A stretch of DNA of 64,000 nucleotides, from the IMG/VR virus record IMGVR_UViG_3300009011_000002, positions 124,001 to 188,000 of that record; one strand, 5' to 3'. The notes under the pieces were generated by a model. That model was not told the DNA's origin and searched no databases. It was given only the letters and a program-made list of their open reading frames with translations. Both the position numbers and the translations under genes were made by a program. The number at the start of each line of letters is the position of its first letter. Position 1 is the first letter of the stretch. This document shows, one piece after another, positions 1 through 64,000 of the stretch.

Positions 1-21
1 TACGGCATTCCGAAAGATAGA

Positions 22-261
22 CTACCTGGCCCATGGTGAGACATTCCTCGAAAGGCAGTTGGGATACTTCTGGTAGTAAGCCTCTGCCAAGGCGTCAGCG
101 TGCTGCTTGACCTGCATTGATGCCTGTTGCAAATCAGCAGCTTGGTGTTCATCAGTGGTGCACGCGCTGAGAGCAAGAAGACCCACTGCCCGGTCTTGAG
201 TCTGCTGAACGATATGAAGCTGTTGCATGCGAGCGCGCACTTCGGTTACGTTATTAGTCAC
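22..261 (-). CDS. hypothetical protein
   Basis: 79-aa ORF with GTG start and AGGAG RBS; part of the leftward gene run. Confidence 0.6.
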   Translation of the reverse strand: MTNNVTEVRARMQQLHIVQQTQDRAVGLLALSACTTDEHQAADLQQASMQVKQHADALAEAYYQKYPNCLSRNVSPWAR

Positions 262-294
262 TTACTGACTCCTTGTAAATGAAAGAGAGGTGGG

Positions 295-474
295 CTAATT
301 GTTTTGCCCGTAATAAACCGCATAGACAAGATACGACAGTATTAAACCAACGATGCTTGCCAATGCGTAAGTTGTAAATCCATTAACGAAATCACTGTAC
401 TCCTTGTGGGCCTTTCTGCGGTGTTCTCGAATCTCTTCGATACGCCGCTTCCGTTCCTCCGCGGAGTCTTGCAT
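295..474 (-). CDS. small membrane protein
   Basis: ATG at 474 overlaps the upstream TGA; C-terminal TM segment ALASIVGLILSYLVYAVYY. Confidence 0.6.
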   Translation of the reverse strand: MQDSAEERKRRIEEIREHRRKAHKEYSDFVNGFTTYALASIVGLILSYLVYAVYYGQNN

Positions 475-785
475 CAAACCACCCTGCACCCAATGTGGGC
501 TTTCAATTCCTCGTAGCTTTCCCACCCCCAAGGGGCGTCTTCAGGCTTACGAGGCGTGTAGTTAGGATCGGTCAGGAAGTTAAAGTAGCTACGACTACCC
601 GACCGGGTTAAGAAGAAACGATCCAGCTTGTGGTCATCGCTCACAGTGATCACGTAGACGCGACGCGAAAACTCAGAGTCATTAACCAACCCGAAGACCA
701 CCGAACCACCCAACTTCTGGTTGTCCTTGATCTCAAGCATGTCCACCAGGATCGGTTTCTTTTGGAGTTCTACCGGTGGGTACAT
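474..785 (-). CDS. hypothetical protein
   Basis: 103 aa; stop/start coupled with both neighbours. Confidence 0.65.
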   Translation of the reverse strand: MYPPVELQKKPILVDMLEIKDNQKLGGSVVFGLVNDSEFSRRVYVITVSDDHKLDRFFLTRSGSRSYFNFLTDPNYTPRKPEDAPWGWESYEELKAHIGCRVV

Positions 786-1075
786 CAGTCTTTCTTCCTT
801 TCTCTGATGACAAGGTTGTAGCCATTGAGCGCGTCACCATCAGTGATGATTTCGTAACCAATAGCCGCAGCTTCCTTATGCGCTTGTTCCGCCAACTCAG
901 TGGCTTTGATAACAGCCTTCTCACGCATGTACACAGTCCCTAACCCCGGCATGTCACGCATGGTGATGATACTCTGCCGCATCAGTTCCCCGATGTGACG
1001 AACAGCCGCTTCTGTTGCCACCGGGTTTTCCACCTTCTTGCGAGGGCGGTCGAACATGTTAATCACTTCACCCAT
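785..1075 (-). CDS. hypothetical protein
   Basis: 96 aa; coupled to neighbour. Confidence 0.65.
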   Translation of the reverse strand: MGEVINMFDRPRKKVENPVATEAAVRHIGELMRQSIITMRDMPGLGTVYMREKAVIKATELAEQAHKEAAAIGYEIITDGDALNGYNLVIRERKKD

Positions 1076-1078
1076 ACA

Positions 1079-1432
1079 TCACCCCGTAATTAACTCGTTA
1101 GAATGCGAGTCGCTAATACGATCAAACAAAGGACGCATGAATTCCTCCGTTGACCGCATGGTGCATTCTTCGAATTCTTCCATCTCCCACAGCACTGTCG
1201 GTAGATCGTCTTGATCCACTACGAAGAAAGGATACGTCTTCCCTTGGTGTTGGAGGAACATACAGAAACCCTTTACGTACTCGGTGGGTTTTGTGTTAGT
1301 CACCTTGTAGACGTCGAACAAGATATCCACTACCCAGGCAATGCCGATGAGTTTGACACCATCCACTTCAAACTCGATCATGTTTCCATCATCGGCTGGC
1401 GAAGGGAAGTGGTGGTTTTTGCCGATCGACAT
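1079..1432 (-). CDS. hypothetical protein
   Basis: likely start MSIGKN at 1432 after AAGGAG RBS. Confidence 0.6.
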   Translation of the reverse strand: MSIGKNHHFPSPADDGNMIEFEVDGVKLIGIAWVVDILFDVYKVTNTKPTEYVKGFCMFLQHQGKTYPFFVVDQDDLPTVLWEMEEFEECTMRSTEEFMRPLFDRISDSHSNELITG

Positions 1433-1640
1433 GGTTAACTCCTTGTTGATTGAAAAGCTTGTCATAGCGAGCTTTGATAATGTTCGCCTGCCGCAACAGC
1501 GCTTTGCTCTCCATTCGGAGGTCACGACGCTCATGGATGTTGTGAGAAGCACATGCCATGCGTGACAACCGACGAGCTTGTTTTTCAAGCTGGGTAATGC
1601 GGTGAGTCATCATATCTTTCAAGTGCTTCAAATGGTCCAT
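1389..1640 (-). CDS. hypothetical protein, first gene after an early promoter
   Basis: 83 aa, GGAG RBS, 55 nt downstream of the TATATTAC motif. Confidence 0.55.
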   Translation of the reverse strand: MDHLKHLKDMMTHRITQLEKQARRLSRMACASHNIHERRDLRMESKALLRQANIIKARYDKLFNQQGVNHVDRQKPPLPFASR

Positions 1641-1694
1641 GGTCGTTCTCCGATTAGTAGATAATAAGCGCCTTAATTTGTGGCATTCCTACAG

Positions 1695-1724
1695 GTAATA
1701 TAGGTTTCAAATCTACTGCAAATT
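1695..1724 (-). promoter_or_regulatory. phiKZ-type early (virion RNAP) promoter
   Basis: minus strand AATTTGCAGTAGATTTGAAACCTATATTAC; TATATTAC is the phiKZ early promoter core; motif recurs in intergenic gaps. Confidence 0.8.
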
Positions 1725-1836
1725 AAACGTCAATCGGCTCTAACAAATAGGACCCGCGGTAAATAAATAAGCGGAGCGGGTTATTTTATTTCGATTTTAT
1801 GTTGCACTCCCTTAAGCCACCCGGAACCTTAAAAAT

Positions 1837-2433
1837 ATGGCCCTTCCAAATGAAAAACTCTTTTTGGATCGGTTTGTCCTTTACAACAATGAACGCTACA
1901 AGGATGAACCCCGAATCGTAAACGCGCTCAACGCCTTGACCGTTGGCAACGTTGTGTTCTCCAACTACCGTAAGGTTCCGCTCGAAGATGGTTCCAGTGA
2001 GATGACTCACTTGGTGGACCTCGACCAGCCAGGGATCTTGATTGCACACGACCAGCAATATCTCCCGGCAGACTATGTCGAGAACGGCGCTTCCCAGGTA
2101 GCGGAAGTGGATCCTTTGGCGTTGGAAGAACTCCAAACCCGTAAGTTCGATGGTATCTACCGTCTCCAAGAGAGCGTAGAGCCACCGGCTCACATCGGGG
2201 CGGTTCTGGTGCTGAAAGGGGAGAAGACAGCTGAGAACATTCGGCTGGTAGTGAAGGAGAACTGCTTCTTCATGCTGGACGACGAGGAGATTGTCATTGA
2301 CGACGAACTCACTCTCGTGACCATTGATTCCCACACCGTTGTGGGTGTCTTGCAGATCGTCGAAGGTATTTACGCTCGTGGTGAGCCGATCTACGACGGT
2401 ACCTACAACTACGACGGTACGATCACGTACTAA
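1837..2433 (+). CDS. putative virion/tail protein, paralog of 19941..20549
   Basis: 198 aa; C-terminal YDGTYNYDG repeats typical of tail proteins; directly upstream of the fibre gene. Confidence 0.65.
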   Translation: MALPNEKLFLDRFVLYNNERYKDEPRIVNALNALTVGNVVFSNYRKVPLEDGSSEMTHLVDLDQPGILIAHDQQYLPADYVENGASQVAEVDPLALEELQTRKFDGIYRLQESVEPPAHIGAVLVLKGEKTAENIRLVVKENCFFMLDDEEIVIDDELTLVTIDSHTVVGVLQIVEGIYARGEPIYDGTYNYDGTITY

Positions 2434-2459
2434 AACTCGCTTATCAAGGTAAAGAGATC

Positions 2460-5400
2460 ATGGCGAATATTGAAGAAGAAAGTGTCTTCCCCGAAGAAAT
2501 CCCGCTTATCGAGCGGGGTGAGAAAGTCGAAGGTGGTGTGGCTGGTGCTTCCAACCGCGCACTGATCCTGTTTGCCATGCGTACTCGCTGGCTGAAAGAC
2601 CAGCTGGAAGCCCTGGCTATCAACGGTCTGGACATGAAGGGTACTCTTCCCGATGAAGAAGCTCTGCTGGCCATCGATACCGAAGACCTTGCCCGCGGTA
2701 CCGCCTACGTCGTTGATTTCGCAATGCGCGTCTGGAACGGCACTGAATGGGCGAGCTCGGGTTCGCTGCGCGGTGCGCGTGGTCTGAACATCCTGGGTCG
2801 TTGGCCAACCAATAGCGATCTGCCTGTTGCGGAAGATCAAGAACTGGGTGACGCCTTCCTGTGGCGCAACGACGTTTGGGTGCTGACCCCCGATGGTTGG
2901 GAAGCTCTCAACATTCGTGGTGCTGACGGCAAAAGCGCTTTCGACGTCTGGTTGGAAATCCCAGGCAACGAAGGTAAGACCGAGGAAGAATTCGTCGAAG
3001 CCATCAAAGGCCCCGTCGGTGACTCCTTCCTGGATTCCTGGTTGGCACTTCCCGGTAACGAGGGTAAAGACCTCGATGACCTGATGGAAGCGCTGAAAGG
3101 TCCTCAGGGTGACGTGCGTCCTGCCTTCGCAGTGAAAGGCACCAAGCCAACCGCTGAAGATCTGCCACAACCTGGTGTTCAAGGCGACGCCTGGTACGTA
3201 GGCCTCGACCTGTACTTCTGGGTCGAAGAAGACGCCAGCTACTCGATGATCCCAGGTATCGGCGGTAAATCCGCCTTCGAGATCTGGAAAGAGAACGGCC
3301 ATCCAGACGGCACCATGGAAGAGTTCCTCGAATCCATGATGGGTGGCGAAGGCATCCTGATGAAGGGGCGTCTGGCTGACGAGGAAGCACTCGCAGCTAT
3401 CGATACCACCAACCTGAAACTGGGTACTTCCTACTTCGTCGATTTCGCGATGCGTGTATGGAACGGTACCGAGTGGAGTAGCTCGGGTTCCCTGCGTGGT
3501 GAGCGTGGTATCAACCTGCTGGGTAGCTGGCCAACTGGTAGCGACCTGCCGGTCCGTGACGACTACATCGTAGGTGACGCGTTCCTGTGGCGCAACGATA
3601 TCTGGATCCTCCTGCCTGAACCTGAGGGTTGGGAGTCCATGAACATCCGTGGTGCGGATGGTCGTTCGGCGTTGGAAGTATGGCAAGCCATCGAAGGCAA
3701 CGAGGGTAAAGACGAAGAAGACTTCTTCGAAGCCCTGCGTGGCCCTGCTGGTCTGTCGGCTTTCGCTGAGTGGCAGACCTTCCCGGGCAACAAGGACAAG
3801 CCGTACTCCGAGTTCCAAGAGACCATTCGTGGTCCTCAAGGTAACCCACGTGCTCCGTTCGAAGTAGCTGGTAGCGTTCCCAACGTTGGCGCTCTGCCAA
3901 CCCCTGGCGATGCAGCCAAAGCCTACTACATCGACCGTGACCTGCATGTGTGGGTGGAAGACACCCAGAGCTACTTCGTCATTCCTGGTCTGGCCGGTAA
4001 ATCGGCGTTTGAAGTATACACTTCGATCCCAGGTAACGAAGACAAGACCCTGGGCGAATTCTGGGAGTCGCTGCGTGGCCCTCAAGGTGAGAACGTCAAG
4101 GGCGATCCTGGTAAAGACGGTGCCAACCTGAACGTGCTGGGTCAAGTTGCAAATCGTGATGCACTGGACGATCTGCAAGACGTCAAAGACCAAGACGCCT
4201 ACAGCCTGGCTGACACCGGCCACCTGTGGATCTACTCCACTGAGAAAGGCGGGTGGGTTGACGCCGGTCCTTACCGTGGCGTGGATGGTAAATCCGCCTT
4301 CGAGATCTGGAAAGAACAGCCAGGTAACGAAGACGGTACTGTTGCTCAGTTCTTGGCTGCACTGAAAGGTAAAGACGGTACCAGCGTCAAGATCCTGGAT
4401 GTGTTCGACGAGCTGTCGGAACTTCCTACCGGTGCTGCTGAACAAGACACCTACGCTGTCCGTGAAACCCGGTCGATCTACACTTGGTTGAACGGTGCCT
4501 GGGCTAGCCTCGGTACGTTCGGTAAAGATGGTGCGGACGGTAAAGACGGTAAGTCGCTGGATATCATCAAAATCCTCACCGAGGACGACGATGCCATCCC
4601 AGCAGCTGACAATACCAGTCTCGGTAAGGCTTACGTCGACTTGGACAAAAACGTCTTCGTCAACATCGCCAACAGCTGGGTAAACGCCGGTAAGTTCACC
4701 GGTGAGCAAGGTGAGATCGGTCTGCCAGGTCATAACCTGCGCCCGAAAGGCACCATCGAATCGGTAAACCAACTGCCTAACCCTGCACTGGAAGGTGTGG
4801 AAGAAGGCGACGCCTACGTCATTGCCAGCACCAAGCTGATGTACGTGCTGGTGGACGGTCTGTGGAATGGTCCGTTCGACTTCATCGGCCCAGAAGGTAA
4901 GGACGGCCCTCAGGGTGCTCCTGGTGCGTTGATGCCTATTAAAGGTACCTTCGTATCCATGACTGCATTGCAGGCCGCACACCCTACTGGTGAGCTCGGT
5001 GACGCGTACATGCTCATCGACCCATCCGCTCAACCAGAACCACTGCGTAACCTGGCTATCTGGTCTCCAGAACAAGCCACGTGGGTCGACACCGGTCCTG
5101 CCGGTATCCGTGGTGAGAAAGGTGAACCTGGTAAGGATTCTACTGTACCGGGTGTCAAAGGTGACAAGGGCAGCCAGTGGCTGATTCTCGATGAAGTTGA
5201 TGAGCCGTCCAACACCTTCAACGGTCGCGTAGGCGACTGGTGTGTTACCCGTGGCATGAAGGTGTACTACAAGTCGCCTACCGGTTGGCAGTACTGGGGT
5301 ATGTTGATGGCGGGTGATGTCAACTCGCCGCTGCGTAGCCTGGGTAAGGTCGTGCGTTGGGGTACCGAGTGGGTCGCTCTCCCGGTTGATGAAGTTGAAG

Positions 5401-6050
5401 CACCAGAAGCTGGCATGTTCTACGCCCGTATTCTGAAAGAGGGTTCTCTGGATGAAACCGAGTGGGGCGTGGTCGAATTCCCGAAAGGGATCGAAGATCT
5501 ACTCACCGATGATGGCAAACAATACGTTCGCGTATTCGCTGCTGACGGGGAAACCCCAATCTGGGCAGAGCTCGATATCAGCGACCAGCTGGAAGGCTTC
5601 ATCAAAGACCCAGAAGGTGCTGCGGCTAACACCCTGTGGCTGCGTGCCGCCGGTGAGAAAACCTGGATCGAGTACAAGAAGGCGCCTACCACTACTGGCC
5701 TGCAGTTCCTCCAAATCGGCGGTGAGTGGAAGTCCTTCGACCGTTACGACTTGCTGATCAAAACGGCTAACGCCACTCTCACTATCAACCCTAGCGTCGA
5801 ACAATTCGTGAAACTGGATAACTCCGGTGCCACGGCCAAGGTCGTTAGCATCAACAACCACGGCGCCACTCGTGGCATGTGCGTGGTGTTGGAAGTGGTG
5901 GGTGTGGTTGGTGCGATCAGCTACGGCGGTACCAACATCAGGTGGGATCAGAACACCATCCCTAGCTTGACTGGTACCAAGAACCTCATCCTGTTCACCT
6001 GGGATGGCGATGTCTGGATCGGTTCCAAAGGTCCTGGTCTGCTCAACTAA
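2460..6050 (+). CDS. long collagen-like repeat tail (or head) fibre protein
   Basis: 1196 aa; N-terminal tail-fibre motif (IERGEKVEGG..SN..RTRWLK); G-X-Y triplets; repeated GKSAFEIW..GNEGK..EEF and GDAY...W...W...G modules. Confidence 0.85.
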   Translation: MANIEEESVFPEEIPLIERGEKVEGGVAGASNRALILFAMRTRWLKDQLEALAINGLDMKGTLPDEEALLAIDTEDLARGTAYVVDFAMRVWNGTEWASSGSLRGARGLNILGRWPTNSDLPVAEDQELGDAFLWRNDVWVLTPDGWEALNIRGADGKSAFDVWLEIPGNEGKTEEEFVEAIKGPVGDSFLDSWLALPGNEGKDLDDLMEALKGPQGDVRPAFAVKGTKPTAEDLPQPGVQGDAWYVGLDLYFWVEEDASYSMIPGIGGKSAFEIWKENGHPDGTMEEFLESMMGGEGILMKGRLADEEALAAIDTTNLKLGTSYFVDFAMRVWNGTEWSSSGSLRGERGINLLGSWPTGSDLPVRDDYIVGDAFLWRNDIWILLPEPEGWESMNIRGADGRSALEVWQAIEGNEGKDEEDFFEALRGPAGLSAFAEWQTFPGNKDKPYSEFQETIRGPQGNPRAPFEVAGSVPNVGALPTPGDAAKAYYIDRDLHVWVEDTQSYFVIPGLAGKSAFEVYTSIPGNEDKTLGEFWESLRGPQGENVKGDPGKDGANLNVLGQVANRDALDDLQDVKDQDAYSLADTGHLWIYSTEKGGWVDAGPYRGVDGKSAFEIWKEQPGNEDGTVAQFLAALKGKDGTSVKILDVFDELSELPTGAAEQDTYAVRETRSIYTWLNGAWASLGTFGKDGADGKDGKSLDIIKILTEDDDAIPAADNTSLGKAYVDLDKNVFVNIANSWVNAGKFTGEQGEIGLPGHNLRPKGTIESVNQLPNPALEGVEEGDAYVIASTKLMYVLVDGLWNGPFDFIGPEGKDGPQGAPGALMPIKGTFVSMTALQAAHPTGELGDAYMLIDPSAQPEPLRNLAIWSPEQATWVDTGPAGIRGEKGEPGKDSTVPGVKGDKGSQWLILDEVDEPSNTFNGRVGDWCVTRGMKVYYKSPTGWQYWGMLMAGDVNSPLRSLGKVVRWGTEWVALPVDEVEAPEAGMFYARILKEGSLDETEWGVVEFPKGIEDLLTDDGKQYVRVFAADGETPIWAELDISDQLEGFIKDPEGAAANTLWLRAAGEKTWIEYKKAPTTTGLQFLQIGGEWKSFDRYDLLIKTANATLTINPSVEQFVKLDNSGATAKVVSINNHGATRGMCVVLEVVGVVGAISYGGTNIRWDQNTIPSLTGTKNLILFTWDGDVWIGSKGPGLLN
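2634..3683 (+). repeat. internal ~105-aa duplication in the fibre gene (about 2634-2950 vs 3360-3683)
   Basis: MKG.L.DEEAL.AIDT...VDFAMRVWNGTEW.SSGSLRG...GDAFLWRND.W...IRGADG.SA occurs twice. Confidence 0.9.
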
Positions 6051-6099
6051 GTAGGTTGGGGGTAGTAACCCTACCCCCGCCTTAACACAAGAGGTTTCT

Positions 6100-6756
6100 A
6101 TGACCATTGTAACTGCAAACACCCGCTTGATCTATGCGGAAACGGGCGAATACCCAGTGTTCCTCAGCCAAATGGGTTCCCGTTTGGTTGGTTCGTTCGG
6201 TGAACAAACCGAATCGGATCTGTTGGAAGAGTTCGGCTACCATGTGGTGGTTGACACTCCTGTTCCAACAGGTGATGTTGTCATCGAGGGTGCTCCTGAG
6301 CTGGTAGATGACGAATGGCGTCGTACCTACATCGTGCGTGCCTTCGACGAGATGGAAGTAAGTGCCCAGCTGTCCAGCGAGCGTGCTCAACATCTGTCCA
6401 ACATTGAACAGTTCCGGATCACCAATTTCGAAAAAGGTTTTCCTTGTCTGTTCAACGGCGGTACTGATCTTTACTACGTTCAAATCCGTAATAAGGATCT
6501 GACCTTCATCACCGCACTGCGTGTACTGGCCAAGGAAGCACTCGAAGAAGCTACTCCATTCAGTGTGGACTTCCGCGTATACGAAGACGTAGGGGTAACC
6601 CTGGATGCAGAAGAAGTAGTGCGCGTGTCGAACCTGGCTAACTTGCACGTTCAAGAAGGCATGCGTAAGTACTGGGACCTGAAAGACGCTACCAAGGTAG
6701 CGACCAGTAAGGAAGCATTCCCGGAGATCCCTGCCGAGATGTTTGAACTGAAATAG
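6100..6756 (+). CDS. tail fibre assembly/chaperone-like protein (DUF4376-like)
   Basis: 218 aa directly after the fibre; C-terminal pattern ERAQHL..F..GF..QIRNKD..LDAEEV resembles DUF4376. Confidence 0.6.
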   Translation: MTIVTANTRLIYAETGEYPVFLSQMGSRLVGSFGEQTESDLLEEFGYHVVVDTPVPTGDVVIEGAPELVDDEWRRTYIVRAFDEMEVSAQLSSERAQHLSNIEQFRITNFEKGFPCLFNGGTDLYYVQIRNKDLTFITALRVLAKEALEEATPFSVDFRVYEDVGVTLDAEEVVRVSNLANLHVQEGMRKYWDLKDATKVATSKEAFPEIPAEMFELK

Positions 6757-6776
6757 CCCATCACTCCGTACCAAAA

Positions 6777-6810
6777 TAAGGAGCTAGGTGGGCACCCACC
6801 TAGCTCCTTA
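6777..6810 (+). other. perfect 15-bp intergenic hairpin
   Basis: TAAGGAGCTAGGTGG-GCAC-CCACCTAGCTCCTTA immediately before the next RBS. Confidence 0.7.
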
Positions 6811-6822
6811 GAGGGTTTTTGT

Positions 6823-8847
6823 ATGATTGAAGCATTATTACCACGGAAAAGTGATATTTACCCTTGGCCGGGTGATCAGTACTTAGGCGAAGTTACCAGC
6901 GCTAATTTCATTGATGGTGTCGCTTTGGCATCATTGTTGGGATTAACCAGTGGCCTGGTCTCTAACAGTGACGCAGGCTGGTTGAAGTTTAAAAAGCAAG
7001 AAGGCGAAACCCTCCTTGTTGCTAAGAAAACTTTACGCTACCGTTTGTCGTGGAACCAGCTAGAAGCAGCGCTGATCATGTACGGCGAACGTTTGATTAG
7101 CATTCAGGGTAATACCTACAAGGTACGGTTGTTGCGAGGGGCTGAGAAAGACCCTAGTGATTGGCGTACGTCGATGTCACAGGACAACCCTCCAGAAGCG
7201 GCACCGTCTGAGTGGAACCGTTTGATCCACCGGGTGGCTGTGGGTAACCCCGGATTGGCACCGAACTTTGCCACATTTCCTTTGACGGACTTGAGCATTG
7301 CAGTGTCTGCTACAGGGCGTATGACCCTGTGCCAAGAAGCCCTCTCCGAGAACACTGGTAACGCAGTTGCTCGGGGTAACACCAGCCTGTCAATATTCAA
7401 CTACGTGCTCAAATCTGATGGTGCTGCATCGTCTGCGCAGGATCATTACGGTTGGCGGCCCGTGTTGGAACTCGTAGGTCCTACCAAGTACTACCCAGGC
7501 TCTGGACCTGGTAGCAAGACGTTAGCGTTTGGTAATGAGCAGCTCGGTTTCTTCGGTGAAGTGGCTGCTTCAGAGATGGTAACCAACACCCAGTTGAAAA
7601 CACACTTGGGTCATGCGGCAGGTACTGCTCGTGCTGATCAAGGGTGGTTAAAGTTCTTCTATAAAGGCAAGGTTATCTTCATCGGGAAAAACACCTATTG
7701 CTCTGGGTTGACGTGGAACAACCTGTATGCAGCTGGTGGTATTTACGGAACCAACGACAATGGCAAGTACCCAGCAGCTACTCCAGTAAATCAGTACAAA
7801 CCACTGACCTGGAATAGCGAGAACAAAGTATTCAGGTTAATTCCTCGCGCCACGACCATGTCGGCTGACCCGTTTGAAAACGGTGACCCGGTTACTTCGG
7901 ATAACGAGTACTCTGACCTGCTGGGTCGGTTGATGGTAAACGTCGCGTTCCCGGGGAGTGGTCAGTGGGGGCGGTACACCGCAGCACAGCTCAACATGCA
8001 CATTGTTCATATGGGTCCTGGTACTCGCGGCTCTGCTCCTACCTATGCGGCAATCCGTGGTTATACTGGTGGTACTAACTACACCAGTTTGCTGAGCCTT
8101 ACTAAGGCAGATGCCAGCGGGTACAACCAACACTTCCGGATGACCTTAGTGGTTGAAGGTGACCCTAACGTTGAACCTATCTCAAGTAACTGGAGCGACT
8201 CCTTTACTTTTGATCCAGGTAGCAGCGGAGTTTCTCTTAGCGGGAAAACCAACGTTACTTCTGGTGTCATTCGAGAAGAGCCACCGTCCATCGGCGACGT
8301 AACAGTGTCCTTGCCGCTTGGTAACTTGGACAACATTACCTGGGAGTTTGATCAACCGCTTGATTTGTCGGCGCGTGACTGGACCCTTGAATGGTCTTCT
8401 CGTAACGAGGCTAGCGTACTGGCAGGTTACGTAGCGGATACCGCCTTGTTGTCTACGGCTGGTTTAGAAGCTGTTTGCGCACGCTATGGTAACTCTGGGT
8501 ATGGCGATCGTTTCCAGTTAGGTGGCAACATGGCTACGTCGGCAGTGGTCTGGAACAGTCGGTTTACTAAATCAGCTGTTAACGGGGTACTGAAAAACTA
8601 CGCGTTGGTTTCGGTTGCTGGGCAGATCTCTCTGTACGTCGATGGCGTGAAAGAGATGTTGGCCAACGGAACAAGTTCGAACTACACTGCAGCCTCGTTT
8701 GCTTCTAACGCTTCCCTGACCGCAGTTAAGTATATCAGATTGGGTGGTTACGGTGCAAACGCCATTACCATGCCAGCGAAACGTGGTAAAGCACGGTTCA
8801 GTCTGTTTGCTCGTTATAGCGACAACTACACACCAACCCCTTTCTAG
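6823..8847 (+). CDS. virion protein: two paralog-family domains plus C-terminal LamG/ConA-like lectin domain
   Basis: two GEV..GWLKF..W..L domains; C-terminal DWTLEW..ISLYVDG..RFS..ARY..YTP pattern. Confidence 0.7.
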   Translation: MIEALLPRKSDIYPWPGDQYLGEVTSANFIDGVALASLLGLTSGLVSNSDAGWLKFKKQEGETLLVAKKTLRYRLSWNQLEAALIMYGERLISIQGNTYKVRLLRGAEKDPSDWRTSMSQDNPPEAAPSEWNRLIHRVAVGNPGLAPNFATFPLTDLSIAVSATGRMTLCQEALSENTGNAVARGNTSLSIFNYVLKSDGAASSAQDHYGWRPVLELVGPTKYYPGSGPGSKTLAFGNEQLGFFGEVAASEMVTNTQLKTHLGHAAGTARADQGWLKFFYKGKVIFIGKNTYCSGLTWNNLYAAGGIYGTNDNGKYPAATPVNQYKPLTWNSENKVFRLIPRATTMSADPFENGDPVTSDNEYSDLLGRLMVNVAFPGSGQWGRYTAAQLNMHIVHMGPGTRGSAPTYAAIRGYTGGTNYTSLLSLTKADASGYNQHFRMTLVVEGDPNVEPISSNWSDSFTFDPGSSGVSLSGKTNVTSGVIREEPPSIGDVTVSLPLGNLDNITWEFDQPLDLSARDWTLEWSSRNEASVLAGYVADTALLSTAGLEAVCARYGNSGYGDRFQLGGNMATSAVVWNSRFTKSAVNGVLKNYALVSVAGQISLYVDGVKEMLANGTSSNYTAASFASNASLTAVKYIRLGGYGANAITMPAKRGKARFSLFARYSDNYTPTPF

Positions 8848-8852
8848 GATAA

Positions 8853-9320
8853 ATGAGTATGAGCACATTCACGCGTTTCAGTGCAGAAGAACAGTTGGTT
8901 TACCAGCGGAGTCTTAGCCACGTAGTAGGGAAAGCGTTGTATGCTGCTCTACCTGGTTATCGCTACTACATTGGATCGGAGGACTCTAACCGCTGGGTAG
9001 ACGTGGAGACCGGGTTTATTACTGACGGTGCAACCATCCCACGGATATTCTGGTGGTTACTCCCGCCAATCGAAGAGTATACCCAGTGTACTACTTTGCA
9101 TGACAAGCTGTGCACCACGTACTACATCATTGAAATGCGCGATGGTGTGGAATACCAGGTACCAGTTACCCGTGCAGAGATCGACGAGATTCTGAAAGAG
9201 TCCATGGACGTGTTGGAAGTGACCCCATGGAAGAAGAAGTTTATTATGTTCGGGGTTAACTTAAACCGACTGATCAAGAAACCAACTAAGCCAAAACCAG
9301 TCTACTCTTTGGCTGCATAA
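8853..9320 (+). CDS. DUF1353-family protein
   Basis: GFITDGATIPRIFW..P...LHD motif. Confidence 0.75.
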   Translation: MSMSTFTRFSAEEQLVYQRSLSHVVGKALYAALPGYRYYIGSEDSNRWVDVETGFITDGATIPRIFWWLLPPIEEYTQCTTLHDKLCTTYYIIEMRDGVEYQVPVTRAEIDEILKESMDVLEVTPWKKKFIMFGVNLNRLIKKPTKPKPVYSLAA

Positions 9321-9335
9321 GGCTGGAGTGAAGAC

Positions 9336-10262
9336 ATGATTGAATTATTGAATCACCGCAATAAAGTAAGGGGCGGTCCCCAAGAAAGTGGCGAACAGTT
9401 GGTCTGGACATCGGCCCCAACGGAACCGGAACGCATCGGCCACAGTTTATTAGTTGTGGGGGATGAAATGTTTATGGCGGGCGGTCTCAACGGCAGCGGG
9501 GCCTATCCAACCACTTTCCAAAAATATAATTTCCTTACCAAACAATGGGCCGTGCTGGCGCCGTTACCTACTACTGGGTTGCGTTATTCTGCTTTGATTG
9601 CGGTTAATGGTGACATTCGACCAGTTGGGTTGAGTAACCGTAAAGAAGCATATGCGTTAACAGGAAACGCTTGGCGCTCTTTAGGAACAGCCCCTGAATG
9701 GGTTTGCTACGGATATATTTCTGGTTGGTACAACGGTAAATTTTATCAGATTGGCGGAGATGGAACAACTGTAAACGGTGTCACGAGGACTAGACAAACT
9801 TTCGCTGAATGGGATCCTGCCACAGATAAATGGACAACATTACCAAATATACCTTTCCCCTCGATGTATGCAGTTGGCGGCGTTGTTGGTAATAAATTCT
9901 GGGTTTATGGGGGTAACGGAACATTGGCCGGGACCCCGTATATGTGGACTTACGACTTCATTACCAAAGTCTGGTCACGAGGACCTATGCATCCAAGTGG
10001 GCAGAGTCGCGCACAAGCGTTCAGCGGTAGTCTAGGTAATCGAATAATTGTTGGTGGTGGAACTGATGCAGTAAATGGCCGGTCCAAAGAAGTTTATGTT
10101 TTCGACTTAGACACAATGGGTTGGGAACGCCTCAAGGATTTAGAATCTGGTATTAGCGCGACATGTGCTGTTGTGTACGATGACAAGATTTGGGTGCACG
10201 GAGGACAGGCTACTGCTGGTATCCTCAGTAAGTTTTTCTCCTACGATATCAAAAGGAGTTAA
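9336..10262 (+). CDS. Kelch-repeat beta-propeller protein (putative virion/receptor-binding)
   Basis: repeated hhGG...YD..T..W Kelch blades. Confidence 0.85.
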   Translation: MIELLNHRNKVRGGPQESGEQLVWTSAPTEPERIGHSLLVVGDEMFMAGGLNGSGAYPTTFQKYNFLTKQWAVLAPLPTTGLRYSALIAVNGDIRPVGLSNRKEAYALTGNAWRSLGTAPEWVCYGYISGWYNGKFYQIGGDGTTVNGVTRTRQTFAEWDPATDKWTTLPNIPFPSMYAVGGVVGNKFWVYGGNGTLAGTPYMWTYDFITKVWSRGPMHPSGQSRAQAFSGSLGNRIIVGGGTDAVNGRSKEVYVFDLDTMGWERLKDLESGISATCAVVYDDKIWVHGGQATAGILSKFFSYDIKRS

Positions 10263-10267
10263 CAAAC

Positions 10268-11173
10268 GTGATTGAACTATTAGCAGGAGGCGGGGCAAAA
10301 GGCAAAAACTACTTCCCCGACTCCGGTCCCGGAGAGAAGACCCTCGTTTATGGTAACGAGGAACTGGGGTACTTCGGTACCCTTACTGTCGACGAGTTCA
10401 TGGATTATAGTGAACTCCGACGACAATTGAAGTTCTTTTTAGGAAGTGCGCAGAACTCGATTAATAACGAATGGGTTAAAGCCATCTACAACAAAAAAGT
10501 CATCTTCTTCCCCCGGAAATATATCGCCAGCAGTATCGGGTGGAACATGTTGTATGACAACGGCTTGATCCATGGTGTTGATAACAACGGTGCGTTCCAA
10601 TCAGTTAATGGTCCCGTTAACCAACAGCGGTTGGTGAGTGCTAAAGGCAGTACTTTCAGGGTCCGTGTGTTTGCATCAGATAAATCAGATCCTACTGCCT
10701 TATCGGGAAGCTTCAACTGGGGGAACCCCACCACCCAACCTCAAATTGATGTTAACCTGTCTGAATTGGGGAGCATGGTAAACTCTCTAAAATCCGGGGC
10801 TCCAATAAGTTACCCTGGCCCTAAATGGGCGGTGCTCGCTACAGACTCCCTATTTAACGGAGCCAACGGCATAACCAAGCAAACTGTGAGTAGTAATAAC
10901 CTCAACTTCTTGGGGGCGATCGCGGCAGTAGGTGTTGGTCCGTATGCCAAAGTCAATAACTCCTATGCATGGCTTCCTGTATTGGAACTGGTACCTTCTA
11001 ACGAAGTGATCATTCAACCGGTGGCGGACGTCGAATCGCGTAACGCACTCATACTGGAACCTGTGGTAATAACTGAGGTAATCCAGAACGTTGGTCTACG
11101 GGCTATTCGTAACCCAAGTGTTGTTAGTGTTGGGCCGGAGCCTGTTCATTCGGTCTCGGTTACGTACAGTTAA
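10268..11173 (+). CDS. virion structural protein, paralog family
   Basis: SGPGEKTLVYGNEELGYFG...W.PVLEL shared with 6823, 11183 and 12149. Confidence 0.75.
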   Translation: MIELLAGGGAKGKNYFPDSGPGEKTLVYGNEELGYFGTLTVDEFMDYSELRRQLKFFLGSAQNSINNEWVKAIYNKKVIFFPRKYIASSIGWNMLYDNGLIHGVDNNGAFQSVNGPVNQQRLVSAKGSTFRVRVFASDKSDPTALSGSFNWGNPTTQPQIDVNLSELGSMVNSLKSGAPISYPGPKWAVLATDSLFNGANGITKQTVSSNNLNFLGAIAAVGVGPYAKVNNSYAWLPVLELVPSNEVIIQPVADVESRNALILEPVVITEVIQNVGLRAIRNPSVVSVGPEPVHSVSVTYS

Positions 11174-11182
11174 GGAATCCTC

Positions 11183-12145
11183 ATGGACATTAAACTTAAG
11201 TGGGTTAACCGGAACACTACTCCGGTGACCATCAAGATCTACCGCAACGAAACCCAAGTCCCTAACGAGCAGTTGGGTGACCCCATAGCGACGTTGGTTG
11301 GGACAGCGACTGAATGGACTGACACCACAGCAGTTCGTCGAAAGACGTATTACTACACCATCGAGACCACTGATGGTAACGTGCGCAGTTATTCCTTGCC
11401 CCGGAAGGTCTTTGCTGATTTCAACAACGGCCCTGGGCCGCGTGAGTTAATCTGGGGTAACAGTGATTACGGTTACTTTGGTATCGTGGAGTCTCCTGAT
11501 TTCTTCAGTGCTACCGAAGTGGCCGCACTGTCACAGGCTACCTTAAACTCCCCTCCTTCCAACCCTACCCCAATCTGGCATAAATGGATACGCCGCGGCA
11601 AGATCTGTTTTGTACCAGCCCAACCACTCGCTAATACTGTTACTGTGATACAGCTTTATCAGGCTGGCTTGGTACACGGCATGGACAACCCCGGCCCCTG
11701 GAATCCCGGTTTGGGTACTGCTGGTAACGTTAACCAGCTGCGCACCATCGAACGCGGCTATGATAAATTCATTGTCCGACTCCCGACCGCTTCTGATGAC
11801 CGTAACAACCCCAGCCGTGCTATCTCAATATCAGGGCAAACCCCAGCAGTTCGTCGTTACAGTGAGGTTTCAGACCTTATCTATCCAGGCGTGCGTGGTT
11901 TTGTGCCTTCATCCCAACGAACGCCTAACACCGAGTATTATGTAGTGCCTGGCCAGCAGAACGCTGGTCGCCAAACAGCGACTTGCACCATGTTCGGCAC
12001 TACAGGCACACTACAAGGTACCCCAAGTACCGCGGCAACAACTGGGGTGGAATTGGAGGCCATTGGTGGCGTTGCCACTTGGGCCACTGCCTTGTCTTGG
12101 TCCCCCATCTTGGAAATGGTGCCACAGTTGACAGTGGAGATTTAA
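11183..12145 (+). CDS. virion structural protein, FN3-like N-terminus plus paralog domain
   Basis: LKW.N..IYR..WTDTTA..YYY then GPGPRELIWG..GYFG..WSPILE. Confidence 0.75.
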   Translation: MDIKLKWVNRNTTPVTIKIYRNETQVPNEQLGDPIATLVGTATEWTDTTAVRRKTYYYTIETTDGNVRSYSLPRKVFADFNNGPGPRELIWGNSDYGYFGIVESPDFFSATEVAALSQATLNSPPSNPTPIWHKWIRRGKICFVPAQPLANTVTVIQLYQAGLVHGMDNPGPWNPGLGTAGNVNQLRTIERGYDKFIVRLPTASDDRNNPSRAISISGQTPAVRRYSEVSDLIYPGVRGFVPSSQRTPNTEYYVVPGQQNAGRQTATCTMFGTTGTLQGTPSTAATTGVELEAIGGVATWATALSWSPILEMVPQLTVEI

Positions 12146-12148
12146 AAC

Positions 12149-13024
12149 ATGAGCAACACTTTAAAGTGGACCAACCCAAACATATCGTTCGACGAGATCC
12201 AGATCTATCGGTCGGAAGTTAAACCCACTCCCAACGAAATTCCTACCAACAAAGTAGACACCATCACCGACGGCGCTACCACGTGGACGGATGACACAGC
12301 AGCGCTCAACAAGTACTATTGGTACTGGATTGCCGTAAAGATGGGTACGGAAATCGTTTACGGTTACCCGATCATGGCAATCAACATGCCCTATACTGGT
12401 CCTGGCCCTCAGGAACTGCTGACGGGTGACTGGAGCCGTGGTTACTTTGGGTCTGTAACCAGTGCGGATTTCTTTACTAACCAAGAGCTGGTCAACTGGT
12501 TAGGTGCCGGGTCTTTGTACAACATTGCACATGCCTGGCACAAATTCATATTTAACGGCAAGATCCTGTTTTACCCTGAACGGTACGTGGCATCTGGCCT
12601 GAGTTGGAACACGTTGTACTCGGCAGGTGTTATGTATGGAGTGGACGGTAACGGCCCTGCTACTGGTCACGGACTTACCCCAGTCAACCAGAAACGTGTC
12701 ATTACCAAGGGTGAACACAGTTTCATTGTTCGCTTGCCACGCTGCCAGAATACCCCAGATTACTCGTTTGTTACGCGACAGGTGTTCGACAGTGAGTGGT
12801 ACTTGACCCTGGGTTCCGCATTCGGTGCGTATAACCCTGCCCCTGCGCTTGACTTGGCAGAGATCAGTTACGCGCCATTCCCCACAGGGTTTGCCCCATT
12901 TGTTGAGTTCAATGCTGTGGGTCCTGCTTACCTTTCCGCTACCACACCAGCGACACCCAGCAGCGGTAGCACACGAGCAACTAACGGCCTATGGCGACCG
13001 GTGTTGGAGTTAGTCCTTCTGTAA
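12149..13024 (+). CDS. virion structural protein, FN3-like N-terminus plus paralog domain
   Basis: same architecture as 11183..12145; ends WRPVLEL. Confidence 0.75.
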   Translation: MSNTLKWTNPNISFDEIQIYRSEVKPTPNEIPTNKVDTITDGATTWTDDTAALNKYYWYWIAVKMGTEIVYGYPIMAINMPYTGPGPQELLTGDWSRGYFGSVTSADFFTNQELVNWLGAGSLYNIAHAWHKFIFNGKILFYPERYVASGLSWNTLYSAGVMYGVDGNGPATGHGLTPVNQKRVITKGEHSFIVRLPRCQNTPDYSFVTRQVFDSEWYLTLGSAFGAYNPAPALDLAEISYAPFPTGFAPFVEFNAVGPAYLSATTPATPSSGSTRATNGLWRPVLELVLL

Positions 13025-13043
13025 AGCAAAAAAGAAAAGGCAC

Positions 13044-13077
13044 TACTACCTCCTACCCGTAAGGGTAGGAGGTAGTA
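13044..13077. terminator. terminator hairpin between convergent gene blocks
   Basis: 15-bp perfect stem, GTAA loop; A-run on + gives a U-tract on the minus strand. Confidence 0.8.
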
Positions 13078-13087
13078 CACCGTCACG

Positions 13088-13480
13088 TTACTCGGCTGGA
13101 GATTTGTTTAGCAACATCACTTTCAACCGTTTGATTTCGGTATCCAGAGCTATTCGCCAGCCACCAGGAGACTTCAGATACATGTTCAGCAACAGGTGAA
13201 TAACAAACGCCTGTTCTTCTGCTGTGTCATGCGGGATATCCGGGTGGGTTGTTTGTCGGAAGACTGCTGCAATGTGAGTGCAACGATCTGCCGACATCCC
13301 CATGATGATCCGCAGGTCGTAGGTCAACGGAGGCAGCTGACCAACCAGATGGGGTGGTTCTTCTGGTGTAAGAATACGGCTCGACAACACCTCCTTACCC
13401 AAAGTCTCCAATTCACCCAATACCTTGTCATCAGGTTCAGGTGCAATGAAAGACTTGTCTTCACCAACTGTATCAGACAT
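13088..13480 (-). CDS. hypothetical protein
   Basis: 130 aa, GAGG RBS. Confidence 0.65.
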   Translation of the reverse strand: MSDTVGEDKSFIAPEPDDKVLGELETLGKEVLSSRILTPEEPPHLVGQLPPLTYDLRIIMGMSADRCTHIAAVFRQTTHPDIPHDTAEEQAFVIHLLLNMYLKSPGGWRIALDTEIKRLKVMLLNKSPAE

Positions 13481-13490
13481 GATAACCTCG

Positions 13491-14291
13491 TTAAGCTGGA
13501 GATCGGCTGAAGTGGGCCATCAATGCATGGAGTTTTTCACGGCTCGCTTCTTGCCCTTGTTTGCTTTGTGGGGCCTTGAAGACGAGGCCGTTACCCACTT
13601 TGCCTTTCTTGACGGCCCTGTCAGTCTTCGAGCACAACTCGGAGCAATACTTCATGACTCCGTCATTGATCTGCTTGGAAGGGTAGTTGTTCAGGTCGAA
13701 GTCGTAGCACCACCCACCAATGCTGATAATTGTAGCAGCACGGTTTTCAGGATCGAAGTACAGACGGCAAGGTACTGGCTTACCCTTTGCAGTGGTCAGC
13801 GTGAAGGGAATAACCGTGCTATCAAAGAACACTGCCTCCAGGACCTTGTACCAGTAGTCTGGGAGGTTTTTAGAGGCACTGGTATACAGACGTTCCCCTC
13901 GGTCGATGTTCGTCTCAAACAGCCGCTTAACGGCCTCCTGAGCATCCCCTGCATTCCCCCGTGTACGCCACACGAAATCGAAGTGGCCTTTCTTGAAGGA
14001 GAAGTACGTCTGCTTGACTGTACGGAGAATCCCGATAACAAAGTGATCCCCGCATTCACTCTTGATGACGGAGTGGCCAATGATCGGACTGTCGATCATG
14101 AGCTCGATAACCTTCTCCGGCACATCTTTCCACACCGGCAGGCCAGTTACCAACGACAGCTTCACCACACGCTCTTCGTGAGAGCGGATAAAGTCCTGGG
14201 TGAACCCCAAGTCAAAAAGCAACACCGGTTCTGCAAAGGTATCCTTCACCAGATCCAGTGGTTGGTTTTTACCCGTGTATTGCTCCGACAT
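13491..14291 (-). CDS. hypothetical protein
   Basis: long ORF; likely start MSEQYT at 14291 after AAGGA. Confidence 0.7.
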   Translation of the reverse strand: MSEQYTGKNQPLDLVKDTFAEPVLLFDLGFTQDFIRSHEERVVKLSLVTGLPVWKDVPEKVIELMIDSPIIGHSVIKSECGDHFVIGILRTVKQTYFSFKKGHFDFVWRTRGNAGDAQEAVKRLFETNIDRGERLYTSASKNLPDYWYKVLEAVFFDSTVIPFTLTTAKGKPVPCRLYFDPENRAATIISIGGWCYDFDLNNYPSKQINDGVMKYCSELCSKTDRAVKKGKVGNGLVFKAPQSKQGQEASREKLHALMAHFSRSPA

Positions 14292-14302
14292 AACTGCTAT
14301 CC

Positions 14303-14851
14303 TTAAAAGTGTTTGGTCCAACGGACCGAAATACGCTGAGGACCAATGCTGGCCTTCGGCTCTTTTTTGTCGTTGAAAGGGTGGGTGTAGCCGGTTGGGA
14401 TTTTGTTGGTGTTTGCAATCTGTACTTCGCCAACCAGCTTCATTTCTACTTCGTCCAGGATGAGGTATTCACCCGTGACGTGTGCATCCCATACGAGACG
14501 GTCTGCAGTTAATATACCTGGAGTCACTACCCGCTCATCTCCCTTGAACACGGGAGAGTAAACAAAGAAATTCATGTTGGGGTATTTGTTGACTTCGAAG
14601 TACTTCGAGACATTGGGGTAAACCCCGGTGAAACAGCCCTGGATATCTTCAGCGACCGAGATACGACCGATGTTAGGTTCAGGGTACCACGCTTCCTTAT
14701 TGGGATCCGGTACTTCAGGGTGGTTCTCATCAGGCTTCTGGTTAAACTCGGGATCCCATAGTCCTTCGAGCTTACCGTTGAAGCTGATGTGGTACAGTTC
14801 TTTTACTCCCAGGTTCTTCAACCGGGAACTGGGTATTGACTTGATGTCCAT
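14303..14851 (-). CDS. hypothetical protein, possible ADP-ribosyltransferase-like fold
   Basis: LYHIS...RISVA...FFVY...VWDAHVTGEYL spacing loosely resembles ART folds; unconfirmed. Confidence 0.4.
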   Translation of the reverse strand: MDIKSIPSSRLKNLGVKELYHISFNGKLEGLWDPEFNQKPDENHPEVPDPNKEAWYPEPNIGRISVAEDIQGCFTGVYPNVSKYFEVNKYPNMNFFVYSPVFKGDERVVTPGILTADRLVWDAHVTGEYLILDEVEMKLVGEVQIANTNKIPTGYTHPFNDKKEPKASIGPQRISVRWTKHF

Positions 14852-14867
14852 ATGTATCCTTAGTTAA

Positions 14868-14900
14868 GTTGTGGTCTCCCATCTGATGGGAGACCACAAC
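14868..14900. terminator. perfect inverted repeat, probable terminator
   Basis: GTTGTGGTCTCCCA-TCTGA-TGGGAGACCACAAC. Confidence 0.65.
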
Positions 14901-14911
14901 CTACCCCTTAC

Positions 14912-15148
14912 TTATACGTCAGTGAATTCTTCCACCGTATACATGGTCACACTTTGCTGGATGTACGCCGCGAATTTCACCCCTGCGTCAAACCCTTGAC
15001 CCTCTTCGGTGATGACGATGTATTTACGCGGCCCGCCACGATGAGGGGCTACTTTCACCTTGCAACCCATTCCAACCATCGCCTTGACGAATTCTTCCTG
15101 GGTTGGAGCGTTGGTTGCGAATTCAGTAACGAGAAATACATGAGACAT
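14912..15148 (-). CDS. hypothetical protein
   Basis: 78-aa ORF in the minus-strand run. Confidence 0.55.
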   Translation of the reverse strand: MSHVFLVTEFATNAPTQEEFVKAMVGMGCKVKVAPHRGGPRKYIVITEEGQGFDAGVKFAAYIQQSVTMYTVEEFTDV

Positions 15149-15178
15149 TTGAGGATACCTAACAAAAGTTTGAATGGG

Positions 15179-15664
15179 TTACTTGCGGATCATACCAAAG
15201 CCGGTATAGACGAAGTTGTCGCCCAGGCCGGACATCAGCTCTTTCCGCGACTGTTCTACACGCTCGCGGTAGGTCATCTTCGGAAGAACCCCCATGCCGC
15301 CGATTCGGTCAGTGAACCTGAAACCACCAGGTACTTGACTACGATCTTGGCTGGTCTTCGCCGAAACGACCCCATGGTACCCACGACGGAAGCCACCACT
15401 GATCATGAAGTCCCTCATGCGTTGTAGGATGCGCTGACAAGCTTGCTTGTTGTCATCCTCCAAGCAGAACTGCAGTTTCGGTGGGTAGTCGATACACAGC
15501 TGGGTGAGGGAGCGGTGACCACCGATCACCGGCTCTGCGCGCATACGTTCACGGAACGCCAGAGAGTCGCCGGCGAAGTCAGGGAACAGCGGTTGTTCTA
15601 CACGGGCTACCATCGCGCCAGCCACACAGATTGCATTGCCTTGCATTTGGATAAGTGCTTTCAT
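15179..15664 (-). CDS. hypothetical protein
   Basis: 161 aa with RBS. Confidence 0.6.
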   Translation of the reverse strand: MKALIQMQGNAICVAGAMVARVEQPLFPDFAGDSLAFRERMRAEPVIGGHRSLTQLCIDYPPKLQFCLEDDNKQACQRILQRMRDFMISGGFRRGYHGVVSAKTSQDRSQVPGGFRFTDRIGGMGVLPKMTYRERVEQSRKELMSGLGDNFVYTGFGMIRK

Positions 15665-15673
15665 GTTACACCC

Positions 15674-16342
15674 TCACACATTGAAGTTAGGTTTGGTTAC
15701 TGCGTAGAAACCGTGGTCACCAATCAGTTTTCCGATCACCCGGGATCTTTCGTCCGGCGTGTTAGCCTGAGCTAACCGGACATAGGTAGAGATGAGCGCC
15801 TCGTTGCCGAAGTCAATGTGGCCAACAGTCCCTACATTAACCGGGTGAGTAAATACAGCCTTGGGGCGATGGCATTCCGCGTACCGTGGAAATACCTGCG
15901 CGACGGCATCCCACACCCACTCCTGATAAAGGCTAGGGCCTTTAAGGATTTCCGTGGCATGCGGATACATCAGTTCCAATGGGTCGGGTTCCCTATCGGC
16001 AAAATGCTCCCGGTAAAAATCCTCCATTGGTTTTGCATACGCACGACCGGGATGGAACTCGTACCGCAACATATCCCCAATCACAGAAATGGCTGGGTAC
16101 GAGTGGACACGTTTACCGGCTACGCGAAGGTGCCATTCGTCTGTGTCTATCACTGGACAGTTTTGCCCAGTTACAACATCATCAGGCTCCCACAGGGGAT
16201 CTGGAACCACATGAGTGGAAATTACCGTATCGATGTACGGACCATGAGGACCCATCGTAACAAACTCGTTACGATGGTCGTAGAACAAGTAGCCTTCGGG
16301 AGACCATGCTAGACCAACCCCACGATAATTATCCATTACCAA
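15674..16342 (-). CDS. hypothetical protein carrying an EF-Tu G1-like peptide
   Basis: 222 aa; contains VNVGTVGHIDFG. Confidence 0.65.
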   Translation of the reverse strand: MVMDNYRGVGLAWSPEGYLFYDHRNEFVTMGPHGPYIDTVISTHVVPDPLWEPDDVVTGQNCPVIDTDEWHLRVAGKRVHSYPAISVIGDMLRYEFHPGRAYAKPMEDFYREHFADREPDPLELMYPHATEILKGPSLYQEWVWDAVAQVFPRYAECHRPKAVFTHPVNVGTVGHIDFGNEALISTYVRLAQANTPDERSRVIGKLIGDHGFYAVTKPNFNV

Positions 16343-16632
16343 CCCTCCCCGAACTCTTTGTTGACAGTTGGGCGGTTGGGATCACGCGGGCGACGACCGG
16401 GTGGCATGTACTCACCGTCGATAGGACCCGAGAGGAGCTTCTCGATGCTGCTGGAGTACATGGTCAGCGACGGTGTTTGGATACCCGGCAGTTCGATGGC
16501 GAGGGTAGGGCTACCGTCGACAACAGGACCCACTTGGGTTTCCAGCAGGCGCCCCACCGGGAACCGTGGGTGAGCGGCCGCGTGAATACGGGACATGGCC
16601 ATACGTTTAAAAGAATCAGGTTGCAGGGGCAT
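16336..16632 (-). CDS. hypothetical protein
   Basis: 98 aa, AAGGA RBS. Confidence 0.5.
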   Translation of the reverse strand: MPLQPDSFKRMAMSRIHAAAHPRFPVGRLLETQVGPVVDGSPTLAIELPGIQTPSLTMYSSSIEKLLSGPIDGEYMPPGRRPRDPNRPTVNKEFGEGW

Positions 16633-16643
16633 AATCTTTTTCC

Positions 16644-17261
16644 TTAACCGAGAATTTCGACGAGTGGGTGGGTGTAGAGCGAAACAAGGTTGCTCTTGCC
16701 GTTAACGTCCATCAGCACAGAAGAGGGCGATTGCAAAGGCATGCGCTCAATGTCCAAGTTAACAAGCAACCCTTTCCATTTACCGGTGATAGTGACGTTG
16801 AAGTCATCTTCCTCTTTAATGGTCCGGAAGTACTCGATGAAGAAGTGCTTCATCAATTCATACAGCTGGATGGTGCGAGGACGGTCATCCAGCATCACCG
16901 ATTTGAACAGGTTGATCCAAGCATCCTCAAAGGAACGGCTTGGCATGTGCGCTACGTAAGTAGCCCGGGTGGTTTTCGAGAACCAGTAGTAACGGGTATC
17001 TCGTCCATCACTGATAGCTACCACACGCAGTTCGGAATGTTCTTGCCACGACTTAGGCTCTTCCTTGCCTTTAACGTGAGTGACACAGTAGTAGTTGATC
17101 GGATACTTCAGGCCAGGGCGCACGATGTCTACCAGTTTAGCCTTCTTGGCCAGGTCGGTGCACATGTGAGAGGGAGTACGGTCTGCTTTGAGGATAGCCA
17201 AACGGTTGTCTACCAAAGCGAAAGGGAAAGGGCCTTTGTGTTCGAATTCTTTATGCAGCAT
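16644..17261 (-). CDS. hypothetical protein
   Basis: 205 aa, GGAG RBS. Confidence 0.7.
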   Translation of the reverse strand: MLHKEFEHKGPFPFALVDNRLAILKADRTPSHMCTDLAKKAKLVDIVRPGLKYPINYYCVTHVKGKEEPKSWQEHSELRVVAISDGRDTRYYWFSKTTRATYVAHMPSRSFEDAWINLFKSVMLDDRPRTIQLYELMKHFFIEYFRTIKEEDDFNVTITGKWKGLLVNLDIERMPLQSPSSVLMDVNGKSNLVSLYTHPLVEILG

Positions 17262-17309
17262 GATAAGATCTCCGTGATCTATCTGAGAGGGTTTAGCTCT
17301 TTGGGTGGA

Positions 17310-17954
17310 TTACTTGCAGAAGCTGTTGCGGGTGAGGAGGGTGGTTTTGTCTTTCTCGCCTACCAGCCAAAGCTGGTCTGCGTACTTCAGCTTACGGGAA
17401 CCAAACTCGCCTTTCGAGAAGTTCATCCGCCAGAACTTGCCTTTGGGATGTTTCTCGGTAATACGATTGTCAGCCCCCAGAATGGTGAGGGTATCACCGG
17501 GGAGTTTGATCTCGTCGATGATCTTTGGATGAGACCGATCCAACAATTGGTAACCGAACAGACTCTTACTCGGGTACTCGTAATGCCGGACAACATCGAG
17601 CTTGCCAGTACCCCAAGGCACGGTGCATTCGTTAGTGGTCACATGAACCGATTCCACAACGTTCTCGGCCAGGAAAGCTTTACCGGCAAAGAACAACGTC
17701 AACATCAGGGTAACGAACACAATCCAGAACCCGACCCGTTTGTACTTCCGTTTACGGATGTCCTCTTGGGCGCGTTTTATTCTTGTCAAGGCCTGGAGAC
17801 CCTTATCGCTGGCATCCTGTTCCAAGATGCGGATGGCATCGTCCACAGACATGTGGGGATCGATCGCTGGAGTAGGCGGAACAAGAAGCTGACCCATTGG
17901 ATGATAGTTAGGGTTTGGGTTCATCGAAGGTTGCATCAGGTGACTCCTAGTCAA
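17310..17954 (-). CDS. single-pass membrane protein
   Basis: basic patch then TM VGFWIVFVTLMLTLFFAG; soluble C-terminal domain; exact start uncertain. Confidence 0.7.
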   Translation of the reverse strand: MTRSHLMQPSMNPNPNYHPMGQLLVPPTPAIDPHMSVDDAIRILEQDASDKGLQALTRIKRAQEDIRKRKYKRVGFWIVFVTLMLTLFFAGKAFLAENVVESVHVTTNECTVPWGTGKLDVVRHYEYPSKSLFGYQLLDRSHPKIIDEIKLPGDTLTILGADNRITEKHPKGKFWRMNFSKGEFGSRKLKYADQLWLVGEKDKTTLLTRNSFCK

Positions 17955-17971
17955 AATAAGGTCTAGCGAGA

Positions 17972-18304
17972 TTACGAACGTGGGGTGTGGTACAACGCGT
18001 ATTCTTCACTATAGGTGATGTCCCACGCACCGACGATAGGGAGGTTATGCACGTCACGCAACCGTTTAGCCCACAGGACTTGGGTAATCCGACAGAACGT
18101 AAACAACCCCGTCACGTTGACGATAGCCTTTACAGCAGGGAACACCACCGCCCCACTGTGACCGTCGTACTCCGGTTGGATGGCCATCTGCTGAACCCGA
18201 CCGTAACCTGCAGTATTCGCCAACATCTCGATCATCCAGGTGTGGGGGTCCTTCACGGCTTCGGCATAATCGCTGTCGATGTCGCCTTCGTAGTAGAGTG
18301 GCAT
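17972..18304 (-). CDS. hypothetical protein
   Basis: 110 aa, AGGAGG RBS. Confidence 0.7.
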   Translation of the reverse strand: MPLYYEGDIDSDYAEAVKDPHTWMIEMLANTAGYGRVQQMAIQPEYDGHSGAVVFPAVKAIVNVTGLFTFCRITQVLWAKRLRDVHNLPIVGAWDITYSEEYALYHTPRS

Positions 18305-18356
18305 AAAGCCTCCTAGTCAAAAACAAATGCCCCTAGTGGGGCGGAAAAACCAAGCC

Positions 18357-18382
18357 CTTCCTAGTCGGTTAGGACTAGGAAG
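18357..18382 (-). terminator. intrinsic terminator
   Basis: 10-bp stem CTTCCTAGTC/GACTAGGAAG after the 18397 gene. Confidence 0.55.
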
Positions 18383-18396
18383 AGTTGGGCATTGCC

Positions 18397-18963
18397 TTAG
18401 GCTGACAAACGGTCAGTCAAGAATGGAATGAAGATTTCTTTTTCCGTCTTCGTATCCTTCAACAGGATCGTCGAGTAGAAAGGCACGGCCATGTAGGTAC
18501 GTGTCAGAATAAGTTCGTAGGGTGTCCCGTCCAAGGTGAACGCGCCGTAGGGCATTCCGAACGCTGTGAAGAATTCATTGAAGATCTTCAGATACCCTTG
18601 AGTGAAAAAGTCCGAAATCAGTTCTTCTACCCGAGATCCAACTTGCACGCCCTGGAGGCTTTGGATCTTGGTGAGCTTTGCAGCATTCGTGAACATGATT
18701 GCGCCCCGGTGTGGTTTGGTGTACACATCCGGGTTGTTGAGCAGTCGCCCGCTCGGGAAGCCTTCGAAATCACCAATCTCAGCCATTGCATCAATTGCGT
18801 AAACAAATTCCCGGAGTTTGTGAGTGTCCTTGATTTTCTCCATCCACGCGTCCACGAATTCCGGGTTCATGATCTTGCGGTAGTAGCCGACGTGGTTGGA
18901 TTTCACTTCGGCCAAAACAGGTTTCACTCCATTGATCCCCTCCAATGCTAGAGCTTGATTCAT
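18397..18963 (-). CDS. hypothetical protein, paralog of 19237..19806
   Basis: start MNQALA; shares F..GR.L...D, FTLDG.PYE and PFL.DRL. Confidence 0.75.
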   Translation of the reverse strand: MNQALALEGINGVKPVLAEVKSNHVGYYRKIMNPEFVDAWMEKIKDTHKLREFVYAIDAMAEIGDFEGFPSGRLLNNPDVYTKPHRGAIMFTNAAKLTKIQSLQGVQVGSRVEELISDFFTQGYLKIFNEFFTAFGMPYGAFTLDGTPYELILTRTYMAVPFYSTILLKDTKTEKEIFIPFLTDRLSA

Positions 18964-19036
18964 ACCTTTTTCCTTTCGATTAAACAACGTCAGTGTCATT
19001 ACACGAGAATGATGTAGGTCTGAACGCTTCCTCAAC

Positions 19037-19225
19037 TTAATTTGCAAAGTAGGCATGCAGGCTCCACCCTGCCAGGAGCGACACAACTCCCAGCGCAAAC
19101 ATCAATACCTTAAACCGACGCATTCGCCGGCGTTGTTGCTTCTTCAGCTTTGCTACAATGTCATCAGGATCCCATTCAGAATCCGATGGGGTGTTGATAG
19201 GTCCGCCTGTTGGATCCAAAGCCAT
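19037..19225 (-). CDS. small membrane protein
   Basis: basic patch plus C-terminal TM; AAGGAG RBS. Confidence 0.6.
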   Translation of the reverse strand: MALDPTGGPINTPSDSEWDPDDIVAKLKKQQRRRMRRFKVLMFALGVVSLLAGWSLHAYFAN

Positions 19226-19236
19226 AATGTTTCTCC

Positions 19237-19806
19237 TTAGCTAACCATAGGGAGGTCAGCGCGGTACAGTGCCAAGCGCAGCCGATCTTTGAGGAAGGGC
19301 AAACGGACTACCATTTGGCGTTCGAAGTCTCGGTACTCCAACACGGAGTAACGGAGGTGAGGGGAGTCAATGTTGATAGTGATCTCGTACGGCAGACCAT
19401 CCAACGTAAACGGCATCTCTGCGTAACCCATGCGCAACATGATCAGGTAGATCGAACTGATATAGTCCTCGTCAAAGAATTCTTGAATGCATTTACTGGC
19501 TTGCTGGTTCAGCGGGACTACTCGCCAGTATTTGTTACCCGATACCTTAGCGAACCGGTTGTACGTGTCGATGGCATTACGGCAGTGCTGTGCATCGATG
19601 TTCAAGTCAGAGCTGTGAAGCATGCGTCCATTCTTGAAGTCACGTGTCTTGGTAAGTTCGTCCAGGTGGTCCATGGCGTCTACGAAGAACTGGACGTTCT
19701 CGTAGGGGATGTTACTATCCTTGAAAGCCGCCACAAACTCAGCATTGAGTACCGCAAATGCGCGCGAATACTTGAACTCTTCAGCAAAAATGTCAAACGG
19801 GGACAT
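19237..19806 (-). CDS. hypothetical protein, paralog of 18397..18963
   Basis: 189 aa; shared motifs as above. Confidence 0.75.
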   Translation of the reverse strand: MSPFDIFAEEFKYSRAFAVLNAEFVAAFKDSNIPYENVQFFVDAMDHLDELTKTRDFKNGRMLHSSDLNIDAQHCRNAIDTYNRFAKVSGNKYWRVVPLNQQASKCIQEFFDEDYISSIYLIMLRMGYAEMPFTLDGLPYEITINIDSPHLRYSVLEYRDFERQMVVRLPFLKDRLRLALYRADLPMVS

Positions 19807-19858
19807 GCAAATTCCTTATTAAAGACACGGCTAAGTTCGTGTAGAGAATAGCCGGGGA

Positions 19859-19888
19859 GTGATATTAAATTGCAATTTACCGAGTGGC
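19859..19888 (-). promoter_or_regulatory. possible degenerate early promoter
   Basis: minus strand ..CGGTAAATTGCAATTTAATATCAC, similar register and distance to ATG as the consensus copies. Confidence 0.35.
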
Positions 19889-19940
19889 GTAATAGACCCT
19901 TACGAGCAGCTTTCGCTACCCGTAAGGTATCAGGAGTGCC

Positions 19941-20549
19941 TTAAGGCAGCGGAGCTTCTTCTTCGACATCCAGCTGACCGTAGTAGGTCGGCGGGATGAC
20001 AATGATCTCAGCAGCACCTTGCACCCATTCCAGGGTACCCAGGAAGGTATCACCGATCAGTTCGATGGTGGTACCACCTTCCGGAACGTTCACTTCCGGA
20101 ATGTCGTATTTCAGCGCAGCTTTCAGGGCGGTTTCAACAGCAGCCGCAAAGCCCGCTTCTTCCACTTCGGCGGAGATCACCACAGCAGCCTTAACGGTTT
20201 CGCCGTCGAGGTAGCTGTACACGCCAACAGCGGTTTGTTCCTTCAGGGTTTCGAGGTCCGCGATAGGTACCAGCGGATCTTCGTTGCCCAGGGTGTAGAG
20301 CTTGACGTTGGTCGCAGCGTCTGCTGGGGTCCAGTCTTGCTCGATACCTTTGAAATTCCGTGCTACCGAAGTAACAGTGGAACGACGGCTACCCTCCACC
20401 GGCTCCGAAATATCGGTGATGTCAGTGATGGAAACCATACCCAAGGTCAGACCTTGGAACAGCGGCAACATCTTCGGATCGTCTTTGTAACGATCCAAGT
20501 TGAATTTCACGAAACGTTCGTGAAACAACTCCAAGTGGGCCTTAGCCAT
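19941..20549 (-). CDS. acidic putative virion protein, paralog of 1837..2433
   Basis: LFHERFVKFNLDRYKDDP..LTLG.V vs LFLDRFVLYNNERYKDEP..LTVG.V. Confidence 0.7.
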   Translation of the reverse strand: MAKAHLELFHERFVKFNLDRYKDDPKMLPLFQGLTLGMVSITDITDISEPVEGSRRSTVTSVARNFKGIEQDWTPADAATNVKLYTLGNEDPLVPIADLETLKEQTAVGVYSYLDGETVKAAVVISAEVEEAGFAAAVETALKAALKYDIPEVNVPEGGTTIELIGDTFLGTLEWVQGAAEIIVIPPTYYGQLDVEEEAPLP

Positions 20550-20603
20550 GAGGCTTCTCCTAAGTGATGTTCAACAAGCGGGTTACTCACCCACTGCATA
20601 ACA

Positions 20604-20846
20604 TCAGAAGAAGATAAGGTCTACGGCAACAAGAATGGGCAGCATAAACGCACAGAGTCCAAGATTATTGCCAACACAGTAGTGTGGTTCTTCTTGCTTG
20701 ATTAGCACTTGATAACCCAACCGCGCTGAACAGTAAAAGAACGCTACCCAATAACCCGCCAAGAATGGAACTTGACTCAACCCTACCATCAACAATATAA
20801 AGATAATTGGGATGGGTTGGAGCAACAAACGCATTTGTAACGTCAT
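20604..20846 (-). CDS. small multi-TM membrane protein
   Basis: three hydrophobic segments; GAGG RBS before MTLQ. Confidence 0.55.
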   Translation of the reverse strand: MTLQMRLLLQPIPIIFILLMVGLSQVPFLAGYWVAFFYCSARLGYQVLIKQEEPHYCVGNNLGLCAFMLPILVAVDLIFF

Positions 20847-20892
20847 GTTTACCTCAAATAGGAATGGGGTGGTGTTACCCACCCCGCTTTAG

Positions 20893-22548
20893 TTAACTGA
20901 TCTTCACAGCGCCGTGGCGTTCGTTGACCAGGATGCTGCTCAGCGTTGCCAGCAGTCGAGCCGTTTGAACACCGCCCTTCAGCGCAGTAATCGACGCATA
21001 AGCTGTGTCGTAAATACCCAGTGCTTCCGGAGTGCCAGTTTCACCCGTGGCCAAGTTGACCACCTCAATCTGGTCCAGCTCAGATGGCTTCGGTACCGCA
21101 GCCTCTTCGCCGACCAGGATCTTGTAACCCACTTTGGAAATTTCACGGATAGCCCCGATGATGTCGATCTGCCGAGGGGTGATCTCCTGACTCTTCTCAA
21201 TGTACTCTTCGTACAGCTGACGCTCAGCCGCCGCTGTAGCGCGAATCAGGGCGGTGTGTACCCCAGGCAGGATACCGTTCTCCAAAGCGCTCTGTACCGC
21301 ACGAGAGACATCCTCGAAGCGGTCTTTACGCTCACGGATCTCCGACAGGGTTTCACCACCCACCAGCACGGTCACCAGCTCACCGTTCAGAGCACGCAGA
21401 CGGGCTTCGTTGAAGCGAGCACGAGGGCTGAACTTCTCGGAGAGTTCGAAGGTTTCCAGCTGCTTCTTGATCTCACCGACCCGGGCTTCTACACGTTGCT
21501 TGGCAGCATCGCTGAGACCGGTGACCAAGGAACGACCCGAACCCAAGGTAACGTTCTCCATCACCAAGGGAATAACCTGGCTGGTAACATCTTCGCGGCT
21601 GGTGAACATCGGTACACCGAAGACAGTGGCAATGTCCTGCATCAGCGACGTACCCACCGAACCACCGAAGTTGGTCTGGAGACCGATGACTTTCGCGCCG
21701 TTATAGTAACTGCCCTTCACGGCGTTCTGCGCATTGATAGCCGCCAACACCGAGTTGTAATCGTTGTCGATGCTGCGAGTAATCAACAGGACGTGCGTGA
21801 TGATGCTGTTCTTGTACAGGTGTTCCATCAGGTCGGCCACGAACTTGACCATGCTGCGTGGGTCGTTGCCGCGGATGGAATCGTCCAGCACCACTGGATA
21901 GAACGTATCCAAGGACCAGTCTTCGCCGGTGCCGTTTGGCGAGAACAGCGGGTTGCTGTACACCATGCGCAGTGGGAGACCGTTGGCACGCTGGACGGTG
22001 TCTTTGCTGCTATTGGCTTCCTTGAACTCGATCTGCGGGTACGTACCCTTGCTGGCGTGGAAGATGTCGCAGATGATCTTGCTGAGCTCTTCGTCGTTGT
22101 TCGACGAGGTCAGCGCCAGCTTGTACAATTCTTCGCTGTCGGTGTTGACCGAGATGGTCGCCTTGGTCAGGTTGGCGATGATCATCTTGGTGTACTTGTC
22201 GATGAACTTGTGGTCCACGAACTTCGGGAACTTCCGGTAGAGGGTATAGAACTCTGCCGTCAGCATGGTGGTAGTGGTGGTACCGTCACCACATTCCACG
22301 TCAGTCTTGATTGCTGGTTCGATCATGACACGAGCAACGGCGTCTTCGATCGGGTCCTGGAACGAGATCGAACGGGCCACGGTGACACCGTCCTTGGTAA
22401 CGGACACTGAAGTCCCGGTACGAATAGCCGACAGCTGGCCATCCGGACCCATGGTAGCGACCACAGCACGACGAATCCGATCGACCACGCGTTCTACTAC
22501 AGCTTGGGTGTTTTCAATGGTCACGAGTTTGTCATTGTTGTACTGCAT
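20893..22548 (-). CDS. groEL: phage-encoded GroEL-like chaperonin
   Basis: TMGPDG, VTKDGVTVA, GDGTTT, VGGET..E..ERKDRFED, GI.PG, GIYD motifs; 551 aa. Confidence 0.95.
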   Translation of the reverse strand: MQYNNDKLVTIENTQAVVERVVDRIRRAVVATMGPDGQLSAIRTGTSVSVTKDGVTVARSISFQDPIEDAVARVMIEPAIKTDVECGDGTTTTTMLTAEFYTLYRKFPKFVDHKFIDKYTKMIIANLTKATISVNTDSEELYKLALTSSNNDEELSKIICDIFHASKGTYPQIEFKEANSSKDTVQRANGLPLRMVYSNPLFSPNGTGEDWSLDTFYPVVLDDSIRGNDPRSMVKFVADLMEHLYKNSIITHVLLITRSIDNDYNSVLAAINAQNAVKGSYYNGAKVIGLQTNFGGSVGTSLMQDIATVFGVPMFTSREDVTSQVIPLVMENVTLGSGRSLVTGLSDAAKQRVEARVGEIKKQLETFELSEKFSPRARFNEARLRALNGELVTVLVGGETLSEIRERKDRFEDVSRAVQSALENGILPGVHTALIRATAAAERQLYEEYIEKSQEITPRQIDIIGAIREISKVGYKILVGEEAAVPKPSELDQIEVVNLATGETGTPEALGIYDTAYASITALKGGVQTARLLATLSSILVNERHGAVKIS

Positions 22549-22584
22549 TATGTTTCTCCAATTATCAGGGGTGTTACTACCTAA

Positions 22585-22614
22585 GTAATATAGGTTTGAC
22601 TTATTTTCGTTATT
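22585..22614 (-). promoter_or_regulatory. early promoter upstream of the chaperonin
   Basis: AAACCTATATTAC 37 nt upstream of the ATG. Confidence 0.8.
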
Positions 22615-23014
22615 AGTGTTCGTGCATGAACAACACTTTGGTTTCCCAATCGAACTCGTTTAACATCTGCTCAAACTTGTTATATTCTTCTAGCAGATAT
22701 TGCCAGGTATCCGAGTGGTTGAACTCGTCTTTCTGACGCACTGCTTGTTTACGGCAGGTTGCCAGAAAAGCCAAGAACTGTTCCTTGGTAACCATGTACG
22801 AATCAGGAGTCTTCCACACCAACGGCAGGTCATCACGTAGCCCGTCCAAGATTTTACCGCTGGTCGGCGAAATCCAGAAGAGGGAGAACCCTTCCGCTTC
22901 ACCGAGAGTAACATCCAAGTCGCTGATTCCCTTACCCTCTAGACCTGGTTTAATATAAGGGTACTTCTCGGCATTCTCTTTGGTGATCTGGTACACGTAA
23001 GCTTCAGAACTCAT
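22613..23014 (-). CDS. hypothetical protein
   Basis: 133 aa, GGAGG RBS. Confidence 0.7.
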   Translation of the reverse strand: MSSEAYVYQITKENAEKYPYIKPGLEGKGISDLDVTLGEAEGFSLFWISPTSGKILDGLRDDLPLVWKTPDSYMVTKEQFLAFLATCRKQAVRQKDEFNHSDTWQYLLEEYNKFEQMLNEFDWETKVLFMHEH

Positions 23015-23122
23015 GGGCTTTTACCTCCGAAGAAACCAATAAAAAGGCAAACAGCCAGTAGGACCCCCAGTGCTTTAAGGAGGTCCCGAAGGACCCGGCG
23101 AGGGGCCCTTTTCTTGTGGGGT

Positions 23123-23761
23123 TTAATCATCGAGTTCCCTGTCGAAGAATTTGCGCAGTTGGTCAATTGCCTTCAACGCTTTACCAAGCCCTTTAGAAAG
23201 GTCTTCCAGTTGTTTAATAAGCTTATCCCGAGACGTGTCTTTGACGATCTTGTCTTTATCGTCCAACCACACGTACACCCACCAGTGGATGGCTTTGTGG
23301 CAATCCGCAATAACGAACACACCATCGCCGTTCTCATCCAGCTTGCTGCTGGTGTAGCCTGTGAAGTGGGTATTGCCTTCATTGAGCCAAGTGCGCTCTA
23401 CCAAATGTTTCTTGGCGGGGGTCTTAATGCGCTTCTTGTACTCGGCTACGAAATGATCGAGTTTCTCTTTAAGCAGAATCAACTTCTTCTCTTGCTTAAC
23501 CAGCCCATAATCGTGCTCGGGGCTGTGCAGGTGAATACGCGCCGAGCCTACACAGATGTTGATGTGACCAGTCCAAACGTAGTTCACCACTTCGGCTTTG
23601 GGTTTACCCTTCTTAGGAGGATCCGCCCAGTCCGTGTAGGCTTCGACACTAAACGCGTAGTCGTAAAACCCTGTGTCGGTCTTGTAAGCCCCTTCTAGGA
23701 AATCCCGCCCCATTACCAAAAGGTTATCGAACTTTACAGTACCTTTGGTATACTTGTCCAT
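23123..23761 (-). CDS. hypothetical protein
   Basis: about 212 aa; possible internal two-fold repeat. Confidence 0.7.
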   Translation of the reverse strand: MDKYTKGTVKFDNLLVMGRDFLEGAYKTDTGFYDYAFSVEAYTDWADPPKKGKPKAEVVNYVWTGHINICVGSARIHLHSPEHDYGLVKQEKKLILLKEKLDHFVAEYKKRIKTPAKKHLVERTWLNEGNTHFTGYTSSKLDENGDGVFVIADCHKAIHWWVYVWLDDKDKIVKDTSRDKLIKQLEDLSKGLGKALKAIDQLRKFFDRELDD

Positions 23762-23829
23762 TACTTCCCCCAAACAAATAAAACAGCGTACCTCTGCCTA
23801 GGCGAACCTAGGCAGGGGTTACCACCGTA

Positions 23830-24099
23830 TCAAGGATCCTGACGTACCAGGACGAAATGGGTCTTGAGTTGGGTGAAGTGATACAGAGCACCATCAACAT
23901 GCCCGGTGAGCTCCACTTCCAACTTACGACCCAGGTTAAATACCGAGGAAACCTTCCCGATATAATCCTCAGGGGCGATAAATTTGATGTGGGGGTTACA
24001 GCCGATGACACTGACGCCTTCGGTTTTGACTTGGTCGCTCAGACGCTTGAATGCTTCCAAGCCGAGCTTCTGGTGAATCTTAACTTTGGTTGTTGCCAT
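23830..24099 (-). CDS. hypothetical protein
   Basis: 89 aa, AAGGAG RBS. Confidence 0.65.
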   Translation of the reverse strand: MATTKVKIHQKLGLEAFKRLSDQVKTEGVSVIGCNPHIKFIAPEDYIGKVSSVFNLGRKLEVELTGHVDGALYHFTQLKTHFVLVRQDP

Positions 24100-24114
24100 G
24101 ACAGCTCCTTACGA

Positions 24115-24696
24115 CTACAGGCCTACAACGGGAACGAGGATGATGGAGACCAGCATGACAATGACCATCACGATAGTCCAGCCCACCAGGGTTTCTGAAG
24201 CTTCCTTGTAGCTGACAAAACGACGCGGTTGAACAGTGCGCGAGCTCCAGTTGAAGAAGGACCACCCACGAAGCACAACCGGTGCTTCTTCTTCAATCTT
24301 GAGTGGTTCCGACCACATGTACTTGATGATCTTGATCAGGATCACACAGATGGCCAAAGACGCAATCATCATACCGATCAGCTTACCGAAGATCTTCAGC
24401 AAAATGATCGCTATCGTGAGCATGCCCGCTGGAGTGGTGATGAAGTTGTTTACTTCCACGCCAAGTTTATTGGCGGCAATACCAATAGCTTCAGCCACTT
24501 CCTTTGCCACACCCGCATACTCAGACACCTTCTTGGCATTTACCGGAGACGCCACCTCAGCAGCTTGAGCTTTCAGGCAGTCCAGCTCTAATTGCTTCTT
24601 GCTTACATCAGTAAGACCGGAAGCAGTGATGGTGCAATCAGCCAGTGCCAACGGGCTGAACAACGCCAGCAATACAACGAAGATCCAATGTTTCAT
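24115..24696 (-). CDS. membrane protein with signal peptide
   Basis: signal peptide ending ALA, then 2-3 TM helices. Confidence 0.75.
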   Translation of the reverse strand: MKHWIFVVLLALFSPLALADCTITASGLTDVSKKQLELDCLKAQAAEVASPVNAKKVSEYAGVAKEVAEAIGIAANKLGVEVNNFITTPAGMLTIAIILLKIFGKLIGMMIASLAICVILIKIIKYMWSEPLKIEEEAPVVLRGWSFFNWSSRTVQPRRFVSYKEASETLVGWTIVMVIVMLVSIILVPVVGL

Positions 24697-24705
24697 TACA
24701 ACTCC

Positions 24706-24936
24706 TTAGATGAGGTGAACTGTTTTCCAGACAAGGGTAATACCGAGGACCACTACCATGTATACGAAACATACGATCGTGCACCCAATGAACTTACCGT
24801 CCAGGTCTACGAAAACCCTTTCATTTTCCGTAGACCTGATATGACGGAAATCATTCCACGCTTTGTAACGCGCGAGATACAACCGAGCCCAGAACCACAC
24901 CAGCAAAAGCAGAACACCGAAAACAACTAATCCCAT
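24706..24936 (-). CDS. small 2-TM membrane protein
   Basis: two hydrophobic helices, GGAG RBS. Confidence 0.65.
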   Translation of the reverse strand: MGLVVFGVLLLLVWFWARLYLARYKAWNDFRHIRSTENERVFVDLDGKFIGCTIVCFVYMVVVLGITLVWKTVHLI

Positions 24937-24945
24937 GACAACTCC

Positions 24946-25209
24946 CTAGTAAGTGATGTATTTACACAATGCTGGTTGTCCATACGACAGTGCACAGACA
25001 AACCCGTCGAAGATCACGTACAGTAGCACCAGCACCAGGAGTACGATGACCACGCCAATTATGCGGGCTTCCCAACGGCAGAAGCGTCGAGCTGCCTCAA
25101 CGCTGTACTTCGTTAGCATCACTTCTGCCATGGCAGGACCCAACCAGGCCATCCACAGCATACAGAATGCCAAAAACCCAATAAAGATTCCTACAAGCAT
25201 CATAGTCAC
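24946..25209 (-). CDS. small 2-TM membrane protein
   Basis: two hydrophobic helices. Confidence 0.65.
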   Translation of the reverse strand: MTMMLVGIFIGFLAFCMLWMAWLGPAMAEVMLTKYSVEAARRFCRWEARIIGVVIVLLVLVLLYVIFDGFVCALSYGQPALCKYITY

Positions 25210-25212
25210 CCC

Positions 25213-25866
25213 TTAGATTTTGAAACCGCCGTTACGGTCGAGTGCATCGTTGCGTAGACGACCCAGGTGTTGAGGCTGGGTACGGCAATCGACGCACAAG
25301 AGCAGTTTGAGGTCTTCGATGTTACCCTCACCGCGGTCGAAAGGAACGTACTGCTGCAGCTGAGCCACATGGAACTCCCCGCCGCAATCCGAACACTCGC
25401 GGAAGTCTTCCGCCACGACAACGGTTTCGTTGCACTCAGGGCCGATGCCCGGATCCCACAGGTTCTCATCACCCTCGGTGAGTTCCAGTTGGATATCCTG
25501 GTTGGTCTTGAGCAGTGCTTGGTGTTCGTCGGATTCCCAGCACAGTGTGCACACCGCCAGTTCCGTTTCCTCGACCGACAGACCTTCACGGTCATACGGT
25601 GTCCACATACGGATCTCTTCGCGGAGGAACTCGGTGGCGCAGTAGTTGCAGCACACCAGATCCTTCGCACGCTTGACGGTGTAAGCGTCGAAGCAGTGCT
25701 TGCACATCAGGTTCATGTGGACGTCTTCACCCACCTTGAACGACGAGTAACCATGTGCTTGCTGGTTACGATTGAGGTGGTCACACTTGCTGTGTTCCAC
25801 CAACAGGCCCTGACGATTAAAACCTACAGACAAACCAGTCAGTCCGTGCCCGTGCCATTCAGCCAT
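25213..25866 (-). CDS. Cys-rich zinc-finger protein
   Basis: five CxxC pairs; duplicated CxxC..EF..P.D..CxxC..H module. Confidence 0.75.
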   Translation of the reverse strand: MAEWHGHGLTGLSVGFNRQGLLVEHSKCDHLNRNQQAHGYSSFKVGEDVHMNLMCKHCFDAYTVKRAKDLVCCNYCATEFLREEIRMWTPYDREGLSVEETELAVCTLCWESDEHQALLKTNQDIQLELTEGDENLWDPGIGPECNETVVVAEDFRECSDCGGEFHVAQLQQYVPFDRGEGNIEDLKLLLCVDCRTQPQHLGRLRNDALDRNGGFKI

Positions 25867-26476
25867 TTGTACGTACTCCTACAACAATTTTGTTAACACA
25901 CTTAGAATAACGCCCAGCGTGGCACGTTATTCCGATCGTTTTACGATGGAAGACAATCTCGTCCCAATAACCTTGACCGAAGATCTCTTCACAACCCTTA
26001 CACCACCGACCAGTACATTGATGATCCGTGGGATCTTCTGGATCAGGCTCACAGTCATCCCAATCCTCGTCAGGGATCAGGAAATCTTCCTCATCGTCAT
26101 CCTGCTGGCGGAGGAATGCATCATTCTCCAGACGTTGGATGTGACGATCCTTGGTTTGACAATCCTTACAGACCCACCGCTTGGAGTCCTCGTTCTCGCT
26201 CGGCGATCCGTCCATGATGTATGGGACGTACCGATAAAGCGTGTTACGCGGGAACTCCTGACCACAATCGTCACACTCTGTGGGCTCTGTTTTACGTACC
26301 TGGAGGAAAGCCTCGTAGCAGGGCTGGCACTTGAGGTAACGCTCTTCACCAAAGCTGTCTGCTTCCCCGGAATAACCGAAAGCAACATCTCCGTCTTTCA
26401 GGTGCCTGCAACGACCACCCTCATCAGGTTCAGCGCCAACGATCTGTTGTGTCCTGCCATGTACGTACCAGTTCAT
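25859..26476 (-). CDS. Cys-rich zinc-finger protein, paralog of 25213..25866
   Basis: C.HL..GYS..CxxC..CxxC..YVP..CxxC..H..RL.NDA shared; acidic tract. Confidence 0.75.
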   Translation of the reverse strand: MNWYVHGRTQQIVGAEPDEGGRCRHLKDGDVAFGYSGEADSFGEERYLKCQPCYEAFLQVRKTEPTECDDCGQEFPRNTLYRYVPYIMDGSPSENEDSKRWVCKDCQTKDRHIQRLENDAFLRQQDDDEEDFLIPDEDWDDCEPDPEDPTDHQCTGRWCKGCEEIFGQGYWDEIVFHRKTIGITCHAGRYSKCVNKIVVGVRTNG

Positions 26477-27108
26477 CGGTATCCGTCCTCGTCGTGAGCA
26501 TCATGGTCGTAGGTGTCGATGAACTCACGTACCTCTTTGGCGCGCTGAGTATCACGATCACCGTTCTTCAACATGAGCTGGAAATAGTCCTCCAGCCACT
26601 TCTCCGGGATCCCGTCGAGGATCCGTTCGCCGTTAATCAACTTCATTAACGGCTCAATGGCGTGGAAGTTCCGTGGATCCTTCTTGTCGTACCAGCGCTG
26701 GATCTGATCCGGGAAGTCCAACGGGTTATCGATTGCCAACACGAACGTCAGAACCCCTACGCCTGGTTCATTGAACAACCAGTCGAGGGATTCGTCTTTG
26801 AGGTAGACCTCGTCGTCTTGGACAATCTTCCAAGTCTCTTTAGGCATCTGGGTTTCTATCACCAGGTGCTCGCCCAAGGTCATGGAATGAGCCCGCAGGT
26901 TAGGATCACTCAGCGGCAACGCATAGACCAAGAAGCACTGGAGCTTCTCCCAGTACTTAGGGAGTTGCTTCTTGGCGGCGGGTACCACAGTGATGAAAGC
27001 GCCCATGCGACGGAAGTGACCTTCCTGTTCCATCTTGACGTCTTTCTCACCCACCTTGACCATGACGTTGCCTTCGTCACCGTAGGTGTAAATCCGAACT
27101 TCTGGCAT
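26473..27108 (-). CDS. hypothetical protein
   Basis: 211 aa, AAGGA RBS. Confidence 0.7.
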   Translation of the reverse strand: MPEVRIYTYGDEGNVMVKVGEKDVKMEQEGHFRRMGAFITVVPAAKKQLPKYWEKLQCFLVYALPLSDPNLRAHSMTLGEHLVIETQMPKETWKIVQDDEVYLKDESLDWLFNEPGVGVLTFVLAIDNPLDFPDQIQRWYDKKDPRNFHAIEPLMKLINGERILDGIPEKWLEDYFQLMLKNGDRDTQRAKEVREFIDTYDHDAHDEDGYR

Positions 27109-27117
27109 AGCGGTTCC

Positions 27118-27618
27118 TTAGAAAGTAAAGACAGGGAATTTAGTTCCCGAAGTGTTATTGGTACGCACTACAGTTCCAGCGATTTGTTGCTTACGGGGTT
27201 CTTCGAAAGCACAGTTGGTGAAAACCGACTTGTCTCCGAACACCGTATCAGAATCCTTCTCGACATGAGAGATCCCCACTTCCCGCTGACCTTCGTCGTT
27301 GGTGTAGAAGTAAAGAATCTTTTCCTCAGTGTCGAGATAGTAGGTGATGGCAAGGCCTTCTAGCCCTACCATCTCCGGGTTTACCGACTTGAACACATCA
27401 TCACCGAAAACAACATCACTCCCTTCCAGCTTGAACGTACTCACCAAAGGGAGCGTCTTGATGGAATGGAAGTCTTCGGCTTTGTCGGTGTACCCGTAAT
27501 TCTGGCACACCAACTGTTGCTCGGCCGCTTGCGCAGGCCGAGTAGTAAACATCAGGATGATGATCAATGCAGTCAGACCACCCATCATACCAAAGAACCA
27601 CTTGCTGTGCTCATTCAT
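27118..27618 (-). CDS. exported/periplasmic protein
   Basis: signal-like N-terminus ending AQA; two Cys flanking a beta-rich domain. Confidence 0.7.
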   Translation of the reverse strand: MNEHSKWFFGMMGGLTALIIILMFTTRPAQAAEQQLVCQNYGYTDKAEDFHSIKTLPLVSTFKLEGSDVVFGDDVFKSVNPEMVGLEGLAITYYLDTEEKILYFYTNDEGQREVGISHVEKDSDTVFGDKSVFTNCAFEEPRKQQIAGTVVRTNNTSGTKFPVFTF

Positions 27619-28181
27619 TACTTTTCAGCTCCGTCCATGGTCTCGAAGAACGATACATTTTTGACATCCTGAATATGGTCTTCCAGTGTTTTGACCATAT
27701 CCAGAATTTTAGCGTAGAAGCTGCGATCAGACGCAGCATTGTTGTAGTCTTGGGTGATCTCGAGGCCATTGATGCCTTCCCCGAACATCTGGAAGACCAT
27801 GCGGTTACGACGACGTACCGCGTGGAACATCAGAGGGCGGTTGTTCTCGAGAATCATCTTGGTAAACGCTGGCCGAGGGCCATTGTCCAAGTGCTCCAAC
27901 AAACGAGCCGGTGCGCTGGCCCAACCGTAGAACTCGTGCAGGGCGTCAACGATTTCTTTCAGCTCCGCCTGGTACGCCTTTACGTGCTCCATCACCTTGT
28001 GGATGCGAACACCCTTAGGCGAGAAGGTAGCACGACGCTCCAGACGACCTTGAGCACCGAAGTCGATGGTGACCTTGAAGACCACTTGGTCATCGACAGT
28101 GCGAATACCTGTCGACTGGTTAACGATGTTGCGGTTAACAAAAGCAGACGACAGTTCACGCGAATGGAAAAGACTAGCCAT
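27618..28181 (-). CDS. hypothetical protein
   Basis: 187 aa, GGAG RBS. Confidence 0.7.
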   Translation of the reverse strand: MASLFHSRELSSAFVNRNIVNQSTGIRTVDDQVVFKVTIDFGAQGRLERRATFSPKGVRIHKVMEHVKAYQAELKEIVDALHEFYGWASAPARLLEHLDNGPRPAFTKMILENNRPLMFHAVRRRNRMVFQMFGEGINGLEITQDYNNAASDRSFYAKILDMVKTLEDHIQDVKNVSFFETMDGAEK

Positions 28182-28278
28182 TTTTAATACTCCAATAATT
28201 TCGAACCACGCAGAGTGGTTTCGTTAATAGGAAAAGCAAAAATCCGCCAACCCTATTGATTGGCGGTGAGGTTACAAC

Positions 28279-29652
28279 TTACTTGTCTTGGTCTTTGGGA
28301 ATGCGGTTCTCTGGGACCTTGGTCAACGGCTTAGCGTCTTCGAAGCCCAGGTCACCGAATTGATCACGGACCTTTTGTTGCGATTCAGCAATCGCCTTGT
28401 CGACTGCCTTGCGCACCTTACGGAGAGCAATCAGACGGTCGATATACTTCGCGCCAGCACCCAGCGCATCCTGGACAAGGTGGAAGTCAACATCCTTCGC
28501 TAGGCGACGAATACGACTTTCCGCTTGACGATGGTCAACCATGATGGGATTGAGTCCCAGCTTGGTGTGTAACTCGCTGATTTCCTTGAACCAGTACGAA
28601 TGAGGATTCTTTTTCTCATCGTCAGTCAGTTCAGAGTCGTCGCGGGTTTTCTTGGTCCCTGGGAACACGACACCGGCTTCATGGGAAAGGTAACCGTGTT
28701 CCTTGAGGTGTGAGTGGATAGCAAGGCTGGCGCCACCCCCAACGACGACGACATCGTTAAAGAGCTGCGGTTCCCGCCCACGTACTCGGACACCCTTGAC
28801 ATCTACACCGAAAGGAGGTTCTTCACAAATAGCTTCACCTACGGTACCGGTAGGGCCACCCACAGACCGACCAGGCGCATGGAAGCGGGATCGGACCAAT
28901 ACCCCTTCAGCGTTGATCACGTCTTCGGTGAACGGAACGTACTTGTTACCTTCTTCAAACAGCCGGTGGACCAAAGCAACATACGCGTCCCAACGAACTA
29001 CTGAGTCAGGATCGGTCAGCGCTTTGGTCACTTCAGTTATTGTGACACCAGGAAGCACATCTCGCACCACTGTTGTGACCTTGGGCATGTTTAACGTCCA
29101 GTGGGCCAACCCAAACGCCTTGTAGAAGTGTCCGGCGTTCTGCTGCCAGTACAAGCCAGCTTTCCGGTAACGGAAACCAAAGCGGTCTTTCCCTAGCGCC
29201 TCACTCAAGGTGTCGGCACCACCGTCCGTTATCAGAGCCTTCTTGGCTGATCGGCTTTCACCCAAGCTATCAGCCAGGTCAATGATACCGTCAGCGTAGT
29301 GATCCATGATTGGACCCTTCAACAGCTCTGGATCCAGGGTGACCTTTGGCTGCACCGGGTAAGTACCCTGAGCAATTGCCAACTGACGCGACAGCCAACG
29401 AATACGCTCCTTGACTGCCGTCATGAAGGCGATCTTCGGGACATGACCGTCTTTTCCCATGGCCAGCATGACACGGATTTCGGCGTCCTGGCTGCGGTCG
29501 TAGTTCATGAATGCGTAGTTAGCCAACTCGTCGTCCGAGAAATCCGCCATTGGGAGGTCCTCACGAGGACGATCCAAGTAGTTGGCAAATGGATCTTCCT
29601 TCCCTTCTACAGCCCAACGGAACTGCACCACATCTTTCTTTTCACGAGCCAT
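28279..29652 (-). CDS. mosaic hypothetical protein
   Basis: 457 aa, AGGAG RBS; contains a DVVVVGGG stub. Confidence 0.75.
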   Translation of the reverse strand: MAREKKDVVQFRWAVEGKEDPFANYLDRPREDLPMADFSDDELANYAFMNYDRSQDAEIRVMLAMGKDGHVPKIAFMTAVKERIRWLSRQLAIAQGTYPVQPKVTLDPELLKGPIMDHYADGIIDLADSLGESRSAKKALITDGGADTLSEALGKDRFGFRYRKAGLYWQQNAGHFYKAFGLAHWTLNMPKVTTVVRDVLPGVTITEVTKALTDPDSVVRWDAYVALVHRLFEEGNKYVPFTEDVINAEGVLVRSRFHAPGRSVGGPTGTVGEAICEEPPFGVDVKGVRVRGREPQLFNDVVVVGGGASLAIHSHLKEHGYLSHEAGVVFPGTKKTRDDSELTDDEKKNPHSYWFKEISELHTKLGLNPIMVDHRQAESRIRRLAKDVDFHLVQDALGAGAKYIDRLIALRKVRKAVDKAIAESQQKVRDQFGDLGFEDAKPLTKVPENRIPKDQDK

Positions 29653-29667
29653 TGTAAAGTCTCCTAA

Positions 29668-29862
29668 TTAAAGGGGGTAATAGATATACATCCAGGTGTA
29701 GGCCAACATCTGGAGGATGAACATAGTCAGGAAGAAGCAACCTTCCATGTAAGCGGTATGGGCGATGAAAGGATTCTCGGTTCTGTCCATACGACGTACC
29801 GAATATCCAACACCGACCAAAGTAAATACCAGCGGCGCAATAACAGCCAGTAAGTAGTGCAT
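29668..29862 (-). CDS. small 2-TM membrane protein
   Basis: two hydrophobic helices; first gene after a promoter variant. Confidence 0.6.
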   Translation of the reverse strand: MHYLLAVIAPLVFTLVGVGYSVRRMDRTENPFIAHTAYMEGCFFLTMFILQMLAYTWMYIYYPL

Positions 29863-29896
29863 GACGATTCCCTAAAGAAAGTCAAGTTACAAATAG

Positions 29897-29926
29897 ATAA
29901 TGTAGATGTGAAACTTACTGCAAGTT
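29897..29926 (-). promoter_or_regulatory. early promoter variant
   Basis: AACTTGCAGTAAGTTTCACATCTACATTAT: variant core, near-identical upstream element to 1695. Confidence 0.6.
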
Positions 29927-30443
29927 AATTGTACTTTGGTCGTTCCATCAGGGGTTGTTTGATCCCGTGTTGGACCGGGTGGTCTTTGCACTGCGGACGG
30001 AAGGTGAATCCGTTCTTGCGGTAGAACGACAACGCAATCTGGTTCAGGTCGAAACAGTTAACCTTGATCTGTTCGTACGGATGTTCCGCAGCAAAGCGAG
30101 CGATGATCACCGACCCGTAGCCCATGTTCCGGTATTTCTCCTTGATGAACATGGCGTTGATTTCGTAAGGCTCACCGTGGTTGATTCCAACGAAGCCGAT
30201 GATCTCGGTATCAGTTCCCGGGGTTATCACGAGGTAGAAACCTTTCACCGCCATCAGGAGTTCGTCCAGGGTCATCTCCAGGTTTGCTTCGATGTAGTCT
30301 TCCGCATTTGGGGTAAACGGCATCTCGAATTGCAGCAGGTCCCGGTACATCCCCCGGATCTCTTCTTGGCGCTCCCGGGAAAGTTCCTGCATGGTAGTGA
30401 AATAGCCAATGCTGCCAATAGGGAAGTCGCGTAGTTTGTTCAT
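29925..30443 (-). CDS. GNAT-family acetyltransferase
   Basis: IIGF...FIKEKYRNMGYGS (motif A)...N..ALSFYRKNGF. Confidence 0.9.
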   Translation of the reverse strand: MNKLRDFPIGSIGYFTTMQELSRERQEEIRGMYRDLLQFEMPFTPNAEDYIEANLEMTLDELLMAVKGFYLVITPGTDTEIIGFVGINHGEPYEINAMFIKEKYRNMGYGSVIIARFAAEHPYEQIKVNCFDLNQIALSFYRKNGFTFRPQCKDHPVQHGIKQPLMERPKYN

Positions 30444-30488
30444 TGTAATCGCCCAAAAGAAACAGTCTGAATGGAGAGAGGCGGCTAA

Positions 30489-30522
30489 AGCGGAGCGGTA
30501 GGCTTTACGCCTCCGCTCCGCT
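30489..30522. terminator. GC-rich intergenic hairpin
   Basis: AGCGGAGCGG...CCGCTCCGCT. Confidence 0.5.
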
Positions 30523-30543
30523 AATTAATAGGCCGTACAGTGG

Positions 30544-30951
30544 TTATTTAGTGGTGCACTGACCGAGTACAACTACCCGGTTAGCTTGGTTGGCGTCGAA
30601 GAAGTACACCATGAAGTACGGGTTACCCGATTCATTGTGCTTCTTGAAGAACAGGTTCTTGGTATTGCTACCCACACCACCCCGGGTATTTTCCGAGGTG
30701 CTGTTCAGGACGGTCTCTTTGTCCCAGATCTTGTTCTTGTCGATGGTGAACGAGGTTTCACTTTGGTGGATCACAGTGATCTCGTTGATAGCAGGGTTGT
30801 CAGTTTTGAAGCCTTCTTTCTTGCTGTACTCGTTGTCGGTGTACTGCGCGCACTCGTAAGTCTTTTCAGTGAAGGGGGTAGGGTCACCCTTCTGGACGCT
30901 AGCAAAGGCCAGGGACGAGAAGAGGAGAATCAACAGACCGAAAGATTTCAT
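30544..30951 (-). CDS. exported/periplasmic protein
   Basis: signal peptide ending AFA; two Cys; architecture like 27118..27618. Confidence 0.7.
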   Translation of the reverse strand: MKSFGLLILLFSSLAFASVQKGDPTPFTEKTYECAQYTDNEYSKKEGFKTDNPAINEITVIHQSETSFTIDKNKIWDKETVLNSTSENTRGGVGSNTKNLFFKKHNESGNPYFMVYFFDANQANRVVVLGQCTTK

Positions 30952-30976
30952 GCAGTACTACTCCTGTAGTTAATTA

Positions 30977-31354
30977 TTAACGCTTTACTGGTAGACGCGG
31001 GAAACGGGATTTGGTTTGCACCAGTTTGTTCAGCACAGCGCCGGTAGTGGCAAAGTAATCCGCCATCCGGTTGATGCCGAGTACCTTGAGTCCTTCATCG
31101 ACCTCGAAGGGCTGCAGTGTGAGCAGATTGATCGAAGGACCCCGATCGCCTTCGAAGTCGAACAGCTCATACGCCCGGTTCAAAGCAATGGCCCGGGCGC
31201 AGCCGGTTTGACGCATGTACCACAACACCCAATCGTTAGATGGGTGAGTACCGGCCTCGTTTGCCAGCTTGGGTTCTTGATCCAGCTGTTTTGCCAAACG
31301 GCAAAACACTTTGATCATGTTGCTGCCCATTTTGTTCAGAGGGGTAGTGTTCAT
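30977..31354 (-). CDS. WxxW-module protein
   Basis: EPKL...SNDWVLWYMRQTGCARAIA. Confidence 0.7.
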   Translation of the reverse strand: MNTTPLNKMGSNMIKVFCRLAKQLDQEPKLANEAGTHPSNDWVLWYMRQTGCARAIALNRAYELFDFEGDRGPSINLLTLQPFEVDEGLKVLGINRMADYFATTGAVLNKLVQTKSRFPRLPVKR

Positions 31355-31686
31355 ACTTCTTCCAGTTTCTTGTACTTAGGGTAATGACGACGGCGCTCTA
31401 CAAAAGGTGTTCTAGCATCAGGTAATACACTCTTACCTACTGCCCTGACCACTTCCATCCGCTGGTAAACCACAATAGCCGCAAAATGAGGCCGACGCTT
31501 CATAATGCGTTCGATGATGGTCACGTCCTGAAAGTAGCGAGTGGGTCCGCCTGACATAGACAACTGGCTACCGTGGGCACCATGTGGATAGCGAACAGCG
31601 CCGATGATAAAGTTACGATCAGGCCCACCGGCAGTCTTGATACCGTCGAGGGCTTCGCGGTGGTCGGTATACGGTAAGGTAGCCAT
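31351..31686 (-). CDS. hypothetical protein
   Basis: 111 aa, GGAG RBS. Confidence 0.6.
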   Translation of the reverse strand: MATLPYTDHREALDGIKTAGGPDRNFIIGAVRYPHGAHGSQLSMSGGPTRYFQDVTIIERIMKRRPHFAAIVVYQRMEVVRAVGKSVLPDARTPFVERRRHYPKYKKLEEV

Positions 31687-31743
31687 TAAAACAACTCCGG
31701 GTTTTCAAGATAGTTCTGGCTGTCCATCAGGTCGTCACGAGCG

Positions 31744-32049
31744 TTAATTAGAGACGGTTCTGCGCCCATTATCGGCCCTTGTCGGTGTGAAGTTGAGAAT
31801 GGCGTTGTCCAGGATCTCTATTAGCTGGAAGTCCTGTACATCGCCGTCGAAAGCAAACATCGATTTCTCGAGAGCCATGCCCTCGGCTTCGTCGTAGCTA
31901 ACGGCATGGGCCTGCATGCACCATTGGAGCCATGCAGGGTTGAACTGAATTTGGTTGACGATGTACAGCGGAGGCTGTACAAGGACATTTTGAGATTGCC
32001 CCAAGTGGGGTAGAAGATTAACCGGGTTACATGGGTAAAGGATCTTCAT
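31744..32049 (-). CDS. WxxW-module protein
   Basis: PPL...FNPAWLQWCMQAHAVSYDEA. Confidence 0.7.
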   Translation of the reverse strand: MKILYPCNPVNLLPHLGQSQNVLVQPPLYIVNQIQFNPAWLQWCMQAHAVSYDEAEGMALEKSMFAFDGDVQDFQLIEILDNAILNFTPTRADNGRRTVSN

Positions 32050-32276
32050 GGTTTGAACTTCCTTTTCGGTTTTGGTCTTCCGATGCGAAGCTCTCCCCGA
32101 CGGATCGCTTCTGCTCGGGTGCAGTTGTTAGTCAACATGCACCAATCGATCCAATCGGAGTTGAGCTCAGGAGGGTTGCCAACAGTAAGCGGTGGTTCTT
32201 CTGAGGTAATGCTGGTAAGTTTGATACAGTGTTTCATAGATCTCCTATATGGTTTATTGTTTAATTGTTTTGCCAA
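32046..32276 (-). CDS. WxxW-module protein (near stand-alone)
   Basis: EPPL...LNSDWIDWCMLTNNCTRAEA; may start at MKHC after AGGAG. Confidence 0.7.
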   Translation of the reverse strand: MAKQLNNKPYRRSMKHCIKLTSITSEEPPLTVGNPPELNSDWIDWCMLTNNCTRAEAIRRGELRIGRPKPKRKFKP

Positions 32277-33363
32277 GTTTCTTGGCTTTCTTCCGATACT
32301 TCCGCATCGCTTCCTTACAGGATTCGTCTGCGTTGATATAGAACTTGATACCCTCGACGATATCGTCCCAGGTAGGATAGAGCTTGCAGTTATCCATGAT
32401 GAACTTGACGAGCTTGCGATTGGTCAGGTCTTTACCCAACTTCTCGAGCTCTTGGTTCAACCGGCGGAGCCAGCTGTTGCTGAACCCGGAGTTGCTGTGG
32501 ATCTGACGGTGGCGTTTCGCAACGGCGCGCTTGCGGGCTTCCTCTTCTTCAGGCGTAGGGCCGTAGACGAAGTTGAAGTCTTCCAGGTTCACGGTCATGA
32601 TGTCGATCTCGCCGTCACCGAGAACTTCCATGGCCTTTTTGACCTGAGAAGGTGTCAGCCCCTTGCTCTTGAGGAACTCGCGGATCTGCCCCGTCTTAAC
32701 GATCTTGGCGGTGGCCTTACCGAAAAGATTTCCGTCGAACATTTCCTGACGTGCCTTGGAGGCAATCTGGATACCTGGCTCGCATAGAAGGTCGGTATCA
32801 CCAAGACTACCCGAGGGACGCTGGTGGCCGAGACGAACACCCAGCTTCAGATCGTGCAGCTCGGACAGCGCAGCATAAGAAACGTTGGTCAGGGTTACGG
32901 TACGCCCAGAAGGCAGCTTGAAGATACGAGGACCGATGTCACCCTCATTAATCTTTATGACCTCCCCCAACGTCGGAACTTTCAACCCGAGTTTAAGCCC
33001 ACTGAGAGGCAATTCCGTGTTATAAGCCTGTTGGTTTTTGGAGATTTCTTCCTCAGCTTTAGGTGGAGGAAGGACTACACCCAGAAACTCCAACCCGGTC
33101 ACATCACGTTTGCTTGTACGTCCTGCTTCGAGCAGCTTACTCCAGCCGGAGTTGAAAATACTGTTCTCGGCGTGGCTCTGGACGATCGCGTGGCTGAGGG
33201 CTTGCGTGAAGAACGAATCGTCACCGGTGAAGATTTTCTTAAGCTCTTCAACCGTGCTGTTCTCTACCAGTTTACGAAGTTCTTCCTTACGGTCGCCGGC
33301 AAATTGATCGAGCTTACCGGCTTCAAACATTGCCAGCAGTGCTTCTTTAAGATTGTTAGCCAT
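32254..33363 (-). CDS. hypothetical protein
   Basis: 369 aa ORF. Confidence 0.7.
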   Translation of the reverse strand: MANNLKEALLAMFEAGKLDQFAGDRKEELRKLVENSTVEELKKIFTGDDSFFTQALSHAIVQSHAENSIFNSGWSKLLEAGRTSKRDVTGLEFLGVVLPPPKAEEEISKNQQAYNTELPLSGLKLGLKVPTLGEVIKINEGDIGPRIFKLPSGRTVTLTNVSYAALSELHDLKLGVRLGHQRPSGSLGDTDLLCEPGIQIASKARQEMFDGNLFGKATAKIVKTGQIREFLKSKGLTPSQVKKAMEVLGDGEIDIMTVNLEDFNFVYGPTPEEEEARKRAVAKRHRQIHSNSGFSNSWLRRLNQELEKLGKDLTNRKLVKFIMDNCKLYPTWDDIVEGIKFYINADESCKEAMRKYRKKAKKLGKTIKQ

Positions 33364-33634
33364 TCTTCTGTTCCTTCAATTCTTCAATTCGGAGTTTGCA
33401 AGCAGCGAGGCTTGCCTTAGGGGAATAACGACGACGCAAACGGAACCACGTCACCCAAACCGGGTTAGGTTTACCGTTAGCCAGAGCGGGAGGAGGCTCT
33501 GGCATTTCTTTCAAACTGTCGTTGAAAGCATGGTGTGCTTCTTTGTAAGACACTCCCTTTTGTTGCATGTACGCTTGGACCCAGGTGTGATTAATCTCAC
33601 CTTTCTTGGAAATCAAAGGTGGTAGTGTGTTCAT
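33356..33634 (-). CDS. tandem two-WxxW-module protein
   Basis: PPL..INHTWVQAYMQQKGVSYKEA and PPAL..PNPVWVTWFRLRRRYSPKA. Confidence 0.7.
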   Translation of the reverse strand: MNTLPPLISKKGEINHTWVQAYMQQKGVSYKEAHHAFNDSLKEMPEPPPALANGKPNPVWVTWFRLRRRYSPKASLAACKLRIEELKEQKNG

Positions 33635-33650
33635 AGGGTCACCGTAAAAG

Positions 33651-34265
33651 TTATACCGTCAGCGCATCGATTTCTTTACGCTGTTCTTCCAGTTCCGCAC
33701 CAAAAGCTTTGATGTACAAATCCGGATAACGAGCATAACCACCAGTGCCGAACTTTTCCTTCAGATGCTTGAGAGCACCTTCACGACGCTCAGCAAGGGT
33801 CATCTCAGGGTTGTGCTTTTCTCGGTACATCACAGCACGATAGCGCATCTGAGTAACCCGACCTGGCAACCCACGATCCGCCGAGTTGATCAGTTCAGCA
33901 AATCGATTACTGAACTCCCCCTTGAATGAAGCACGATGTTGCTGACAGCCCAGGTATACATTCCTGAGTTCTTCACCTTGAAGGTTGTTAACAATCAGCG
34001 GGTGGTCAGTGGTAACCAGCCACTCGTAGCTGAGGGTGTGGTGATTATTACGGCTCCACGCGAACATGTCGTGGAAGTAAGCGGCGAACAACATCCACTT
34101 AGGGTCGTAACCCAACCCTAGGCGTTGATCGATCACCATAGCGGTTTGGAACACTTCTTCGAAATGTTCTTTGCGATGAGCTTTGTCATTCAGTTCCCAA
34201 AGCTCAGAGAACGACTCGATAATTTGTTTACGCAGTTCGCCAATCTGTTCTGGGGTGGTCATCAT
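33651..34265 (-). CDS. HD-domain metal-dependent phosphohydrolase
   Basis: AH..EH..EV...AAYFHD...H...INSAD motif order. Confidence 0.85.
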   Translation of the reverse strand: MMTTPEQIGELRKQIIESFSELWELNDKAHRKEHFEEVFQTAMVIDQRLGLGYDPKWMLFAAYFHDMFAWSRNNHHTLSYEWLVTTDHPLIVNNLQGEELRNVYLGCQQHRASFKGEFSNRFAELINSADRGLPGRVTQMRYRAVMYREKHNPEMTLAERREGALKHLKEKFGTGGYARYPDLYIKAFGAELEEQRKEIDALTV

Positions 34266-34549
34266 GCGTTTCCTTCTTGTAAGAGTTTGAGTTTAGCCAA
34301 CCCGCATTTCTTTGCGATGTTGGTTGTTACGTTGTTGTGGATCCGATACCAGTGGACCCACCGCACACTGAGGAACTGACCGGTCTTCGAAAGCTTAGGC
34401 TCCGGCATAGCCTTGATCCGTTCGATATGTTGGAACCGAGCAGTTACAGGGGTACACCCATGTTTCTGTTGATACCACAGCTGCCACGCTGGATTGAACC
34501 CACCATTCCCATCAATGAGACTGGGTTCTTTTAATAGGACCTTCGGCAT
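34262..34549 (-). CDS. tandem two-WxxW-module protein
   Basis: EPSL..FNPAWQLWYQQKHGCTPVTA and EPKL..LSVRWVHWYRIHNNVTTNIA. Confidence 0.75.
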   Translation of the reverse strand: MPKVLLKEPSLIDGNGGFNPAWQLWYQQKHGCTPVTARFQHIERIKAMPEPKLSKTGQFLSVRWVHWYRIHNNVTTNIAKKCGLAKLKLLQEGNA

Positions 34550-34585
34550 AATAATCCCTGAATATGTTAGCTATCTAACACCTTA

Positions 34586-34615
34586 GTAATATAGATGGGA
34601 GATCGGCTAAAACTT
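34586..34615 (-). promoter_or_regulatory. early promoter
   Basis: CCATCTATATTAC 37 nt upstream of the 34549 ATG. Confidence 0.75.
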
Positions 34616-34654
34616 AATACCGATGTATCGGGTTAATAGGTCGTATCAAAAAGA

Positions 34655-34699
34655 AATATAACCCCCTACTGCCTTTGTGGGGCAGTAGGGGGTTATATT
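34655..34699 (-). terminator. intrinsic terminator
   Basis: 19-bp perfect stem followed by a U-rich tract on the minus strand. Confidence 0.85.
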
Positions 34700-34709
34700 C
34701 GGTTACTCG

Positions 34710-35117
34710 TTAGCCGAACAATACGGACAGGTCAGGTTTAACCAAGTTGAGTAGCGTTCTCAATTCTTGATTGGCCGGATTCATGACCATTTCGTAGTGA
34801 GGGTACTGAGGTGTCCACTGCCGAGTGTCTTTCAACGGTGGTGGTTTCAGCCCACAGAATTCATCGATGATGTGGTCTTCTTGCTCCAACATCATGTTGA
34901 ACCGGACGGAACTGAGTTGTTGGTGACGCATGAGTTCCCCAACGTTCCATTGGGTATTATGGGCCATTACATCCATCCCAAGGAAATCCATCCAGGCCCT
35001 TTCGTTGACACGACCGTCTACCTTACGCAGGGGTTTAGGTCGGACTACTGTTGGGCGAAGACCTTTACCACGACCAAAGGCAGCAATCAGATCGAGAGTA
35101 GAATTATTAGAACGCAT
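34710..35117 (-). CDS. hypothetical protein (possible degenerate WxxW module)
   Basis: PKPL..DGRVNERAWMDF. Confidence 0.6.
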   Translation of the reverse strand: MRSNNSTLDLIAAFGRGKGLRPTVVRPKPLRKVDGRVNERAWMDFLGMDVMAHNTQWNVGELMRHQQLSSVRFNMMLEQEDHIIDEFCGLKPPPLKDTRQWTPQYPHYEMVMNPANQELRTLLNLVKPDLSVLFG

Positions 35118-35604
35118 AACGGTTCACCTCGGCTGGTTCGGTAGGGAGCCACAACAGAACGGCACCGGCACCATGGTCATCGGGCAATGCTTCACGAACG
35201 GTAGCCCGCTGGTAATTGTCGAACAACCCTACCTCGCCGTTGAACTTCTGCTTGAACGGCAGTTCGAGTCCAACAGGTTTGGTATAACGGATAAAGCCCA
35301 GTACCCACTGCTCGGACTTACCGCCCCTTTCATAGTGACACACCACGATGAGCCCGTCACCGTACTCGTTGACCTCCAACTCGAAAGTCCGGGAGTTGAA
35401 GACCGTGTGGTTATGGAACATGATGAAAGCCAAGAAGGCTTCTTTCGTTGCCGGGACCAACACCTGCGGGAAACCGCTGTCGTTGAACATGTCACGCTGA
35501 ACGAACAGACAGTACTCGCCCGGGAAGGACTGGTCTTTACCACGAACCATATCCCAGTATTGTTCGGAAGTTTGGTTCTTGATGATGTCGATATAAGGAT
35601 GCAT
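35107..35604 (-). CDS. hypothetical protein
   Basis: 165 aa. Confidence 0.65.
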   Translation of the reverse strand: MHPYIDIIKNQTSEQYWDMVRGKDQSFPGEYCLFVQRDMFNDSGFPQVLVPATKEAFLAFIMFHNHTVFNSRTFELEVNEYGDGLIVVCHYERGGKSEQWVLGFIRYTKPVGLELPFKQKFNGEVGLFDNYQRATVREALPDDHGAGAVLLWLPTEPAEVNRYAF

Positions 35605-35619
35605 GTTCTGTACCTTTAG

Positions 35620-36210
35620 TTATTCAGATGGCCCGCTGTTGTCACTGCCGCTACTACCGCCGTAGTCGTTGTCAGACCCACGAGGAGAACACCGGGGCGC
35701 GCTCAGAGGCTCTCCGGTGCCTAAATCAGGGCCGTATTGGTGATGGTGGTGGATATGGGTGACGTTGCCGCCATGACGTTTAGGAGGAGCTGGCGGAGGC
35801 CCTTTTGGAGGGATCTTCGGTAGGGGGTTGCGACGGCCAGGTTCTAATGGTGGAGCTGAAGCTCGTGGATACCCGCCAGCTTTACGAGTCTTCTCACCCA
35901 ACGGTGGTTGACTGATGCTGTCAATCGTTAAAACGATATCATCAACACTATAGGCTTCGATGAAATCTTTTTCACTCTTACCTGCATTACCTTCGAGTGC
36001 TTGCCATACTTCAAATGCCGAACGACCCAGTCTTTTACTACGCTCGAGCTTACGGATTTCTTTCTCGGCATCACGGAACTTCTTTTCGAACTCGTTAGCC
36101 CGACGAGTCTCACGACACCACATAACGAACGAACTGATTACTGCGATCCAGAACAACAGGAACAGAATAACAGCCGGCAACATAGCGGCGGGGTTTAAGT
36201 GGAACGTCAT
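35620..36210 (-). CDS. membrane protein with coiled coil, one tail-fibre repeat and Pro/His-rich tail
   Basis: N-terminal TM; GRSAFEVWQALEGNAGKSEKDFIEA; start MTFHL after AGGAG. Confidence 0.7.
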   Translation of the reverse strand: MTFHLNPAAMLPAVILFLLFWIAVISSFVMWCRETRRANEFEKKFRDAEKEIRKLERSKRLGRSAFEVWQALEGNAGKSEKDFIEAYSVDDIVLTIDSISQPPLGEKTRKAGGYPRASAPPLEPGRRNPLPKIPPKGPPPAPPKRHGGNVTHIHHHHQYGPDLGTGEPLSAPRCSPRGSDNDYGGSSGSDNSGPSE

Positions 36211-36212
36211 CA

Positions 36213-36500
36213 CTAGCTCCTGTATTGAAGGTACAAGAGAGCCCACGCAACAATGTGGCCTCCCAATGCAATCGAAACCCCCAAGACCTGCCACCGATTC
36301 TGTAATGGCCAGTGGCGGCGCATCCGTTGCCAGCGTGTGGCATTCGGTTGTACCGGGGGACGGTTATCAAGCATCATCAGGATATTGAACGAGTCAGTTT
36401 TGAAGTGCTCGTCCACCATCCGTTTAGCTTCCTCGAGGTTGCCAGGAACCGGATGGCTTTCGATGTTAGGTTCGCGGAACTTGAGAATCTTGGCTGTCAT
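36213..36500 (-). CDS. small membrane protein
   Basis: C-terminal TM segment. Confidence 0.6.
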   Translation of the reverse strand: MTAKILKFREPNIESHPVPGNLEEAKRMVDEHFKTDSFNILMMLDNRPPVQPNATRWQRMRRHWPLQNRWQVLGVSIALGGHIVAWALLYLQYRS

Positions 36501-36702
36501 TTCGTTTACTCAGCTCTTCTTGTATCAGCCAATGGTGTTCTTCGGTAATCACCAACGTGGGTGGGCCAAAGCGGTAGTATTTGAACGTGAAGCCACCGGG
36601 GAGCATCTGGTTCATGCCCCTCAGTGCAGGGAGGTCGAGAGTCTCAACGCACCGTTTGATGCGTTGTTCTTCTCGAGTAAGAAAGCGAAGCACCTTGCTC
36701 AT
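36466..36702 (-). CDS. hypothetical protein
   Basis: start MSKVLRF coupled to the upstream stop. Confidence 0.5.
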   Translation of the reverse strand: MSKVLRFLTREEQRIKRCVETLDLPALRGMNQMLPGGFTFKYYRFGPPTLVITEEHHWLIQEELSKRNDSQDSQVPRT

Positions 36703-37091
36703 TACCGGATTCCTTGATCGTACTGAACTTGTTGCCTGTTCAATGCATAGGCCAGAGAGCACACCTCTTCTGGGGTCATGCCGTCCCGCCTAGCAATGTC
36801 CATCACCCAACGTTGAGACAACTGCCCGTTGGGTGTCCACATGGACGGTGGTTCGTCTGGCAGTTCGGCTGTCAAGAAGTGCAGCTCATTACGAAGGCCT
36901 TGTTTCAACATGTTGGCCATCATCAGAACTGTTTCTTTGTCTTCGGGGTGGACGCTTACCACACGTCCAGCCTTAGCCAACTTCTCGGACATCCAGTTGG
37001 TCCATTCGAATGCCACACGGTCTTTGTGGGAAGTAAAGACCGTGGGTTCATCTTCGCCTGCTTGGTAACCCTTGTAGCCTGGTGGAAACAT
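36702..37091 (-). CDS. WxxW-module protein (variant)
   Basis: EPPSM..GQLSQRWVMDIARRDGMTPEEV; AGGAGG RBS. Confidence 0.7.
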   Translation of the reverse strand: MFPPGYKGYQAGEDEPTVFTSHKDRVAFEWTNWMSEKLAKAGRVVSVHPEDKETVLMMANMLKQGLRNELHFLTAELPDEPPSMWTPNGQLSQRWVMDIARRDGMTPEEVCSLAYALNRQQVQYDQGIR

Positions 37092-37109
37092 AAATCCTCC
37101 TTTGTGCTA

Positions 37110-37295
37110 TTAAATGTCCTTCACGTCCTCCACCAACGTCAGGGTCAGCACAGGGGAGTAGGTGAGTTGTTCTTTGACAGGTGGTGGTAACTGGGCGATG
37201 AGTTCGGGGGTGAAGTGTAAACGGCCCAGCAAGGCAACGGGTATATCTTGGTCCAGTTCCTTGAGTCTAGCTAAAAGTTCTTTTTGACGATCCAT
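37110..37295 (-). CDS. hypothetical protein
   Basis: 61 aa, AGGAG RBS. Confidence 0.55.
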   Translation of the reverse strand: MDRQKELLARLKELDQDIPVALLGRLHFTPELIAQLPPPVKEQLTYSPVLTLTLVEDVKDI

Positions 37296-37312
37296 GAGGT
37301 ATATCTCCTAGG

Positions 37313-37798
37313 TCACATACCGAGTCGCTTAATGGCTTCTTGCAACAACTGGGTGTCAAAGGTCTTGCCAGCGATCTTGCCATCGCGTGTCAAGGAAGCC
37401 GCCAGGATCTCGAGGTGCTGGGAGATGTCCTTGTTGGTCATGTCGGATGGCGCTGGGATAAATGTCTTAGCCAGTGGGTTGTCCAGCATGGCCCGGAGTT
37501 TATCCAGTTCCTTGGTGGCCATCTTCATGCCTTCACTGAGAGCACCAATTGCTTGGATGCCTTTGAGCATGCCTTCGAAATTAGCGGCGAAGTTGCTTCT
37601 AAGGTCCGCAGGTTTGATGGAGTCGGCGTGGACTTTTTCGAGCTTACGCATCCCTGCCCCAAGACGCAGGCACATGTTCAGCTGTTCGATTGCAGCAGTG
37701 CGGTATTCCCGACTGGTACCGTCGGTCACAGGCAGTGCCAACACCATACGTTTCAGTGCACCCACTTGCCGTGCGTAATCATCGAGATCTTTGATCAT
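37313..37798 (-). CDS. hypothetical helical protein
   Basis: 161 aa, AGGAGG RBS. Confidence 0.65.
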   Translation of the reverse strand: MIKDLDDYARQVGALKRMVLALPVTDGTSREYRTAAIEQLNMCLRLGAGMRKLEKVHADSIKPADLRSNFAANFEGMLKGIQAIGALSEGMKMATKELDKLRAMLDNPLAKTFIPAPSDMTNKDISQHLEILAASLTRDGKIAGKTFDTQLLQEAIKRLGM

Positions 37799-38426
37799 CG
37801 GGTTCTACGCCTCCTTTTTCAATGAAGTCCTTGCCTATATGGATGGCAGCGACCAGTGAGATGTCATAGTGGTCACGCGCCCACTTAACCCACTCGTAGT
37901 TAAGGCCGCATTGCATGGAACCACTGAGTTTAGGTTCGCCGGGACGGCGGGCCAGATAAGTCCCTTTGGCATTCCAACGTTTGAGGAATGTGTGGATAGG
38001 AGAACCAGGGTTTTCCCTGATGCTGATTTCCAACGGAGTTTTATCGACAAGGCGACGACCGCTCTTGAAAATCCCCATCAAATCCAGACTGCCGTCTTCA
38101 AGGAAGAACTGACTGATGTCTTTGAAGTTGCCCCTGCCACTGACCGAATCAAAACTGGCTTCCGCATCTTCGATGCAGCTGAAGTACTGGCCGTTAGGAG
38201 GCAATTGGATCCAGCACTCTTGAGGAATGGCTTTGATCACATCCTCCGCCGACAGGTACTTAGGGATCCCACCAAACACCGTGCTGAAGGTACCAGGGCG
38301 AAGTCCGCCGTTCAGCAACTTATCCAACGTTGGAAAACCAACACTGAGTTTTTCCAGATGTTCCTTGGGGACCGGCTCAAATTCCGGCATTTTCAATTTG
38401 AGCCGATCAAACAAATCTTTATCCAT
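37779..38426 (-). CDS. RadA/DnaB-like N-terminal stub fused to a WxxW module
   Basis: LSVGFPTLDKLLNGGLRPG without Walker A; C-terminal EPKL..LNYEWVKWARDHYDISLVAA. Confidence 0.7.
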   Translation of the reverse strand: MDKDLFDRLKLKMPEFEPVPKEHLEKLSVGFPTLDKLLNGGLRPGTFSTVFGGIPKYLSAEDVIKAIPQECWIQLPPNGQYFSCIEDAEASFDSVSGRGNFKDISQFFLEDGSLDLMGIFKSGRRLVDKTPLEISIRENPGSPIHTFLKRWNAKGTYLARRPGEPKLSGSMQCGLNYEWVKWARDHYDISLVAAIHIGKDFIEKGGVEPDDQRSR

Positions 38427-39165
38427 GTTCCATCACTCCAAAGGCTTCTTCACGTTGTGCCTTGCTCATCTTGCGCATTGCACGCTTTTTCTTGCGTTCT
38501 TCTTCCTCGCGTCTCTTTTCCTCTTTCTCCTTTTCGGACACGTCAATGGCGACGTACTTGGCGAGGTCTTCCTTGAGTTTCTTCTCATCCTCTTTACGCC
38601 AGATTTCCTTCAGTTCTTCGATGTGCTTTTTCGGCCAAATCTGCTCGATGTAGAACGAAATGCCCGAGAAGCCAAAGTCACGGAACAACACAATCCGGCC
38701 CTTGAACTCCGTACGACGGTTCTTCACCATCCAGGTCGCCAGTACTTCATCGACAATTTTGGCTTCTTGATCCTGGGCCCACAACTCGTTCTTGTTCCTG
38801 AGCCAGTTCTTGTTGGTGTCCAACGTCACTGGGTACAAGGTAGGACCGTCCATGATCATGCCGTGGTGACCGGCGTCCATGAACTCTTTCATGATGATCG
38901 GATAAGCTTCCATTTCCCGGAAGCAACGTTTCATCCACTTCACCGGATCACGGGTGTTTTCCAGTGTGTCGAACAGGCTGAGTTGGATGAACTCCGGATG
39001 CAGGTGGCGGATCTTGCGGGCCATCTGCAACAGCTTCTTCGGGTTGTCCGTCATGTTGTCACGGAACCAGGTCAGGATGTGGATCTCCTGATCAAACGGT
39101 TCCAGGTTCGGGTTGAACTCGTACGGGGTTGGGGCGCCTTTCTTTTTGCTGTGTGCTGCTTGCAT
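38419..39165 (-). CDS. hypothetical protein with charged C-terminal coiled coil
   Basis: 248 aa, AAGGA RBS. Confidence 0.7.
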   Translation of the reverse strand: MQAAHSKKKGAPTPYEFNPNLEPFDQEIHILTWFRDNMTDNPKKLLQMARKIRHLHPEFIQLSLFDTLENTRDPVKWMKRCFREMEAYPIIMKEFMDAGHHGMIMDGPTLYPVTLDTNKNWLRNKNELWAQDQEAKIVDEVLATWMVKNRRTEFKGRIVLFRDFGFSGISFYIEQIWPKKHIEELKEIWRKEDEKKLKEDLAKYVAIDVSEKEKEEKRREEEERKKKRAMRKMSKAQREEAFGVMEHG

Positions 39166-39169
39166 TGCT

Positions 39170-39538
39170 TTACTGTCCTTGGTAGGGGATAGTGCCGTGA
39201 ATGAGGAAGTTGAGGATGGCGTCGTTAGCGCCAGTGATGAACGGATACTGCATTTTTACAGCCGCCGCGATTTCGTCGCCAGGCAGGTTGTAAAACACAT
39301 CGATCCAGCCGTCTTCTTTTGCGGTTACGACCACGGTACGAGAGATAGGGCAAGTCTCACCAGGTTTGCCAGTACCGGGTTCGGTCTTGTGGTAAGTCAG
39401 TGAATGCCCTTCGATGGTCGACACCACCACACCGTTGGTTTCTTTGGCGTACTTGGCTTGTTTGGCCAGATGACCAAGCTCGATTTCAAAAGCAATCAGG
39501 GACTTGAGGATAGTCCCCTGCAGAATGGTAAAGGCCAT
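39170..39538 (-). CDS. hypothetical protein
   Basis: 122 aa. Confidence 0.65.
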   Translation of the reverse strand: MAFTILQGTILKSLIAFEIELGHLAKQAKYAKETNGVVVSTIEGHSLTYHKTEPGTGKPGETCPISRTVVVTAKEDGWIDVFYNLPGDEIAAAVKMQYPFITGANDAILNFLIHGTIPYQGQ

Positions 39539-39541
39539 GAC

Positions 39542-40114
39542 CTAGTCCTTAGGTTGTGGGTGGAAGATAAGGTCGTCGAGTTCTTCAACCGACAGGGGGC
39601 CGGGATCAGAGGAGAAGCCAGCTTCTTTGAGGGCTTCTGCCAGTGGTGGGGCCCCCAGGATACGAGGTCTATGTTTATCAAGGCTCGAAAAGGACAGACT
39701 GGTAGGTCTGCTTCGGCCATACGAACCCGTACGGATGAACAGGTGTTCCGCTGGGTTGTAGTACCGATCCGGTTTGGGGATATACCTGGCTTGGTTTACG
39801 GTGAGTTGATCAACGTAGATATCCCTGTTCTGCCGGAAGTCATGCAGGAACAGGTTAACCCGAGTGGCATGTTGCGCCATCAAGGAGATACCCACGTTGA
39901 TGATTTGTTCCAGAGACTTGTCCGACTGGGCCACCGCCTCGTTGACCCACAGATGGTTCAACCTACCGTCGTCGGTGATCAGCGTGATGGACATCTTGGC
40001 GTCACGCGAATGACGGTAGGTGTCTTGGACCATCAGGTCTGGAACATTGGCCAGTTTGCATTTGGCCAAGGCGCTTTCCAGCAATTCGAGTGCTTCTTGT
40101 TGCTCATCGTTCAT
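39542..40114 (-). CDS. hypothetical protein
   Basis: likely start MNDEQQ at 40114 after AAGGA. Confidence 0.65.
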   Translation of the reverse strand: MNDEQQEALELLESALAKCKLANVPDLMVQDTYRHSRDAKMSITLITDDGRLNHLWVNEAVAQSDKSLEQIINVGISLMAQHATRVNLFLHDFRQNRDIYVDQLTVNQARYIPKPDRYYNPAEHLFIRTGSYGRSRPTSLSFSSLDKHRPRILGAPPLAEALKEAGFSSDPGPLSVEELDDLIFHPQPKD

Positions 40115-40466
40115 TTTCGCGTTCCTTGTCAAAGTCTTCCCGGGTCTTTTCATCGAGCACAATGAATGCACGACCACACTTGCATTCAGATTGGCTCTTG
40201 ATCTTGAACCCGTACGAAGACAACAAAATAGCCCGGCCGTTAGCCAGCGGTTGGAGACAGAAAGTCTGTCCCTTAGAGGCAAACTTCAAGCGACGAAGTT
40301 CGTTGACGATCGAGACGTTGTAATGCGACTGGCAGTAATCATCGATCAGTTCTTCGAATACGTTGCGTATTTCCTTTTCATCGAGACCCTCAAAGAGCTT
40401 AGTCAAACGCTCCCCAAGTTTCTCCCCGGTCTCTTGGGAGTAGAAATGAGAGTCGTGTTCGGACAT
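40104..40466 (-). CDS. hypothetical protein
   Basis: 120 aa; coupled to upstream gene. Confidence 0.6.
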   Translation of the reverse strand: MSEHDSHFYSQETGEKLGERLTKLFEGLDEKEIRNVFEELIDDYCQSHYNVSIVNELRRLKFASKGQTFCLQPLANGRAILLSSYGFKIKSQSECKCGRAFIVLDEKTREDFDKERENER

Positions 40467-40840
40467 TACAACCCCGTGGCTTTCTTCATGGATTGGCGAA
40501 CTTCCACCAGGCGCATGATCAGCCCATCGACGTCGTCCTGCTCGAAGATCAGGAAACGAACTTCGTCGCCTTCATATGACCCATCACGACCAGTGCCGTC
40601 GTATTCAGTCGGCAGAGACAAGTTGGGATCCTTGCGAAGAGATTCCACTTTATCCCACAGATCGTCGCTGCCTGTGTTTGCAATTAGAGATTCAGGTGCC
40701 AGTGAAATAGAAACAAAGTCATTGTCACCACAGGCACCAGTTCCGATGTACAAGGTATCGTCAGTGCGATTTTCCCAGATCTTGGTGAACAGCACTTCGT
40801 GTTCGAGTGCTCTGAATTCAGCGCGGTTTACAATACGCAT
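40466..40840 (-). CDS. hypothetical protein
   Basis: 124 aa; first gene after a promoter. Confidence 0.7.
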   Translation of the reverse strand: MRIVNRAEFRALEHEVLFTKIWENRTDDTLYIGTGACGDNDFVSISLAPESLIANTGSDDLWDKVESLRKDPNLSLPTEYDGTGRDGSYEGDEVRFLIFEQDDVDGLIMRLVEVRQSMKKATGL

Positions 40841-40887
40841 TTACGTTACTCCAAATATAAGTAATTACCAGCCCAAACTACAGGCTG

Positions 40888-40917
40888 GTAATATAGAGAC
40901 AAGACTTACTACAACTT
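40888..40917 (-). promoter_or_regulatory. early promoter
   Basis: AAGTTGTAGTAAGTCTTGTCTCTATATTAC. Confidence 0.75.
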
Positions 40918-41182
40918 AAGGGTAGACCTTAACGCGGAACAGCCCGTTGGTCGAGGGAACAGCTTGTAACTCCCACGTGAACGCTCCAACCGGTTTATCA
41001 GCAAGCTTCTGCGCAATCATGAGGCCGCCTATACGAGCAGCTTCCATGAAGCGGTGATCACCTACCATGGCTGGTGTTCTCCCATCCGCCGACATCGTGG
41101 ATGCACGCCAATGGACCCATTCTGGATTCAACAACTCCGGGTGTTGGTCGGCATCAACTTGAAGCTCGGGAATGAATTGCAT
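40916..41182 (-). CDS. WxxW-module protein
   Basis: PEL..LLNPEWVHWRA. Confidence 0.65.
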   Translation of the reverse strand: MQFIPELQVDADQHPELLNPEWVHWRASTMSADGRTPAMVGDHRFMEAARIGGLMIAQKLADKPVGAFTWELQAVPSTNGLFRVKVYP

Positions 41183-41196
41183 GGGATTGCTCCTGG

Positions 41197-42042
41197 TTAC
41201 AGGCGAGCTTTCTGCTCGATGATTATTTCTGGGTCACGTTGGGAGTTATCAATGGTGATCTCAACGCTAGCTGGACGACCGGTCGGGAACACCATCTTTA
41301 CTACACGTGCGATAGCCTCGGTCCCGGCTTTTTCAGGGGTGTTGCTAGGATGTTGCGCCAAGAACCATTCGATCCAGTCGAAGGAGATGAAACGGCGAAC
41401 GTAGGGGTGGTTACCCGTAGGCTGTTTGGTGATAAACAGATCAGGTTCGGGTACGGCCGCTTGCGCTGCTCTGCCAGCCGCTTCCTTAAGTTCTTCACCG
41501 GTGAGCACGTGAACAGACTGACCTTTCTTCAACGCATTGGCCAGCTTGTAGAAATGGCTAGCCGTCGAAGCGAGCAATGCCAGTTCCTTTTCGTCGATCC
41601 GGCTATCAAAGCCGAATGCATTTTCGAAGAAGCCCAAACGGCGCAGGACCACGCGGAGTTCTTCAGACTGCCGTTCTTCACCCAGCTTCTTGGCCGCATC
41701 AACGTTAGAGTCTCGCAGCAAACCAGTGAGCGCCGGAGAAATGTCCTTGAACATACGGACGAGGTCATAACCGTCGAGGCCGTGGGACTTGAACGCATCG
41801 TCGAAAGCGTACAGGCGGTTCTGCAACCAATCGATACGGTCGAGGACGTTGTTGAAGAAGATCTGGGCTTGTTCTTTCTTGGCACCGGAGCATTGCTCGA
41901 TGATTTCTTTGGTGCCAGCCTCGAAGTAACCCTTGAAACCGAAATCGTTCTTGTCGGCCAATGGGCGTTGTTCGTAGTTGCACATGGTAAGGTTGGTAGC
42001 TTCTGATAAGCGCATAGTGGATTCCGTTCGAAGTACTGGCAT
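41197..42042 (-). CDS. helical protein with C-terminal WxxW module
   Basis: EPDL..ISFDWIEWFLAQHPSNTPEKA. Confidence 0.7.
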   Translation of the reverse strand: MPVLRTESTMRLSEATNLTMCNYEQRPLADKNDFGFKGYFEAGTKEIIEQCSGAKKEQAQIFFNNVLDRIDWLQNRLYAFDDAFKSHGLDGYDLVRMFKDISPALTGLLRDSNVDAAKKLGEERQSEELRVVLRRLGFFENAFGFDSRIDEKELALLASTASHFYKLANALKKGQSVHVLTGEELKEAAGRAAQAAVPEPDLFITKQPTGNHPYVRRFISFDWIEWFLAQHPSNTPEKAGTEAIARVVKMVFPTGRPASVEITIDNSQRDPEIIIEQKARL

Positions 42043-42045
42043 GAG

Positions 42046-42618
42046 TTAACGACCTTTAGGTGGGTTACGTGGACAAGCTTTGCCGTTGGCATCATAGGGC
42101 GCGCTTGGATCAGGCAGTGGCTGGTAACCATTCCCTGGCAAACAACCGTCTGTACGGTCTAGGTGTTTGGTGCGTAACAGCAGTTGTTTCATTTCCGGCG
42201 ACGGCACGAGGACAGGAATGTGCACAGACCGAGGGTTTACAATCACGCCATTCTCTAACATGACGTGCGGTTGGTCTTGTTCTACTTTCACTTCACTACG
42301 TTTACGCAACCGCAGGTTCTTGCTACGCAGGTTACGGTTGGTGCGCTTCAACGAACCGATCTCGTTGGACATGTACACAACGCGCTGTACGAGGCCCGCT
42401 ACGTCCCATTCGGTTAATGGGGTACCATTCTGCTTGTAGGCGGCAAACGCCACCAGGAAGCGCTCTGCAGCGTCCAGGTTGGTGTCTTCCGGCAGGTAGA
42501 AGTCATCTCGGCGGATGGGTTCTTCCAGTTTGTGCTTGCCAATGAAACCGGACAAATACAGTTTCAACTTCTCGGTAACTTTGGCGAGGGGGAAACGCTT
42601 CTTGCTTTCGATGGCCAT
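42046..42618 (-). CDS. hypothetical protein with coiled coil and Pro-rich tail
   Basis: 190 aa; ends GYQPLPDP..PRNPPKGR. Confidence 0.7.
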   Translation of the reverse strand: MAIESKKRFPLAKVTEKLKLYLSGFIGKHKLEEPIRRDDFYLPEDTNLDAAERFLVAFAAYKQNGTPLTEWDVAGLVQRVVYMSNEIGSLKRTNRNLRSKNLRLRKRSEVKVEQDQPHVMLENGVIVNPRSVHIPVLVPSPEMKQLLLRTKHLDRTDGCLPGNGYQPLPDPSAPYDANGKACPRNPPKGR

Positions 42619-42656
42619 AATTCATCTTCCTGATAAGGTTGAGGGGTTACGTAATA

Positions 42657-42686
42657 GTAATATAGGTTTAATAAAAACTAACACGG
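42657..42686 (-). promoter_or_regulatory. early promoter
   Basis: AAACCTATATTAC 39 nt upstream of the ATG. Confidence 0.8.
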
Positions 42687-42700
42687 TATCAAAAATAAAG

Positions 42701-42726
42701 CCTTAGGCGGAGCAATCCGCCTAAGG
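42701..42726 (-). terminator. intrinsic terminator
   Basis: 11-bp stem, 4-nt loop, U-rich tract on minus strand. Confidence 0.8.
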
Positions 42727-42734
42727 TATAACAC

Positions 42735-44216
42735 TTACTGGATGAGTTCCAGCTTACGGCTCAGTTCGATCTTCAGCGGGTTGCCGTTGTTCGGGATCAG
42801 GTTGTAGCGTTCCAGCTCTTCCGGCTTCTTCTCGCTGGACATGACGCGGTAAGCACCCTTGGTCCACGCCAGTGCGAAACTGCACGAGTGGACGTTACGG
42901 TACCAGTCGATCCATTCCTGGGACAGGGTGTGGACTGAGGTGGTGAGGTTGGGTTCTTTCGGGCCCTTGTCGATGAACTCTTCCAGGCTCTGCGTGAAGG
43001 TCTTCAGCGCGGTCATTGGATTGACTGGACGTTGTTTACCCAGCTGGACAATGACCATGTCTTCGGTGATCCGCTTGGCGTCGAGCCGCTTGGCTACCAG
43101 TTCGCCAAACAGCTGGTAGTATTCCGGACCGAAGTTAACCCAGTTACTACCACCGCCACCGAAGGTGTTTTGCAACGAGAAGTAATTCATTCCCATGGTG
43201 AGGTGGAACGAACGGAAGAGTGCGGCCAGGCGTTCGTCGTTGTAAGAACCGACAATCCGACGAAGGAGGTCTTCTTTCTCAAGAACCGGTTCGTTCTCGG
43301 CGCGGTTGTCGAGCACACGCTCGAAGGCTGCCAGGACCAGTTGTCGAGCAATAGGGAGTACTTCGTTCGGGTACTCCCAACTGCGCCCTTGTTCGCCGAT
43401 GATGACGAAGGTTTCATCCGAACGTTCCGCCCAGGTCTGCTGGATCCAGAACAGCATTTGCTTGAAGTTCATGCCAGCAACAATGCCCTTGAGCTTGGCG
43501 GTGACTTCCTTGCGTTTTTCTTCGGTGAGTTCAGTCACTTCTGGTTCCTTTTCGTTAATAGTTTGCTTCTTGGCCATTTCAAGAATGCGTTGCATGATAC
43601 CAGCCGCCACAGAGAGACTCGCGGGACCTTCGTAGCGGTACAATGCGCCGGTGACAACATCGAACTCGAAAGTGAAATCTTGTTTCGACTCGGTGGTCTC
43701 TAACCGGTAATTGAAAATGGTGCCTGGAGTGTCTCGGCTTTCGGTCACGTCCAACCGCCACCCAGCCTGGAGACCCTGAGAATCACCGTCGAGGTAAGCC
43801 CAGTTATGACGAATAAACAGCTTCGCCAGTTCCAAAGAGTGTTCCATTAACCTGCCTTGAGCTGCCGCCGAGTTGTTCAGCTTGTCAAGGATGTAGTTAT
43901 AAACCTCCGAGAAGACTTCGTACACATCACCAGGGCTGGTGCCGAAATCCAATGCAGTCAGACGGTCCCCTGCAAGGTTAGCCGATACTTCAAAGTCGCG
44001 GATAGGGACCCCTTCACCACGGCCGGAGCTGTACTTGAACCCGTAACCAGGCGTACCGGCGAAGTATTGCAACCGCCATTCACCGATGGTCAGCCCAGGG
44101 GAGTAACTGGACCAGTTCATGACCGCGAACACACCGGCCAGTTCTTTAATTTTGTGGGCCAAGTCGGCAGCTTGTTTCAGTTCCATGTCCTTACTCGTCA
44201 TCACGAACAACTCCAT
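42735..44216 (-). CDS. multidomain protein with C-terminal WxxW module
   Basis: 493 aa; two similar N-terminal domains (NW....G...WRL); EPNL..LSQEWIDWYRNVHSCSFALA. Confidence 0.75.
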   Translation of the reverse strand: MELFVMTSKDMELKQAADLAHKIKELAGVFAVMNWSSYSPGLTIGEWRLQYFAGTPGYGFKYSSGRGEGVPIRDFEVSANLAGDRLTALDFGTSPGDVYEVFSEVYNYILDKLNNSAAAQGRLMEHSLELAKLFIRHNWAYLDGDSQGLQAGWRLDVTESRDTPGTIFNYRLETTESKQDFTFEFDVVTGALYRYEGPASLSVAAGIMQRILEMAKKQTINEKEPEVTELTEEKRKEVTAKLKGIVAGMNFKQMLFWIQQTWAERSDETFVIIGEQGRSWEYPNEVLPIARQLVLAAFERVLDNRAENEPVLEKEDLLRRIVGSYNDERLAALFRSFHLTMGMNYFSLQNTFGGGGSNWVNFGPEYYQLFGELVAKRLDAKRITEDMVIVQLGKQRPVNPMTALKTFTQSLEEFIDKGPKEPNLTTSVHTLSQEWIDWYRNVHSCSFALAWTKGAYRVMSSEKKPEELERYNLIPNNGNPLKIELSRKLELIQ

Positions 44217-44604
44217 ATTGATATTTCGCGTCTACCTTGTAACCAAGAGACACCCTTTCTTGCATGGTGACCTTAGCACGGAAGCGTGCTTTGTTCGTCC
44301 CGGTCTCGCGAACAGTGAAGGTTACTTCCGCCTTACGTTGCCCAACGCACACCGACGACTTGATCAGGGCTTCTACAAAGTTGTTGAAGTACCCTCCCTG
44401 ACGCAAGTCTTCAGTCATACGCCCCACGAAGATACCGGTTGCAGCTACAGCGTTGGTATACTCGAAGGGCTTGCCATTAGGGTCCAGTTCCTTCGGCAAC
44501 TTGTCCGGTGCTTGGTAGGCGTCTTCGAGGAACAGCTTTTGAGTAAAGCTATCCGCCTCTACCTGCACTTCGATGTAGCAGTTATCCAGTTCTGCTTCAG
44601 ACAT
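44191..44604 (-). CDS. hypothetical protein
   Basis: 137 aa; coupled to upstream gene. Confidence 0.65.
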   Translation of the reverse strand: MSEAELDNCYIEVQVEADSFTQKLFLEDAYQAPDKLPKELDPNGKPFEYTNAVAATGIFVGRMTEDLRQGGYFNNFVEALIKSSVCVGQRKAEVTFTVRETGTNKARFRAKVTMQERVSLGYKVDAKYQYGVVRDDE

Positions 44605-44840
44605 TACTTACTTCCCCTGATTGGTTTGCAAGAAACTTCGATGTTGCTGCTCGTCCCGTTACGAGCCTTCATGTACTGCGTCGACGACGAGTAGACGTGG
44701 TTACGAAGCCCCACATGCTCTACCACGGCCATCATGGCAGAACGACACTCGTTGGAGTCTACGATCTGGGAAATGTTCCCATGGACCGGCTGACCGTTAA
44801 CACTTGCCATGAAGTAGGTAGCAATTAGCAGGGCTTTCAT
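44604..44840 (-). CDS. small exported protein
   Basis: hydrophobic N-terminus, two Cys. Confidence 0.55.
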   Translation of the reverse strand: MKALLIATYFMASVNGQPVHGNISQIVDSNECRSAMMAVVEHVGLRNHVYSSSTQYMKARNGTSSNIEVSCKPIRGSK

Positions 44841-44875
44841 AAACGATAGGCCTCTCAGTTAAACGAAAAATAAAA

Positions 44876-44893
44876 GTGGACCCGAAGGTCCAC
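44876..44893 (-). terminator. intrinsic terminator with UUCG loop
   Basis: GTGGACC-TTCG-GGTCCAC followed by TTTTATTTTT on minus strand. Confidence 0.85.
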
Positions 44894-44921
44894 CTTTACC
44901 ACATTGCCTGTAAGCAGTTGC

Positions 44922-46442
44922 TTACATGGCGCCGATCATGCCCGAGACAACGGAAGGATCCACATCCAGGGCGGATGGTTCAGCGGCATTACCCAGCAGG
45001 TTGTTGCCTGGCAGCAGCGAACGACCCACTGCCGAACCCACAGCACCCAGGGCCAGGCCCGCGGTACCAGCAGCGACGTAACGACCGAACTGGCTTTCGA
45101 TGTTGCTGTCGATCAGCTCACCGGCGAAGAAGCTGCCGATGGCGCCCGCGACGGTACCCAGTGCCGAACCCACGGTCAGGCCACCGCGTGCTGCCATTTC
45201 CATGCCACCGCCCACGACTGCTGCGCCGACGCCGATCCAGGAGGAGCGGACGCCTTCGTCGCGTTCGTTCATCAGGCTGAAGCGGGACTTGGCTGCGGCG
45301 GCGCCCTCGGTCAGGTCTTCGATCTTGAACTGGGTCAGCAGGTAGCCCATGTAGGACTTGGTGAACTCCTGCTCGCTTTCCAGGAAGTTGTAGATGCGGT
45401 GGTCGCTGTCCATGTCAGCAGGTGCCGACGCGGAGAAGGTCGCCCAGCGCGCCATCACTTCTGGTTGGCCTTCCATGAAGTTCAGGAAGACTTGGGTGCG
45501 CAGGCCGCCGTCGATCATGCCCTTGGAGCTCAGGAACATGATGAAGCCGTCGAAGTCTTTGGCAGCGTTGTTGTTGTTGGCGGTGGTGTGAGCGTTGGCG
45601 TTGGTCATGGTGTCTTCCTCGGTATTCGCAGATTGGGTTTGGTTGGTTTGTTGTGCGGTGTTTTGAGCTAGCTGGTCGCGACGCTCTTGGGAGATGTTAC
45701 GTTTCGAGATCAGTTCGTGTTGGGCATTCATCACGATCTCGATGATGTCTGCCTCGGCGGTAAAGCCGGTGTATTCGATGGTGGTGTCATTGACCCTGTA
45801 GCCAGTAAGGTTCACCACCTCGGGGCACAGTTCTTTGATCCGTTCTTGCTGGTGTGCCACGATCTTTTCTTCCAGCGTCAACCAGCTGAAGTGGTGACCG
45901 GTCGGTGGGAAGATAGGTTCCGAGGATCCGTTTTCACGGCTCAGTTCGGTATCCGCATCACGGCGTCCGCCCACGACAATGTCGGCATTCACCGGGGTAT
46001 CGTCTTTGAGGGTCTCGTGGTCCTCGATGACTTTAACCACCACGCCTTTATCGCCAGGAAGATCAGTCATCTTGAACTTCGGTTCAGGATGTTCTTGGGA
46101 GGCAGCCATATCAACAGTCGCTGAGCCGTGAAGCTCAGCGACTGGGATAGGGTTAGCTGGGATCGAGGCGGGTGCTGCAGCAGCTGGGGCTACCGGCTCT
46201 TCGAGCACGATGGTCTTGGCTGCTTTGATCTGGGACATCGAATACTTCGTGCCCAGTTTGTGGTTCACGTTCGTCAGGACTTCAGTGCGAGACTGTTGCC
46301 GTACGAACTTGGGGTCGAGGAGCTTGGCCTTGATGGCGCTCTTCTGCTCTTCGACGGTGCCGCCCTTTTCACGCATTCCTTTAACAATGCCAACGATCGT
46401 CTCGATGGCAAACTCAGGAGTGGGGAATTGATCGTCAGCCAT
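44922..46442 (-). CDS. early protein with C-terminal glycine-zipper membrane domain
   Basis: 506 aa; G/A-rich hydrophobic helices; possible internal start at 45608. Confidence 0.75.
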   Translation of the reverse strand: MADDQFPTPEFAIETIVGIVKGMREKGGTVEEQKSAIKAKLLDPKFVRQQSRTEVLTNVNHKLGTKYSMSQIKAAKTIVLEEPVAPAAAAPASIPANPIPVAELHGSATVDMAASQEHPEPKFKMTDLPGDKGVVVKVIEDHETLKDDTPVNADIVVGGRRDADTELSRENGSSEPIFPPTGHHFSWLTLEEKIVAHQQERIKELCPEVVNLTGYRVNDTTIEYTGFTAEADIIEIVMNAQHELISKRNISQERRDQLAQNTAQQTNQTQSANTEEDTMTNANAHTTANNNNAAKDFDGFIMFLSSKGMIDGGLRTQVFLNFMEGQPEVMARWATFSASAPADMDSDHRIYNFLESEQEFTKSYMGYLLTQFKIEDLTEGAAAAKSRFSLMNERDEGVRSSWIGVGAAVVGGGMEMAARGGLTVGSALGTVAGAIGSFFAGELIDSNIESQFGRYVAAGTAGLALGAVGSAVGRSLLPGNNLLGNAAEPSALDVDPSVVSGMIGAM

Positions 46443-46515
46443 GTTTACAAACTCCTTTATCAGTTAGGTGGATTATCCAATCGAAGTCGAATAATCTTGT
46501 TATCTTATCACCCAA

Positions 46516-46545
46516 GTAATACAGGTTTGAAAACAACTGTAACTT
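46516..46545 (-). promoter_or_regulatory. early promoter
   Basis: AAGTTACAGTTGTTTTCAAACCTGTATTAC. Confidence 0.7.
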
Positions 46546-46549
46546 AAAT

Positions 46550-46888
46550 TTATCCGCACTGGATAACAGGTTTTGGTGGAGGGTTGGTAGGTGGAGGGAA
46601 CTTACGGACCAGTTTTAAGTGCGAACATTTGACCAATGCAAGTTCACCGAAGTCAGTCTCACCTGTCGACGTCACGTACTCCAGTTCGCATGGAGGTGTA
46701 GCATGGGCCACTATCCATGCTGCATCGTCCGCGTTATTGTCGAAGACGTAGAACGACGTCTCATGCTTCGAGTTACCATCCCGCATGCAGGGAATGAATC
46801 GGATCAAGTGAACGTGGGTGCCGATGTTGACCTTCGTGATGTCAGCATCAGTGATGATACAAAGATCACCTTTCTCGAGCTTGTCCAT
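46550..46888 (-). CDS. hypothetical protein (SH3/KOW-like N-terminus)
   Basis: LEKGDLCII...NIGT.V pattern. Confidence 0.55.
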   Translation of the reverse strand: MDKLEKGDLCIITDADITKVNIGTHVHLIRFIPCMRDGNSKHETSFYVFDNNADDAAWIVAHATPPCELEYVTSTGETDFGELALVKCSHLKLVRKFPPPTNPPPKPVIQCG

Positions 46889-46890
46889 AG

Positions 46891-47331
46891 TTACCCCTTA
46901 GGCTTCTTCCAGCCGTAGTCAGCTTTCCAGAACACCAGTTCTTTACCTGGCCAATCAGAGAACACACTGTTCAACGCCATGATGTCGTATTCATCGAAAT
47001 CATAGGCAATCGAAATATGGGGGAGTGGGGTCTCGTAGGCATGCTGGTAACCGGCATCCCGCAAGCGGCGGAACTCTTCGTTGAGGTCCGGGCTGGTGAG
47101 GTGGAAGACTACACCATCACCGAGGGGTTCCAGCTTGGTGACGAATGCACGGAACTCACGCTCCGGGTGCAGTTCAGCCAGTGGGCGGTCGATACCACGG
47201 TCGTCGAAGATTATGGTGGAGTGCAGGTCATGCTTGGGGATCTGTACCCCACATTCGCCCAGGAGCTTGTAGATCTCCATGATGAACTCGGGTTTCAGTT
47301 CTGCGGCTACGTAGCTGTAGTCACGTTCCAT
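46891..47331 (-). CDS. acb1: Acb1/T4 gp57B-like 2H phosphoesterase (anti-CBASS nuclease)
   Basis: YVAA, LHSTI and H.Y...PHISIAY motifs, 146 aa, C-terminal Trp, matching T4 gp57B/Acb1 layout. Confidence 0.8.
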   Translation of the reverse strand: MERDYSYVAAELKPEFIMEIYKLLGECGVQIPKHDLHSTIIFDDRGIDRPLAELHPEREFRAFVTKLEPLGDGVVFHLTSPDLNEEFRRLRDAGYQHAYETPLPHISIAYDFDEYDIMALNSVFSDWPGKELVFWKADYGWKKPKG

Positions 47332-47588
47332 TATTTCTTTTTCCTTGTAACGAAGATAGCGTGGATATTAGGTCTACTGCCAATGCGTTGGTTCAAGCGG
47401 CGACCCACCAAAGCTTGTTTAGAACTCGGGTGTGGGCAATCGTAAGCGAAGTAGGAAGAACCGTTGGTAAAATAAACAAGGTCAGGAAGTTCCGGGTAAG
47501 GAGTAAAACTCATCCCCCCAAAAGATAACACGCCCAGGTCTGAGTGATCACAAGTGCCCGTCATCACTATTCTTGGAAACATAATCAC
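47331..47588 (-). CDS. hypothetical protein
   Basis: 85 aa; coupled to the acb1-like gene. Confidence 0.5.
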   Translation of the reverse strand: MIMFPRIVMTGTCDHSDLGVLSFGGMSFTPYPELPDLVYFTNGSSYFAYDCPHPSSKQALVGRRLNQRIGSRPNIHAIFVTRKKK

Positions 47589-47614
47589 CCCAAAGCAAAA
47601 AAGAAAAGGTTAAG

Positions 47615-47638
47615 TACCGTCCGGGTAACCGGACGGTA
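47615..47638 (-). terminator. intrinsic terminator
   Basis: TACCGTCCGG-GTAA-CCGGACGGTA with downstream U-tract. Confidence 0.75.
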
Positions 47639-47641
47639 TTG

Positions 47642-47851
47642 TTACTGAATAATGCTTACAGTAACTTGGATCAACGGGCCATCTTTACTCAGCTTATTGG
47701 AGAGCCGGGTAATAGCCTGGCGCTGTTCGTCAGAGAACGCACGGAGACTGCTGAACACGTTCGTGGTGAGCACGTGATTTCCGAGTGTAAATAACACATG
47801 TTTCTTGGCGTCATAGCCGGCTTTACGAGCAAGACCGAGAAGACCGCTCAT
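47642..47851 (-). CDS. hypothetical protein
   Basis: 69 aa; coupled. Confidence 0.55.
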   Translation of the reverse strand: MSGLLGLARKAGYDAKKHVLFTLGNHVLTTNVFSSLRAFSDEQRQAITRLSNKLSKDGPLIQVTVSIIQ

Positions 47852-48018
47852 TAGTCGATCGTCCAGCGGGGGTTCTTGATGTAGACCGACTGGATGGTGC
47901 CTTTCTTTAGGCGTTGTTGCAGACGTTCAGCAGCGGCTTTGGATTCCTCCACCATGGCGAGAGGACCGCTGTGGGAGAGACGGTGTGCATCCACGAACAT
48001 CAAGTACTTGCTTTCCAT
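47851..48018 (-). CDS. hypothetical protein
   Basis: likely start MESKYL at 48018 after AAGGA. Confidence 0.5.
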   Translation of the reverse strand: MESKYLMFVDAHRLSHSGPLAMVEESKAAAERLQQRLKKGTIQSVYIKNPRWTID

Positions 48019-48022
48019 GGTG

Positions 48023-48358
48023 TTACTTCCTTTTGATTTTGACGATGTAAGGTGAAGACGGCGACGAAGAGAGTGGGACAGTTTCAAATTCCCGACCTTC
48101 GAAAACAGCTGCATTACGTTCAACAACGCTTCGCGTAGCTTCGGTGACAGCCTGAGCGAAGGCAGCTTTGGTATAGGTTGCACGAGGACCTCCGTTGTCA
48201 ATCCAGTGGGGTGGAAGATCGACATGAGGGGCAAGGGCCTCTACAAACTTTTTGGCGTCGGCTTTGTCGATCTCTTGTGCCCGCCATTGCAACCAGTCCA
48301 GGTTGATTACGTATGGACTGACGTCAACTGCGTGGAGCAGGGGTGGTGGTATTTGCAT
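48023..48358 (-). CDS. WxxW-module protein
   Basis: PPPL..INLDWLQWRAQ; AGGAGG RBS. Confidence 0.65.
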   Translation of the reverse strand: MQIPPPLLHAVDVSPYVINLDWLQWRAQEIDKADAKKFVEALAPHVDLPPHWIDNGGPRATYTKAAFAQAVTEATRSVVERNAAVFEGREFETVPLSSSPSSPYIVKIKRK

Positions 48359-48366
48359 AAGACCTC

Positions 48367-48645
48367 CTAGATCTCGTTGACCGTAAACTCCAAGGTCTCC
48401 GAGAAGCTCATACCGTTCATGAAATCTTCCCCGATCTCGGCTTTGGTGATAAAGCCGTTCTCGACAGTAATATGGTACTCGTGGTCGGAGATAGTTGGGT
48501 GCTTACGGATGACCACCACCTTAGGCCCGCCCACAACACCCAAGACCTTTTCCAAGGCATAGGTGTCAATCGGTTTACCGACGGCAGCGGCTTTAGGACG
48601 ATACATCCAGTCGTTCTTGTAACGGTAGAAGTGAATCATGGTCAA
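48367..48645 (-). CDS. hypothetical protein
   Basis: 92 aa. Confidence 0.6.
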   Translation of the reverse strand: MTMIHFYRYKNDWMYRPKAAAVGKPIDTYALEKVLGVVGGPKVVVIRKHPTISDHEYHITVENGFITKAEIGEDFMNGMSFSETLEFTVNEI

Positions 48646-48998
48646 TCCTTGGGGTAAGCGTTGGGATACTTGCTGTCGTCCTCGTCTTCGATTTCAACCG
48701 CCCAACGATGGGTAACCATTTCCAGTGCCAAAGGATCTACAACACCACCCATCTCTTTGGCCACTTCCGTAAGCAAGGTGGGGTGGTAGTTGTGGTCACC
48801 CATTAAGCAACCGCCGACCCTTTTCTCTACTTTCCTTAGTACATCGTCGGGATCGATGTTTTCTACCCGACCGTCGGGATGGAGGGCATACACGCTGTAC
48901 CACTTGCAGTAGTTCTCCATGGTCACAATAGGTCGACCTTCCGGGTCAATCTCTTGAGCCAGCAATGGAATACCGCGGTGACTTACGTACTTGGCCAT
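48642..48998 (-). CDS. hypothetical protein
   Basis: 118 aa. Confidence 0.65.
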   Translation of the reverse strand: MAKYVSHRGIPLLAQEIDPEGRPIVTMENYCKWYSVYALHPDGRVENIDPDDVLRKVEKRVGGCLMGDHNYHPTLLTEVAKEMGGVVDPLALEMVTHRWAVEIEDEDDSKYPNAYPKD

Positions 48999-49390
48999 AC
49001 CTTGCCCTTTAGTCGGTTGTTGTCCGTAATGGAAAGAACTTCAATTTTCAAGTCATTCATCAGGGTGCAATGATCGTTGTCGATTTTCGTGGCAACATAC
49101 ACATAGGTCTGACCGTGTAGAATGCCCTTTAAATCACCATCCACCCAACGCTTGTTAATGACATGAACAACCTCACCTACATACTTGCCTTCACTGTAAG
49201 AGAATCGACAGTGGATGTCTACGGTGTGGTCTTTATAGGGAAGATCATACACGACACATAGCGCCTGGCAGGTACGCCAGAAACCAAAAGTGAGTGCTTC
49301 TTCGTAAGAAATCTGGCGATTGCGTCTAAGGTACAGCGTGGCTATCCTTACCGACATCGCCGGATGAGGGTTAAAGTGGGCTGGGTCCAT
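48983..49390 (-). CDS. hypothetical protein (possible degenerate WxxW module)
   Basis: YLRRNRQISYEEALTFG resembles the module's second helix. Confidence 0.6.
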   Translation of the reverse strand: MDPAHFNPHPAMSVRIATLYLRRNRQISYEEALTFGFWRTCQALCVVYDLPYKDHTVDIHCRFSYSEGKYVGEVVHVINKRWVDGDLKGILHGQTYVYVATKIDNDHCTLMNDLKIEVLSITDNNRLKGKVWPST

Positions 49391-49890
49391 TAAGCAACCT
49401 TCTTGTATTCTTCGTCATGGACGGTAGGGTTACCGGCCGCTTCCTTGGCAAGCTTATCGGCTAGCTCGTTATCGGGAATACCCGCGTGGGCTTTAACCTT
49501 GATAAACGTCACCTTGTTCACCGCCAGCAGTTCGTGCATGATCCGCCACAGATCTTGGTTCTTGATCGGCTGTTGGGTCTTCCACGAAATGTAACCACTT
49601 CGGTTCCAACCCTTCAACCATTTGGTCGAACAGTCAATTGTGTACTGCGAGTCTGTGTAGATCTCGAAATGTTTACCCGGGCCGAATTCTTCCAGTGTCG
49701 CAATAACCCCCATGATTTCCATACGGTTATTGGTCGTCAAGTAGTAGCCCTTAGAGAGTGTGACCATCAGGTCTCCGCATCTCACTACCGACGCATAGCC
49801 CCCAGGACCGGGGTTGTTCAAGGCGCTACCATCCGTGTGCGCCTTGATTACGACTGGAGGCGTTTTACTCTTCGCCGCCTTTTTGGCCAT
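49390..49890 (-). CDS. rnhA: ribonuclease HI
   Basis: TDGS..NPGPGG, TNNRME, TDSQY, KNQDLW, VKAHAG..DNELAD. Confidence 0.95.
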   Translation of the reverse strand: MAKKAAKSKTPPVVIKAHTDGSALNNPGPGGYASVVRCGDLMVTLSKGYYLTTNNRMEIMGVIATLEEFGPGKHFEIYTDSQYTIDCSTKWLKGWNRSGYISWKTQQPIKNQDLWRIMHELLAVNKVTFIKVKAHAGIPDNELADKLAKEAAGNPTVHDEEYKKVA

Positions 49891-50911
49891 CAGTTTCTCC
49901 TCGCGGGTCAAAGTGCCCCATACGTTCCATCGCCTCGATAACTTTCATACGAGACTGAATGGAGTCAATAACGAACTGCGCTTGACTTCGGGTGAAGTCA
50001 CAGATCGGACAGCCATCCGCAACCATGTTGAGAATTTCATTTTGGAAAGTCTCATCAAACTTACGGTCAACTTCGACGCTGATATAACTCTTGTGCGAAT
50101 CGACACAATAAATACCGTCGCCAGTGTGGTAAAAGTAGTAGAAGGTGTCTGGGGTATCAATCCGACAAAATTGGAACTGGTCCCATACTTGGAACTGGAT
50201 CGGCTTGAAGCGCATGTCATTCCAGTGGCCCTTCAGCAACAGGATGCCAGTTTGACAGTCAACACTGATGCCATTCAGAAATGCACGCAACAGGATCAAC
50301 TTCCCACCTTGTGCGACGAGGTGAGAGTTCTTCAACTCACTCGTCTGAATGTCAATGCCGTACACGGAGTACAGGGAGGAGTCGTAGATCGAACTGCTGC
50401 GAATGTAAACATCCGCGACACTGTCCGTCTCCGTCCCATCCATATTGCGATCGGACTCAGCTGGCAGCCGGGTGTTTTCCAGGTGGGTAGATTCCAAGTG
50501 GGCACTCTCCACATCCCGGGAGAAGATATTGGACCACTCCTTGTTGAACCCGATGTAGGAATCCCGCATGTAGCAGTTGGTCACATTGGCGTGGACGATG
50601 GTGTTGTTCTCTCGCAGCTTGATACCGTCCACTGTGCTGTCGACGACAGTTAGGGTAGCGAGGTGGCGGTTAGCTTCAAAGTCCTTTGCATAGAGCCTGA
50701 CAGAGCTCTTCCCATCGACAGTGAGCATCAGGGCCGTGTCGTTCACCGGAATACGGTAAATGTCGTCCCCGTTGACCGACGCATTACCCATGTGCTCTGT
50801 AAGCACTCCCTGGGCATTTGGAGCTACGTTGATCTGTTGAGGGATCAGGCGAACGCCGTCCATGTACACTTCGCTGTTGAATTCGAATTTCTCAGTCATG
50901 GCAAATCTCAT
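49865..50911 (-). CDS. beta-helix-like repeat protein, paralog of 50963..52450
   Basis: short S/N-x-hydrophobic repeats; C-terminal FVIDSIQSRMKVI. Confidence 0.7.
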   Translation of the reverse strand: MRFAMTEKFEFNSEVYMDGVRLIPQQINVAPNAQGVLTEHMGNASVNGDDIYRIPVNDTALMLTVDGKSSVRLYAKDFEANRHLATLTVVDSTVDGIKLRENNTIVHANVTNCYMRDSYIGFNKEWSNIFSRDVESAHLESTHLENTRLPAESDRNMDGTETDSVADVYIRSSSIYDSSLYSVYGIDIQTSELKNSHLVAQGGKLILLRAFLNGISVDCQTGILLLKGHWNDMRFKPIQFQVWDQFQFCRIDTPDTFYYFYHTGDGIYCVDSHKSYISVEVDRKFDETFQNEILNMVADGCPICDFTRSQAQFVIDSIQSRMKVIEAMERMGHFDPRGETDGQKGGEE

Positions 50912-50962
50912 ATAAGTTAAATACCCCAGCGGATAGCTCCGCCGGGGTATTAATGGGGTTGG

Positions 50963-52450
50963 TTAATTGTCGAGCACGTCGTCCCAACGATCGAAACGAC
51001 CTTCCACGGTACGTACGATCTCGGTAGCCGAGTCCAGGATGCGGATCATTTCCAGACGCGACATTACCGCATCTACCGCATACTTGATGATGCTTTGTGC
51101 CAGCGGGTTGTTGTCAGGTGCTGGGGCGATTTCTTCCCAGCGGTAAGCGCGGCCGGAGATCACTTCGGTGACCACCTTCTCGATCGCTTCACGATCGTCG
51201 GTGAGCAGGATGCGCTTCGGTGTGCCGGTGAAGATATAGATATCCGCTTCGGTAGCCGAGGTACGACCCATGTGCAGTGTATCGGTCGGCAGGTCAACCT
51301 TGAGGAAGTTGAACTTGTTCTGCATGTTCAGCGCACGCTGGGAGATGTGCTCGCCGTTCAGGGAGAGGTTACGCAGGGTAACATGCCCTTCGCAATGCAC
51401 CGACGCTTCGACTGCATTCACGCGTTCCAGGAAGACTGTGGAACCTTTGATCTCCGCATGATCGAGGTAACCCTCGACAACACGCAGGTAACGATCCGAT
51501 ACCAGCGTGGAGCCTGTCACCGTAACCTTCGAGTAGAACCCTTCCGGTACCTGAGAGTCGGCGATCTGCGAACGGCGCAGACGCAGACGTTCGTGACGGT
51601 GACGTTTGAACTTGAATTCCTTGTCGGTAGTACCCCATGGCTTGAGCGACTGACGGCTTCCATACCGGTAACCCTGGTATTCACGCTGGGCACGAATGAC
51701 GGACACATTCATCACCGAGTTCTTCACGTCAACGTTGTGCAGCTGGTTCTCACCCAGGAACAGGTTGTTCTCGCTGCTCGAGTTGATGAGCACCACTTCC
51801 GCTGGCATGGACGAACGACGGGAGACGTAGCAGTCGTAATCATCGCCATGACCCAGCTTGTTCAGTTCCATGACCACGCTGGACTTGTCGTCGAGGTAGT
51901 AGGTCAGGGTAATGCCGTCAACAACGACGTAGTATTCGCTGATGGCGGTGTCGTCCAGGCCGTACAGGCTGAATTCCATGCGCGGCTGTTGGATACCGGC
52001 ATTGTCCTTCGCAGGGTCAACGATTCGGCCACGGTGGATCTTCAAACCAGTACGACTCGGCGCAATCTGCATGCTGTTGACCACCACGTAAGGCGGTTCC
52101 AGCATGGCGATGTCACGCTCGGTCAGAGCGACCTTGTCCGGGTAGATCTGCATGTACGGCTTGCCGTCACCGTTGAAGAGGTTTACTGCCTTCACGGGTT
52201 CAGCAGTCGTGTCATACGACCACGGTAAGCCAGTAAAGGCGGGATCGGTGCTGGTGACCAGGGTCTTTCCCTCGTGGTCCTTACCGACCTCTTTGATGGC
52301 AGGTTTAGCGGCACCTGCCTGGCTGGCGTTCTTGATCTTCTTGGCGACCATGGCTTCCACGGCTACCGGAACATCGGCCTTGGCGATCAAGTCTTTGGTA
52401 ACGTCCTTGACCACTTGATCTTTGTCTTTTACTGCAGTTTCTTTAGCCAC
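50963..52450 (-). CDS. beta-helix-like repeat protein, paralog of 49865..50911
   Basis: C-terminal YAVDAVMSRLEMI; F...D.P.DT shared. Confidence 0.7.
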   Translation of the reverse strand: MAKETAVKDKDQVVKDVTKDLIAKADVPVAVEAMVAKKIKNASQAGAAKPAIKEVGKDHEGKTLVTSTDPAFTGLPWSYDTTAEPVKAVNLFNGDGKPYMQIYPDKVALTERDIAMLEPPYVVVNSMQIAPSRTGLKIHRGRIVDPAKDNAGIQQPRMEFSLYGLDDTAISEYYVVVDGITLTYYLDDKSSVVMELNKLGHGDDYDCYVSRRSSMPAEVVLINSSSENNLFLGENQLHNVDVKNSVMNVSVIRAQREYQGYRYGSRQSLKPWGTTDKEFKFKRHRHERLRLRRSQIADSQVPEGFYSKVTVTGSTLVSDRYLRVVEGYLDHAEIKGSTVFLERVNAVEASVHCEGHVTLRNLSLNGEHISQRALNMQNKFNFLKVDLPTDTLHMGRTSATEADIYIFTGTPKRILLTDDREAIEKVVTEVISGRAYRWEEIAPAPDNNPLAQSIIKYAVDAVMSRLEMIRILDSATEIVRTVEGRFDRWDDVLDN

Positions 52451-54427
52451 TTATGCCGCTCCTTGTTTGATGTGCTTGATGAGAGTGTCGATAGAATCGA
52501 CTTGGGTTCCGCTCACTATACGGATACCCAGCTCAGCTGCTTTTAACAGTTTACTGTTACTAGGCTTCTCCCCCACGATGAGGAAGTCGCAGTCCTTACT
52601 AACGGTGTTTACCAGTTCAACCCCGTGGTGTTCGAAATACCGTGTCAACAGATCACGAGGTTGACCCAATTCACCGGTAACGCAACCTTTGAGACCACTG
52701 CCCAGGAAAGCCATTGGAACCTCCTTGAGGGTGCTCAGTAACAAAAGGGCATTATCCCTCCAGTCGGGGTCTTTGGCTGTCTCGGCGATCGGAAGTGCTA
52801 AGCCCGCTGAGAACCCGGAGATCTTTACGATGTTGTCCACATCACCGAACCAATCCAGCAAGGCCGGTGAAGAACCGGAACCCCACGCCACCGCCAGCTT
52901 ACGCGCGCGGGTCAAACTGATGTTAGGTAAACCCAACGCACAGATGATTCGATCCAGTGGTTGTTCTTTGGCGCACTTAACCGAATCAAGGTTGCCATTG
53001 TTCAGCCACGGGTACTCGACAGCAAAGATATCCGCTGGGCGGTTGACATGACCCTGGTCGATCAAACGACCCATGACAATTGGACCGATACCACGGATAT
53101 CCAGACACCGTTTACCCACCATTGCCAAACACCGCATCAGAAGCTGTCCAGGACAGCCAGAGACGTTGTTACAGAAGAGGTCGGCGCTGGTCTTGGTAAC
53201 GCGCAGTTCCAACACGGAACCGCAGTCAGGACACTCCGTAGGAGCTTCCAGCATCTTGCCTGTACCGTGATCAGCCACCACTGACACCTGAGGGATCACA
53301 TCACCGTTACGGGTGATCACTACCTTGGAGTCTTCCCGTAGCCCTAACTCCATGAAGTTGCGGTAGTTGTGGATCAAAGCCCGAGAACACCAAACCCCAC
53401 CCAGCTTAATCGCTTGGTAGATACCGGTCGGTACCACACGCCCCACTTTGCTGGTCGCCCAGTCGATGCTCTCGAATGGCGTGGTCGCTTCGGCAAACGG
53501 GAACTTGTACGCTCGAGCTGAATGACTAAAGCGGTTGTTGTGACCCAGTTCAGCAACCACGTTCAGGTCGTTGTGCTTGATCACGATACCGTCGGATGGC
53601 CAGTGAATGTCTTCACGGTTCTCTTTGATATCTTCAATGTCGCAAGGTGGTGCGGGACGGAACCCTGCTTCTGACCATTCCCCCAACAAGTGGCTGTACT
53701 CGGTTTGACCCAAGTTATTATCGCTCCAATAAATCCGGAACGACAACATCCCCAGTACAGCTTCGTCCTGGTTCTTCAACAACGCTCGTACCCAACCACT
53801 GACCGCATTACGTGGGTTAGCTTTCTCCTTGGTGGAAATCTCGTTGTACTGCCGGTAGTTCTCGTACGAGATAACCCCCTCGCCACGAATCTCCATGTCA
53901 GCCGGCCAATGACTCGGGATATATTCTGGAATGGAGTCGTCAAACAACCGGATGGAATGAGTAACATCCTCGCCGTCCAACCCACTGCCCCGGGTAAACA
54001 TCCCCACCCGTCGCCAGTTCTCATAACGAACGGATAAGGCTATGCCGTCCAACTTGACTTCGTACCAGTAGAAGGTATCGGGTGGAAACTTCTTCTGGAA
54101 CTCTTCCACTTCTTCCATCGAGTAGACTTTCTTCAAGCTGATCATGGGTTGATCGAACTTGATAATCTTCAAGCCTTCGTTGGTAGGGGTGTGAATTGGC
54201 ACAGGGCGCTGGTGAATGGCAAACAGTTCTGCCAAATCAGGACGGTGTTCCGCCAGCACATCCCAACGCTTCACCAGATCGTCGTAAACGTGGTTAGGGA
54301 TCTCTTGCCTGTCCTTATTAAAGAACAGATCCGCGTGGTAGGTGATCTGACGAGACAGGTTTTCCATCTCCTCGAAGATGACGTCCTGCTCGTCACTTTC
54401 GGTAGCGGGAGCAACTTGAAAGGCCAT
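52451..54427 (-). CDS. ligA: NAD-dependent DNA ligase
   Basis: EVKLDG, TRG.G..GED, EIRGE, NPRN, DGIVIK, GDVIP, Cys4 zinc finger, HhH, BRCT. Confidence 0.95.
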   Translation of the reverse strand: MAFQVAPATESDEQDVIFEEMENLSRQITYHADLFFNKDRQEIPNHVYDDLVKRWDVLAEHRPDLAELFAIHQRPVPIHTPTNEGLKIIKFDQPMISLKKVYSMEEVEEFQKKFPPDTFYWYEVKLDGIALSVRYENWRRVGMFTRGSGLDGEDVTHSIRLFDDSIPEYIPSHWPADMEIRGEGVISYENYRQYNEISTKEKANPRNAVSGWVRALLKNQDEAVLGMLSFRIYWSDNNLGQTEYSHLLGEWSEAGFRPAPPCDIEDIKENREDIHWPSDGIVIKHNDLNVVAELGHNNRFSHSARAYKFPFAEATTPFESIDWATSKVGRVVPTGIYQAIKLGGVWCSRALIHNYRNFMELGLREDSKVVITRNGDVIPQVSVVADHGTGKMLEAPTECPDCGSVLELRVTKTSADLFCNNVSGCPGQLLMRCLAMVGKRCLDIRGIGPIVMGRLIDQGHVNRPADIFAVEYPWLNNGNLDSVKCAKEQPLDRIICALGLPNISLTRARKLAVAWGSGSSPALLDWFGDVDNIVKISGFSAGLALPIAETAKDPDWRDNALLLLSTLKEVPMAFLGSGLKGCVTGELGQPRDLLTRYFEHHGVELVNTVSKDCDFLIVGEKPSNSKLLKAAELGIRIVSGTQVDSIDTLIKHIKQGAA

Positions 54428-54467
54428 AAGGTGCCTCTTTGAAATTTGAACTATCAGCTATAAGGCA

Positions 54468-54496
54468 AGCACTAGGGGGTTGCCCGCCCTAGTGCT
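54468..54496. terminator. intergenic hairpin
   Basis: AGCACTAGGG...CCCTAGTGCT. Confidence 0.5.
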
Positions 54497-54502
54497 CGAA
54501 GA

Positions 54503-54970
54503 TCATGCACAGACTTTGTTCTTTTCTGCCTGGAGGTCGTTCAGCAAACGGATGTCAATCAGGTCTTGATCTCGTTTGGCTTTTGGACGTTCAGGCTGGG
54601 CGTAACCACCCCGCTTCTGGATCATGAGGGTCAGCGGGTCGAAGATCTGAATACCTTCGACGTTGTGAATGCCGAAGTAGGTGTTACGCTTACGGATCCA
54701 GATCGGGGCTTCCTTGTCGTAATCCTCGCCGTGACCACTTTTGTACTGGAACGCTACGTCGACCATGGGGTGGACAATGACATTCTGATGGGCGGCGATC
54801 TTGAGGAACGATTCCTCATTCAACCACAGGTTAATGTCCTGGGTATTTTCACGCAACTCCATTGCAACTAACGCACCCCCACCGCCGACGACCATGTGGT
54901 CGAAAGGAACCGCATGATCTTCGAAAAGAGTACGCAGTCTCAAAGCGATTTCATAAGAGCTTCTGATCAT
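54503..54970 (-). CDS. Pol-beta superfamily nucleotidyltransferase-like protein
   Basis: VVGGGGAL...RENTQDIN; C-terminal QK...R.K..D..D. Confidence 0.65.
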   Translation of the reverse strand: MIRSSYEIALRLRTLFEDHAVPFDHMVVGGGGALVAMELRENTQDINLWLNEESFLKIAAHQNVIVHPMVDVAFQYKSGHGEDYDKEAPIWIRKRNTYFGIHNVEGIQIFDPLTLMIQKRGGYAQPERPKAKRDQDLIDIRLLNDLQAEKNKVCA

Positions 54971-54982
54971 TTCAAACCTTAC

Positions 54983-55423
54983 TCACGCCACGATCCGGGC
55001 GGTAAATCTGGATTGTTTAAGGATGTGTTCGAGTACCGCCACTTCGGCAAGATCGACCACACGTTTTTCTTCTTTACGGTTGGGGTGAGTTGCCAGGTAA
55101 CGCTTTTGCGTTAACATGGACTGAGGGCTGTAAATCCAGACACCGTCCACGCAGACAATGCCTGTATCCTCGTCCAAGATGTGCAGGTCGATGTCTTCGG
55201 CGTATTCGATACGCTCTGCGAAGCCTTCTTCCAGCAATACCGTTCTGCTACCTGAAACCCAACGGAAGACTGGAGCCAATACATCAGCATCCAGATCTTC
55301 CGCTTCATCACGGACACCCATCATTACCAGCGCTGCTCCCGCACTCAGTACTACGTTGTGCGGGTCCTCCTTCAGCTCCTGAACAAGCGCATTGTAACGT
55401 GCAATCACTTGATCCTTTTTCAT
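54983..55423 (-). CDS. Pol-beta superfamily nucleotidyltransferase-like protein (paralog)
   Basis: VLSAGAAL..GVRDEAEDLD; IDLH; C-terminal QK...R..K..DL. Confidence 0.7.
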   Translation of the reverse strand: MKKDQVIARYNALVQELKEDPHNVVLSAGAALVMMGVRDEAEDLDADVLAPVFRWVSGSRTVLLEEGFAERIEYAEDIDLHILDEDTGIVCVDGVWIYSPQSMLTQKRYLATHPNRKEEKRVVDLAEVAVLEHILKQSRFTARIVA

Positions 55424-55457
55424 GATGAAATCCTGTTGTGTTAAGTGTTTTTTCTAG

Positions 55458-55721
55458 TTAATGCACCAACTGAGGCAAGTGGTAGACCATGTTCTCGATG
55501 CTGCGAGGGTCCGCCATTTGGTTCAGTACGGTGTACCCAACGGGCTGTGTGCCCGTAGCATCAAAATACACCAGTACTTGGTTCATGCCAGCGAAGTTCA
55601 CGATGGCGGTTTGACCGTTAACAGGGTCAGCACTCCAGGTTACAGTAGCAGTACCTGGACCTTGTGCATCCGGGAAGAGGACGCCTTCTGCGTTTTGGTT
55701 CACTTGAAATTGAGTGTTCAT
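55458..55721 (-). CDS. hypothetical protein
   Basis: likely start MNTQFQ at 55721; first gene after a promoter. Confidence 0.55.
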   Translation of the reverse strand: MNTQFQVNQNAEGVLFPDAQGPGTATVTWSADPVNGQTAIVNFAGMNQVLVYFDATGTQPVGYTVLNQMADPRSIENMVYHLPQLVH

Positions 55722-55824
55722 ATATGTTCTCTTCTGGAATGCTTCATAACCATGGGATACACCAGTTCGAATACAACCAAAAGAGTCAGAGAAATGAACA
55801 CTCATCTCTCTGGACTCCACCGTA

Positions 55825-55854
55825 GTAATATAGGTTTATTAAATTACTACGGTG
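55825..55854 (-). promoter_or_regulatory. early promoter abutting the end of the SbcC-like gene
   Basis: AAACCTATATTAC at 55825-55837. Confidence 0.8.
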
Positions 55855-58319
55855 TTCTGGTTAACCTCCCCGGTGAGGGTAAGTCCTTCGTAACGCAAAG
55901 CCACGATGTTCGGCTTGTCGAACACACTGTACTGGCTAACGTAGTGAGAGACCAAGAAAAGTTGTCGGGCATCTGTACGCTGCGTGTATTCGCGGATGAA
56001 GTTAAAGAATCGCGTCCGTTTGATCTCATCCAAATAAGGCCCCACCTCATCCATAATCAGGGGGAACGGGAACGGGTGATACGGTGCCAAAACGAACCGC
56101 CACACCCAGTCAAGGATATCGATCTCACCACCACTGCAATCCGCGATGTCTGGAGAAGGAGAATAGTCGCCGGTCACTACAGGGAACTTGTAGGTCAGGT
56201 CACCGTTCTCTTTACCACAGTGCTTCACGTAGAGCGGGGTGTTCCAAATGTCCTTGATAATCACGTTAGCATTGCCACATACGGTCTTGATGAAGTCCAT
56301 CATCAGTTTGCCCAGCAATCCCTTATTGGGGCACAGACCGTTCATCCACACTTCTACAATCTTCAACCGACGCTTCAAGCGTTCGATATCCGACGAGATT
56401 GAATCGACCACCGCCGACAACGATTTGTTCTTGATAATCGAAGTCAGGATGTGTTCCTTATCCACCGACAACTCGTGGATACGTGTATCAACCGATTGAC
56501 GGAGGGTTACCTTACTCTGGTTCCCCAAGCCCTGGACAACTTCCTTACGCAGTTGTTCTAACCGCAACAGGTCGTCGTTATAAGACGTGATGGTTTTGAG
56601 TTGGCGTTGTAACCCTTCCAGACGTTGCTTGTGCACACGGATCAAACTGTTCTGAGTGATGAGCTCTTTCTCAGTGTGAGCCACATGGTTCGCAATATCC
56701 AAGACCTTGTTCTTGTCTAAGACGTTTAAACGCGCGTGTAGCACGCGTTTCTCACCTTCCAGTAGTCCGAGTTGGTCGTTGAGCTTTTCACGCTCACAGT
56801 AGGCTTGCAGAGCGTTACAGAGCCGCGCATTGGTGACCTTGCCTACTTCAAACTCTTTGATCAACTCTGGCAAGATGCGGACGTGGTTATTCTCCCGAAC
56901 CATGGTAAACAACTGGTTCATGGAGCTATACCATTCTGCGTCATTGTCGATCAGCAGTTTGAGACGACTTTGTTCTTTCTCCAGTTTCTCAATCTGGTTC
57001 AGAACACCCTCGTAACTCTTCTGGATCTTCTCGGCATCACCCGGTTGCACACCCCGCTTGAACTGGTGAGTACAGTCAGGGCATTCGATCAGGTCCATGT
57101 TCTGGATATGCTCCAGGTCATGTTTAAGACCTTGCGAAGTGAGGGTCAAGTTACGAATCTGAACGGTGTTCTGTTCATACGTCGTCAAGTAACCCTTATA
57201 GGTAGTGCCTGTCAGTCCTGCATCACTGGCAACAGTGACACGGTGGAGGTAAGACATAAAGTGATCGGTGATTCCCCGCAGACCTGTCAGATCGGCAGAT
57301 GGGTCTTCGAACACCGGGTAACGTTCCAGCGTCAAATCCCATTCGGCTAACTGATTGACAATCCGGAGTTCTTCCGCCTGTACTGTCTTCGCTTGGTTTT
57401 CGAGCAGTTCGGGGTCCTTGAGGAACTCTTCCATGCCATCCAAGAAGCCAGCGTTGTCGCTGATGATGCCCGACAACACAGCTGCTTGTTCCTGATGGTA
57501 GTCGATAATGTCTTCGGCTGTTTCAATTGCTGAACGAAGTTCAGGCTCTGTCAGGAAGAACCCACTCACCTTGTTCACAGCCAACTGATCCGCTAACCAC
57601 GTAAACCGCTGGATCTTCTCTTGCAGTTCGCCATCAACGGTAATACCTTCCAACTGACCGCGTACCAACAAGGATTGCTTGAGGTCCACATCGATCAGCT
57701 TGATGCGCTGTTCCAGTTGTTCAATGCCGCACTCGTTGATCGCAATCAGCTTACGGTTCTCTTCGGCAAACCGTTGGGCTTGGTTCTTGATCGCCGCGCG
57801 GAGTTCGTTACGTTCCGTCTTAAGCTTGTTATAGCGACTCATGGCGTATTCCGTATCGTTTGGATACAGTTCCATGAGAATGTCTTTACGACGTGCTGGT
57901 GACATGGCAGAGAAGCGGTCGGTGATACGAATACCACCCAAGAACTTCAGGATATTCAAACTGGCCTTGAGGTGGTTCTCGACCAATTCCTTCTGTACGG
58001 TGTACGTACCCCCGGTGTTCAGTTCTTTACCGACTTCATCACCTTGTTCGTACACTTTGAAACTGTGGCCGGTGCCCGTGTGGGTATGCGAATCCAACAC
58101 GTACAGTCTGCCGTCGATAAACCATTCCGTCTTCTTACGGCCATCTTTGTAGTTGGCGTTCTCAGGCGGGAAGGGATGGACTTCTTTCAGAATACTGGTT
58201 TTACCCGAACCGTTAGCAGAGATGAAAAGGTTTACCAGTTCATCTGTATCCAGTTCTACTTTATGGATATTGCTGCTTAACAGAGGGATATAATTCTCTA
58301 ATGTCAGTTTGAGCAACAT
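55839..58319 (-). CDS. sbcC: SbcC/Rad50-like SMC ATPase
   Basis: Walker A NGSGKT, coiled coils, CPDC zinc hook, CSGGE signature, LIMDE Walker B, VSH. Confidence 0.92.
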   Translation of the reverse strand: MLLKLTLENYIPLLSSNIHKVELDTDELVNLFISANGSGKTSILKEVHPFPPENANYKDGRKKTEWFIDGRLYVLDSHTHTGTGHSFKVYEQGDEVGKELNTGGTYTVQKELVENHLKASLNILKFLGGIRITDRFSAMSPARRKDILMELYPNDTEYAMSRYNKLKTERNELRAAIKNQAQRFAEENRKLIAINECGIEQLEQRIKLIDVDLKQSLLVRGQLEGITVDGELQEKIQRFTWLADQLAVNKVSGFFLTEPELRSAIETAEDIIDYHQEQAAVLSGIISDNAGFLDGMEEFLKDPELLENQAKTVQAEELRIVNQLAEWDLTLERYPVFEDPSADLTGLRGITDHFMSYLHRVTVASDAGLTGTTYKGYLTTYEQNTVQIRNLTLTSQGLKHDLEHIQNMDLIECPDCTHQFKRGVQPGDAEKIQKSYEGVLNQIEKLEKEQSRLKLLIDNDAEWYSSMNQLFTMVRENNHVRILPELIKEFEVGKVTNARLCNALQAYCEREKLNDQLGLLEGEKRVLHARLNVLDKNKVLDIANHVAHTEKELITQNSLIRVHKQRLEGLQRQLKTITSYNDDLLRLEQLRKEVVQGLGNQSKVTLRQSVDTRIHELSVDKEHILTSIIKNKSLSAVVDSISSDIERLKRRLKIVEVWMNGLCPNKGLLGKLMMDFIKTVCGNANVIIKDIWNTPLYVKHCGKENGDLTYKFPVVTGDYSPSPDIADCSGGEIDILDWVWRFVLAPYHPFPFPLIMDEVGPYLDEIKRTRFFNFIREYTQRTDARQLFLVSHYVSQYSVFDKPNIVALRYEGLTLTGEVNQNTVVI

Positions 58320-58368
58320 GGCTGGATTCTTTTAAAGGTATAATGGTCTAAAGGATGGGGATGCGAGT

Positions 58369-59367
58369 ATGAGTTTATTGCATTGTCTGGGTGTCGGTAC
58401 CGTTACTCAGACTAAGGAGACAAACACCGACACGGTTATGGTGTACTGCCCGTTCCTGTTCCCTAACGCCGAAGGGCGTACCGTTAACAACGTGGAGCAG
58501 GTTGAACAAACCAGTTTGAACGCCAAAGGCGAAGAAGTCAAAAGTAACAACATGCGCAGCAACTCGGTGCCTGCGAAGTGGATGAACTTGGGGGATAACA
58601 ACCGTATTACCTCCCCAGACGTCCGAGAAGGGTCCCAGGTAGCGATCTACAACGTGGACGGTGGTAACCAACTGTATTGGACCACCCACGGCGTTAACAG
58701 TGAAACCTTCCGGTTGGAATCGGTGATGTACGGCTGGTCGTCTAACCCTAAGCTGTCTGAGAACACACCTTTCGATCCGGACAACTTCTACACCGCCAAG
58801 GTTTCCACCCACGACGGTATCTTTGCTTTACGTACGTCTATGGCGAACGGGGAGAAATCCAAGTTCGACGTGCAAGTAGACGGCATGAACGGTCGGGTCT
58901 CGGTCGGTGGTTTTAATAAGGGGTTGTTTGTCCTCGATGATGTCGAGAGCAGTCTGACCTATAGTAATAAAGAGGGTTCGATTGCTCGGGTAGTGAAGAA
59001 GCAGGCCTTCATTAAAACCGAAGACATGATTGGTTTCTTTGCAGCTGAAACCCTGAACATCAAAACCAAGGTGATCCAGGTCCAGGCCGAGTTAGCCAAG
59101 ATCGACATCAAAAGAACCCAGTGGTTGGGGGACATTGAACAGACGGGCAACACGGAACAGAAAGGTGACTACACCCAAGAAGGTGATTTCACTCAAGTGG
59201 GTGACTTCTTCCAAGAAGGCGATACCGTGCGTAACGGTGACAGTACGTCTACCGGTACGGTTACTGGTCTTACCGATGTCATTGCTCCACCGATCAGTCT
59301 GCGTTTCCACCTCACCAGTGGCGTACGTGGTGGTCCCGATACTTCAGGCCCTCCTACACCTGCGTAA
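58369..59367 (+). CDS. baseplate central spike protein (gpV/phiKZ gp164-like)
   Basis: OB-like N-terminus; hexad repeats TGNTEQ-KGDYTQ-EGDFTQ-VGDFFQ; apex-like H..SGV.GG.DTSGP; adjacent to sbcC as in phiKZ. Confidence 0.75.
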   Translation: MSLLHCLGVGTVTQTKETNTDTVMVYCPFLFPNAEGRTVNNVEQVEQTSLNAKGEEVKSNNMRSNSVPAKWMNLGDNNRITSPDVREGSQVAIYNVDGGNQLYWTTHGVNSETFRLESVMYGWSSNPKLSENTPFDPDNFYTAKVSTHDGIFALRTSMANGEKSKFDVQVDGMNGRVSVGGFNKGLFVLDDVESSLTYSNKEGSIARVVKKQAFIKTEDMIGFFAAETLNIKTKVIQVQAELAKIDIKRTQWLGDIEQTGNTEQKGDYTQEGDFTQVGDFFQEGDTVRNGDSTSTGTVTGLTDVIAPPISLRFHLTSGVRGGPDTSGPPTPA

Positions 59368-59372
59368 CCTTA

Positions 59373-59406
59373 CTACTACTCTCCCGGGCAACCGGGAGAG
59401 TAGTAG
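59373..59406. terminator. terminator hairpin between convergent genes
   Basis: 15-bp perfect stem with GCAA loop. Confidence 0.75.
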
Positions 59407-59415
59407 GGGTTATGT

Positions 59416-62301
59416 TTAGCTGATCTTGTCGCGCTTGGTGAAGAACTTGTTCACCCCATCCGCACCGTTGTCACGGAAGCATGGGATTACACCACCTGCA
59501 CGGACATCGTTAACTACCCGGTTGTCCATGACGATGTATTCACGGTTGACAGTCATTACACCGTCCACAGCAATACCGAACAACAACTCACCGTTGTTAG
59601 GCTCCCGCTTAACCGAAGAGGCCAGCGTCGCCAAGGTGTTACCGTAACGTACCAAGTAGCAGTACGTGGTCCCGGTGGCACTCACCTTAATCGGATAGTC
59701 CCGATCGAGGATGTAGGTCCGACCGTTCATGACCGCACGACCCCCTGCTGGCAATCGAACCCAACCGGCTTCGTTGATCTCAAACGGATCGAACTTACGA
59801 GTACCGCCGATCTCACTCATGTTCGACGTGAACCGGGTGTTGTCACTGTCCATCTGGTACATACCCCGGTTAGGGATCATCACCAGTGGGTACAGTTCCT
59901 CGGTTACGTCAAAGGTCGAACCCTGGACGTACAGCTTGGCAGGGTTGACCACCACAGGTGTGAAGACTGGGTTAGCGCCAGTGATGGCACTCACGGTGAA
60001 AGTGAGGTCACCGTAGACTTCCCCGAACGGACGACAGATACCGATCTGGTAAGCATTGGTACCCGTCTGGAGGGCGAGCATGTCCGAGTAGGCCATCCAT
60101 ACCCCGTCACCCGTTTGCGACTCACGCGTGATCCCAGGAACTGTCAGACCCGTTGCGGTTACCGGCGTCAACTTCAAACCACCGGTGGTGATGTAATCCA
60201 GCACAAAGCTACCACCATCCACCGTGAAGTTACCGATACCGGCTTCTGCATAGCACACACCGTCCGAGATCAAGATCAATGCTTTGTTAGCCGTCAATGC
60301 AAAGACCTGGATCTGCGATACTCGCAAGGTATTGTTCACCGCAGGGTTAGCTGTACGGGCACGACCCATGACCTGAGCTGCAGTCGCCTGCAAGGTCAGC
60401 AAGCTGGCAAACGACAATTCCAAGTCAGCCCCCAAAGTGAGAACCTTGTTGGAATACGCCAGCGAGGCTTTACCCCGGTAGTTGTTCTGCGTGGAGAATG
60501 CCATGGCGTTGACTGACGCACCTGCACCGTTCTTGTTCGCCACAATGGACAAACCGGACGGCAGAGGGCCGAGGTTCTTGTTCTCCTCGATTACCGGGGC
60601 TACCTTCACCCCGATACGGTCAGCGGTCTGAGCACTGATAATACTTGCCTCAGGCCATGCCATTTCCACCCACTTGTACTGACCCACACCTGCGTCCAGT
60701 CCGTAGACCAGATACTGGGTACGGCCGGTGTCGTGGGAGAACGGGATGATCCGCTCTGGGAATGCCGTGAAGCAGTTGTGGCGAGCTGGCATGAACACTT
60801 CAGTTGCCGCCAACCGGGTGTCGATTGCCGGACGTTTGTTGTCCATCAACCAATCGGCCAACGTGGCATAGCCCGAAGTCTGATAGCGCTTGACCCGGAT
60901 ACCATACTTACTGGCAACCGCACGTACCAACTCACCCTCACCGACCATTGCACCCGGAGACTGCAATGCGTTGGCAAAGTCAAGACGGTTGTTGACCCGC
61001 AGCATGGTGGCGTTAGCCCCGATCGTACCGTCTGCATTAATCACATCTTTGGTACGGGAACCCAACGAAGTGATCTTAGCACTGCCGCCCGACGCCAGTG
61101 TACCTGGGATGTAGGCTTCGGTCAGGTTCAACACGAAGTCGTAGTTCACCGAAGCAATTCGCACACGCACAGGAATCTGCATGTTCAGGTAAGCTTCTTG
61201 GTCCTGGACGTTCCAGAACAACGAACACACGATGGTGTGGGTGTTCACCCCCGCAATGCTGACCTGAGACCCGGCAGGGAAGTCCACGTACTTGGTCAAG
61301 TCAATGTCATGGCTCAGGCTGGCCGGGCCACTGTACGGCGTTTGCCCCATCAGGTCATACTGCGCCAAGTAGGTCTGGTCCACGATCTCTTGAACGATCG
61401 GGTTAGTCTGCGCTTGGTCAACGTAGAAGAACCGATGGTGCATGGTGATGATGTTGCCACTGAAGACATAGCCAACCGCCATGCCTTTAAACAGCATCGA
61501 CGCATACCCCCGGTAGAACAGGAAGTTGCGCCCACTGCCTGGCAGAGTCAACCCGTTACGGAACTGATACAGCTTCTTGTCAGCCAAGGCTTTGAAGTAA
61601 GCAATTTGTCCGTTACTGGCCGAACACCCAACCTGGTTCCACCCCCACGAGTTGTAGCGAATGGTCAATGGAGGGGTCTCACCCAACTGAGTCCGTTTAA
61701 CAGGACCCACTGGAGCCGACTCGAACGCCACCTGGTTCTGGTACTGCGCAGTGTCCGATACCGCCGACATAACCAACCGGTCGTTGTTCAGCAGAATCGC
61801 CACCCGCAGGTCAGCACCGAAGTAGCGTGTAGGCTCTACCCTGGTCAGGGTTGCCATCGGATACTTGTCGGGGAAGTAGAACGAACTGAACTGGAACAGG
61901 TCGTTGCGCTGGTAGTTATCCAGCACAAACTGAGCGTTGTTCGTTTCGATCGACTGCTTGGCGCCCTGGGGGGTTACAAACGCATCAACCGGAGTCAACG
62001 CAATCTGTTCCGCCAGCGTAGCCACCCGGAAGTTGTCTTTCTTCGACAAGCCAGCAGTAGCCTTGGTTTCACCGTGTACAGCACCCCGTGCAGCCAAGTG
62101 GGTATTGGTAGGTCCCACCACGCTGTTCACGAAGTCGTTCAGGTTAACGTTCAGCTCTTCCAGCTTCAGTTTGATGTTGTCCCCGAAACTAACGGTCTTC
62201 TGTTCGAAGGTGTACGCCAGTTTGTTGAGTCGCTGGATCACGACCCCCAGTTCGGGTTCTGGGTTTTCAATGTGGGGTGGTTCCCCACCAAGAATAATCA
62301 T
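59416..62301 (-). CDS. large virion (tail/baseplate fibre-like) protein
   Basis: start MIILGG after GGAG; HGETKATAGLSKKDNF..FVTP resembles the H..TK.QVGL..VDN fibre motif. Confidence 0.7.
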   Translation of the reverse strand: MIILGGEPPHIENPEPELGVVIQRLNKLAYTFEQKTVSFGDNIKLKLEELNVNLNDFVNSVVGPTNTHLAARGAVHGETKATAGLSKKDNFRVATLAEQIALTPVDAFVTPQGAKQSIETNNAQFVLDNYQRNDLFQFSSFYFPDKYPMATLTRVEPTRYFGADLRVAILLNNDRLVMSAVSDTAQYQNQVAFESAPVGPVKRTQLGETPPLTIRYNSWGWNQVGCSASNGQIAYFKALADKKLYQFRNGLTLPGSGRNFLFYRGYASMLFKGMAVGYVFSGNIITMHHRFFYVDQAQTNPIVQEIVDQTYLAQYDLMGQTPYSGPASLSHDIDLTKYVDFPAGSQVSIAGVNTHTIVCSLFWNVQDQEAYLNMQIPVRVRIASVNYDFVLNLTEAYIPGTLASGGSAKITSLGSRTKDVINADGTIGANATMLRVNNRLDFANALQSPGAMVGEGELVRAVASKYGIRVKRYQTSGYATLADWLMDNKRPAIDTRLAATEVFMPARHNCFTAFPERIIPFSHDTGRTQYLVYGLDAGVGQYKWVEMAWPEASIISAQTADRIGVKVAPVIEENKNLGPLPSGLSIVANKNGAGASVNAMAFSTQNNYRGKASLAYSNKVLTLGADLELSFASLLTLQATAAQVMGRARTANPAVNNTLRVSQIQVFALTANKALILISDGVCYAEAGIGNFTVDGGSFVLDYITTGGLKLTPVTATGLTVPGITRESQTGDGVWMAYSDMLALQTGTNAYQIGICRPFGEVYGDLTFTVSAITGANPVFTPVVVNPAKLYVQGSTFDVTEELYPLVMIPNRGMYQMDSDNTRFTSNMSEIGGTRKFDPFEINEAGWVRLPAGGRAVMNGRTYILDRDYPIKVSATGTTYCYLVRYGNTLATLASSVKREPNNGELLFGIAVDGVMTVNREYIVMDNRVVNDVRAGGVIPCFRDNGADGVNKFFTKRDKIS

Positions 62302-62321
62302 AGCGACACTCCATGCTAAAA

Positions 62322-62347
62322 GAGTAGGGGAGGTTACCCTCCCCCTC
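62322..62347 (-). terminator. terminator-like hairpin
   Basis: GGGGAGG-GTAA-CCTCCCC then TACTCTTTT on minus strand. Confidence 0.6.
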
Positions 62348-62352
62348 AATGG

Positions 62353-64000
62353 TTATGGCAAGAGCTCCGCCTCACGCAGGAACGCGAAGATGCCCTCGTC
62401 TTGTGGGAACCCGGTACTGATCGGAATGATCCCCCCTTCACGGGTGAAGCTGAAGAGGAAGTCACCCACCATGAGCGGCTGCAACCGTTGGATACTGAGG
62501 ATCTGCAACTGAGCGGTTGTGACCACCCCCACCAACATCATCGAACCCGACTTACGGAGTTTGACACCAGAGATGAAATACCCGGGCGTGTCATCCTCGA
62601 TTGTCGCGTAGACGTAAAACGTCTTGTTCGCTGGGGCTGGGTCGATATCCCGCAGGTCTATGGAACCCCCCGGCATCTCGTAGTTGGTTCCGTTGATCAT
62701 CATCCGGATACCATCCTGGAAGAACAGTGTCCAGCCTGTTTGCGGGTACACGGTAGGACCAATATACCAGTCAATAACCCCGGTTGTTTCATCGGTCTTG
62801 TGCAGCAACCGCGCGGCACCGCCGGTGTAGTCGTAGACCGCTGGAGTCACGGTGTTGATACGGCCAGTGTCCACACCCCCCGTCAACCCCACATCACTCA
62901 TACCCACCTTCGGGATTGGTGCACACAAGTCTGGCACCGACCACGACGCTTGGTAGGAGAAAATGTTCTCGAGCTTGTTGGTCGGGATATCCACATCAAA
63001 CCGCGCCGTTTGCCGGGTATAGATGGTTGCTGTGGTGTTGGTGGTGTAGGCATTCATGTTGTATATCTGCAACTTGTTACCGTCGCGGTAGATGTACATC
63101 CCGGCTTTGGAACGAGTACCTACCAATCCCAATAGATTCTGCTCGGCAACCCGGTTGTTGATTGCGCTGCTATAAGCCGCAGACGTATCCAGGACAGTGA
63201 TGTCCTTGATCCAATGCACATCCGGATGGTCGGCATTGGGTGCTTCTACTACGGGGCGGAACAACACAAAGATCTGGCGGGTGAACTGCTTGGCAGGGTC
63301 CTGGAACGCAATGATTGCAATGCCCAAATTCAAGCCTTTGAACATCCCACCCATCTCGTTACCAAGGATGTGGAAACATACCGACCATGGCTTGTGTGCC
63401 GTGTAAACTGCCGGAATCATCGCTTCCATCTTGTCGATGAGTTCTTTCCGTACCCCGTAGAAACTGGTTGGGGTATACGTTGCCCGTTTGGTACCGGCAT
63501 CCAAGACCTTGTTGAACGTCCGTGCGCAGGAGATCAACATGCTGTTGGCTGCTGGGGCCGTGAAACCAGCCGACCTCGGGTAGGAATGCCCCGCCCCCAT
63601 GGAGGAGTACCCCATAGACGCCAATGACGTACTACCGCATTCTACCCCACCTGCTGTCAACTCAGCCGCACTTCCGGTGATACCGATAGGGGCTTCGTAA
63701 TACGCCATGTTGGTTTGGTAGATGTCGTTGGTCAATGGGCGAGACTTGATCCCACTGACTTCCGTGTTGGTCACTTCAGGTCGTACAGCGTAAGGACCCG
63801 AGACTTTACGGAAATACGTCGCACGGGTGTTAGTTACCGGGTTTGTCGCAGAGTACAGTTCACCATCAGCTTCGTACGTCATGGCTGCTGGGAACACACC
63901 ACTCAGCAATGGAGAACCCACCATCTGACTCACCCGGCGCTGTTCCTTGACCGGGGTGTAGATAATGTCCATACGTTGCGACAGAACTTCCGCGGCGGTC
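62353..64000 (-). CDS. large virion protein, 5'-truncated; C-terminus similar to 59416..62301
   Basis: frame open to the window edge; C-terminal GW....NG..Y...T.Y.Y...R.GG.IP shared with neighbour. Confidence 0.7.
   Translation of the reverse strand, partial: TAAEVLSQRMDIIYTPVKEQRRVSQMVGSPLLSGVFPAAMTYEADGELYSATNPVTNTRATYFRKVSGPYAVRPEVTNTEVSGIKSRPLTNDIYQTNMAYYEAPIGITGSAAELTAGGVECGSTSLASMGYSSMGAGHSYPRSAGFTAPAANSMLISCARTFNKVLDAGTKRATYTPTSFYGVRKELIDKMEAMIPAVYTAHKPWSVCFHILGNEMGGMFKGLNLGIAIIAFQDPAKQFTRQIFVLFRPVVEAPNADHPDVHWIKDITVLDTSAAYSSAINNRVAEQNLLGLVGTRSKAGMYIYRDGNKLQIYNMNAYTTNTTATIYTRQTARFDVDIPTNKLENIFSYQASWSVPDLCAPIPKVGMSDVGLTGGVDTGRINTVTPAVYDYTGGAARLLHKTDETTGVIDWYIGPTVYPQTGWTLFFQDGIRMMINGTNYEMPGGSIDLRDIDPAPANKTFYVYATIEDDTPGYFISGVKLRKSGSMMLVGVVTTAQLQILSIQRLQPLMVGDFLFSFTREGGIIPISTGFPQDEGIFAFLREAELLP

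What the first reader, a model, noticed from the sequence alone, without database searches (positions are those of the whole stretch)
30977..48358. Expanded, apparently unannotated 'WxxW' two-helix module reused across 11 early genes
Seen: a ~35-aa unit, consensus P-x-L-(5-15 aa)-[FLI]-[NS]-x-x-W-[VIL]-x-W-[YCFRA]-x4-5-[CVI]-[ST]-x-x-x-A, occurs in 30977 (SNDWVLWYMRQTGCARAIA), 31744 (NPAWLQWCMQAHAVSYDEA), 32046 (NSDWIDWCMLTNNCTRAEA), 33356 (two copies), 34262 (two copies), 36702 (SQRWVMDIARRDGMTPEEV), 37779 (NYEWVKWARDHYDISLVAA), 40916 (NPEWVHWR), 41197 (SFDWIEWF), 42735 (SQEWIDWYRNVHSCSFALA) and 48023 (NLDWLQWR). That is 13 copies, with weaker ones in 34710 and 48983. It appears alone, in tandem, or at the end of unrelated cargo domains. 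All are minus-strand genes in the early-promoter region, interleaved with the HD hydrolase, GNAT and Acb1-like genes. Knowledge: the second half (Y-x-x-x-x-G-C-S-x-x-x-A) resembles the helix-turn-helix of UBA-like EF-Ts/NAC domains and the L7/L12 C-terminal domain. Inference: a shared docking or addressing tag that sends varied early effectors to one target (a host complex such as ribosome, RNAP or a defence sensor, or a phage compartment), or a diversified decoy family. This is my best candidate for an undescribed system.
Basis: partly seen in the sequence, partly recalled or inferred. Interest (0 to 1): 0.9.

Follow-up and report, generated by a model that had tools for sequence, protein, structure and literature searches.

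The report
Undescribed Trp-core mini-domain family, EL-like phages
A real, so far unannotated ~40-residue protein module (short beta-hairpin plus two helices around two tryptophans) is reused in about ten genes of this EL-like jumbo phage and in its relatives, and what it binds is still unknown.

Summary
The window comes from a distant relative of Pseudomonas jumbo phage EL. An HMM built only from unrelated database homologs recovers 9 module copies in 7 minus-strand genes at 31-49 bits. Two more score 12.6-14.7 bits, against a shuffled maximum of 12.0. ORFs 36702 and 48023 are supported only indirectly. ORFs 34710 and 48983 are not supported.

The module is EPxL-x5-G-x-[LP]-[NS]-x-x-W-[VI]-x-W-[YF]-x5-[VC]-[ST]-x3-A-x3-G-x2-[RK]-[LI]. 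With an MSA, AlphaFold2 gives hairpin, helix, 3-residue turn, helix at pLDDT 90.8. Pfam, PHROGs, NCBIfam, PDB sequences and Foldseek/PDB return nothing.

A 1.84-billion-protein search finds 92 proteins. Related metagenomic contigs carry 5-11 copies each. Phage EL itself has only gp133 (tandem) and gp84. PaBG has one copy in an unannotated ORF.

Conserved positions look like fold core, surfaces are hypervariable, and charge ranges from -4 to +8. Module genes are under purifying selection (omega about 0.17), like their neighbours.

Most likely this is an ancient, sub-functionalised family of small binding modules in a promoter-driven accessory region, rather than one shared address tag. Function is untested.

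The parts
34436..34534 (-). Module copy 1 of tandem protein ORF 34262-34549 (EL gp133 ortholog)
   Evidence: 44.0 bits with the independent HMM. In the AF2 model (pLDDT 90.8) it is a hairpin plus helices H20-30 and H34-47.
34286..34423 (-). Module copy 2 of tandem protein ORF 34262-34549, the basic copy (net helix charge +5)
   Evidence: 49.4 bits. 41-44% identical to EL gp133 by tblastn, E about 1e-12. AF2 helices H62-72 and H76-93.
33518..33622 (-). Module copy 1 of the second tandem protein, ORF 33356-33634 (second W replaced by A: HTWVQAY)
   Evidence: 37.4 bits with the independent HMM. It was not among the seeds and still scored 19.9 bits with the seed HMM.
33380..33514 (-). Module copy 2 of ORF 33356-33634 (net helix charge +7)
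   Evidence: 42.6 bits. Orthologs occur in L003, L007, L009 and EL.
32254..33363 (-). Partner gene immediately downstream of tandem gene 33356. It has no module itself.
   Evidence: Its C-terminal domain is fused to a tandem module in P0023 (BLASTP E 6e-11). The gene following the tandem gene in L003 and L009 is homologous to it.
32082..32201 (-). Single module of the stand-alone 76-aa protein ORF 32046-32276, followed by a basic tail (GRPKPKRKFKP)
   Evidence: 44.1 bits. Best leave-one-out score, 39.6 bits. Orthologs P0037, P0040, P0046 and L003 11167-11391 share the PKPKRKF-type tail.
31870..31989 (-). Single module in ORF 31744-32049 (acidic, net charge -3)
   Evidence: 30.7 bits; leave-one-out 24.7 bits.
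31163..31285 (-). Single module in the middle of ORF 30977-31354
   Evidence: 43.8 bits. It has its own orthologous subfamily: P0044, P0047, P0059, P0062.
37818..37943 (-). C-terminal module of the 215-aa protein ORF 37779-38426
   Evidence: 35.3 bits. The N-terminal cargo has no known family.
42852..42965 (-). C-terminal module of the 493-aa protein ORF 42735-44216
   Evidence: 37.8 bits. The C-terminal region is orthologous to L009 2667-3362, which carries a 41.6-bit module.
41305..41463 (-). Diverged module with a roughly 10-residue insertion in the hairpin, near the C-terminus of ORF 41197-42042
   Evidence: 12.6 bits, just above the shuffled maximum of 12.0. Leave-one-out 10.2 bits. Marginal.
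41108..41182 (-). N-terminal half-module (hairpin plus first helix) of ORF 40916-41182
   Evidence: 14.7 bits covering HMM positions 5-27 only. Leave-one-out 14.9 bits.
48284..48346 (-). Doubtful half-module at the N-terminus of ORF 48023-48358
   Evidence: 7.7 bits, within background. It resembles the 40916 N-terminus (13/36 identical, E 2e-5). The gene is retained in sister phage A under purifying selection.
36993..37067 (-). Degenerate N-terminal copy (DEPTVF...AFEWTNW) in ORF 36702-37091.
   Evidence: 8.7 and 7.8 bits, not significant alone. The whole protein is homologous to L009 7792-8277 (E 1e-11) and L003 2829-3215, members of the 'DEPSxF' branch that do score as modules.
34586..34594 (-). 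Promoter-like motif CTATATTAC upstream of the operon 34549 to 30544, which holds 7 module copies in 5 genes
   Evidence: The motif occurs 7 times, all on the minus strand, against 0.36 expected. It resembles the published predicted promoters of phiKZ (TATATTAC) and EL (WTTTYAAACCTACATTATY) (PMC7058600 Table 2).
40888..40896 (-). Promoter-like motif CTATATTAC upstream of 40466-40840
42657..42665 (-). Promoter-like motif AAACCTATATTAC upstream of 42046-42618, 41197-42042 and 40916-41182
34654..34700 (-). Strong hairpin terminator (20-bp stem followed by a T run) that closes the upstream operon
   Evidence: Further terminator-like hairpins lie at 42701-42726 and 44869-44900.

Best explanation
The region encodes an undescribed family of small protein domains. 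Each module is about 40 residues: a short beta-hairpin (EPxL...G.L), an N-capped helix (N-P-x-W-V-x-W-Y), a 3-residue turn (G-[VC]-S) and a second helix (xxxAxxxGxxRL).

The two tryptophans, the Tyr/Phe, the Leu/Val and the small A-x-x-x-G positions most likely form the hydrophobic core of a very small autonomous fold (inferred). The remaining surface is free to vary.

The founder architecture is a ~100-aa tandem pair (EL gp133 type). The module also occurs singly (46-77 aa proteins, some with a basic PKPKRKF tail), in 3-4 copies, and fused to the N- or C-terminus of unrelated, unannotated domains.

The family is old within an EL-like clade of jumbo phages and is also present in PaBG. It sits in a conserved accessory gene block between RNase H/ligase and GNAT/GroEL. 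That block is transcribed from phiKZ/EL-type phage promoters, and each paralog is kept by purifying selection.

My best reading of the mechanism is inferred, not shown. The module is a compact binding scaffold, and its variable surface gives each paralog its own partner, either protein or nucleic acid. It therefore recruits or anchors different accessory proteins rather than sending them all to one place. The tandem protein 33356 probably works with the adjacent 32254-33363 product. The conserved basic patch R-x-[RK]-[KR]-[RK]-V-S-T-N in the second module of the tandem subfamily probably contacts nucleic acid or an acidic partner.
For: Family is real:
- Leave-one-out and independent-HMM scores are far above shuffled and reversed controls.
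- 92 proteins reach E<=1e-3 and 16 reach E<=1e-10 among 1.84 billion representatives.
- Plain tblastn finds EL gp133 at about 1e-12.

Fold:
- AF2 with a 21-sequence MSA gives pLDDT 90.8 and pTM 0.74, with hairpin-helix-turn-helix twice.
- The independently predicted EL gp133 model matches at TM 0.75-0.80.

Undescribed:
- Nothing in Pfam, PHROGs, NCBIfam, PDB sequence profiles or Foldseek/PDB.
- No mention in the papers searched.

Core-like conservation and variable surface:
- High-information columns are E9, P10, L12, G18, L20, N21, W24, V25, W27, Y28, V34, S35, A39, G43, R46 and L47.
- All other columns carry less than about 1.7 bits, and helix net charge ranges from -4 to +8.

Old, individually conserved paralogs:
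- Orthologs of 33356/34262, 32046, 36702 and the 42735 C-terminus occur in L003/L007/L009.
- Clusters of 5-11 copies occur in L003, L007, L008 and L009.
- Omega is 0.00-0.33 (median 0.17), against 0.13-0.15 for neighbours.

Partner link: the P0023 fusion and the conserved adjacency.

Basic patch in the tandem subfamily: alignment A2.

Transcription context: motif CT[AG]TATTAC, 7 of 7 on the coding strand, some immediately after terminator-like hairpins.
Against: - No experiment or interaction prediction bears on what any copy binds.
- I could not read the model coordinates, so 'conserved = buried' rests on helical periodicity and residue type only. A partly exposed W/Y face could itself be a shared docking surface.
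- None of the fusion partners has a known function, so guilt by association gives nothing.
- Whole-gene dN/dS does not show the diversifying selection expected of an arms-race binder family. Site-level tests were not possible with 2-3 sequences.
- The 'independent' HMM was built from sequences originally recruited by a window-derived profile. It is independent in sequence but not in ascertainment.
- Early expression is inferred from a promoter motif, not measured.
Confidence: 0.5

Rival explanations
1. The module is a minimal nucleic-acid-binding domain of helix-turn-helix or ribbon-helix-helix type. On this reading the family is a lineage-specific expansion of small transcription or RNA regulators for a phage that brings its own RNA polymerases.
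For: - The element order (strand(s), helix, G-x-S turn, helix) and the size of about 40-45 residues recall RHH/HTH units (sequence pattern; secondary structure).
- A tandem pair is the commonest architecture, as expected for a pseudo-dimer.
- The second module of the tandem subfamily carries a conserved basic R-x-[RK]-[KR]-[RK]-V-S-T-N stretch, with net charge +5 and +7 in the window copies.
- The single-module subfamily has a basic PKPKRKF tail.
- Jumbo phages are known to expand small putative DNA-binding domains: Zn-ribbons and Myb-type HTHs (PMC7824862).
Against: - Foldseek against the PDB returns no RHH, Arc/MetJ/CopG or HTH protein at a meaningful score (best E 1.9; homeodomain hits at E>5).
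- No HTH or RHH Pfam family is hit, even at E up to 1.
- Many copies are neutral or acidic, down to -4.
- DSSP suggests an intramodule hairpin rather than one long strand.
Confidence: 0.22
2. The module is one shared address or docking tag. Its conserved EPxL and W-x-x-W-Y face would bind a single host or phage structure (ribosome, RNAP, EPI vesicle, nuclear shell or import machinery) and bring varied cargo there.
For: - The same module sits at the N- or C-terminus of unrelated cargo domains (37779, 41197, 42735; P0036, P0039, P0072, P0088).
- It is confined to relatives of a nucleus-forming phage. The EL record annotates a nuclear shell protein and PhuZ.
- The invariant aromatic residues could be partly exposed.
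- The genes lie behind phage-type promoters.
Against: - The conserved positions fit a fold core (i, i+1, i+3, i+4 on helix 1; A-x-x-x-G-x-x-R-L on helix 2), and nothing else is conserved family-wide.
- Many family members consist of modules only, with no cargo to address.
- EL manages with 2 module proteins, so the tag cannot be a general sorting route.
- By my recollection of the published phiKZ import work, import selectivity is attributed to surface patches rather than to a linear tag. I listed those papers but did not read them.
Confidence: 0.12
3. The module is mainly a self-association (homo- or hetero-dimerisation) unit. Tandem proteins are intramolecular pseudo-dimers, and single-module proteins pair with each other, so the paralogs assemble into one or several multi-protein complexes.
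For: - pTM 0.74 for the tandem protein implies a defined packing of module 1 against module 2.
- At least 28 of 87 proteins have two detectable copies, and some have 3-4.
- The hydrophobic stripe on helix 1 (W24, V25, W27, Y28) is wider than needed to pack against one helix (inference).
- The genes are co-transcribed in a few operons.
Against: No multimer prediction or experiment is available. Single-module proteins of 46-77 aa are common and could equally be monomeric. Charge diversity does not obviously give complementary pairs.
Confidence: 0.14
4. There is no real feature: a chance recurrence of a short W-x-x-W motif in unrelated small ORFs.
Against: Nine copies score 31-49 bits with an HMM from unrelated sequences, against a shuffled maximum of 12.0. 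Homologs are found in EL, PaBG and many metagenomic contigs. The fold prediction is confident and reproducible. The genes are under purifying selection.
Confidence: 0.01

Closest known systems
Pseudomonas phage EL gp133 (YP_418166, UniProt Q2Z0U8) and gp84 (YP_418117, Q2Z0Z7), both annotated 'hypothetical protein'
   Same: gp133 is the ortholog of window ORFs 34262-34549 and 33356-33634: 41-44% identity, the same tandem two-module architecture, the same syntenic position, and a predicted structure matching at TM 0.75-0.80. gp84 carries one C-terminal module at 47 bits.
   Different: EL has only these 2 module proteins (3 copies) in 211 kb. The window has at least 9 module proteins in 17 kb. 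Neither EL protein has any described function or family assignment.
Lineage-specific expansions of small domains in jumbo phages (about 35 Zn-ribbon copies in Bacillus phage G; Myb-type HTH expansion in subgroup 3.2), described in PMC7824862
   Same: A very small domain is multiplied into many paralogous small genes within one jumbo-phage lineage, with function inferred only by analogy.
   Different: The fold is different: no metal ligands and no tri-helical Myb repeat. The phage group is different (EL-like, group 1). This module is also fused to larger cargo domains and has no detectable relative among characterised domains.
Ribbon-helix-helix (Arc/MetJ/CopG) and simple helix-turn-helix DNA-binding units
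   Same: Similar size of about 40-45 residues. Same element order: beta element, helix, G-x-S/T turn, helix. Frequent pairing of two units.
   Different: No sequence or structure match to any RHH or HTH family. The beta element appears to be an intramodule hairpin. A Trp-Trp-Tyr core is not an RHH feature. Many copies are acidic.
UBA-like domains (EF-Ts N-terminal, NAC) and the ribosomal L7/L12 C-terminal domain
   Same: A short helix-turn-helix stretch with a small residue in the turn.
   Different: UBA is a three-helix bundle and the L12 CTD is an alpha/beta domain, whereas the module is a hairpin plus two helices. No hit to these families by Pfam, PDB profile or Foldseek.
Multigene families of large eukaryotic DNA viruses (poxvirus ankyrin/BTB-Kelch, ASFV MGF); analogy from general knowledge
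   Same: A conserved scaffold with variable surfaces, present in many paralogs clustered in an accessory genome region and interleaved with host-interaction genes (here Acb1, GNAT, HD).
   Different: There is no evidence here of rapid copy-number change or positive selection. The paralogs are old and under purifying selection.

Membership tests
WxxW module family (EL gp133/gp84 type; defined here) | Matches the module profile built from homologs outside this phage, above shuffled background | tested here: met
   Nine copies at 30.7-49.4 bits and two at 12.6-14.7, against a shuffled maximum of 12.0. 36702 and 48023 fall below threshold.
WxxW module family (EL gp133/gp84 type; defined here) | Predicted hairpin + helix + 3-residue turn + helix fold shared with EL gp133 | tested here: met
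   AF2 pLDDT 90.8. Foldseek hit to the EL Q2Z0U8 model: E 4.4e-7, TM 0.75/0.80. Only the tandem protein 34262 was modelled.
UBA-like (EF-Ts N-terminal / NAC) | Compact three-helix bundle of about 40 residues recognisable by UBA/TS_N-type profiles | tested here: not met
   Two helices plus a hairpin per module. No UBA-clan hit in Pfam at E<=1, in PDB profiles at E<=10 or in Foldseek/PDB.
Ribosomal protein L7/L12 C-terminal domain | Alpha/beta domain of about 70 residues with a three-stranded sheet, matching the Ribosomal_L12 profile | tested here: not met
   No Pfam hit. No Foldseek hit to L7/L12 chains. The module is about 40 residues with two helices.
Ribbon-helix-helix (Arc/MetJ/CopG) | Sequence or structure similarity to RHH families | tested here: not met
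   No RHH Pfam family at E<=1. No RHH structure among Foldseek hits at E<=10.
Ribbon-helix-helix (Arc/MetJ/CopG) | Two units pair their N-terminal strands into one antiparallel sheet that contacts DNA | not testable with these tools
   Model coordinates are not readable here, and no multimer or DNA-complex prediction is available. DSSP shows two short bridges per module, which looks more like an intramodule hairpin.
Tri-helical helix-turn-helix DNA-binding domains (including Myb/homeodomain) | Three-helix core with a recognition helix, matching HTH profiles or structures | tested here: not met
   Only two helices per module. Homeodomain/HTH Foldseek hits appear only at E>5 with TM<0.3. No HTH Pfam hits. 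The Trp spacing is W-x2-W, not the Myb spacing of about 19 residues.
Any curated family in Pfam-A 2025, PHROGs v4 or NCBIfam 20.0 | Score above the family's threshold | tested here: not met
   No hit for 10 window proteins, 10 canonical relatives or the family consensus. The best was phrog_23126 at E 0.0045, over 23 residues only.
Lineage-specific expanded small-domain families of jumbo phages (a kind, not a homologous family) | Many paralogous copies of one small domain within one jumbo-phage lineage | tested here: met
   At least 11 copies in the window. 5-11 copies in each of L003, L007, L008 and L009. 3 copies in EL.
phiKZ/EL-type early transcription units | Genes preceded by the phage-specific promoter consensus (phiKZ TATATTAC; EL AAACCTACATTAT) | tested here: met
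   CT[AG]TATTAC occurs 7 times, all on the coding strand, against 0.36 expected. Four occurrences lie in the region, in intergenic gaps. Published consensus taken from PMC7058600 Table 2.
phiKZ/EL-type early transcription units | Measured expression in the first minutes of infection | not testable with these tools
   No transcriptome exists for this phage, and none was found for EL gp133.

The most novel reading that the evidence does not exclude
The module is a genuine sorting or docking domain of a nucleus-forming phage. Its invariant EPxL / W-x-x-W-Y face would bind one phage- or host-built structure (early infection vesicle, nuclear shell or import apparatus, ribosome or RNAP), so that a 40-residue transferable tag determines where accessory proteins act. 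A related novel variant: the W-x-x-x-[YF] helix docks into the weakly Pex14-N-like segment of the adjacent, sometimes fused, partner protein 32254-33363.
Probability: 0.1. Interest if true: 0.85.

Novelty: new member of a known kind. Interest (0 to 1): 0.45.

Why it matters
Most genes of jumbo phages have no annotation. This result turns about ten 'hypothetical' genes of this phage into one defined domain family. It does the same for EL gp133 and gp84, an unannotated PaBG ORF and some 90 metagenomic protein clusters. The family now has a confident fold model, a profile and clear subfamilies.

The module is tiny, autonomous and portable: it occurs alone, in tandem and fused. It sits next to counter-defence-type genes such as Acb1. 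That makes it a tractable handle on what the accessory, probably early gene block of EL-like nucleus-forming phages does. If it proved to be a localisation or recruitment tag, it would bear on how these phages sort proteins. If it is a nucleic-acid binder, it would add candidate regulators for phage-encoded RNA polymerases, for which few are known.

Tried and rejected
- Near-identity DNA search of the region against 50,697 phage genomes: no match.
- tblastn of the stand-alone module protein 32046: no match.
- The search for homologous proteins with 34262: only a 99%-identical sister copy.
- Single-sequence AlphaFold2: too poor to use (pLDDT 55).
- IMG/VR scans: the first alignment was too diverse to yield a pattern. 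The second pattern found no relatives.
- Pfam, PHROGs, NCBIfam, PDB sequence profiles and Foldseek/PDB for the module: nothing. The only PDB 'hits' were antibody framework WVSWYQQ strands, which are spurious.
- Fusion partners and cargo domains (P0005, P0014, P0036, P0072, P0080, P0088, P0048, P0092, P0032, P0050; window ORFs 32254, 42735, 37779): no known family or solved relative.
- Candidate links to published early jumbo-phage proteins were rejected. JADA is a 721-aa protein located downstream of an nvRNAP subunit. The ribosome binder PhiKZ014 corresponds to EL gp099, not to a module protein.
- A uniformly basic nucleic-acid-binding surface: rejected for the family as a whole, since charge ranges from -4 to +8. 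It is kept as a possibility for the tandem subfamily.
- A gene-wide arms-race signature: not seen (omega about 0.17).

Full report
**What the window is.** The large ORFs identify a jumbo myovirus of the phiKZ/EL type. They include a tail fibre about 30-33% identical to those of Psa21, 201phi2-1 and EL, a GroEL-type chaperonin, an NAD-dependent ligase, SbcC, and fragments resembling split RNA-polymerase beta subunits. No phage in a 50,697-genome collection is close at the DNA level. The gene order is that of phage EL 123-163 kb in inverted orientation: tail fibre, GroEL, GNAT, small genes, Acb1-like, RNase H, ligase. The RefSeq record of EL annotates a nuclear shell protein and PhuZ, so the nearest isolate is a nucleus-forming phage. 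Sister phages 73-100% identical at the protein level exist in public read assemblies.

**Checking the observation.** Every quoted segment is present in the stated minus-strand ORFs. The regex [NS]xxW[VILMQT]xW occurs 13 times in minus-strand frames and twice in plus-strand frames, and 11 of the 13 fall in the named ORFs. Aligning these 11 shows more than a W-x-x-W. There is an upstream E-P-x-L at a nearly fixed distance, a [LF]-[NS] just before the first Trp, and a downstream [CV]-[ST]-x-x-x-A.

Seeds match their own model by construction, so I used three controls:
- Leave-one-out. All 11 are recovered above the best non-family ORF (9.8-39.6 bits against 4.9-7.9).
- A copy not among the seeds. 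The first module of 33356, where the second Trp is Ala, scores 19.9 bits, against shuffled maxima of 5-11 and a reversed maximum of 4.8.
- An HMM built from 107 module segments of database homologs, excluding the window and its sister phages. Nine copies score 30.7-49.4 bits: 30977, 31744, 32046, 33356 (two), 34262 (two), 37779 and 42735. ORF 40916 scores 14.7 and 41197 scores 12.6. The maximum over 50 shuffles is 12.0.

ORFs 36702 (8.7 and 7.8 bits) and 48023 (7.7 bits) are within background, and 34710 and 48983 give nothing. ORF 36702 is nevertheless a full-length homolog of ORFs in L009 and L003 that belong to a diverged 'DEPSxF...W..W' branch and do score as modules. ORF 48023 resembles only the N-terminal half-module of 40916 (E 2e-5).

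**What the module looks like.** The consensus from 128 copies is MPEPPLVTNSKGGLNPEWVDWYRAKHGVSLNEALKAGKARLAE. The information-rich columns are E9, P10, L12, G18, L20, N21, W24, V25, W27, Y28, V34, S35, A39, G43, R46 and L47.

AlphaFold2 on a single sequence was poor (pLDDT 55). With a 21-sequence alignment of the tandem subfamily (A2) the 95-residue protein 34262-34549 is predicted at pLDDT 90.8 and pTM 0.74. Each module shows two short beta bridges (a hairpin), an 11-residue helix starting at the N-P-x-W cap, a 3-residue turn, and a 14-18-residue helix.

The conserved residues sit at i, i+1, i+3 and i+4 on helix 1 and at A-x-x-x-G-x-x-R-L on helix 2. I read that as a Trp/Tyr core packed on small residues. 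This is an inference from periodicity, because model coordinates cannot be read here.

**Is it known?** Pfam-A, PHROGs v4 and NCBIfam return nothing for ten window proteins, ten canonical relatives or the consensus. PDB sequence profiles return nothing meaningful. Foldseek against the PDB has a best E of 1.9. Against viral predicted structures the only real hit is EL gp133 (E 4.4e-7, TM 0.75-0.80), with a faint hit to EL gp84. Literature searches found no description. The comparative jumbo-phage survey PMC7824862 reports analogous expansions of Zn-ribbons and Myb-type HTHs but not this module.

**Distribution.** A profile of the 12 window copies against 1.84 billion representative proteins gives 92 hits at E<=1e-3 and 16 at E<=1e-10. 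Three of the 92 are obvious repeat-protein false positives. The architectures are:
- tandem pairs of about 100-115 aa, the commonest form, which includes EL gp133;
- single modules of 46-77 aa, one subfamily with a basic PKPKRKF tail like window ORF 32046;
- 3-4-copy proteins;
- fusions to unannotated domains of up to 618 aa.

Among isolates the module is found in the EL group, in vB_PQ1 (gp84-like) and in PaBG, where a 55.5-bit copy lies in an unannotated ORF. The whole EL genome has only gp133 (two copies) and gp84 (one copy). Metagenomic relatives carry clusters like the window's. L003 has 9 strong copies in 6 proteins next to acetyltransferase and GroEL. L007 has 8 in 5, L008 has 5 in 3 next to Acb1, and L009, part of a 237-kb contig, has about 11 in 8. 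Several window paralogs have their own orthologs in these loci. 'Expanded' is therefore true relative to EL, but the multi-copy state is ancient and shared.

**Selection and gene flux.** Against two sister phages, module genes have omega of 0.00-0.33 (median 0.17), and neighbouring genes have medians of 0.13-0.15. Every module gene whose position the fetched sister loci cover is retained there. The HD gene 33651-34265 is absent from both sisters. The sisters instead carry a Kelch-repeat gene on the other strand where the window has the 34550-34709 gap.

**Context.** GNAT and Acb1 are confirmed, and HD is only weakly supported. The larger intergenic gaps hold CT[AG]TATTAC, often as AAACCTATATTAC. 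It occurs 7 times, all on the coding strand, against 0.36 expected, and some occurrences directly follow terminator-like hairpins. It blends the published predicted promoters of phiKZ (TATATTAC) and EL (WTTTYAAACCTACATTATY) (PMC7058600 Table 2). One such unit, 34594 to 30544, holds seven module copies in five genes. Early timing is inferred from this motif, not measured.

**Functional leads.**
- P0023 fuses a tandem module to the C-terminal domain of the window's next gene, 32254-33363 (E 6e-11). That gene follows the tandem gene in L003 and L009 as well. This is a Rosetta-stone link.
- In the tandem subfamily the second module carries a conserved basic R-x-[RK]-[KR]-[RK]-V-S-T-N stretch. The window copies have net charge +5 and +7.
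- Across the family, charge ranges from -4 to +8 and surfaces are hypervariable.
- None of the cargo domains has a known family or a solved relative.

**Interpretation.** High confidence: this is a real, undescribed, fold-defined mini-domain family of EL-like jumbo phages. Moderate confidence: it is a compact binding scaffold whose variable surface gives each old paralog its own partner. The tandem founder possibly contacts nucleic acid or an acidic partner and works with the 32254 product. The rivals are a minimal RHH/HTH-like nucleic-acid binder family, a single shared docking tag, and a dimerisation unit that links the paralogs. A chance motif is excluded.

I could not test binding, localisation, oligomeric state or residue burial. 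The decisive experiments are listed separately.

Noticed in passing
window 1695-1703, 22585-22593, 34586-34594, 40888-40896, 42657-42665, 46516-46524, 55825-55833 (all minus strand): A phage-specific promoter-like motif, CT[AG]TATTAC, often extended to AAACCTATATTAC. It occurs 7 times against 0.36 expected, always on the coding strand and in intergenic gaps, some right after hairpin terminators. It blends the published phiKZ and EL promoter predictions.
   Followed up: partly
L016 11644-12135 (PaBG NC_022096, about 10.7-11.2 kb, reverse strand): Pseudomonas phage PaBG (Baikalvirus) has a strong module copy (55.5 bits; ...GPEPALRAANGRPNVDWIKWYRATTGCGLKEAF...) in an ORF between gp018 and gp017 that the record does not annotate. 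P0048 and P0092 look like its relatives.
   Followed up: partly
window 32254-33363 (-) and P0023: P0023 is a natural fusion of a tandem module with the C-terminal domain of this 369-aa protein (E 6e-11). The same protein has a weak, sub-threshold Pex14_N-like stretch at residues 229-246 (E 0.003). Helix 1 of the module contains W-x-x-x-[YF], the motif class that Pex14 N-domains bind (my knowledge). This may be coincidence.
   Followed up: partly
window 33651-34265 (-) and 34550-34709; L018 10128-11039, L019 8578-9489: The HD-like gene between the two tandem-module genes is absent from both sister phages. The sisters instead carry a Kelch-repeat gene on the opposite strand where the window has a terminator-plus-promoter gap. 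This is gene flux inside the module cluster.
   Followed up: partly
window 32046-32081 (C-terminal tail of ORF 32046-32276); P0037, P0040, P0046, P0036: The single-module subfamily ends in a conserved basic tail (PKPKRKF and variants) that looks like a nuclear-localisation-type or nucleic-acid-binding tail.
   Followed up: no
alignment A2 (P0003, P0010, P0013, P0020, P0021, P0025, P0042, P0074): Many tandem-subfamily orthologs end in a conserved C-terminal E-H-[RL]-x-x-x-W tail. It is missing from both window tandem proteins and from EL gp133.
   Followed up: no
window 30544-30951 (-): The last gene of the module-rich operon encodes a 135-aa protein with an N-terminal signal-peptide-like segment (MKSFGLLILLFSSLAFASV). 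It is conserved in EL (gp136), L003, L007 and L009 at the same position just before the GNAT gene.
   Followed up: no
window 37779-38426 (-), residues about 22-53: The cargo part of this module protein contains a RecA/DnaB-like 'GFPTLDKLLNGGLRPG' stretch but no Walker A motif (phrog_19 DnaB-like helicase, E 0.072 only). It may be a degenerate ATPase remnant.
   Followed up: no
window 47851-48234 versus 48023-48358 (-): Two long ORFs overlap here. The homolog in L008 aligns only to the last 55 residues of the first ORF, so its true start is probably the ATG at 48018. That leaves 48023-48358 as a separate, tightly packed gene.
   Followed up: yes
L015 (Pseudomonas phage vB_PQ1, PQ516283): The record shows the major head protein, DnaB and the polymerase each split into several short CDSs and lists many 'CRISPR' repeat_regions. 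It looks like an EL-like genome with many frameshift errors rather than real gene fragmentation.
   Followed up: no

What the first reader, a model, noticed from the sequence alone, without database searches (positions are those of the whole stretch)
35953..36027. One tail-fibre repeat transplanted into an early membrane protein 32 kb away
Seen: GRSAFEVWQALEGNAGKSEKDFIEA in 35620..36210 (minus strand) matches GRSALEVWQAIEGNEGKDEEDFFEA in the fibre gene (3660-3734, plus strand). By my count this is 19/25 aa and 60/75 nt identical, with six synonymous codon changes, suggesting selection on the peptide. It follows a TM helix and coiled coil and precedes a Pro/His-rich tail. Inference: a borrowed trimerisation module, a membrane anchor that nucleates fibre assembly, or a decoy of a virion epitope. 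The two copies also form a 75-bp inverted repeat.
Basis: partly seen in the sequence, partly recalled or inferred. Interest (0 to 1): 0.7.

Follow-up and report, generated by a model that had tools for sequence, protein, structure and literature searches.

The report
Tail-fibre repeat grafted into membrane protein
One 25-residue repeat unit of a jumbo phage's tail-fibre gene has been copied in frame into a small membrane protein 32 kb away. The copy is real and still intact, but the nearest sister phages lack it, so it is an optional add-on whose function is unproven.

Summary
Window 35953-36027 (-) and 3660-3734 (+) share 60/75 nt and 19/25 aa (blastn E 4e-13 against the 226.8-kb genome). This is the only coding patch shared between unrelated genes in that genome.

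The unit belongs to a widespread, unnamed repeat of about 26 residues, found in collagen-like fibre proteins. Nucleotide identity, codon sharing and two rare residues (R2, E12) tie this copy to repeat 4 of this phage group's own fibre.

The recipient is a real 196-aa gene: an N-terminal membrane helix, a long charged helix, the module, then a disordered Pro/His-rich tail. An exhaustive search found one homologue cluster. All five variants in it (158 aa) carry an unrelated 57-nt linker where the window has a 99-nt cassette. One variant sits in a sister genome whose fibre is 89% identical.

The copy has not decayed. All seven replacements are family-compatible (simulation P about 1e-4), yet dN/dS on its own branch is inconclusive.

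Gain versus loss, and selection versus recent arrival from an unsampled fibre allele, remain open. Predicted topology puts the module in the cytoplasm, which argues against a surface decoy. The function is untested. Interest is moderate.

The parts
35620..36210 (-). Recipient gene, 196 aa: a small single-pass membrane protein of unknown family
   Evidence: ORF. AGGAG lies 6 nt before the ATG, and the upstream gene's stop lies 3 nt before it. Orthologues are conserved, with omega 0.08 in the N part and 0.41 in the C part. The only homologues are the P0002 cluster.
36217..36221 (-). Shine-Dalgarno-like AGGAG for the ATG at 36210
   Evidence: Read directly from the sequence.
36118..36180 (-). Predicted transmembrane helix (residues 11-31)
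   Evidence: A 21-residue hydrophobic run. AF2 predicts a helix with pLDDT 94-96. Six K/R residues follow it and none precede it, so N-out/C-in is inferred.
36028..36117 (-). Charged juxtamembrane helix (residues 32-61)
   Evidence: AF2 predicts a continuous helix over residues 7-74, with pLDDT 72-87 here. Residues 32-57 are identical in the module-less orthologues P0002, P0128 and P0130; P0127 and P0129 differ only at K54N. Coiled-coil state was not tested.
35941..36039 (-). 99-nt allelic cassette: 12 nt, the 75-nt module, then 12 nt. Sister phages have an unrelated 57 nt here.
   Evidence: DNA alignment to L004. There is no residual similarity (local-alignment shuffle test P 0.21). L013 has the same 57 nt.
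35953..36027 (-). The grafted fibre repeat (residues 62-86), the single copy in this protein
   Evidence: It scores 41.0 bits against the family profile (median of 836 real repeats 34.2; donor 38.4). phrog_26303 matches residues 62-86.
35833..35904 (-). Second window-only in-frame segment: 72 nt, residues 103-126, rich in Pro, Gly and Arg
   Evidence: Absent from all five orthologues. No source was found in the genome. It is present in a second sample's contig.
35740..35757 (-). Conserved His cluster (HIHHHH) within the disordered Pro-rich tail
   Evidence: The tail has pLDDT of about 50.
34654..34700 (-). Terminator-like hairpin that ends the minus-strand unit (ORF, then a 165-aa gene, then a 135-aa gene)
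   Evidence: 20-bp stem followed by a T run.
2460..6050 (+). Tail-fibre gene, 1196 aa, with seven copies of the repeat
   Evidence: phrog_3904 'tail fiber protein', E 1.6e-173. It is 30-33% identical over 81-88% of its length to the annotated tail fibre / virion structural proteins of phages 201phi2-1, EL and Psa21. Repeats start at aa 157, 187, 269, 401, 431, 513 and 610.
3660..3734 (+). Fibre repeat 4 (aa 401-425), the present-day descendant of the donor
   Evidence: 60/75 nt to the copy. The other fibre repeats reach at most 48/75 to the copy and at most 50/75 to each other. In the AF2 model of fibre residues 385-520 it forms a helix-loop-helix with pLDDT 80-89.

Best explanation
SHOWN. The 75-nt tract is a descendant of repeat 4 of this phage group's own tail-fibre gene. 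It sits in frame in the linker between the juxtamembrane helix and the disordered tail of a small, lineage-restricted membrane protein. It is one of two alternative cassettes at that position: the window has 99 nt containing the module, and all known sister variants have an unrelated 57-nt Pro-rich linker. The module is therefore accessory to the protein's core role. The copy is still a full-quality member of the repeat family.

INFERRED. The tract arrived by illegitimate recombination, about when the window and sister lineages split or earlier. It has been kept foldable by selection. On the cytoplasmic face of the inner membrane it acts as a fibre-like helix-loop-helix contact surface, either for self-association of the membrane protein or for contact with the repeat region of fibre subunits. 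The stated confidence covers the origin and accessory-cassette parts. The selected contact-surface part alone rates about 0.35-0.4.
For: Real similarity.

Descent from repeat 4 of this group:
- nt identities out of 75 are: copy-window 60, copy-sister (L012) 60, copy-L006 50, window-sister 69, window-L006 54.
- Foreign repeats with 18-19/25 aa reach only 51-53 nt and share codons at the chance level.
- Codon sharing with the donor is 12/18 against 7.6 expected.
- R2 and E12 occur only in this clade.

Cassette status:
- The non-homologous 99-nt versus 57-nt segment has sharp borders inside flanks that are about 95% identical.
- Five module-less variants exist, one in a 223.6-kb genome whose fibre is 89% identical in protein.

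Intactness:
- The copy scores 41.0 bits against the family profile, above the median real repeat.
- Six of seven replacements go to the first or second commonest alternative residue.
- Random mutation would drop the profile score from 58.7 to 21 +/- 12; the observed score is 58.2 (4 of 50,000 simulations reach it).

Real gene.

Fold: helix-loop-helix in both contexts.
Against: - dN/dS on the copy's own branch does not differ from neutrality (4 synonymous to 7 non-synonymous, P 0.23).
- The simulation assumes the donor was the inferred ancestor of the sampled fibres. An unsampled fibre allele already carrying these residues would explain the pattern with no selection in the new context.
- All sister variants do without the module.
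- The single copy lacks the tandem and collagen-like context that every other family member has.
- The complex prediction gave no answer.
- AF2 confidence for the module within the ORF is low (pLDDT 54-63).
- No expression data could be found.
Confidence: 0.6

Rival explanations
1. Neutral passenger. The tract entered recently from an unsampled, slightly diverged fibre allele of a co-infecting relative. It is tolerated because it sits in a flexible linker, and it does nothing.
For: - All five sister variants lack it.
- Branch dN/dS is inconclusive.
- The copy is equidistant (60/75) from the two sampled close fibres. A third allele as donor fits this as well as an old copy does.
- The surrounding protein is largely disordered.
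- Only three fibre alleles of this group have been sampled.
Against: - No such allele was found in IMG/VR or JGI metagenomes with a pattern that matches both the copy and the donor.
- The tract's borders coincide with the module's borders and reading frame.
- The allele, including its second insert, recurs at 98.7% identity in a soil sample of 2022.
Confidence: 0.3
2. Not a transplant from this fibre. The membrane protein independently carries a member of the widespread repeat family, either from an unrelated source or by ancient common ancestry.
For: At protein level the copy is as close to consensus-type repeats of unrelated fibres (P0055 19/25; phage RVTF4 18/25) as to the resident repeat. 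The family is large: 836 instances were collected.
Against: - Those foreign repeats reach only 51-53/75 nt, with chance-level codon sharing, against 60/75 and 12/18 for the resident lineage.
- The E12 and R2 states are clade-specific.
- No other single-copy or small-protein carrier was found.
Confidence: 0.05
3. Surface decoy or superinfection-exclusion protein that displays a virion epitope outside the cell.
For: It is a small phage membrane protein carrying a piece of a virion protein.
Against: - There are six K/R residues just after the membrane helix and none before it, which predicts a cytoplasmic C-terminal part (inference).
- No signal-peptide features were seen.
- There is no similarity to any known exclusion protein in Pfam, PHROGs or NCBIfam.
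- Sister phages with a near-identical fibre lack it.
Confidence: 0.03
4. The pair acts at DNA level, as an inverted repeat used for inversion or recombination.
For: It is an inverted 75-bp pair 32 kb apart.
Against: - It is only 80% identical, with a longest exact run of 14 nt.
- An inversion would break both genes.
- The source sample's 160-kb contig spans the region in one arrangement. The only 'joint' reported is the similarity itself.
- The changes follow a codon pattern.
Confidence: 0.02

Closest known systems
The unnamed helix-loop-helix repeat of about 26 residues (consensus GKSAYEVWKELPGNEGKTEADFLASL; matched only by phrog_26303). It occurs in tail fibres of phiKZ-like jumbo phages (201phi2-1, EL, Psa21, RVTF4) and in bacterial collagen-like proteins.
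   Same: The copy matches the family profile end to end (41 bits) and keeps all hallmark residues: G1, S3, A4, aromatic 5, E6, W8, G13, N14, G16, K17 and F22. It has the same predicted helix-loop-helix.
   Different: Every other carrier found has 2-20 copies and is a fibre or a collagen-like repeat protein; most also carry runs of Gly-X-Y triplets. Here there is a single copy with no Gly-X-Y flanks, behind a membrane helix in a 196-aa protein.
Mosaic exchange of short segments among phage tail-fibre genes (for example T-even gp37/gp38, lambda/P2/Mu fibre cassettes; cited from general knowledge, not tested here).
   Same: A short tract of fibre-gene sequence has moved, with sharp borders, and exists as alternative cassettes among close relatives.
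   Different: The recipient is not a fibre gene. It is an unrelated membrane-protein gene on the opposite strand of the same genome, and there is no flanking homology that could have guided the exchange.
Small autonomous oligomerisation units of phage fibres, such as the 27-residue T4 fibritin foldon (general knowledge).
   Same: Similar size and a fibre origin. It is the kind of role the graft could play if it is functional.
   Different: No sequence or detectable fold similarity. Oligomerisation of this module has not been shown. The prediction was uninformative.
Phage membrane proteins of superinfection exclusion (T4 Imm/Sp, P22 SieA, T5 Llp; general knowledge; SieA in PMC10883804).
   Same: Small, accessory, phage-encoded membrane proteins that vary between close relatives.
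   Different: No sequence similarity. None is known to carry a virion-derived module. The module here is predicted to be cytoplasmic.

Membership tests
Fibre helix-loop-helix repeat (phrog_26303 type) | Full-length match to the family profile with the hallmark residues | tested here: met
   41.0 bits, i-E 4e-11 in the six-frame genome. The median of 836 real repeats is 34.2. phrog_26303 gives E 0.002 on residues 62-86.
Fibre helix-loop-helix repeat (phrog_26303 type) | Occurs as two or more copies per protein | tested here: not met
   There is one copy in the ORF. All 52 module-only hits have at least two matched stretches; apart from P0103, which matches the Pro-rich tail, these are copies of the repeat.
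Fibre helix-loop-helix repeat (phrog_26303 type) | Embedded in collagen-like Gly-X-Y or fibre sequence and followed by L-K/R-G | tested here: not met
   The flanks are KLERSKRL and YSVDDIV. Similarity to the fibre ends exactly at the 75-nt borders.
Fibre helix-loop-helix repeat (phrog_26303 type) | Short helix, loop (xPGNxGK), helix | tested here: inconclusive
   In the fibre fragment it forms helices with pLDDT 80-89. In the ORF the same pattern appears, but with pLDDT 54-63 from a single sequence.
Tail fibre protein (phrog_3904), applied to the donor gene 2460-6050 | Profile match and homology to annotated virion fibre proteins | tested here: met
   E 1.6e-173. tblastn matches the 201phi2-1, EL and Psa21 tail fibre / virion structural proteins.
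Tail-fibre assembly or chaperone proteins | Sequence membership in a known Tfa, gp38 or gp57-type family | tested here: not met
   There are no Pfam, PHROG or NCBIfam hits for the ORF beyond the module.
Superinfection-exclusion membrane proteins | Similarity to a known family, and exposure of the active part outside the cytoplasm | tested here: not met
   No family hit. The positive-inside rule predicts a cytoplasmic C-terminal part; this is an inference that has not been tested experimentally.
Chimalliviridae-like jumbo phage (genome context) | Homology of core proteins to phiKZ/EL-group phages | tested here: met
   The 826-aa protein is 49% identical to phage EL and 45% to Erwinia phages RisingSun and Joad over its full length. 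The fibre homologues come from the same group.

The most novel reading that the evidence does not exclude
The membrane-anchored single repeat is a working mimic of the fibre. On the cytoplasmic face of the inner membrane it docks onto, or co-folds with, the repeat region of fibre subunits. It would either tether the phage's own fibres for assembly, or act as a dominant-negative unit that spoils fibre trimerisation of co-infecting sister phages. The second role would be a form of competition between phages that uses a piece of the target protein itself.
Probability: 0.12. Interest if true: 0.75.

Novelty: new variant of a known kind. Interest (0 to 1): 0.4.

Why it matters
Phage genomes are known to be mosaics, and fibre genes swap segments with one another. 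Clear, datable cases are rare in which one structural repeat unit has been lifted out of a virion gene and set into an unrelated non-structural protein of the same genome.

This case comes with a natural control: sister phages have a near-identical fibre and a module-less allele. That makes a clean experiment possible on whether a 25-residue fibre unit can carry a function, such as self-association or fibre binding, into a new protein.

If the module proves to be a passenger, the case still documents how small a unit of domain shuffling in phages can be. It also draws attention to a large repeat family that no curated library names.

Tried and rejected
- Relatives of the ORF. IMG/VR found none. 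The phage collection by DNA and by protein gave only a module-level hit in RVTF4. The word-indexed search and the exhaustive search found only the P0002 cluster. A search limited to the module region among small proteins found only the protein itself.
- Donor search by DNA pattern. There were no hits in IMG/VR. JGI metagenomes returned only the window's own genome and one chance hit in an unrelated ORF.
- The 242-kb relative that shares the fibre (L006/L007) has no counterpart of the ORF or its neighbours in the 20-kb stretch examined next to its Kelch gene, the position they occupy in L004 and L013, so it could not polarise gain against loss.
- I tested whether the sister linker is a decayed or frameshifted remnant of the module. 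It has no significant similarity.
- Junction microhomology between the fibre, the ORF and the sister allele was checked by eye. Nothing convincing was seen.
- Structure and function leads. There are no PDB sequence matches other than His-tag artefacts. Foldseek against PDB found nothing at E<0.8. The ESM Atlas gave only sub-threshold leads. Pfam's weak MAP17 hit (E 0.011, below cut-off) reflects the membrane helix and was rejected. NCBIfam found nothing.
- The heterotrimer prediction (two copies of fibre residues 392-465 plus ORF residues 33-100) returned 'no answer' and counts neither for nor against.
- No RNA runs were listed, so 'early' expression stays untested.
- Three literature searches found nothing on this repeat or on a comparable graft.

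Full report
**1. The observation**

The ungapped comparison is 60/75 nt and 19/25 aa. Six codons differ synonymously and six non-synonymously. Similarity begins at the first G codon and ends at the last A codon; the flanks do not align.

Against the whole 226,773-bp genome the tract scores E 4e-13, and the gene has no other notable match. A genome self-comparison finds only five non-self pairs at E<1e-6. This is the only one that links two unrelated genes.

As an inverted repeat it is imperfect, with a longest exact run of 14 nt.

**2. Genome and donor gene**

The window is bases 124001-188000 of an IMG/VR virus record with direct terminal repeats. The record was assembled from a rhizosphere metagenome. 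A large conserved protein is 49% identical to Pseudomonas phage EL and 45% to Erwinia phages RisingSun and Joad. The phage is therefore a phiKZ/EL-like jumbo phage.

The gene at 2460-6050 matches phrog_3904 'tail fiber protein' at E 1.6e-173. It also matches the annotated tail fibre / virion structural proteins of 201phi2-1, EL and Psa21. It holds seven copies of the repeat, starting at aa 157, 187, 269, 401, 431, 513 and 610, and contains a large internal duplication.

**3. The repeat family**

An exhaustive profile-free search of 1.84 billion representatives with the ORF returned one full-length relative and 52 proteins that match only part of the ORF. In 51 of them the match is residues about 61-87; P0103 matches the Pro-rich tail instead. 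All have at least two matched stretches. By motif count the module-matching hits carry up to 20 copies. Most also contain Gly-X-Y runs, and several are annotated as collagen-like.

A profile built from 836 instances has the consensus GKSAYEVWKELPGNEGKTEADFLASL. Pfam and NCBIfam have no model for it; only phrog_26303 touches it. No solved structure matches by sequence or by fold. In an AF2 model of fibre residues 385-520 the unit is a short helix, a loop and a helix, with pLDDT 80-89.

In this genome the profile finds the seven fibre copies and the ORF copy, and nothing else.

**4. The recipient gene**

The gene has an AGGAG 6 nt upstream of its ATG, and it starts 3 nt after the upstream gene's stop. 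It lies in a run of tightly packed minus-strand genes that ends at a strong hairpin terminator at 34654-34700.

AF2 from a single sequence predicts one long helix over residues 7-74, very confident across the hydrophobic stretch. It then predicts a loop, a helix at 80-86, and disorder beyond. Six Lys/Arg residues follow the hydrophobic helix and none precede it. By the positive-inside rule the module and tail should therefore face the cytoplasm; this is an inference.

The neighbouring genes have no family assignment. Whether the gene is 'early' could not be tested, because no RNA run was listed.

**5. Relatives lack the segment**

The only homologues in 5.8 billion clustered proteins and 1.84 billion representatives are one cluster of five variants. 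All five are 158 aa.

In DNA, the flanks inside the gene are about 95% identical. The window's 99 nt (12 nt, the 75-nt module, 12 nt) face an unrelated 57 nt that encodes a Pro-rich linker. There is no residual similarity between the two. A second 72-nt in-frame segment is also found only in the window.

One module-less variant lies on a 223,566-bp contig that also carries a 1196-aa fibre. That fibre is 89% identical in protein and 87% in DNA to the window's fibre. A 151-nt contig from a 2022 soil sample matches the window allele with two differences. It covers the second insert and the last 23 nt of the module.

**6. Where the copy came from**

At protein level the copy is as close to consensus-type repeats of unrelated fibres (P0055 19/25; RVTF4 18/25) as to the resident repeat 4. 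DNA separates them:

| Comparison with the copy | nt identity (of 75) | Shared codons at identical residues |
|---|---|---|
| Foreign repeats (P0055, RVTF4) | 51-53 | 7-8 of 17-18, about chance |
| Repeat 4 of the window fibre | 60 | 12 of 18 (7.6 expected, P 0.024) |
| Repeat 4 of the sister fibre (L012) | 60 | 12 of 17 |

Among orthologous repeats, only this clade has E in place of the usual P at position 12. Only the window and sister fibres have R at position 2. The copy has both.

The remaining pairwise identities out of 75 are: window-sister 69, copy-L006 50, window-L006 54. The copy therefore left the repeat-4 lineage after the split from the 242-kb relative's fibre. It probably left at or before the split of the window and sister fibres. 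Three sites support that order, against one each for the two alternatives, so the evidence is weak.

**7. Timing and polarity**

Synonymous divergence between copy and donor is 8 of 15.2 sites. This is higher than in the ORF's own flanks between the two phages (18 of 87.6; P 0.005-0.02). It is not distinguishable from the fibre as a whole (0.37) or from the neighbouring genes (0.31-0.74).

The event is therefore roughly as old as, or older than, the split between the two phage lineages. It cannot be decided whether the window lineage gained the module or the sister clade replaced it. The ORF's flanks are the least diverged of the nine genes compared, while its centre is non-homologous. That is the pattern expected of alternative cassettes shuffled between conserved flanks.

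**8. Is the peptide under selection?**

- Copy against donor gives omega 0.14 (Fisher P 0.0012), but that path includes the fibre, which is constrained anyway.
- With an ancestor inferred from three fibres, the copy's own branch has 4 synonymous and 7 non-synonymous changes (omega 0.42, P 0.23). The count of replacements therefore shows nothing.
- The kind of replacement does show something. Six of the seven go to the commonest or second commonest alternative residue in the family profile. The profile score stays at 58.2, against 58.7 for the ancestor.
- With 11 random nucleotide changes the score falls to 21 +/- 12. Only 4 of 50,000 simulations reach the observed value, and none of 13,676 that have exactly seven replacements.

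Either the module has been kept foldable in its new home, or the differences arose in an unsampled fibre allele that was the true donor. Pattern scans of IMG/VR and JGI metagenomes found no such allele, but only three close fibre alleles have been sampled.

**9. Function**

Nothing was shown. A prediction of two fibre fragments with the ORF's soluble part returned 'no answer'. The predicted topology argues against any role outside the cell. The absence from sister phages shows that the module is not needed for the protein's core role.

My best reading has two parts. The first is an accessory cassette derived from the fibre, for which I put confidence at about 0.6. The second is that the cassette has probably been retained as a small fibre-like contact surface in the cytoplasm, at about 0.35-0.4. 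The main rival is a neutral passenger, at about 0.3.

**10. Comparison with what is known, and verdict**

The unit is a member of a large but uncurated repeat family by sequence. It fails the family's contextual features: it is a single copy, has no collagen-like flanks, and is not in a fibre.

The event resembles the well-known mosaic exchange among fibre genes, but here the recipient is not a fibre gene. I found no similarity to fibre chaperones or exclusion proteins.

I rate it a new variant of a known kind, of moderate interest. It offers a clean natural experiment in very small-scale domain shuffling, with a built-in control in the sister phages. There is not yet evidence that it does anything.

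Noticed in passing
window 35833-35904 (-): A second in-frame segment is found only in the window allele: 72 nt encoding residues 103-126, rich in Pro, Gly and Arg. It is absent from all five orthologues, and no source was found in the genome. It is present in a second sample's contig.
   Followed up: partly
window 34550-34709; L004 11457-12368; L013 4455-5366; L007 10456-11367: Sister phages carry a 303-aa Kelch-repeat gene on the opposite strand where the window has only an intergenic hairpin terminator (34654-34700). The window's genome has a 40%-identical Kelch gene at genome 119914-120822, just left of the window.
   Followed up: partly
window 2460-6050 (+): The fibre contains a large internal tandem duplication: aa 69-303 against 311-548 at 55% identity, and nt 2634-3002 against 3360-3734 at 70%. 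Its N-terminus is about 21 residues shorter than that of the 242-kb relative and differs from it.
   Followed up: partly
window 2430-5075 (-): An 881-aa open frame runs antisense to the fibre gene. It has no support as a gene and is presumed to be a by-product of the fibre's codon and repeat composition.
   Followed up: no
genome 121960-122032 and 209094-209167 (outside the window); genome 12082-12133 and 204938-204989: These are the only other short dispersed repeats in the genome. One is a 74-bp direct pair (80% identical) that looks intergenic. The other is a 52-bp inverted pair (87% identical) that contains a hairpin. They may be regulatory elements.
   Followed up: no
window 35620-36210 versus neighbouring genes 34262-38426: The ORF's conserved flanks have the lowest synonymous divergence from the sister phages (pS 0.17-0.23) of the nine genes compared (the others are 0.31-0.74), although its centre is non-homologous. 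This suggests recent recombination across this gene.
   Followed up: partly
L006/L007 (ENA ERZ15186071 NODE_9, 242 kb): This relative shares the fibre module at 82% nt identity. In the 20-kb stretch examined next to its Kelch gene, the position these genes occupy in L004 and L013, it has nothing similar to the block of small minus-strand genes around the ORF. The group's genomes are mosaic at the scale of gene blocks.
   Followed up: partly
window 2460-6050 homologue in Pseudomonas phage RVTF4 (PQ015378.1, 216934-221025): The RVTF4 fibre homologue is annotated as 'N-acetylmuramoyl-L-alanine amidase'. This looks like an annotation carried over from the neighbouring gene rather than a property of the protein.
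   Followed up: no

What the first reader, a model, noticed from the sequence alone, without database searches (positions are those of the whole stretch)
38268..38348. RadA/DnaB/KaiC-type N-terminal stub that stops at Walker A, fused to a WxxW module
Seen: LSVGFPTLDKLLNGGLRPGTFSTVFGG followed by IPKYLS. Knowledge: RecA-superfamily ATPases start with hxTGhxxLDxhLxGGLxxGxhxxhxGxxGxGKT. Here similarity ends before GKT and no Walker B follows. The same protein ends in a WxxW module. Inference: a non-catalytic fragment that could poison or mimic a host helicase/recombinase interface.
Basis: partly seen in the sequence, partly recalled or inferred. Interest (0 to 1): 0.6.

Follow-up and report, generated by a model that had tools for sequence, protein, structure and literature searches.

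The report
Jumbo-phage orphan protein with RecA-like motif
A small, intact gene in what looks like an early operon of an uncultivated giant phage carries a 30-residue stretch resembling the lead-in to the ATP site of RecA/DnaB/KaiC enzymes, but the stretch occurs only in two close relatives, is only marginally above chance, and the conserved part is an unrelated tryptophan-rich tail of unknown function.

Summary
Window 38268-38348 (-) encodes residues 27-53 of an intact 215-aa ORF (37779-38426, -). These residues fit the RecA-superfamily pre-Walker-A signature. There is no Walker A or Walker B, and no continuation in another frame.

The similarity beats composition-matched chance (0 of 20,000 shuffles; hhalign P 2e-5, probability 77%). 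It is only about 12-16 bits over 30 residues, stops at G53, and is marginal for a genome scan.

The gene is not a broken ATPase. Its 84%-identical relative is also 215 aa, and dN/dS is 0.17 overall and 0.10 in the stub.

The family has only six members, all at the same syntenic position in EL-related jumbo phages. What they share is the C-terminal ~85-aa W-x-W-[LV]-K-W-A-R-D module. Three shorter members lack the RecA-like signature and one has the C-terminal module alone. A neighbour-gene tree places the long form among short forms.

The gene sits in a ~17-gene orphan operon behind an EL-type putative early promoter, a few kb from an Acb1-like gene.

Best reading: a non-enzymatic early accessory protein with a conserved C-terminal core and a fast-changing N-terminal extension. 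Whether the stub comes from an ATPase, and whether it mimics a helicase or recombinase interface, is untested.

The parts
37779..38426 (-). Intact 215-aa ORF (P0001), the protein that carries the finding
   Evidence: A GGAG lies 9 nt upstream of the ATG (read). The start MDKxL is conserved in P0002, P0003 and P0007. dN/dS against the 84%-identical homologue is 0.17.
38364..38426 (-). Residues 1-21, short conserved N-terminal leader MDKxLFxxIxxKMPxFxP
   Evidence: Shared by P0001, P0002, P0003 and P0007, and partly by P0004. No non-synonymous change against P0002.
38262..38357 (-). Residues 24-55, the RecA-superfamily pre-Walker-A-like signature (the stub)
   Evidence: dN/dS is 0.10. Present only in P0001 and, weakened, in P0002.
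38250..38273 (-). Residues 52-59, GGIPKYLS, at the place where a P-loop would sit; no GK[ST]
   Evidence: Read directly from the sequence. Motif scan. Viterbi alignment to jumbo-phage RecA, with low confidence beyond G53.
38055..38258 (-). Residues 57-124, middle region largely specific to P0001 and P0002; about 60 residues are missing in the short family members
   Evidence: Alignments. No RecA signal. dN/dS is 0.12.
37803..38054 (-). Residues 125-208, C-terminal module conserved across the family (ENxGSPIHTF ... GEPxLxG ... CGLN-W/Y-x-W-[LV]-K-W-A-R-D-x-Y-x-ISL-x-AA ... G-x-x-F)
   Evidence: 52% identity to P0003 and P0004, and 54% to P0005. 22 invariant columns. It is the only part present in L006. 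No Pfam, PHROG or NCBIfam match. It is the only region with pLDDT 60-70, modelled as two helices.
37881..37892 (-).
   Evidence: In relatives it reads W-[EA]-W-L-K-W.
38419..39165 (-). Upstream 248-aa gene whose stop overlaps the target's start by 8 nt; a homologue of Pseudomonas phage EL gp129
   Evidence: The gene calls abut or overlap by 8-20 nt in four of the five related loci; L006 is the exception, with a called gap. The family is aligned. 42% identity to EL gp129, E 9e-48.
37313..37798 (-). Downstream 161-aa gene that overlaps the target's end by 20 nt
   Evidence: Homologues found in L002 and L005.
42658..42669 (-). EL-type (putative early, virion-RNAP) promoter motif AAACCTATATTA(C) at the head of the operon
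   Evidence: The EL consensus WTTTYAAACCTACATTATY and the phiKZ motif TATATTAC are listed in PMC7058600 Table 2. PMC7598289 reports that such motifs mark early operons.
42701..42726 (-). Terminator-like hairpin just upstream of that promoter; upper limit of the transcription unit
34654..34700 (-). Terminator-like hairpin with a 20-bp stem; probable end of the ~8-kb transcription unit

Best explanation
P0001 is an intact, selected, non-enzymatic accessory protein of an uncultivated clade of EL-related jumbo phages. It is encoded in the middle of an ~8-kb operon of about 17 orphan genes that starts at an EL/phiKZ-type putative early promoter.

The part under family-wide constraint is the C-terminal ~85-residue Trp-rich module. 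It has an invariant W-x-x-W-A-R-D-x-Y-x-I-S-L-x-A-A core and is modelled as two helices. The N-terminal part is a fast-changing extension. It is absent in one phage and runs to about 60, 90 or 125 residues in the others.

The RecA/DnaB/KaiC-like signature lies inside this extension. It covers about 30 residues, ends exactly where a P-loop should begin, and occurs only in the two closest relatives. It is not part of a working or recently broken ATPase.

Inferred, not shown: the protein acts by binding. The C-terminal module would engage a conserved partner, and the variable extension would modulate or retarget that binding early in infection. Whether the 30 residues descend from a RecA-superfamily gene (relic or captured fragment) or are a convergent or chance match is about even on the present evidence.
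For: Intact and selected:
- The ORF is 215 aa, and so is its 84%-identical relative.
- dN/dS is 0.17 overall, 0.10 in the stub, 0.12 in the middle and 0.28 in the C-terminal module.

Not an ATPase:
- No Walker A or B, and nothing in the other frames.
- No Pfam family matches the full protein.
- NCBIfam scores are 10-13 bits against cut-offs of 248-499.

Family anatomy:
- An exhaustive phmmer search of 1.84 billion representatives finds 4 true relatives, and a profile search adds one more.
- Only the C-terminal module is conserved in all of them.
- The L006 copy is the C-terminal module alone.
- Synteny is conserved in all five related loci.
- The neighbour-gene tree places window+L002 as sister to the short-form L003 (support 94/97).

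Stub as a real motif. It is limited to 30 residues, and it weakens when the whole family is used (probability 16%).

Probable early operon: with PMC7058600 and PMC7598289. An Acb1-like gene lies at 46972-47313.
Against: - No partner or activity is shown. The binding or adaptor role is inference from architecture only.
- The one complex prediction run (upstream protein with the C-terminal module) gave no answer.
- Structure predictions are of low confidence (pLDDT 33 and 41).
- The stub and middle region have lower dN/dS than the C-terminal module. In the P0001/P0002 lineage the extension is therefore strongly constrained and may carry the main function there.
- Early timing rests on a promoter motif, not on transcript data.
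Confidence: 0.55

Rival explanations
1. Chance or convergent resemblance. The 30 residues only look like the RecA-superfamily lead-in. They arose within a hypervariable linker and have no evolutionary or functional link to ATPases.
For: - Scores are only 10-16 bits with library E-values of 0.01-0.26.
- Equally weak hits to unrelated families appear in neighbouring orphan proteins and against streptokinase in the PDB.
- No signal beyond G53.
- The GG turn, nearly invariant in the RecA superfamily from general knowledge, is already changed to DG in the 84%-identical relative, whose score drops to 5.7 bits.
- The signature is absent from the short family members.
- The long form is nested among short forms.
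- No donor-like sequence exists among 1.84 billion representatives.
Against: - 0 of 20,000 shuffles reach the observed score.
- The ORF is the top hit of the whole phage genome both for a RecA HMM (E 0.0087) and, after the real helicase, for phrog_19 (E 0.005).
- All annotated weak hits in four libraries, and the only three tblastn hits, fall in one superfamily and in register with the segment just before Walker A.
- hhalign probability is 77%.
Confidence: 0.45
2. True descent without the poison function. The extension is a relic or captured fragment of a RecA-superfamily gene (UvsX/RecA-like or DnaB-like) that lost its P-loop and core. It now serves only as a structural or binding segment.
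For: - The convergent superfamily-specific hits.
- The only tblastn hits are jumbo-phage UvsX/RecA proteins.
- A Viterbi alignment stays colinear through GGIPKYLS and places DAEASFD opposite the RecA D-x-E-G-S-x-D, with similar spacing.
- Named ESM-Atlas feature hits and structure hits for residues 15-128 are all RecA, KaiC or DnaB families.
- Strong purifying selection on the stub.
- Degenerate RecA-like domains kept as interaction modules have precedent, for example the BcsE N-terminal domain (PMC7439463).
Against: - The colinear extension has no statistical support.
- Atlas scores are at noise level (0.81-0.85; TM 0.36-0.39).
- There is no similarity to the phage's own divergent DnaB.
- The family profile as a whole weakens the signal.
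- No relative retains more of an ATPase.
Confidence: 0.35
3. The stub is a non-catalytic mimic of a RecA-family subunit interface that docks onto and poisons a host (or defence-system) helicase or recombinase early in infection.
For: - Location in a putative early operon of orphan genes, near an Acb1-like anti-defence gene.
- Purifying selection on the stub.
- Lineage-specific variation of the extension, as expected for host-directed proteins.
Against: - No binding evidence of any kind, and the host is unknown.
- From general structural knowledge, this segment is largely buried against the ATPase core rather than being a free-standing interface element. Known polymerisation motifs (the RecA N-terminal helix, the Rad51 FxxA motif, the DnaB linker helix) lie upstream of it.
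- Most family members lack the stub.
Confidence: 0.08
4. Simple pseudogene: a decayed or frameshifted ATPase gene.
For: Only the abrupt end of the similarity at the P-loop.
Against: - The frame is intact and the same length in a relative with dS 0.56, and dN/dS is 0.17.
- No Walker A continuation in other frames.
- Start codon, ribosome-binding site and gene overlaps are conserved.
- No relative has a full-length ATPase at this position.
Confidence: 0.02

Closest known systems
RecA-superfamily ATPases (KaiC, RadA/RadB/Rad51, RecA/UvsX, DnaB): the segment just before Walker A
   Same: Residues 24-55 match the consensus S-x-G-h-x-x-L-D-x-h-L-x-G-G-h-x-x-G-x-h-x-x-h-x-G in register with the model positions that precede the P-loop.
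   Different: No GK[ST], no Walker B and no detectable core. All scores are far below the family cut-offs. The protein is 215 aa, and its conserved part is unrelated to this superfamily.
Jumbo-phage UvsX/RecA (Pseudomonas phage PaBG gp116; phage NCTB RecA)
   Same: These are the only tblastn hits in the phage collection. Pairwise BLASTP gives E 3e-6 and 7e-7 over the lead-in region.
   Different: They are ~500-aa Pfam RecA proteins with P-loops GGEQSCKS and GPEQSAKS (read). The database-level E-value is only 2-5. The phage in the window has no RecA family match at all.
Divergent DnaB-like ATPase (Pfam PF20307) of the same phage, at G000:C1:217511-219043, outside the window
   Same: It belongs to the same superfamily, and its lead-in reads GGLRRGKFYLF against GGLRPGTFSTVF.
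   Different: The pairwise similarity is not significant (E 0.24-0.31), so the stub is not a recent copy of the phage's own helicase.
Degenerate RecA-like domains kept as interaction modules, for example the BcsE N-terminal domain
   Same: Walker A has been lost, and a proposed non-catalytic role in oligomerisation or binding remains (PMC7439463, read).
   Different: The BcsE domain is predicted to keep the whole RecA-like fold of about 217 residues. Here only about 30 residues resemble the family.
Pseudomonas phage EL gp133-like small Trp-rich proteins (two paralogues in the window, at 34262-34549 and 33356-33634)
   Same: There is a possible distant relationship with the C-terminal module through the shared (G/M)-P/E-E-P-x-L ... 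W-[VI]-x-W-x-R ... A ... G pattern. hhalign gives probability 53%, P 1.4e-4, over 41 columns, and the HMM gives E 0.019.
   Different: The support is weak. Those proteins are ~90-aa stand-alone proteins of unknown function, with no informative PHROG match.

Membership tests
RecA-superfamily ATPase (RecA/RadA/Rad51/DnaB/KaiC) | Pre-Walker-A signature (TG-h-x-x-LD-x-h-L-x-GG-h-x-x-G-x-hhhh-x-G) | tested here: met
   Residues 24-55 align in register. The signal is weak (10-16 bits) but exceeds all 20,000 shuffles.
RecA-superfamily ATPase (RecA/RadA/Rad51/DnaB/KaiC) | Walker A P-loop GxxxxGK[ST] | tested here: not met
   The sequence at that place is GGIPKYLS. Neither a strict nor a relaxed motif occurs anywhere in the protein or adjoining the stub in other frames.
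RecA-superfamily ATPase (RecA/RadA/Rad51/DnaB/KaiC) | Walker B (hhhh[DE]) and catalytic Glu | tested here: not met
   There is no hhhh[DE] run. The DAE at residues 92-94 is colinear with the RecA D-x-E only in a zero-confidence alignment.
RecA-superfamily ATPase (RecA/RadA/Rad51/DnaB/KaiC) | Family HMM score at or above the curated cut-off | tested here: not met
   No Pfam match for the full protein. Rad51 scores 11 bits against a cut-off of 22 with residues 1-70. NCBIfam scores are 10.6-13.3 bits against cut-offs of 248-499.
RecA-superfamily ATPase (RecA/RadA/Rad51/DnaB/KaiC) | RecA-like alpha/beta core fold | tested here: inconclusive
   AlphaFold2 gives pLDDT 33 for the single sequence and 41 with 6 sequences. 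Foldseek against the PDB finds nothing. The ESM-Atlas model has pLDDT 0.41, and its RecA-family neighbours have TM of only 0.36-0.39.
Pseudogene of an ATPase | Disrupted frame, relaxed selection, or full-length ATPase orthologues at the same position | tested here: not met
   The frame is intact and the same length in P0002. dN/dS is 0.17. All five syntenic loci encode short proteins or the module alone.
P0001 family (orphan of EL-related jumbo phages) | C-terminal W-x-W-[LV]-K-W-A-R-D-x-Y-x-ISL-x-AA module, located directly downstream of the gp129-like gene | tested here: met
EL gp133-like small Trp-rich proteins | Profile-profile similarity of the C-terminal module | tested here: inconclusive
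   hhalign probability 53%, P 1.4e-4. HMM E 0.019 within the genome.

The most novel reading that the evidence does not exclude
An early jumbo-phage protein has acquired, by capture or retention, just the pre-P-loop element of a RecA-family ATPase. It uses that element, under strong purifying selection, to insert into or cap a host or defence-system RecA-fold oligomer (DnaB, RadA/Sms, RecA, or a KaiC/HerA-like defence ATPase). The conserved Trp-rich C-terminal module provides the effector or anchoring function. This would be a minimal subunit-mimic inhibitor.
Probability: 0.08. Interest if true: 0.7.

Novelty: new member of a known kind. Interest (0 to 1): 0.27.

Why it matters
If the stub is only a motif-level resemblance, this is one more lineage-restricted orphan in what looks like an early operon of a phiKZ/EL-type jumbo phage. 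It is useful mainly as an annotation: an intact gene, not a broken ATPase, with a newly delineated C-terminal module and a variable extension.

If the stub really derives from a RecA-fold ATPase and is used for binding, it would be an unusually small example of enzyme-fragment co-option by a phage. It would also give a handle on which host replication, recombination or defence ATPase these uncultivated phages target.

The case also shows that a near-perfect short consensus match can be statistically marginal and phylogenetically shallow.

Tried and rejected
- Pfam, PHROG and NCBIfam scans of the full protein, the C-terminal module and all family members gave nothing for the C-terminal module and only sub-threshold RecA-superfamily hits for the N-terminus.
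- PDB sequence searches, with the single sequence and with a profile, returned only noise-level streptokinase hits.
- AlphaFold2 gave pLDDT 33 for the single sequence and 41 with the 6-sequence alignment. Foldseek against the PDB found no match with E below 4.
- ESM-Atlas feature and structure look-alikes were RecA-family-flavoured but at noise-level scores. I treat them as a lead only.
- The search for related loci in IMG/VR (twice) and in metagenome contigs found only the window's own record. A family profile search of the EL, vB_PQ1, PaBG and NCTB genomes found nothing.
- A frameshift or alternative-frame Walker A is rejected.
- A paralogous copy of the phage's own DnaB-like helicase is rejected.
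- Extension of the RecA similarity past the P-loop (the DAE motif) has no support.
- The C-terminal module shows no similarity to RecA.
- A complex prediction of the upstream gp129-like protein (residues 1-200) with the C-terminal module returned no answer. It is not evidence for or against binding.
- An hhalign shuffle test timed out and was replaced by an HMMER shuffle test.
- The sigma-70 promoter scan was not enriched over shuffles.

Full report
**What is there.** The finding's coordinates (38268-38348) lie on the minus strand inside an intact ORF at window 37779-38426, which encodes 215 aa (P0001).
- A GGAG lies 9 nt upstream of the ATG.
- The stop codon of the upstream 248-aa gene overlaps the start by 8 nt, and the downstream 161-aa gene overlaps the end by 20 nt.
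- The window is part of a 226,773-bp virus record with direct terminal repeats, which makes it a jumbo phage.
- The phage encodes a GroEL-like chaperonin, an NAD-dependent ligase that is 40% identical to Pseudomonas phage EL gp122, and a gene order colinear with EL gp115-gp139. It is therefore a distant, uncultivated relative of EL.

**Is the motif more than chance?**
- Full-length scans give only phrog_19 (DnaB-like helicase) at E 0.07.
- With residues 1-70 the annotated hits are all RecA-superfamily families aligned to the segment just before Walker A. NCBIfam gives KaiC_arch_4, RadB, RadA, RAD51 and phage_DnaB at E 0.05-0.2. PHROGs gives phrog_19 at E 0.0096, the UvsX-like phrog_97 at E 0.18 and the DNA-repair phrog_8337 at E 0.39, plus one function-unknown family (phrog_31279, E 0.29). 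Pfam gives Rad51 at E 0.26.
- tblastn against 50,697 phage genomes returns only three hits in two phages, all annotated UvsX or RecA in jumbo phages PaBG and NCTB (E 2-5). The pairwise E-values are 3e-6 and 7e-7.
- I built an HMM from 53 jumbo-phage RecA proteins. Among 2,602 six-frame ORFs of this phage the target ranks first (E 0.0087, 11.9 bits, residues 24-53), and the next ORF has E 1.5.
- None of 20,000 composition-preserving shuffles of residues 15-130 reaches the observed 13.1 bits; the maximum is 7.0.
- hhalign of the two-sequence profile against the RecA alignment gives probability 77% and P 2e-5 over 31 columns.

The resemblance is therefore real as a motif. It is also short and weak.
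- Residues 54-130 alone score no better than shuffles. A tempting colinear DAEASFD opposite the RecA D-x-E-G-S-x-D appears only in a zero-confidence Viterbi extension.
- Neighbouring orphan proteins collect E 0.1-0.16 hits to unrelated PHROGs.
- Residues 43-103 hit streptokinase at E 0.07-0.17 in the PDB.
- For a scan over a whole window the signal is marginal.

**Not an ATPase and not a pseudogene.**
- No strict or relaxed Walker A and no Walker B run occur in the protein, and the other two frames hold no P-loop adjoining the stub.
- The closest relative, P0002 from a 223.6-kb contig, is also 215 aa, 84% identical and gap-free.
- Nei-Gojobori dN/dS is 0.17 overall (dS 0.56). By region it is 0.10 in the stub, 0.12 in the middle and 0.28 in the C-terminal module.
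- The phage has a genuine replicative helicase elsewhere, a 510-aa protein with Pfam divDNAB at E 4e-108, located at G000:C1:217511-219043. It is not significantly similar to the stub.
- No Pfam RecA, AAA_25, DnaB_C or KaiC-type match exists anywhere in the genome.

**The family and what is conserved.**
- An exhaustive phmmer search of 1.84 billion representatives finds only P0002, P0003 (154 aa), P0004 (180 aa) and P0005 (a 58-aa gene call), plus one spurious repeat protein.
- A profile word search adds P0007 (148 aa).
- IMG/VR, JGI metagenome contigs and the EL, vB_PQ1, PaBG and NCTB genomes add nothing.
- All members sit at the same syntenic position, directly after the homologue of the 248-aa gene. 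That upstream gene is itself a homologue of EL gp129 (42% identity, E 9e-48). EL has an unrelated gene in the next slot.
- The alignment shows 22 invariant columns, all in the C-terminal ~60 residues, and a nearly constant C-terminal ~85-residue module. Its consensus runs ENxGSPIHTF, then GEPxLxG, then CGLN-W-x-W-L-K-W-A-R-D-x-Y-x-ISL-x-AA.
- There is also a short N-terminal leader, MDKxLF..MPxFxP.
- The segment between the two is hypervariable. P0003 and P0007 lack about 60 residues that P0001 and P0002 have. P0004 has a different insert. In L006 the open frame holds only the module, about 78 aa counted from MKLTVHEN.
- The short members give no RecA-like hit. P0002's stub has NGG changed to EDG and drops to 5.7 bits. 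With the whole family as the query, the hhalign probability falls to 16%.
- A maximum-likelihood tree of the upstream neighbour, including EL gp129, places window+L002 as sister to the short-form L003 (support 94/97). Deeper nodes are unresolved. The long, stub-bearing form is therefore most simply read as derived.

**The C-terminal module.**
- It has no Pfam, PHROG or NCBIfam match in any member and no similarity to RecA.
- It is the only region AlphaFold2 models with some confidence: pLDDT 60-70, with helices at 177-187 and 191-203.
- A genome-wide HMM search found no clear paralogue. The best other ORF (E 0.019) is one of two EL gp133-like ~90-aa Trp-rich proteins lying 3.5-4.5 kb downstream.
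- Profile-profile comparison with that family gives probability 53%, P 1.4e-4, over 41 columns that share the EP-x-L ... W-[VI]-x-W-x-R pattern. This is a lead, not a result.

**Context.**
- On the minus strand, a terminator-like hairpin (42726-42701) is followed by TTATTAAACCTATATTACTAT (motif at 42669-42658). About 17 tightly packed orphan genes run from there to a 20-bp-stem terminator at 34700-34654.
- The motif AAACCT[A/G]TATTAC occurs five times in the window, always on the minus strand and upstream of genes. The chance expectation is 0.25.
- It matches the published EL promoter consensus WTTTYAAACCTACATTATY and contains the phiKZ motif TATATTAC (PMC7058600, Table 2).
- In RNAP-encoding jumbo phages such motifs mark early operons read by the virion RNA polymerase (PMC7598289).
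- An Acb1-like 2H phosphodiesterase (PF23474, E 7.6e-14) lies at 46972-47313. It is the homologue of EL gp126.
- The gene is therefore most probably an early accessory gene. This is inferred from sequence, not measured.

**Interpretation.**

Shown:
- an intact gene under purifying selection;
- no ATPase motifs;
- a real but 30-residue RecA-superfamily-like signature restricted to two close relatives;
- a family core that is an uncharacterised Trp-rich C-terminal module;
- a conserved syntenic position next to the gp129-like gene, usually with overlapping gene calls;
- a position behind an EL-type promoter.

Inferred:
- The protein acts by binding rather than catalysis.
- The C-terminal module is the constant functional unit, and the N-terminal extension is a lineage-specific modifier.

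The descent and mimic readings overlap in part, and both are compatible with the architecture described above.

A precedent for non-catalytic degenerate RecA-like domains exists in the BcsE N-terminal domain (PMC7439463), but that domain keeps the whole fold.

**Limits.**
- Structure predictions were poor.
- The single complex prediction gave no answer.
- The host is unknown.

Noticed in passing
window 1696-1707, 22586-22597, 42658-42669, 46517-46528, 55826-55837 (all on the minus strand): The motif AAACCT[A/G]TATTAC recurs five times upstream of minus-strand genes (0.25 expected by chance). It matches the published EL promoter consensus and contains the phiKZ motif TATATTAC. These are probably early, virion-RNAP promoters.
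   Followed up: partly
window 46972-47313 (-): An Acb1-like 2H phosphodiesterase (PF23474, E 7.6e-14), an anti-CBASS-type gene. It is the homologue of EL gp126, which is annotated 'RNA ligase'. Acb1 genes also occur upstream of the family in L005 and L006.
   Followed up: partly
window 38419-39165 (-): A 248-aa protein whose stop overlaps the target's start and which is a homologue of EL gp129. It has strongly conserved GHHGMIM and GRIVLFRDFGFSG motifs and matches no known family. In three of six phages it carries a K/E-rich tail of about 45 residues.
   Followed up: partly
window 34262-34549 (-) and 33356-33634 (-): Two paralogous ~90-aa Trp-rich proteins homologous to EL gp133. Their HMM also gives weak hits to several other small ORFs in this region, and to the C-terminal end of the 493-aa protein at 42735-44216. 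This suggests a recurrent W-x-x-W / PEPxL module in the early region.
   Followed up: partly
window 20893-22548 (-): A GroEL-like chaperonin of 551 aa. Only its N-terminal ~150 residues match Cpn60_TCP1 (E 3.9e-21). An EL-type promoter lies directly upstream. It is reminiscent of the phage EL chaperonin.
   Followed up: no
window 55839-58319 (-): An 826-aa protein with a weak SMC_N match (E 9e-9, below the Pfam cut-off). It is 49% identical to EL gp118, which is annotated hypothetical.
   Followed up: no
window 44922-46442 (-): A 506-aa protein with a weak match to a PHROG annotated as RNA polymerase beta subunit (phrog_3295, E 1.7e-5). It may be a fragment subunit of a jumbo-phage multisubunit RNAP.
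   Followed up: no
G000:C1:217511-219043 (+), outside the window (L010:1234-2766): The phage's replicative helicase, a 510-aa divergent DnaB-like ATPase (PF20307, E 4e-108). No RecA/UvsX family protein is detectable anywhere in the genome.
   Followed up: yes
window 35620-36294 (-): A 224-aa ORF with a predicted N-terminal hydrophobic helix and a Pro-, Gly- and His-rich tail (HIHHHHQ) in the same operon. Only 60% identical in L002.
   Followed up: no
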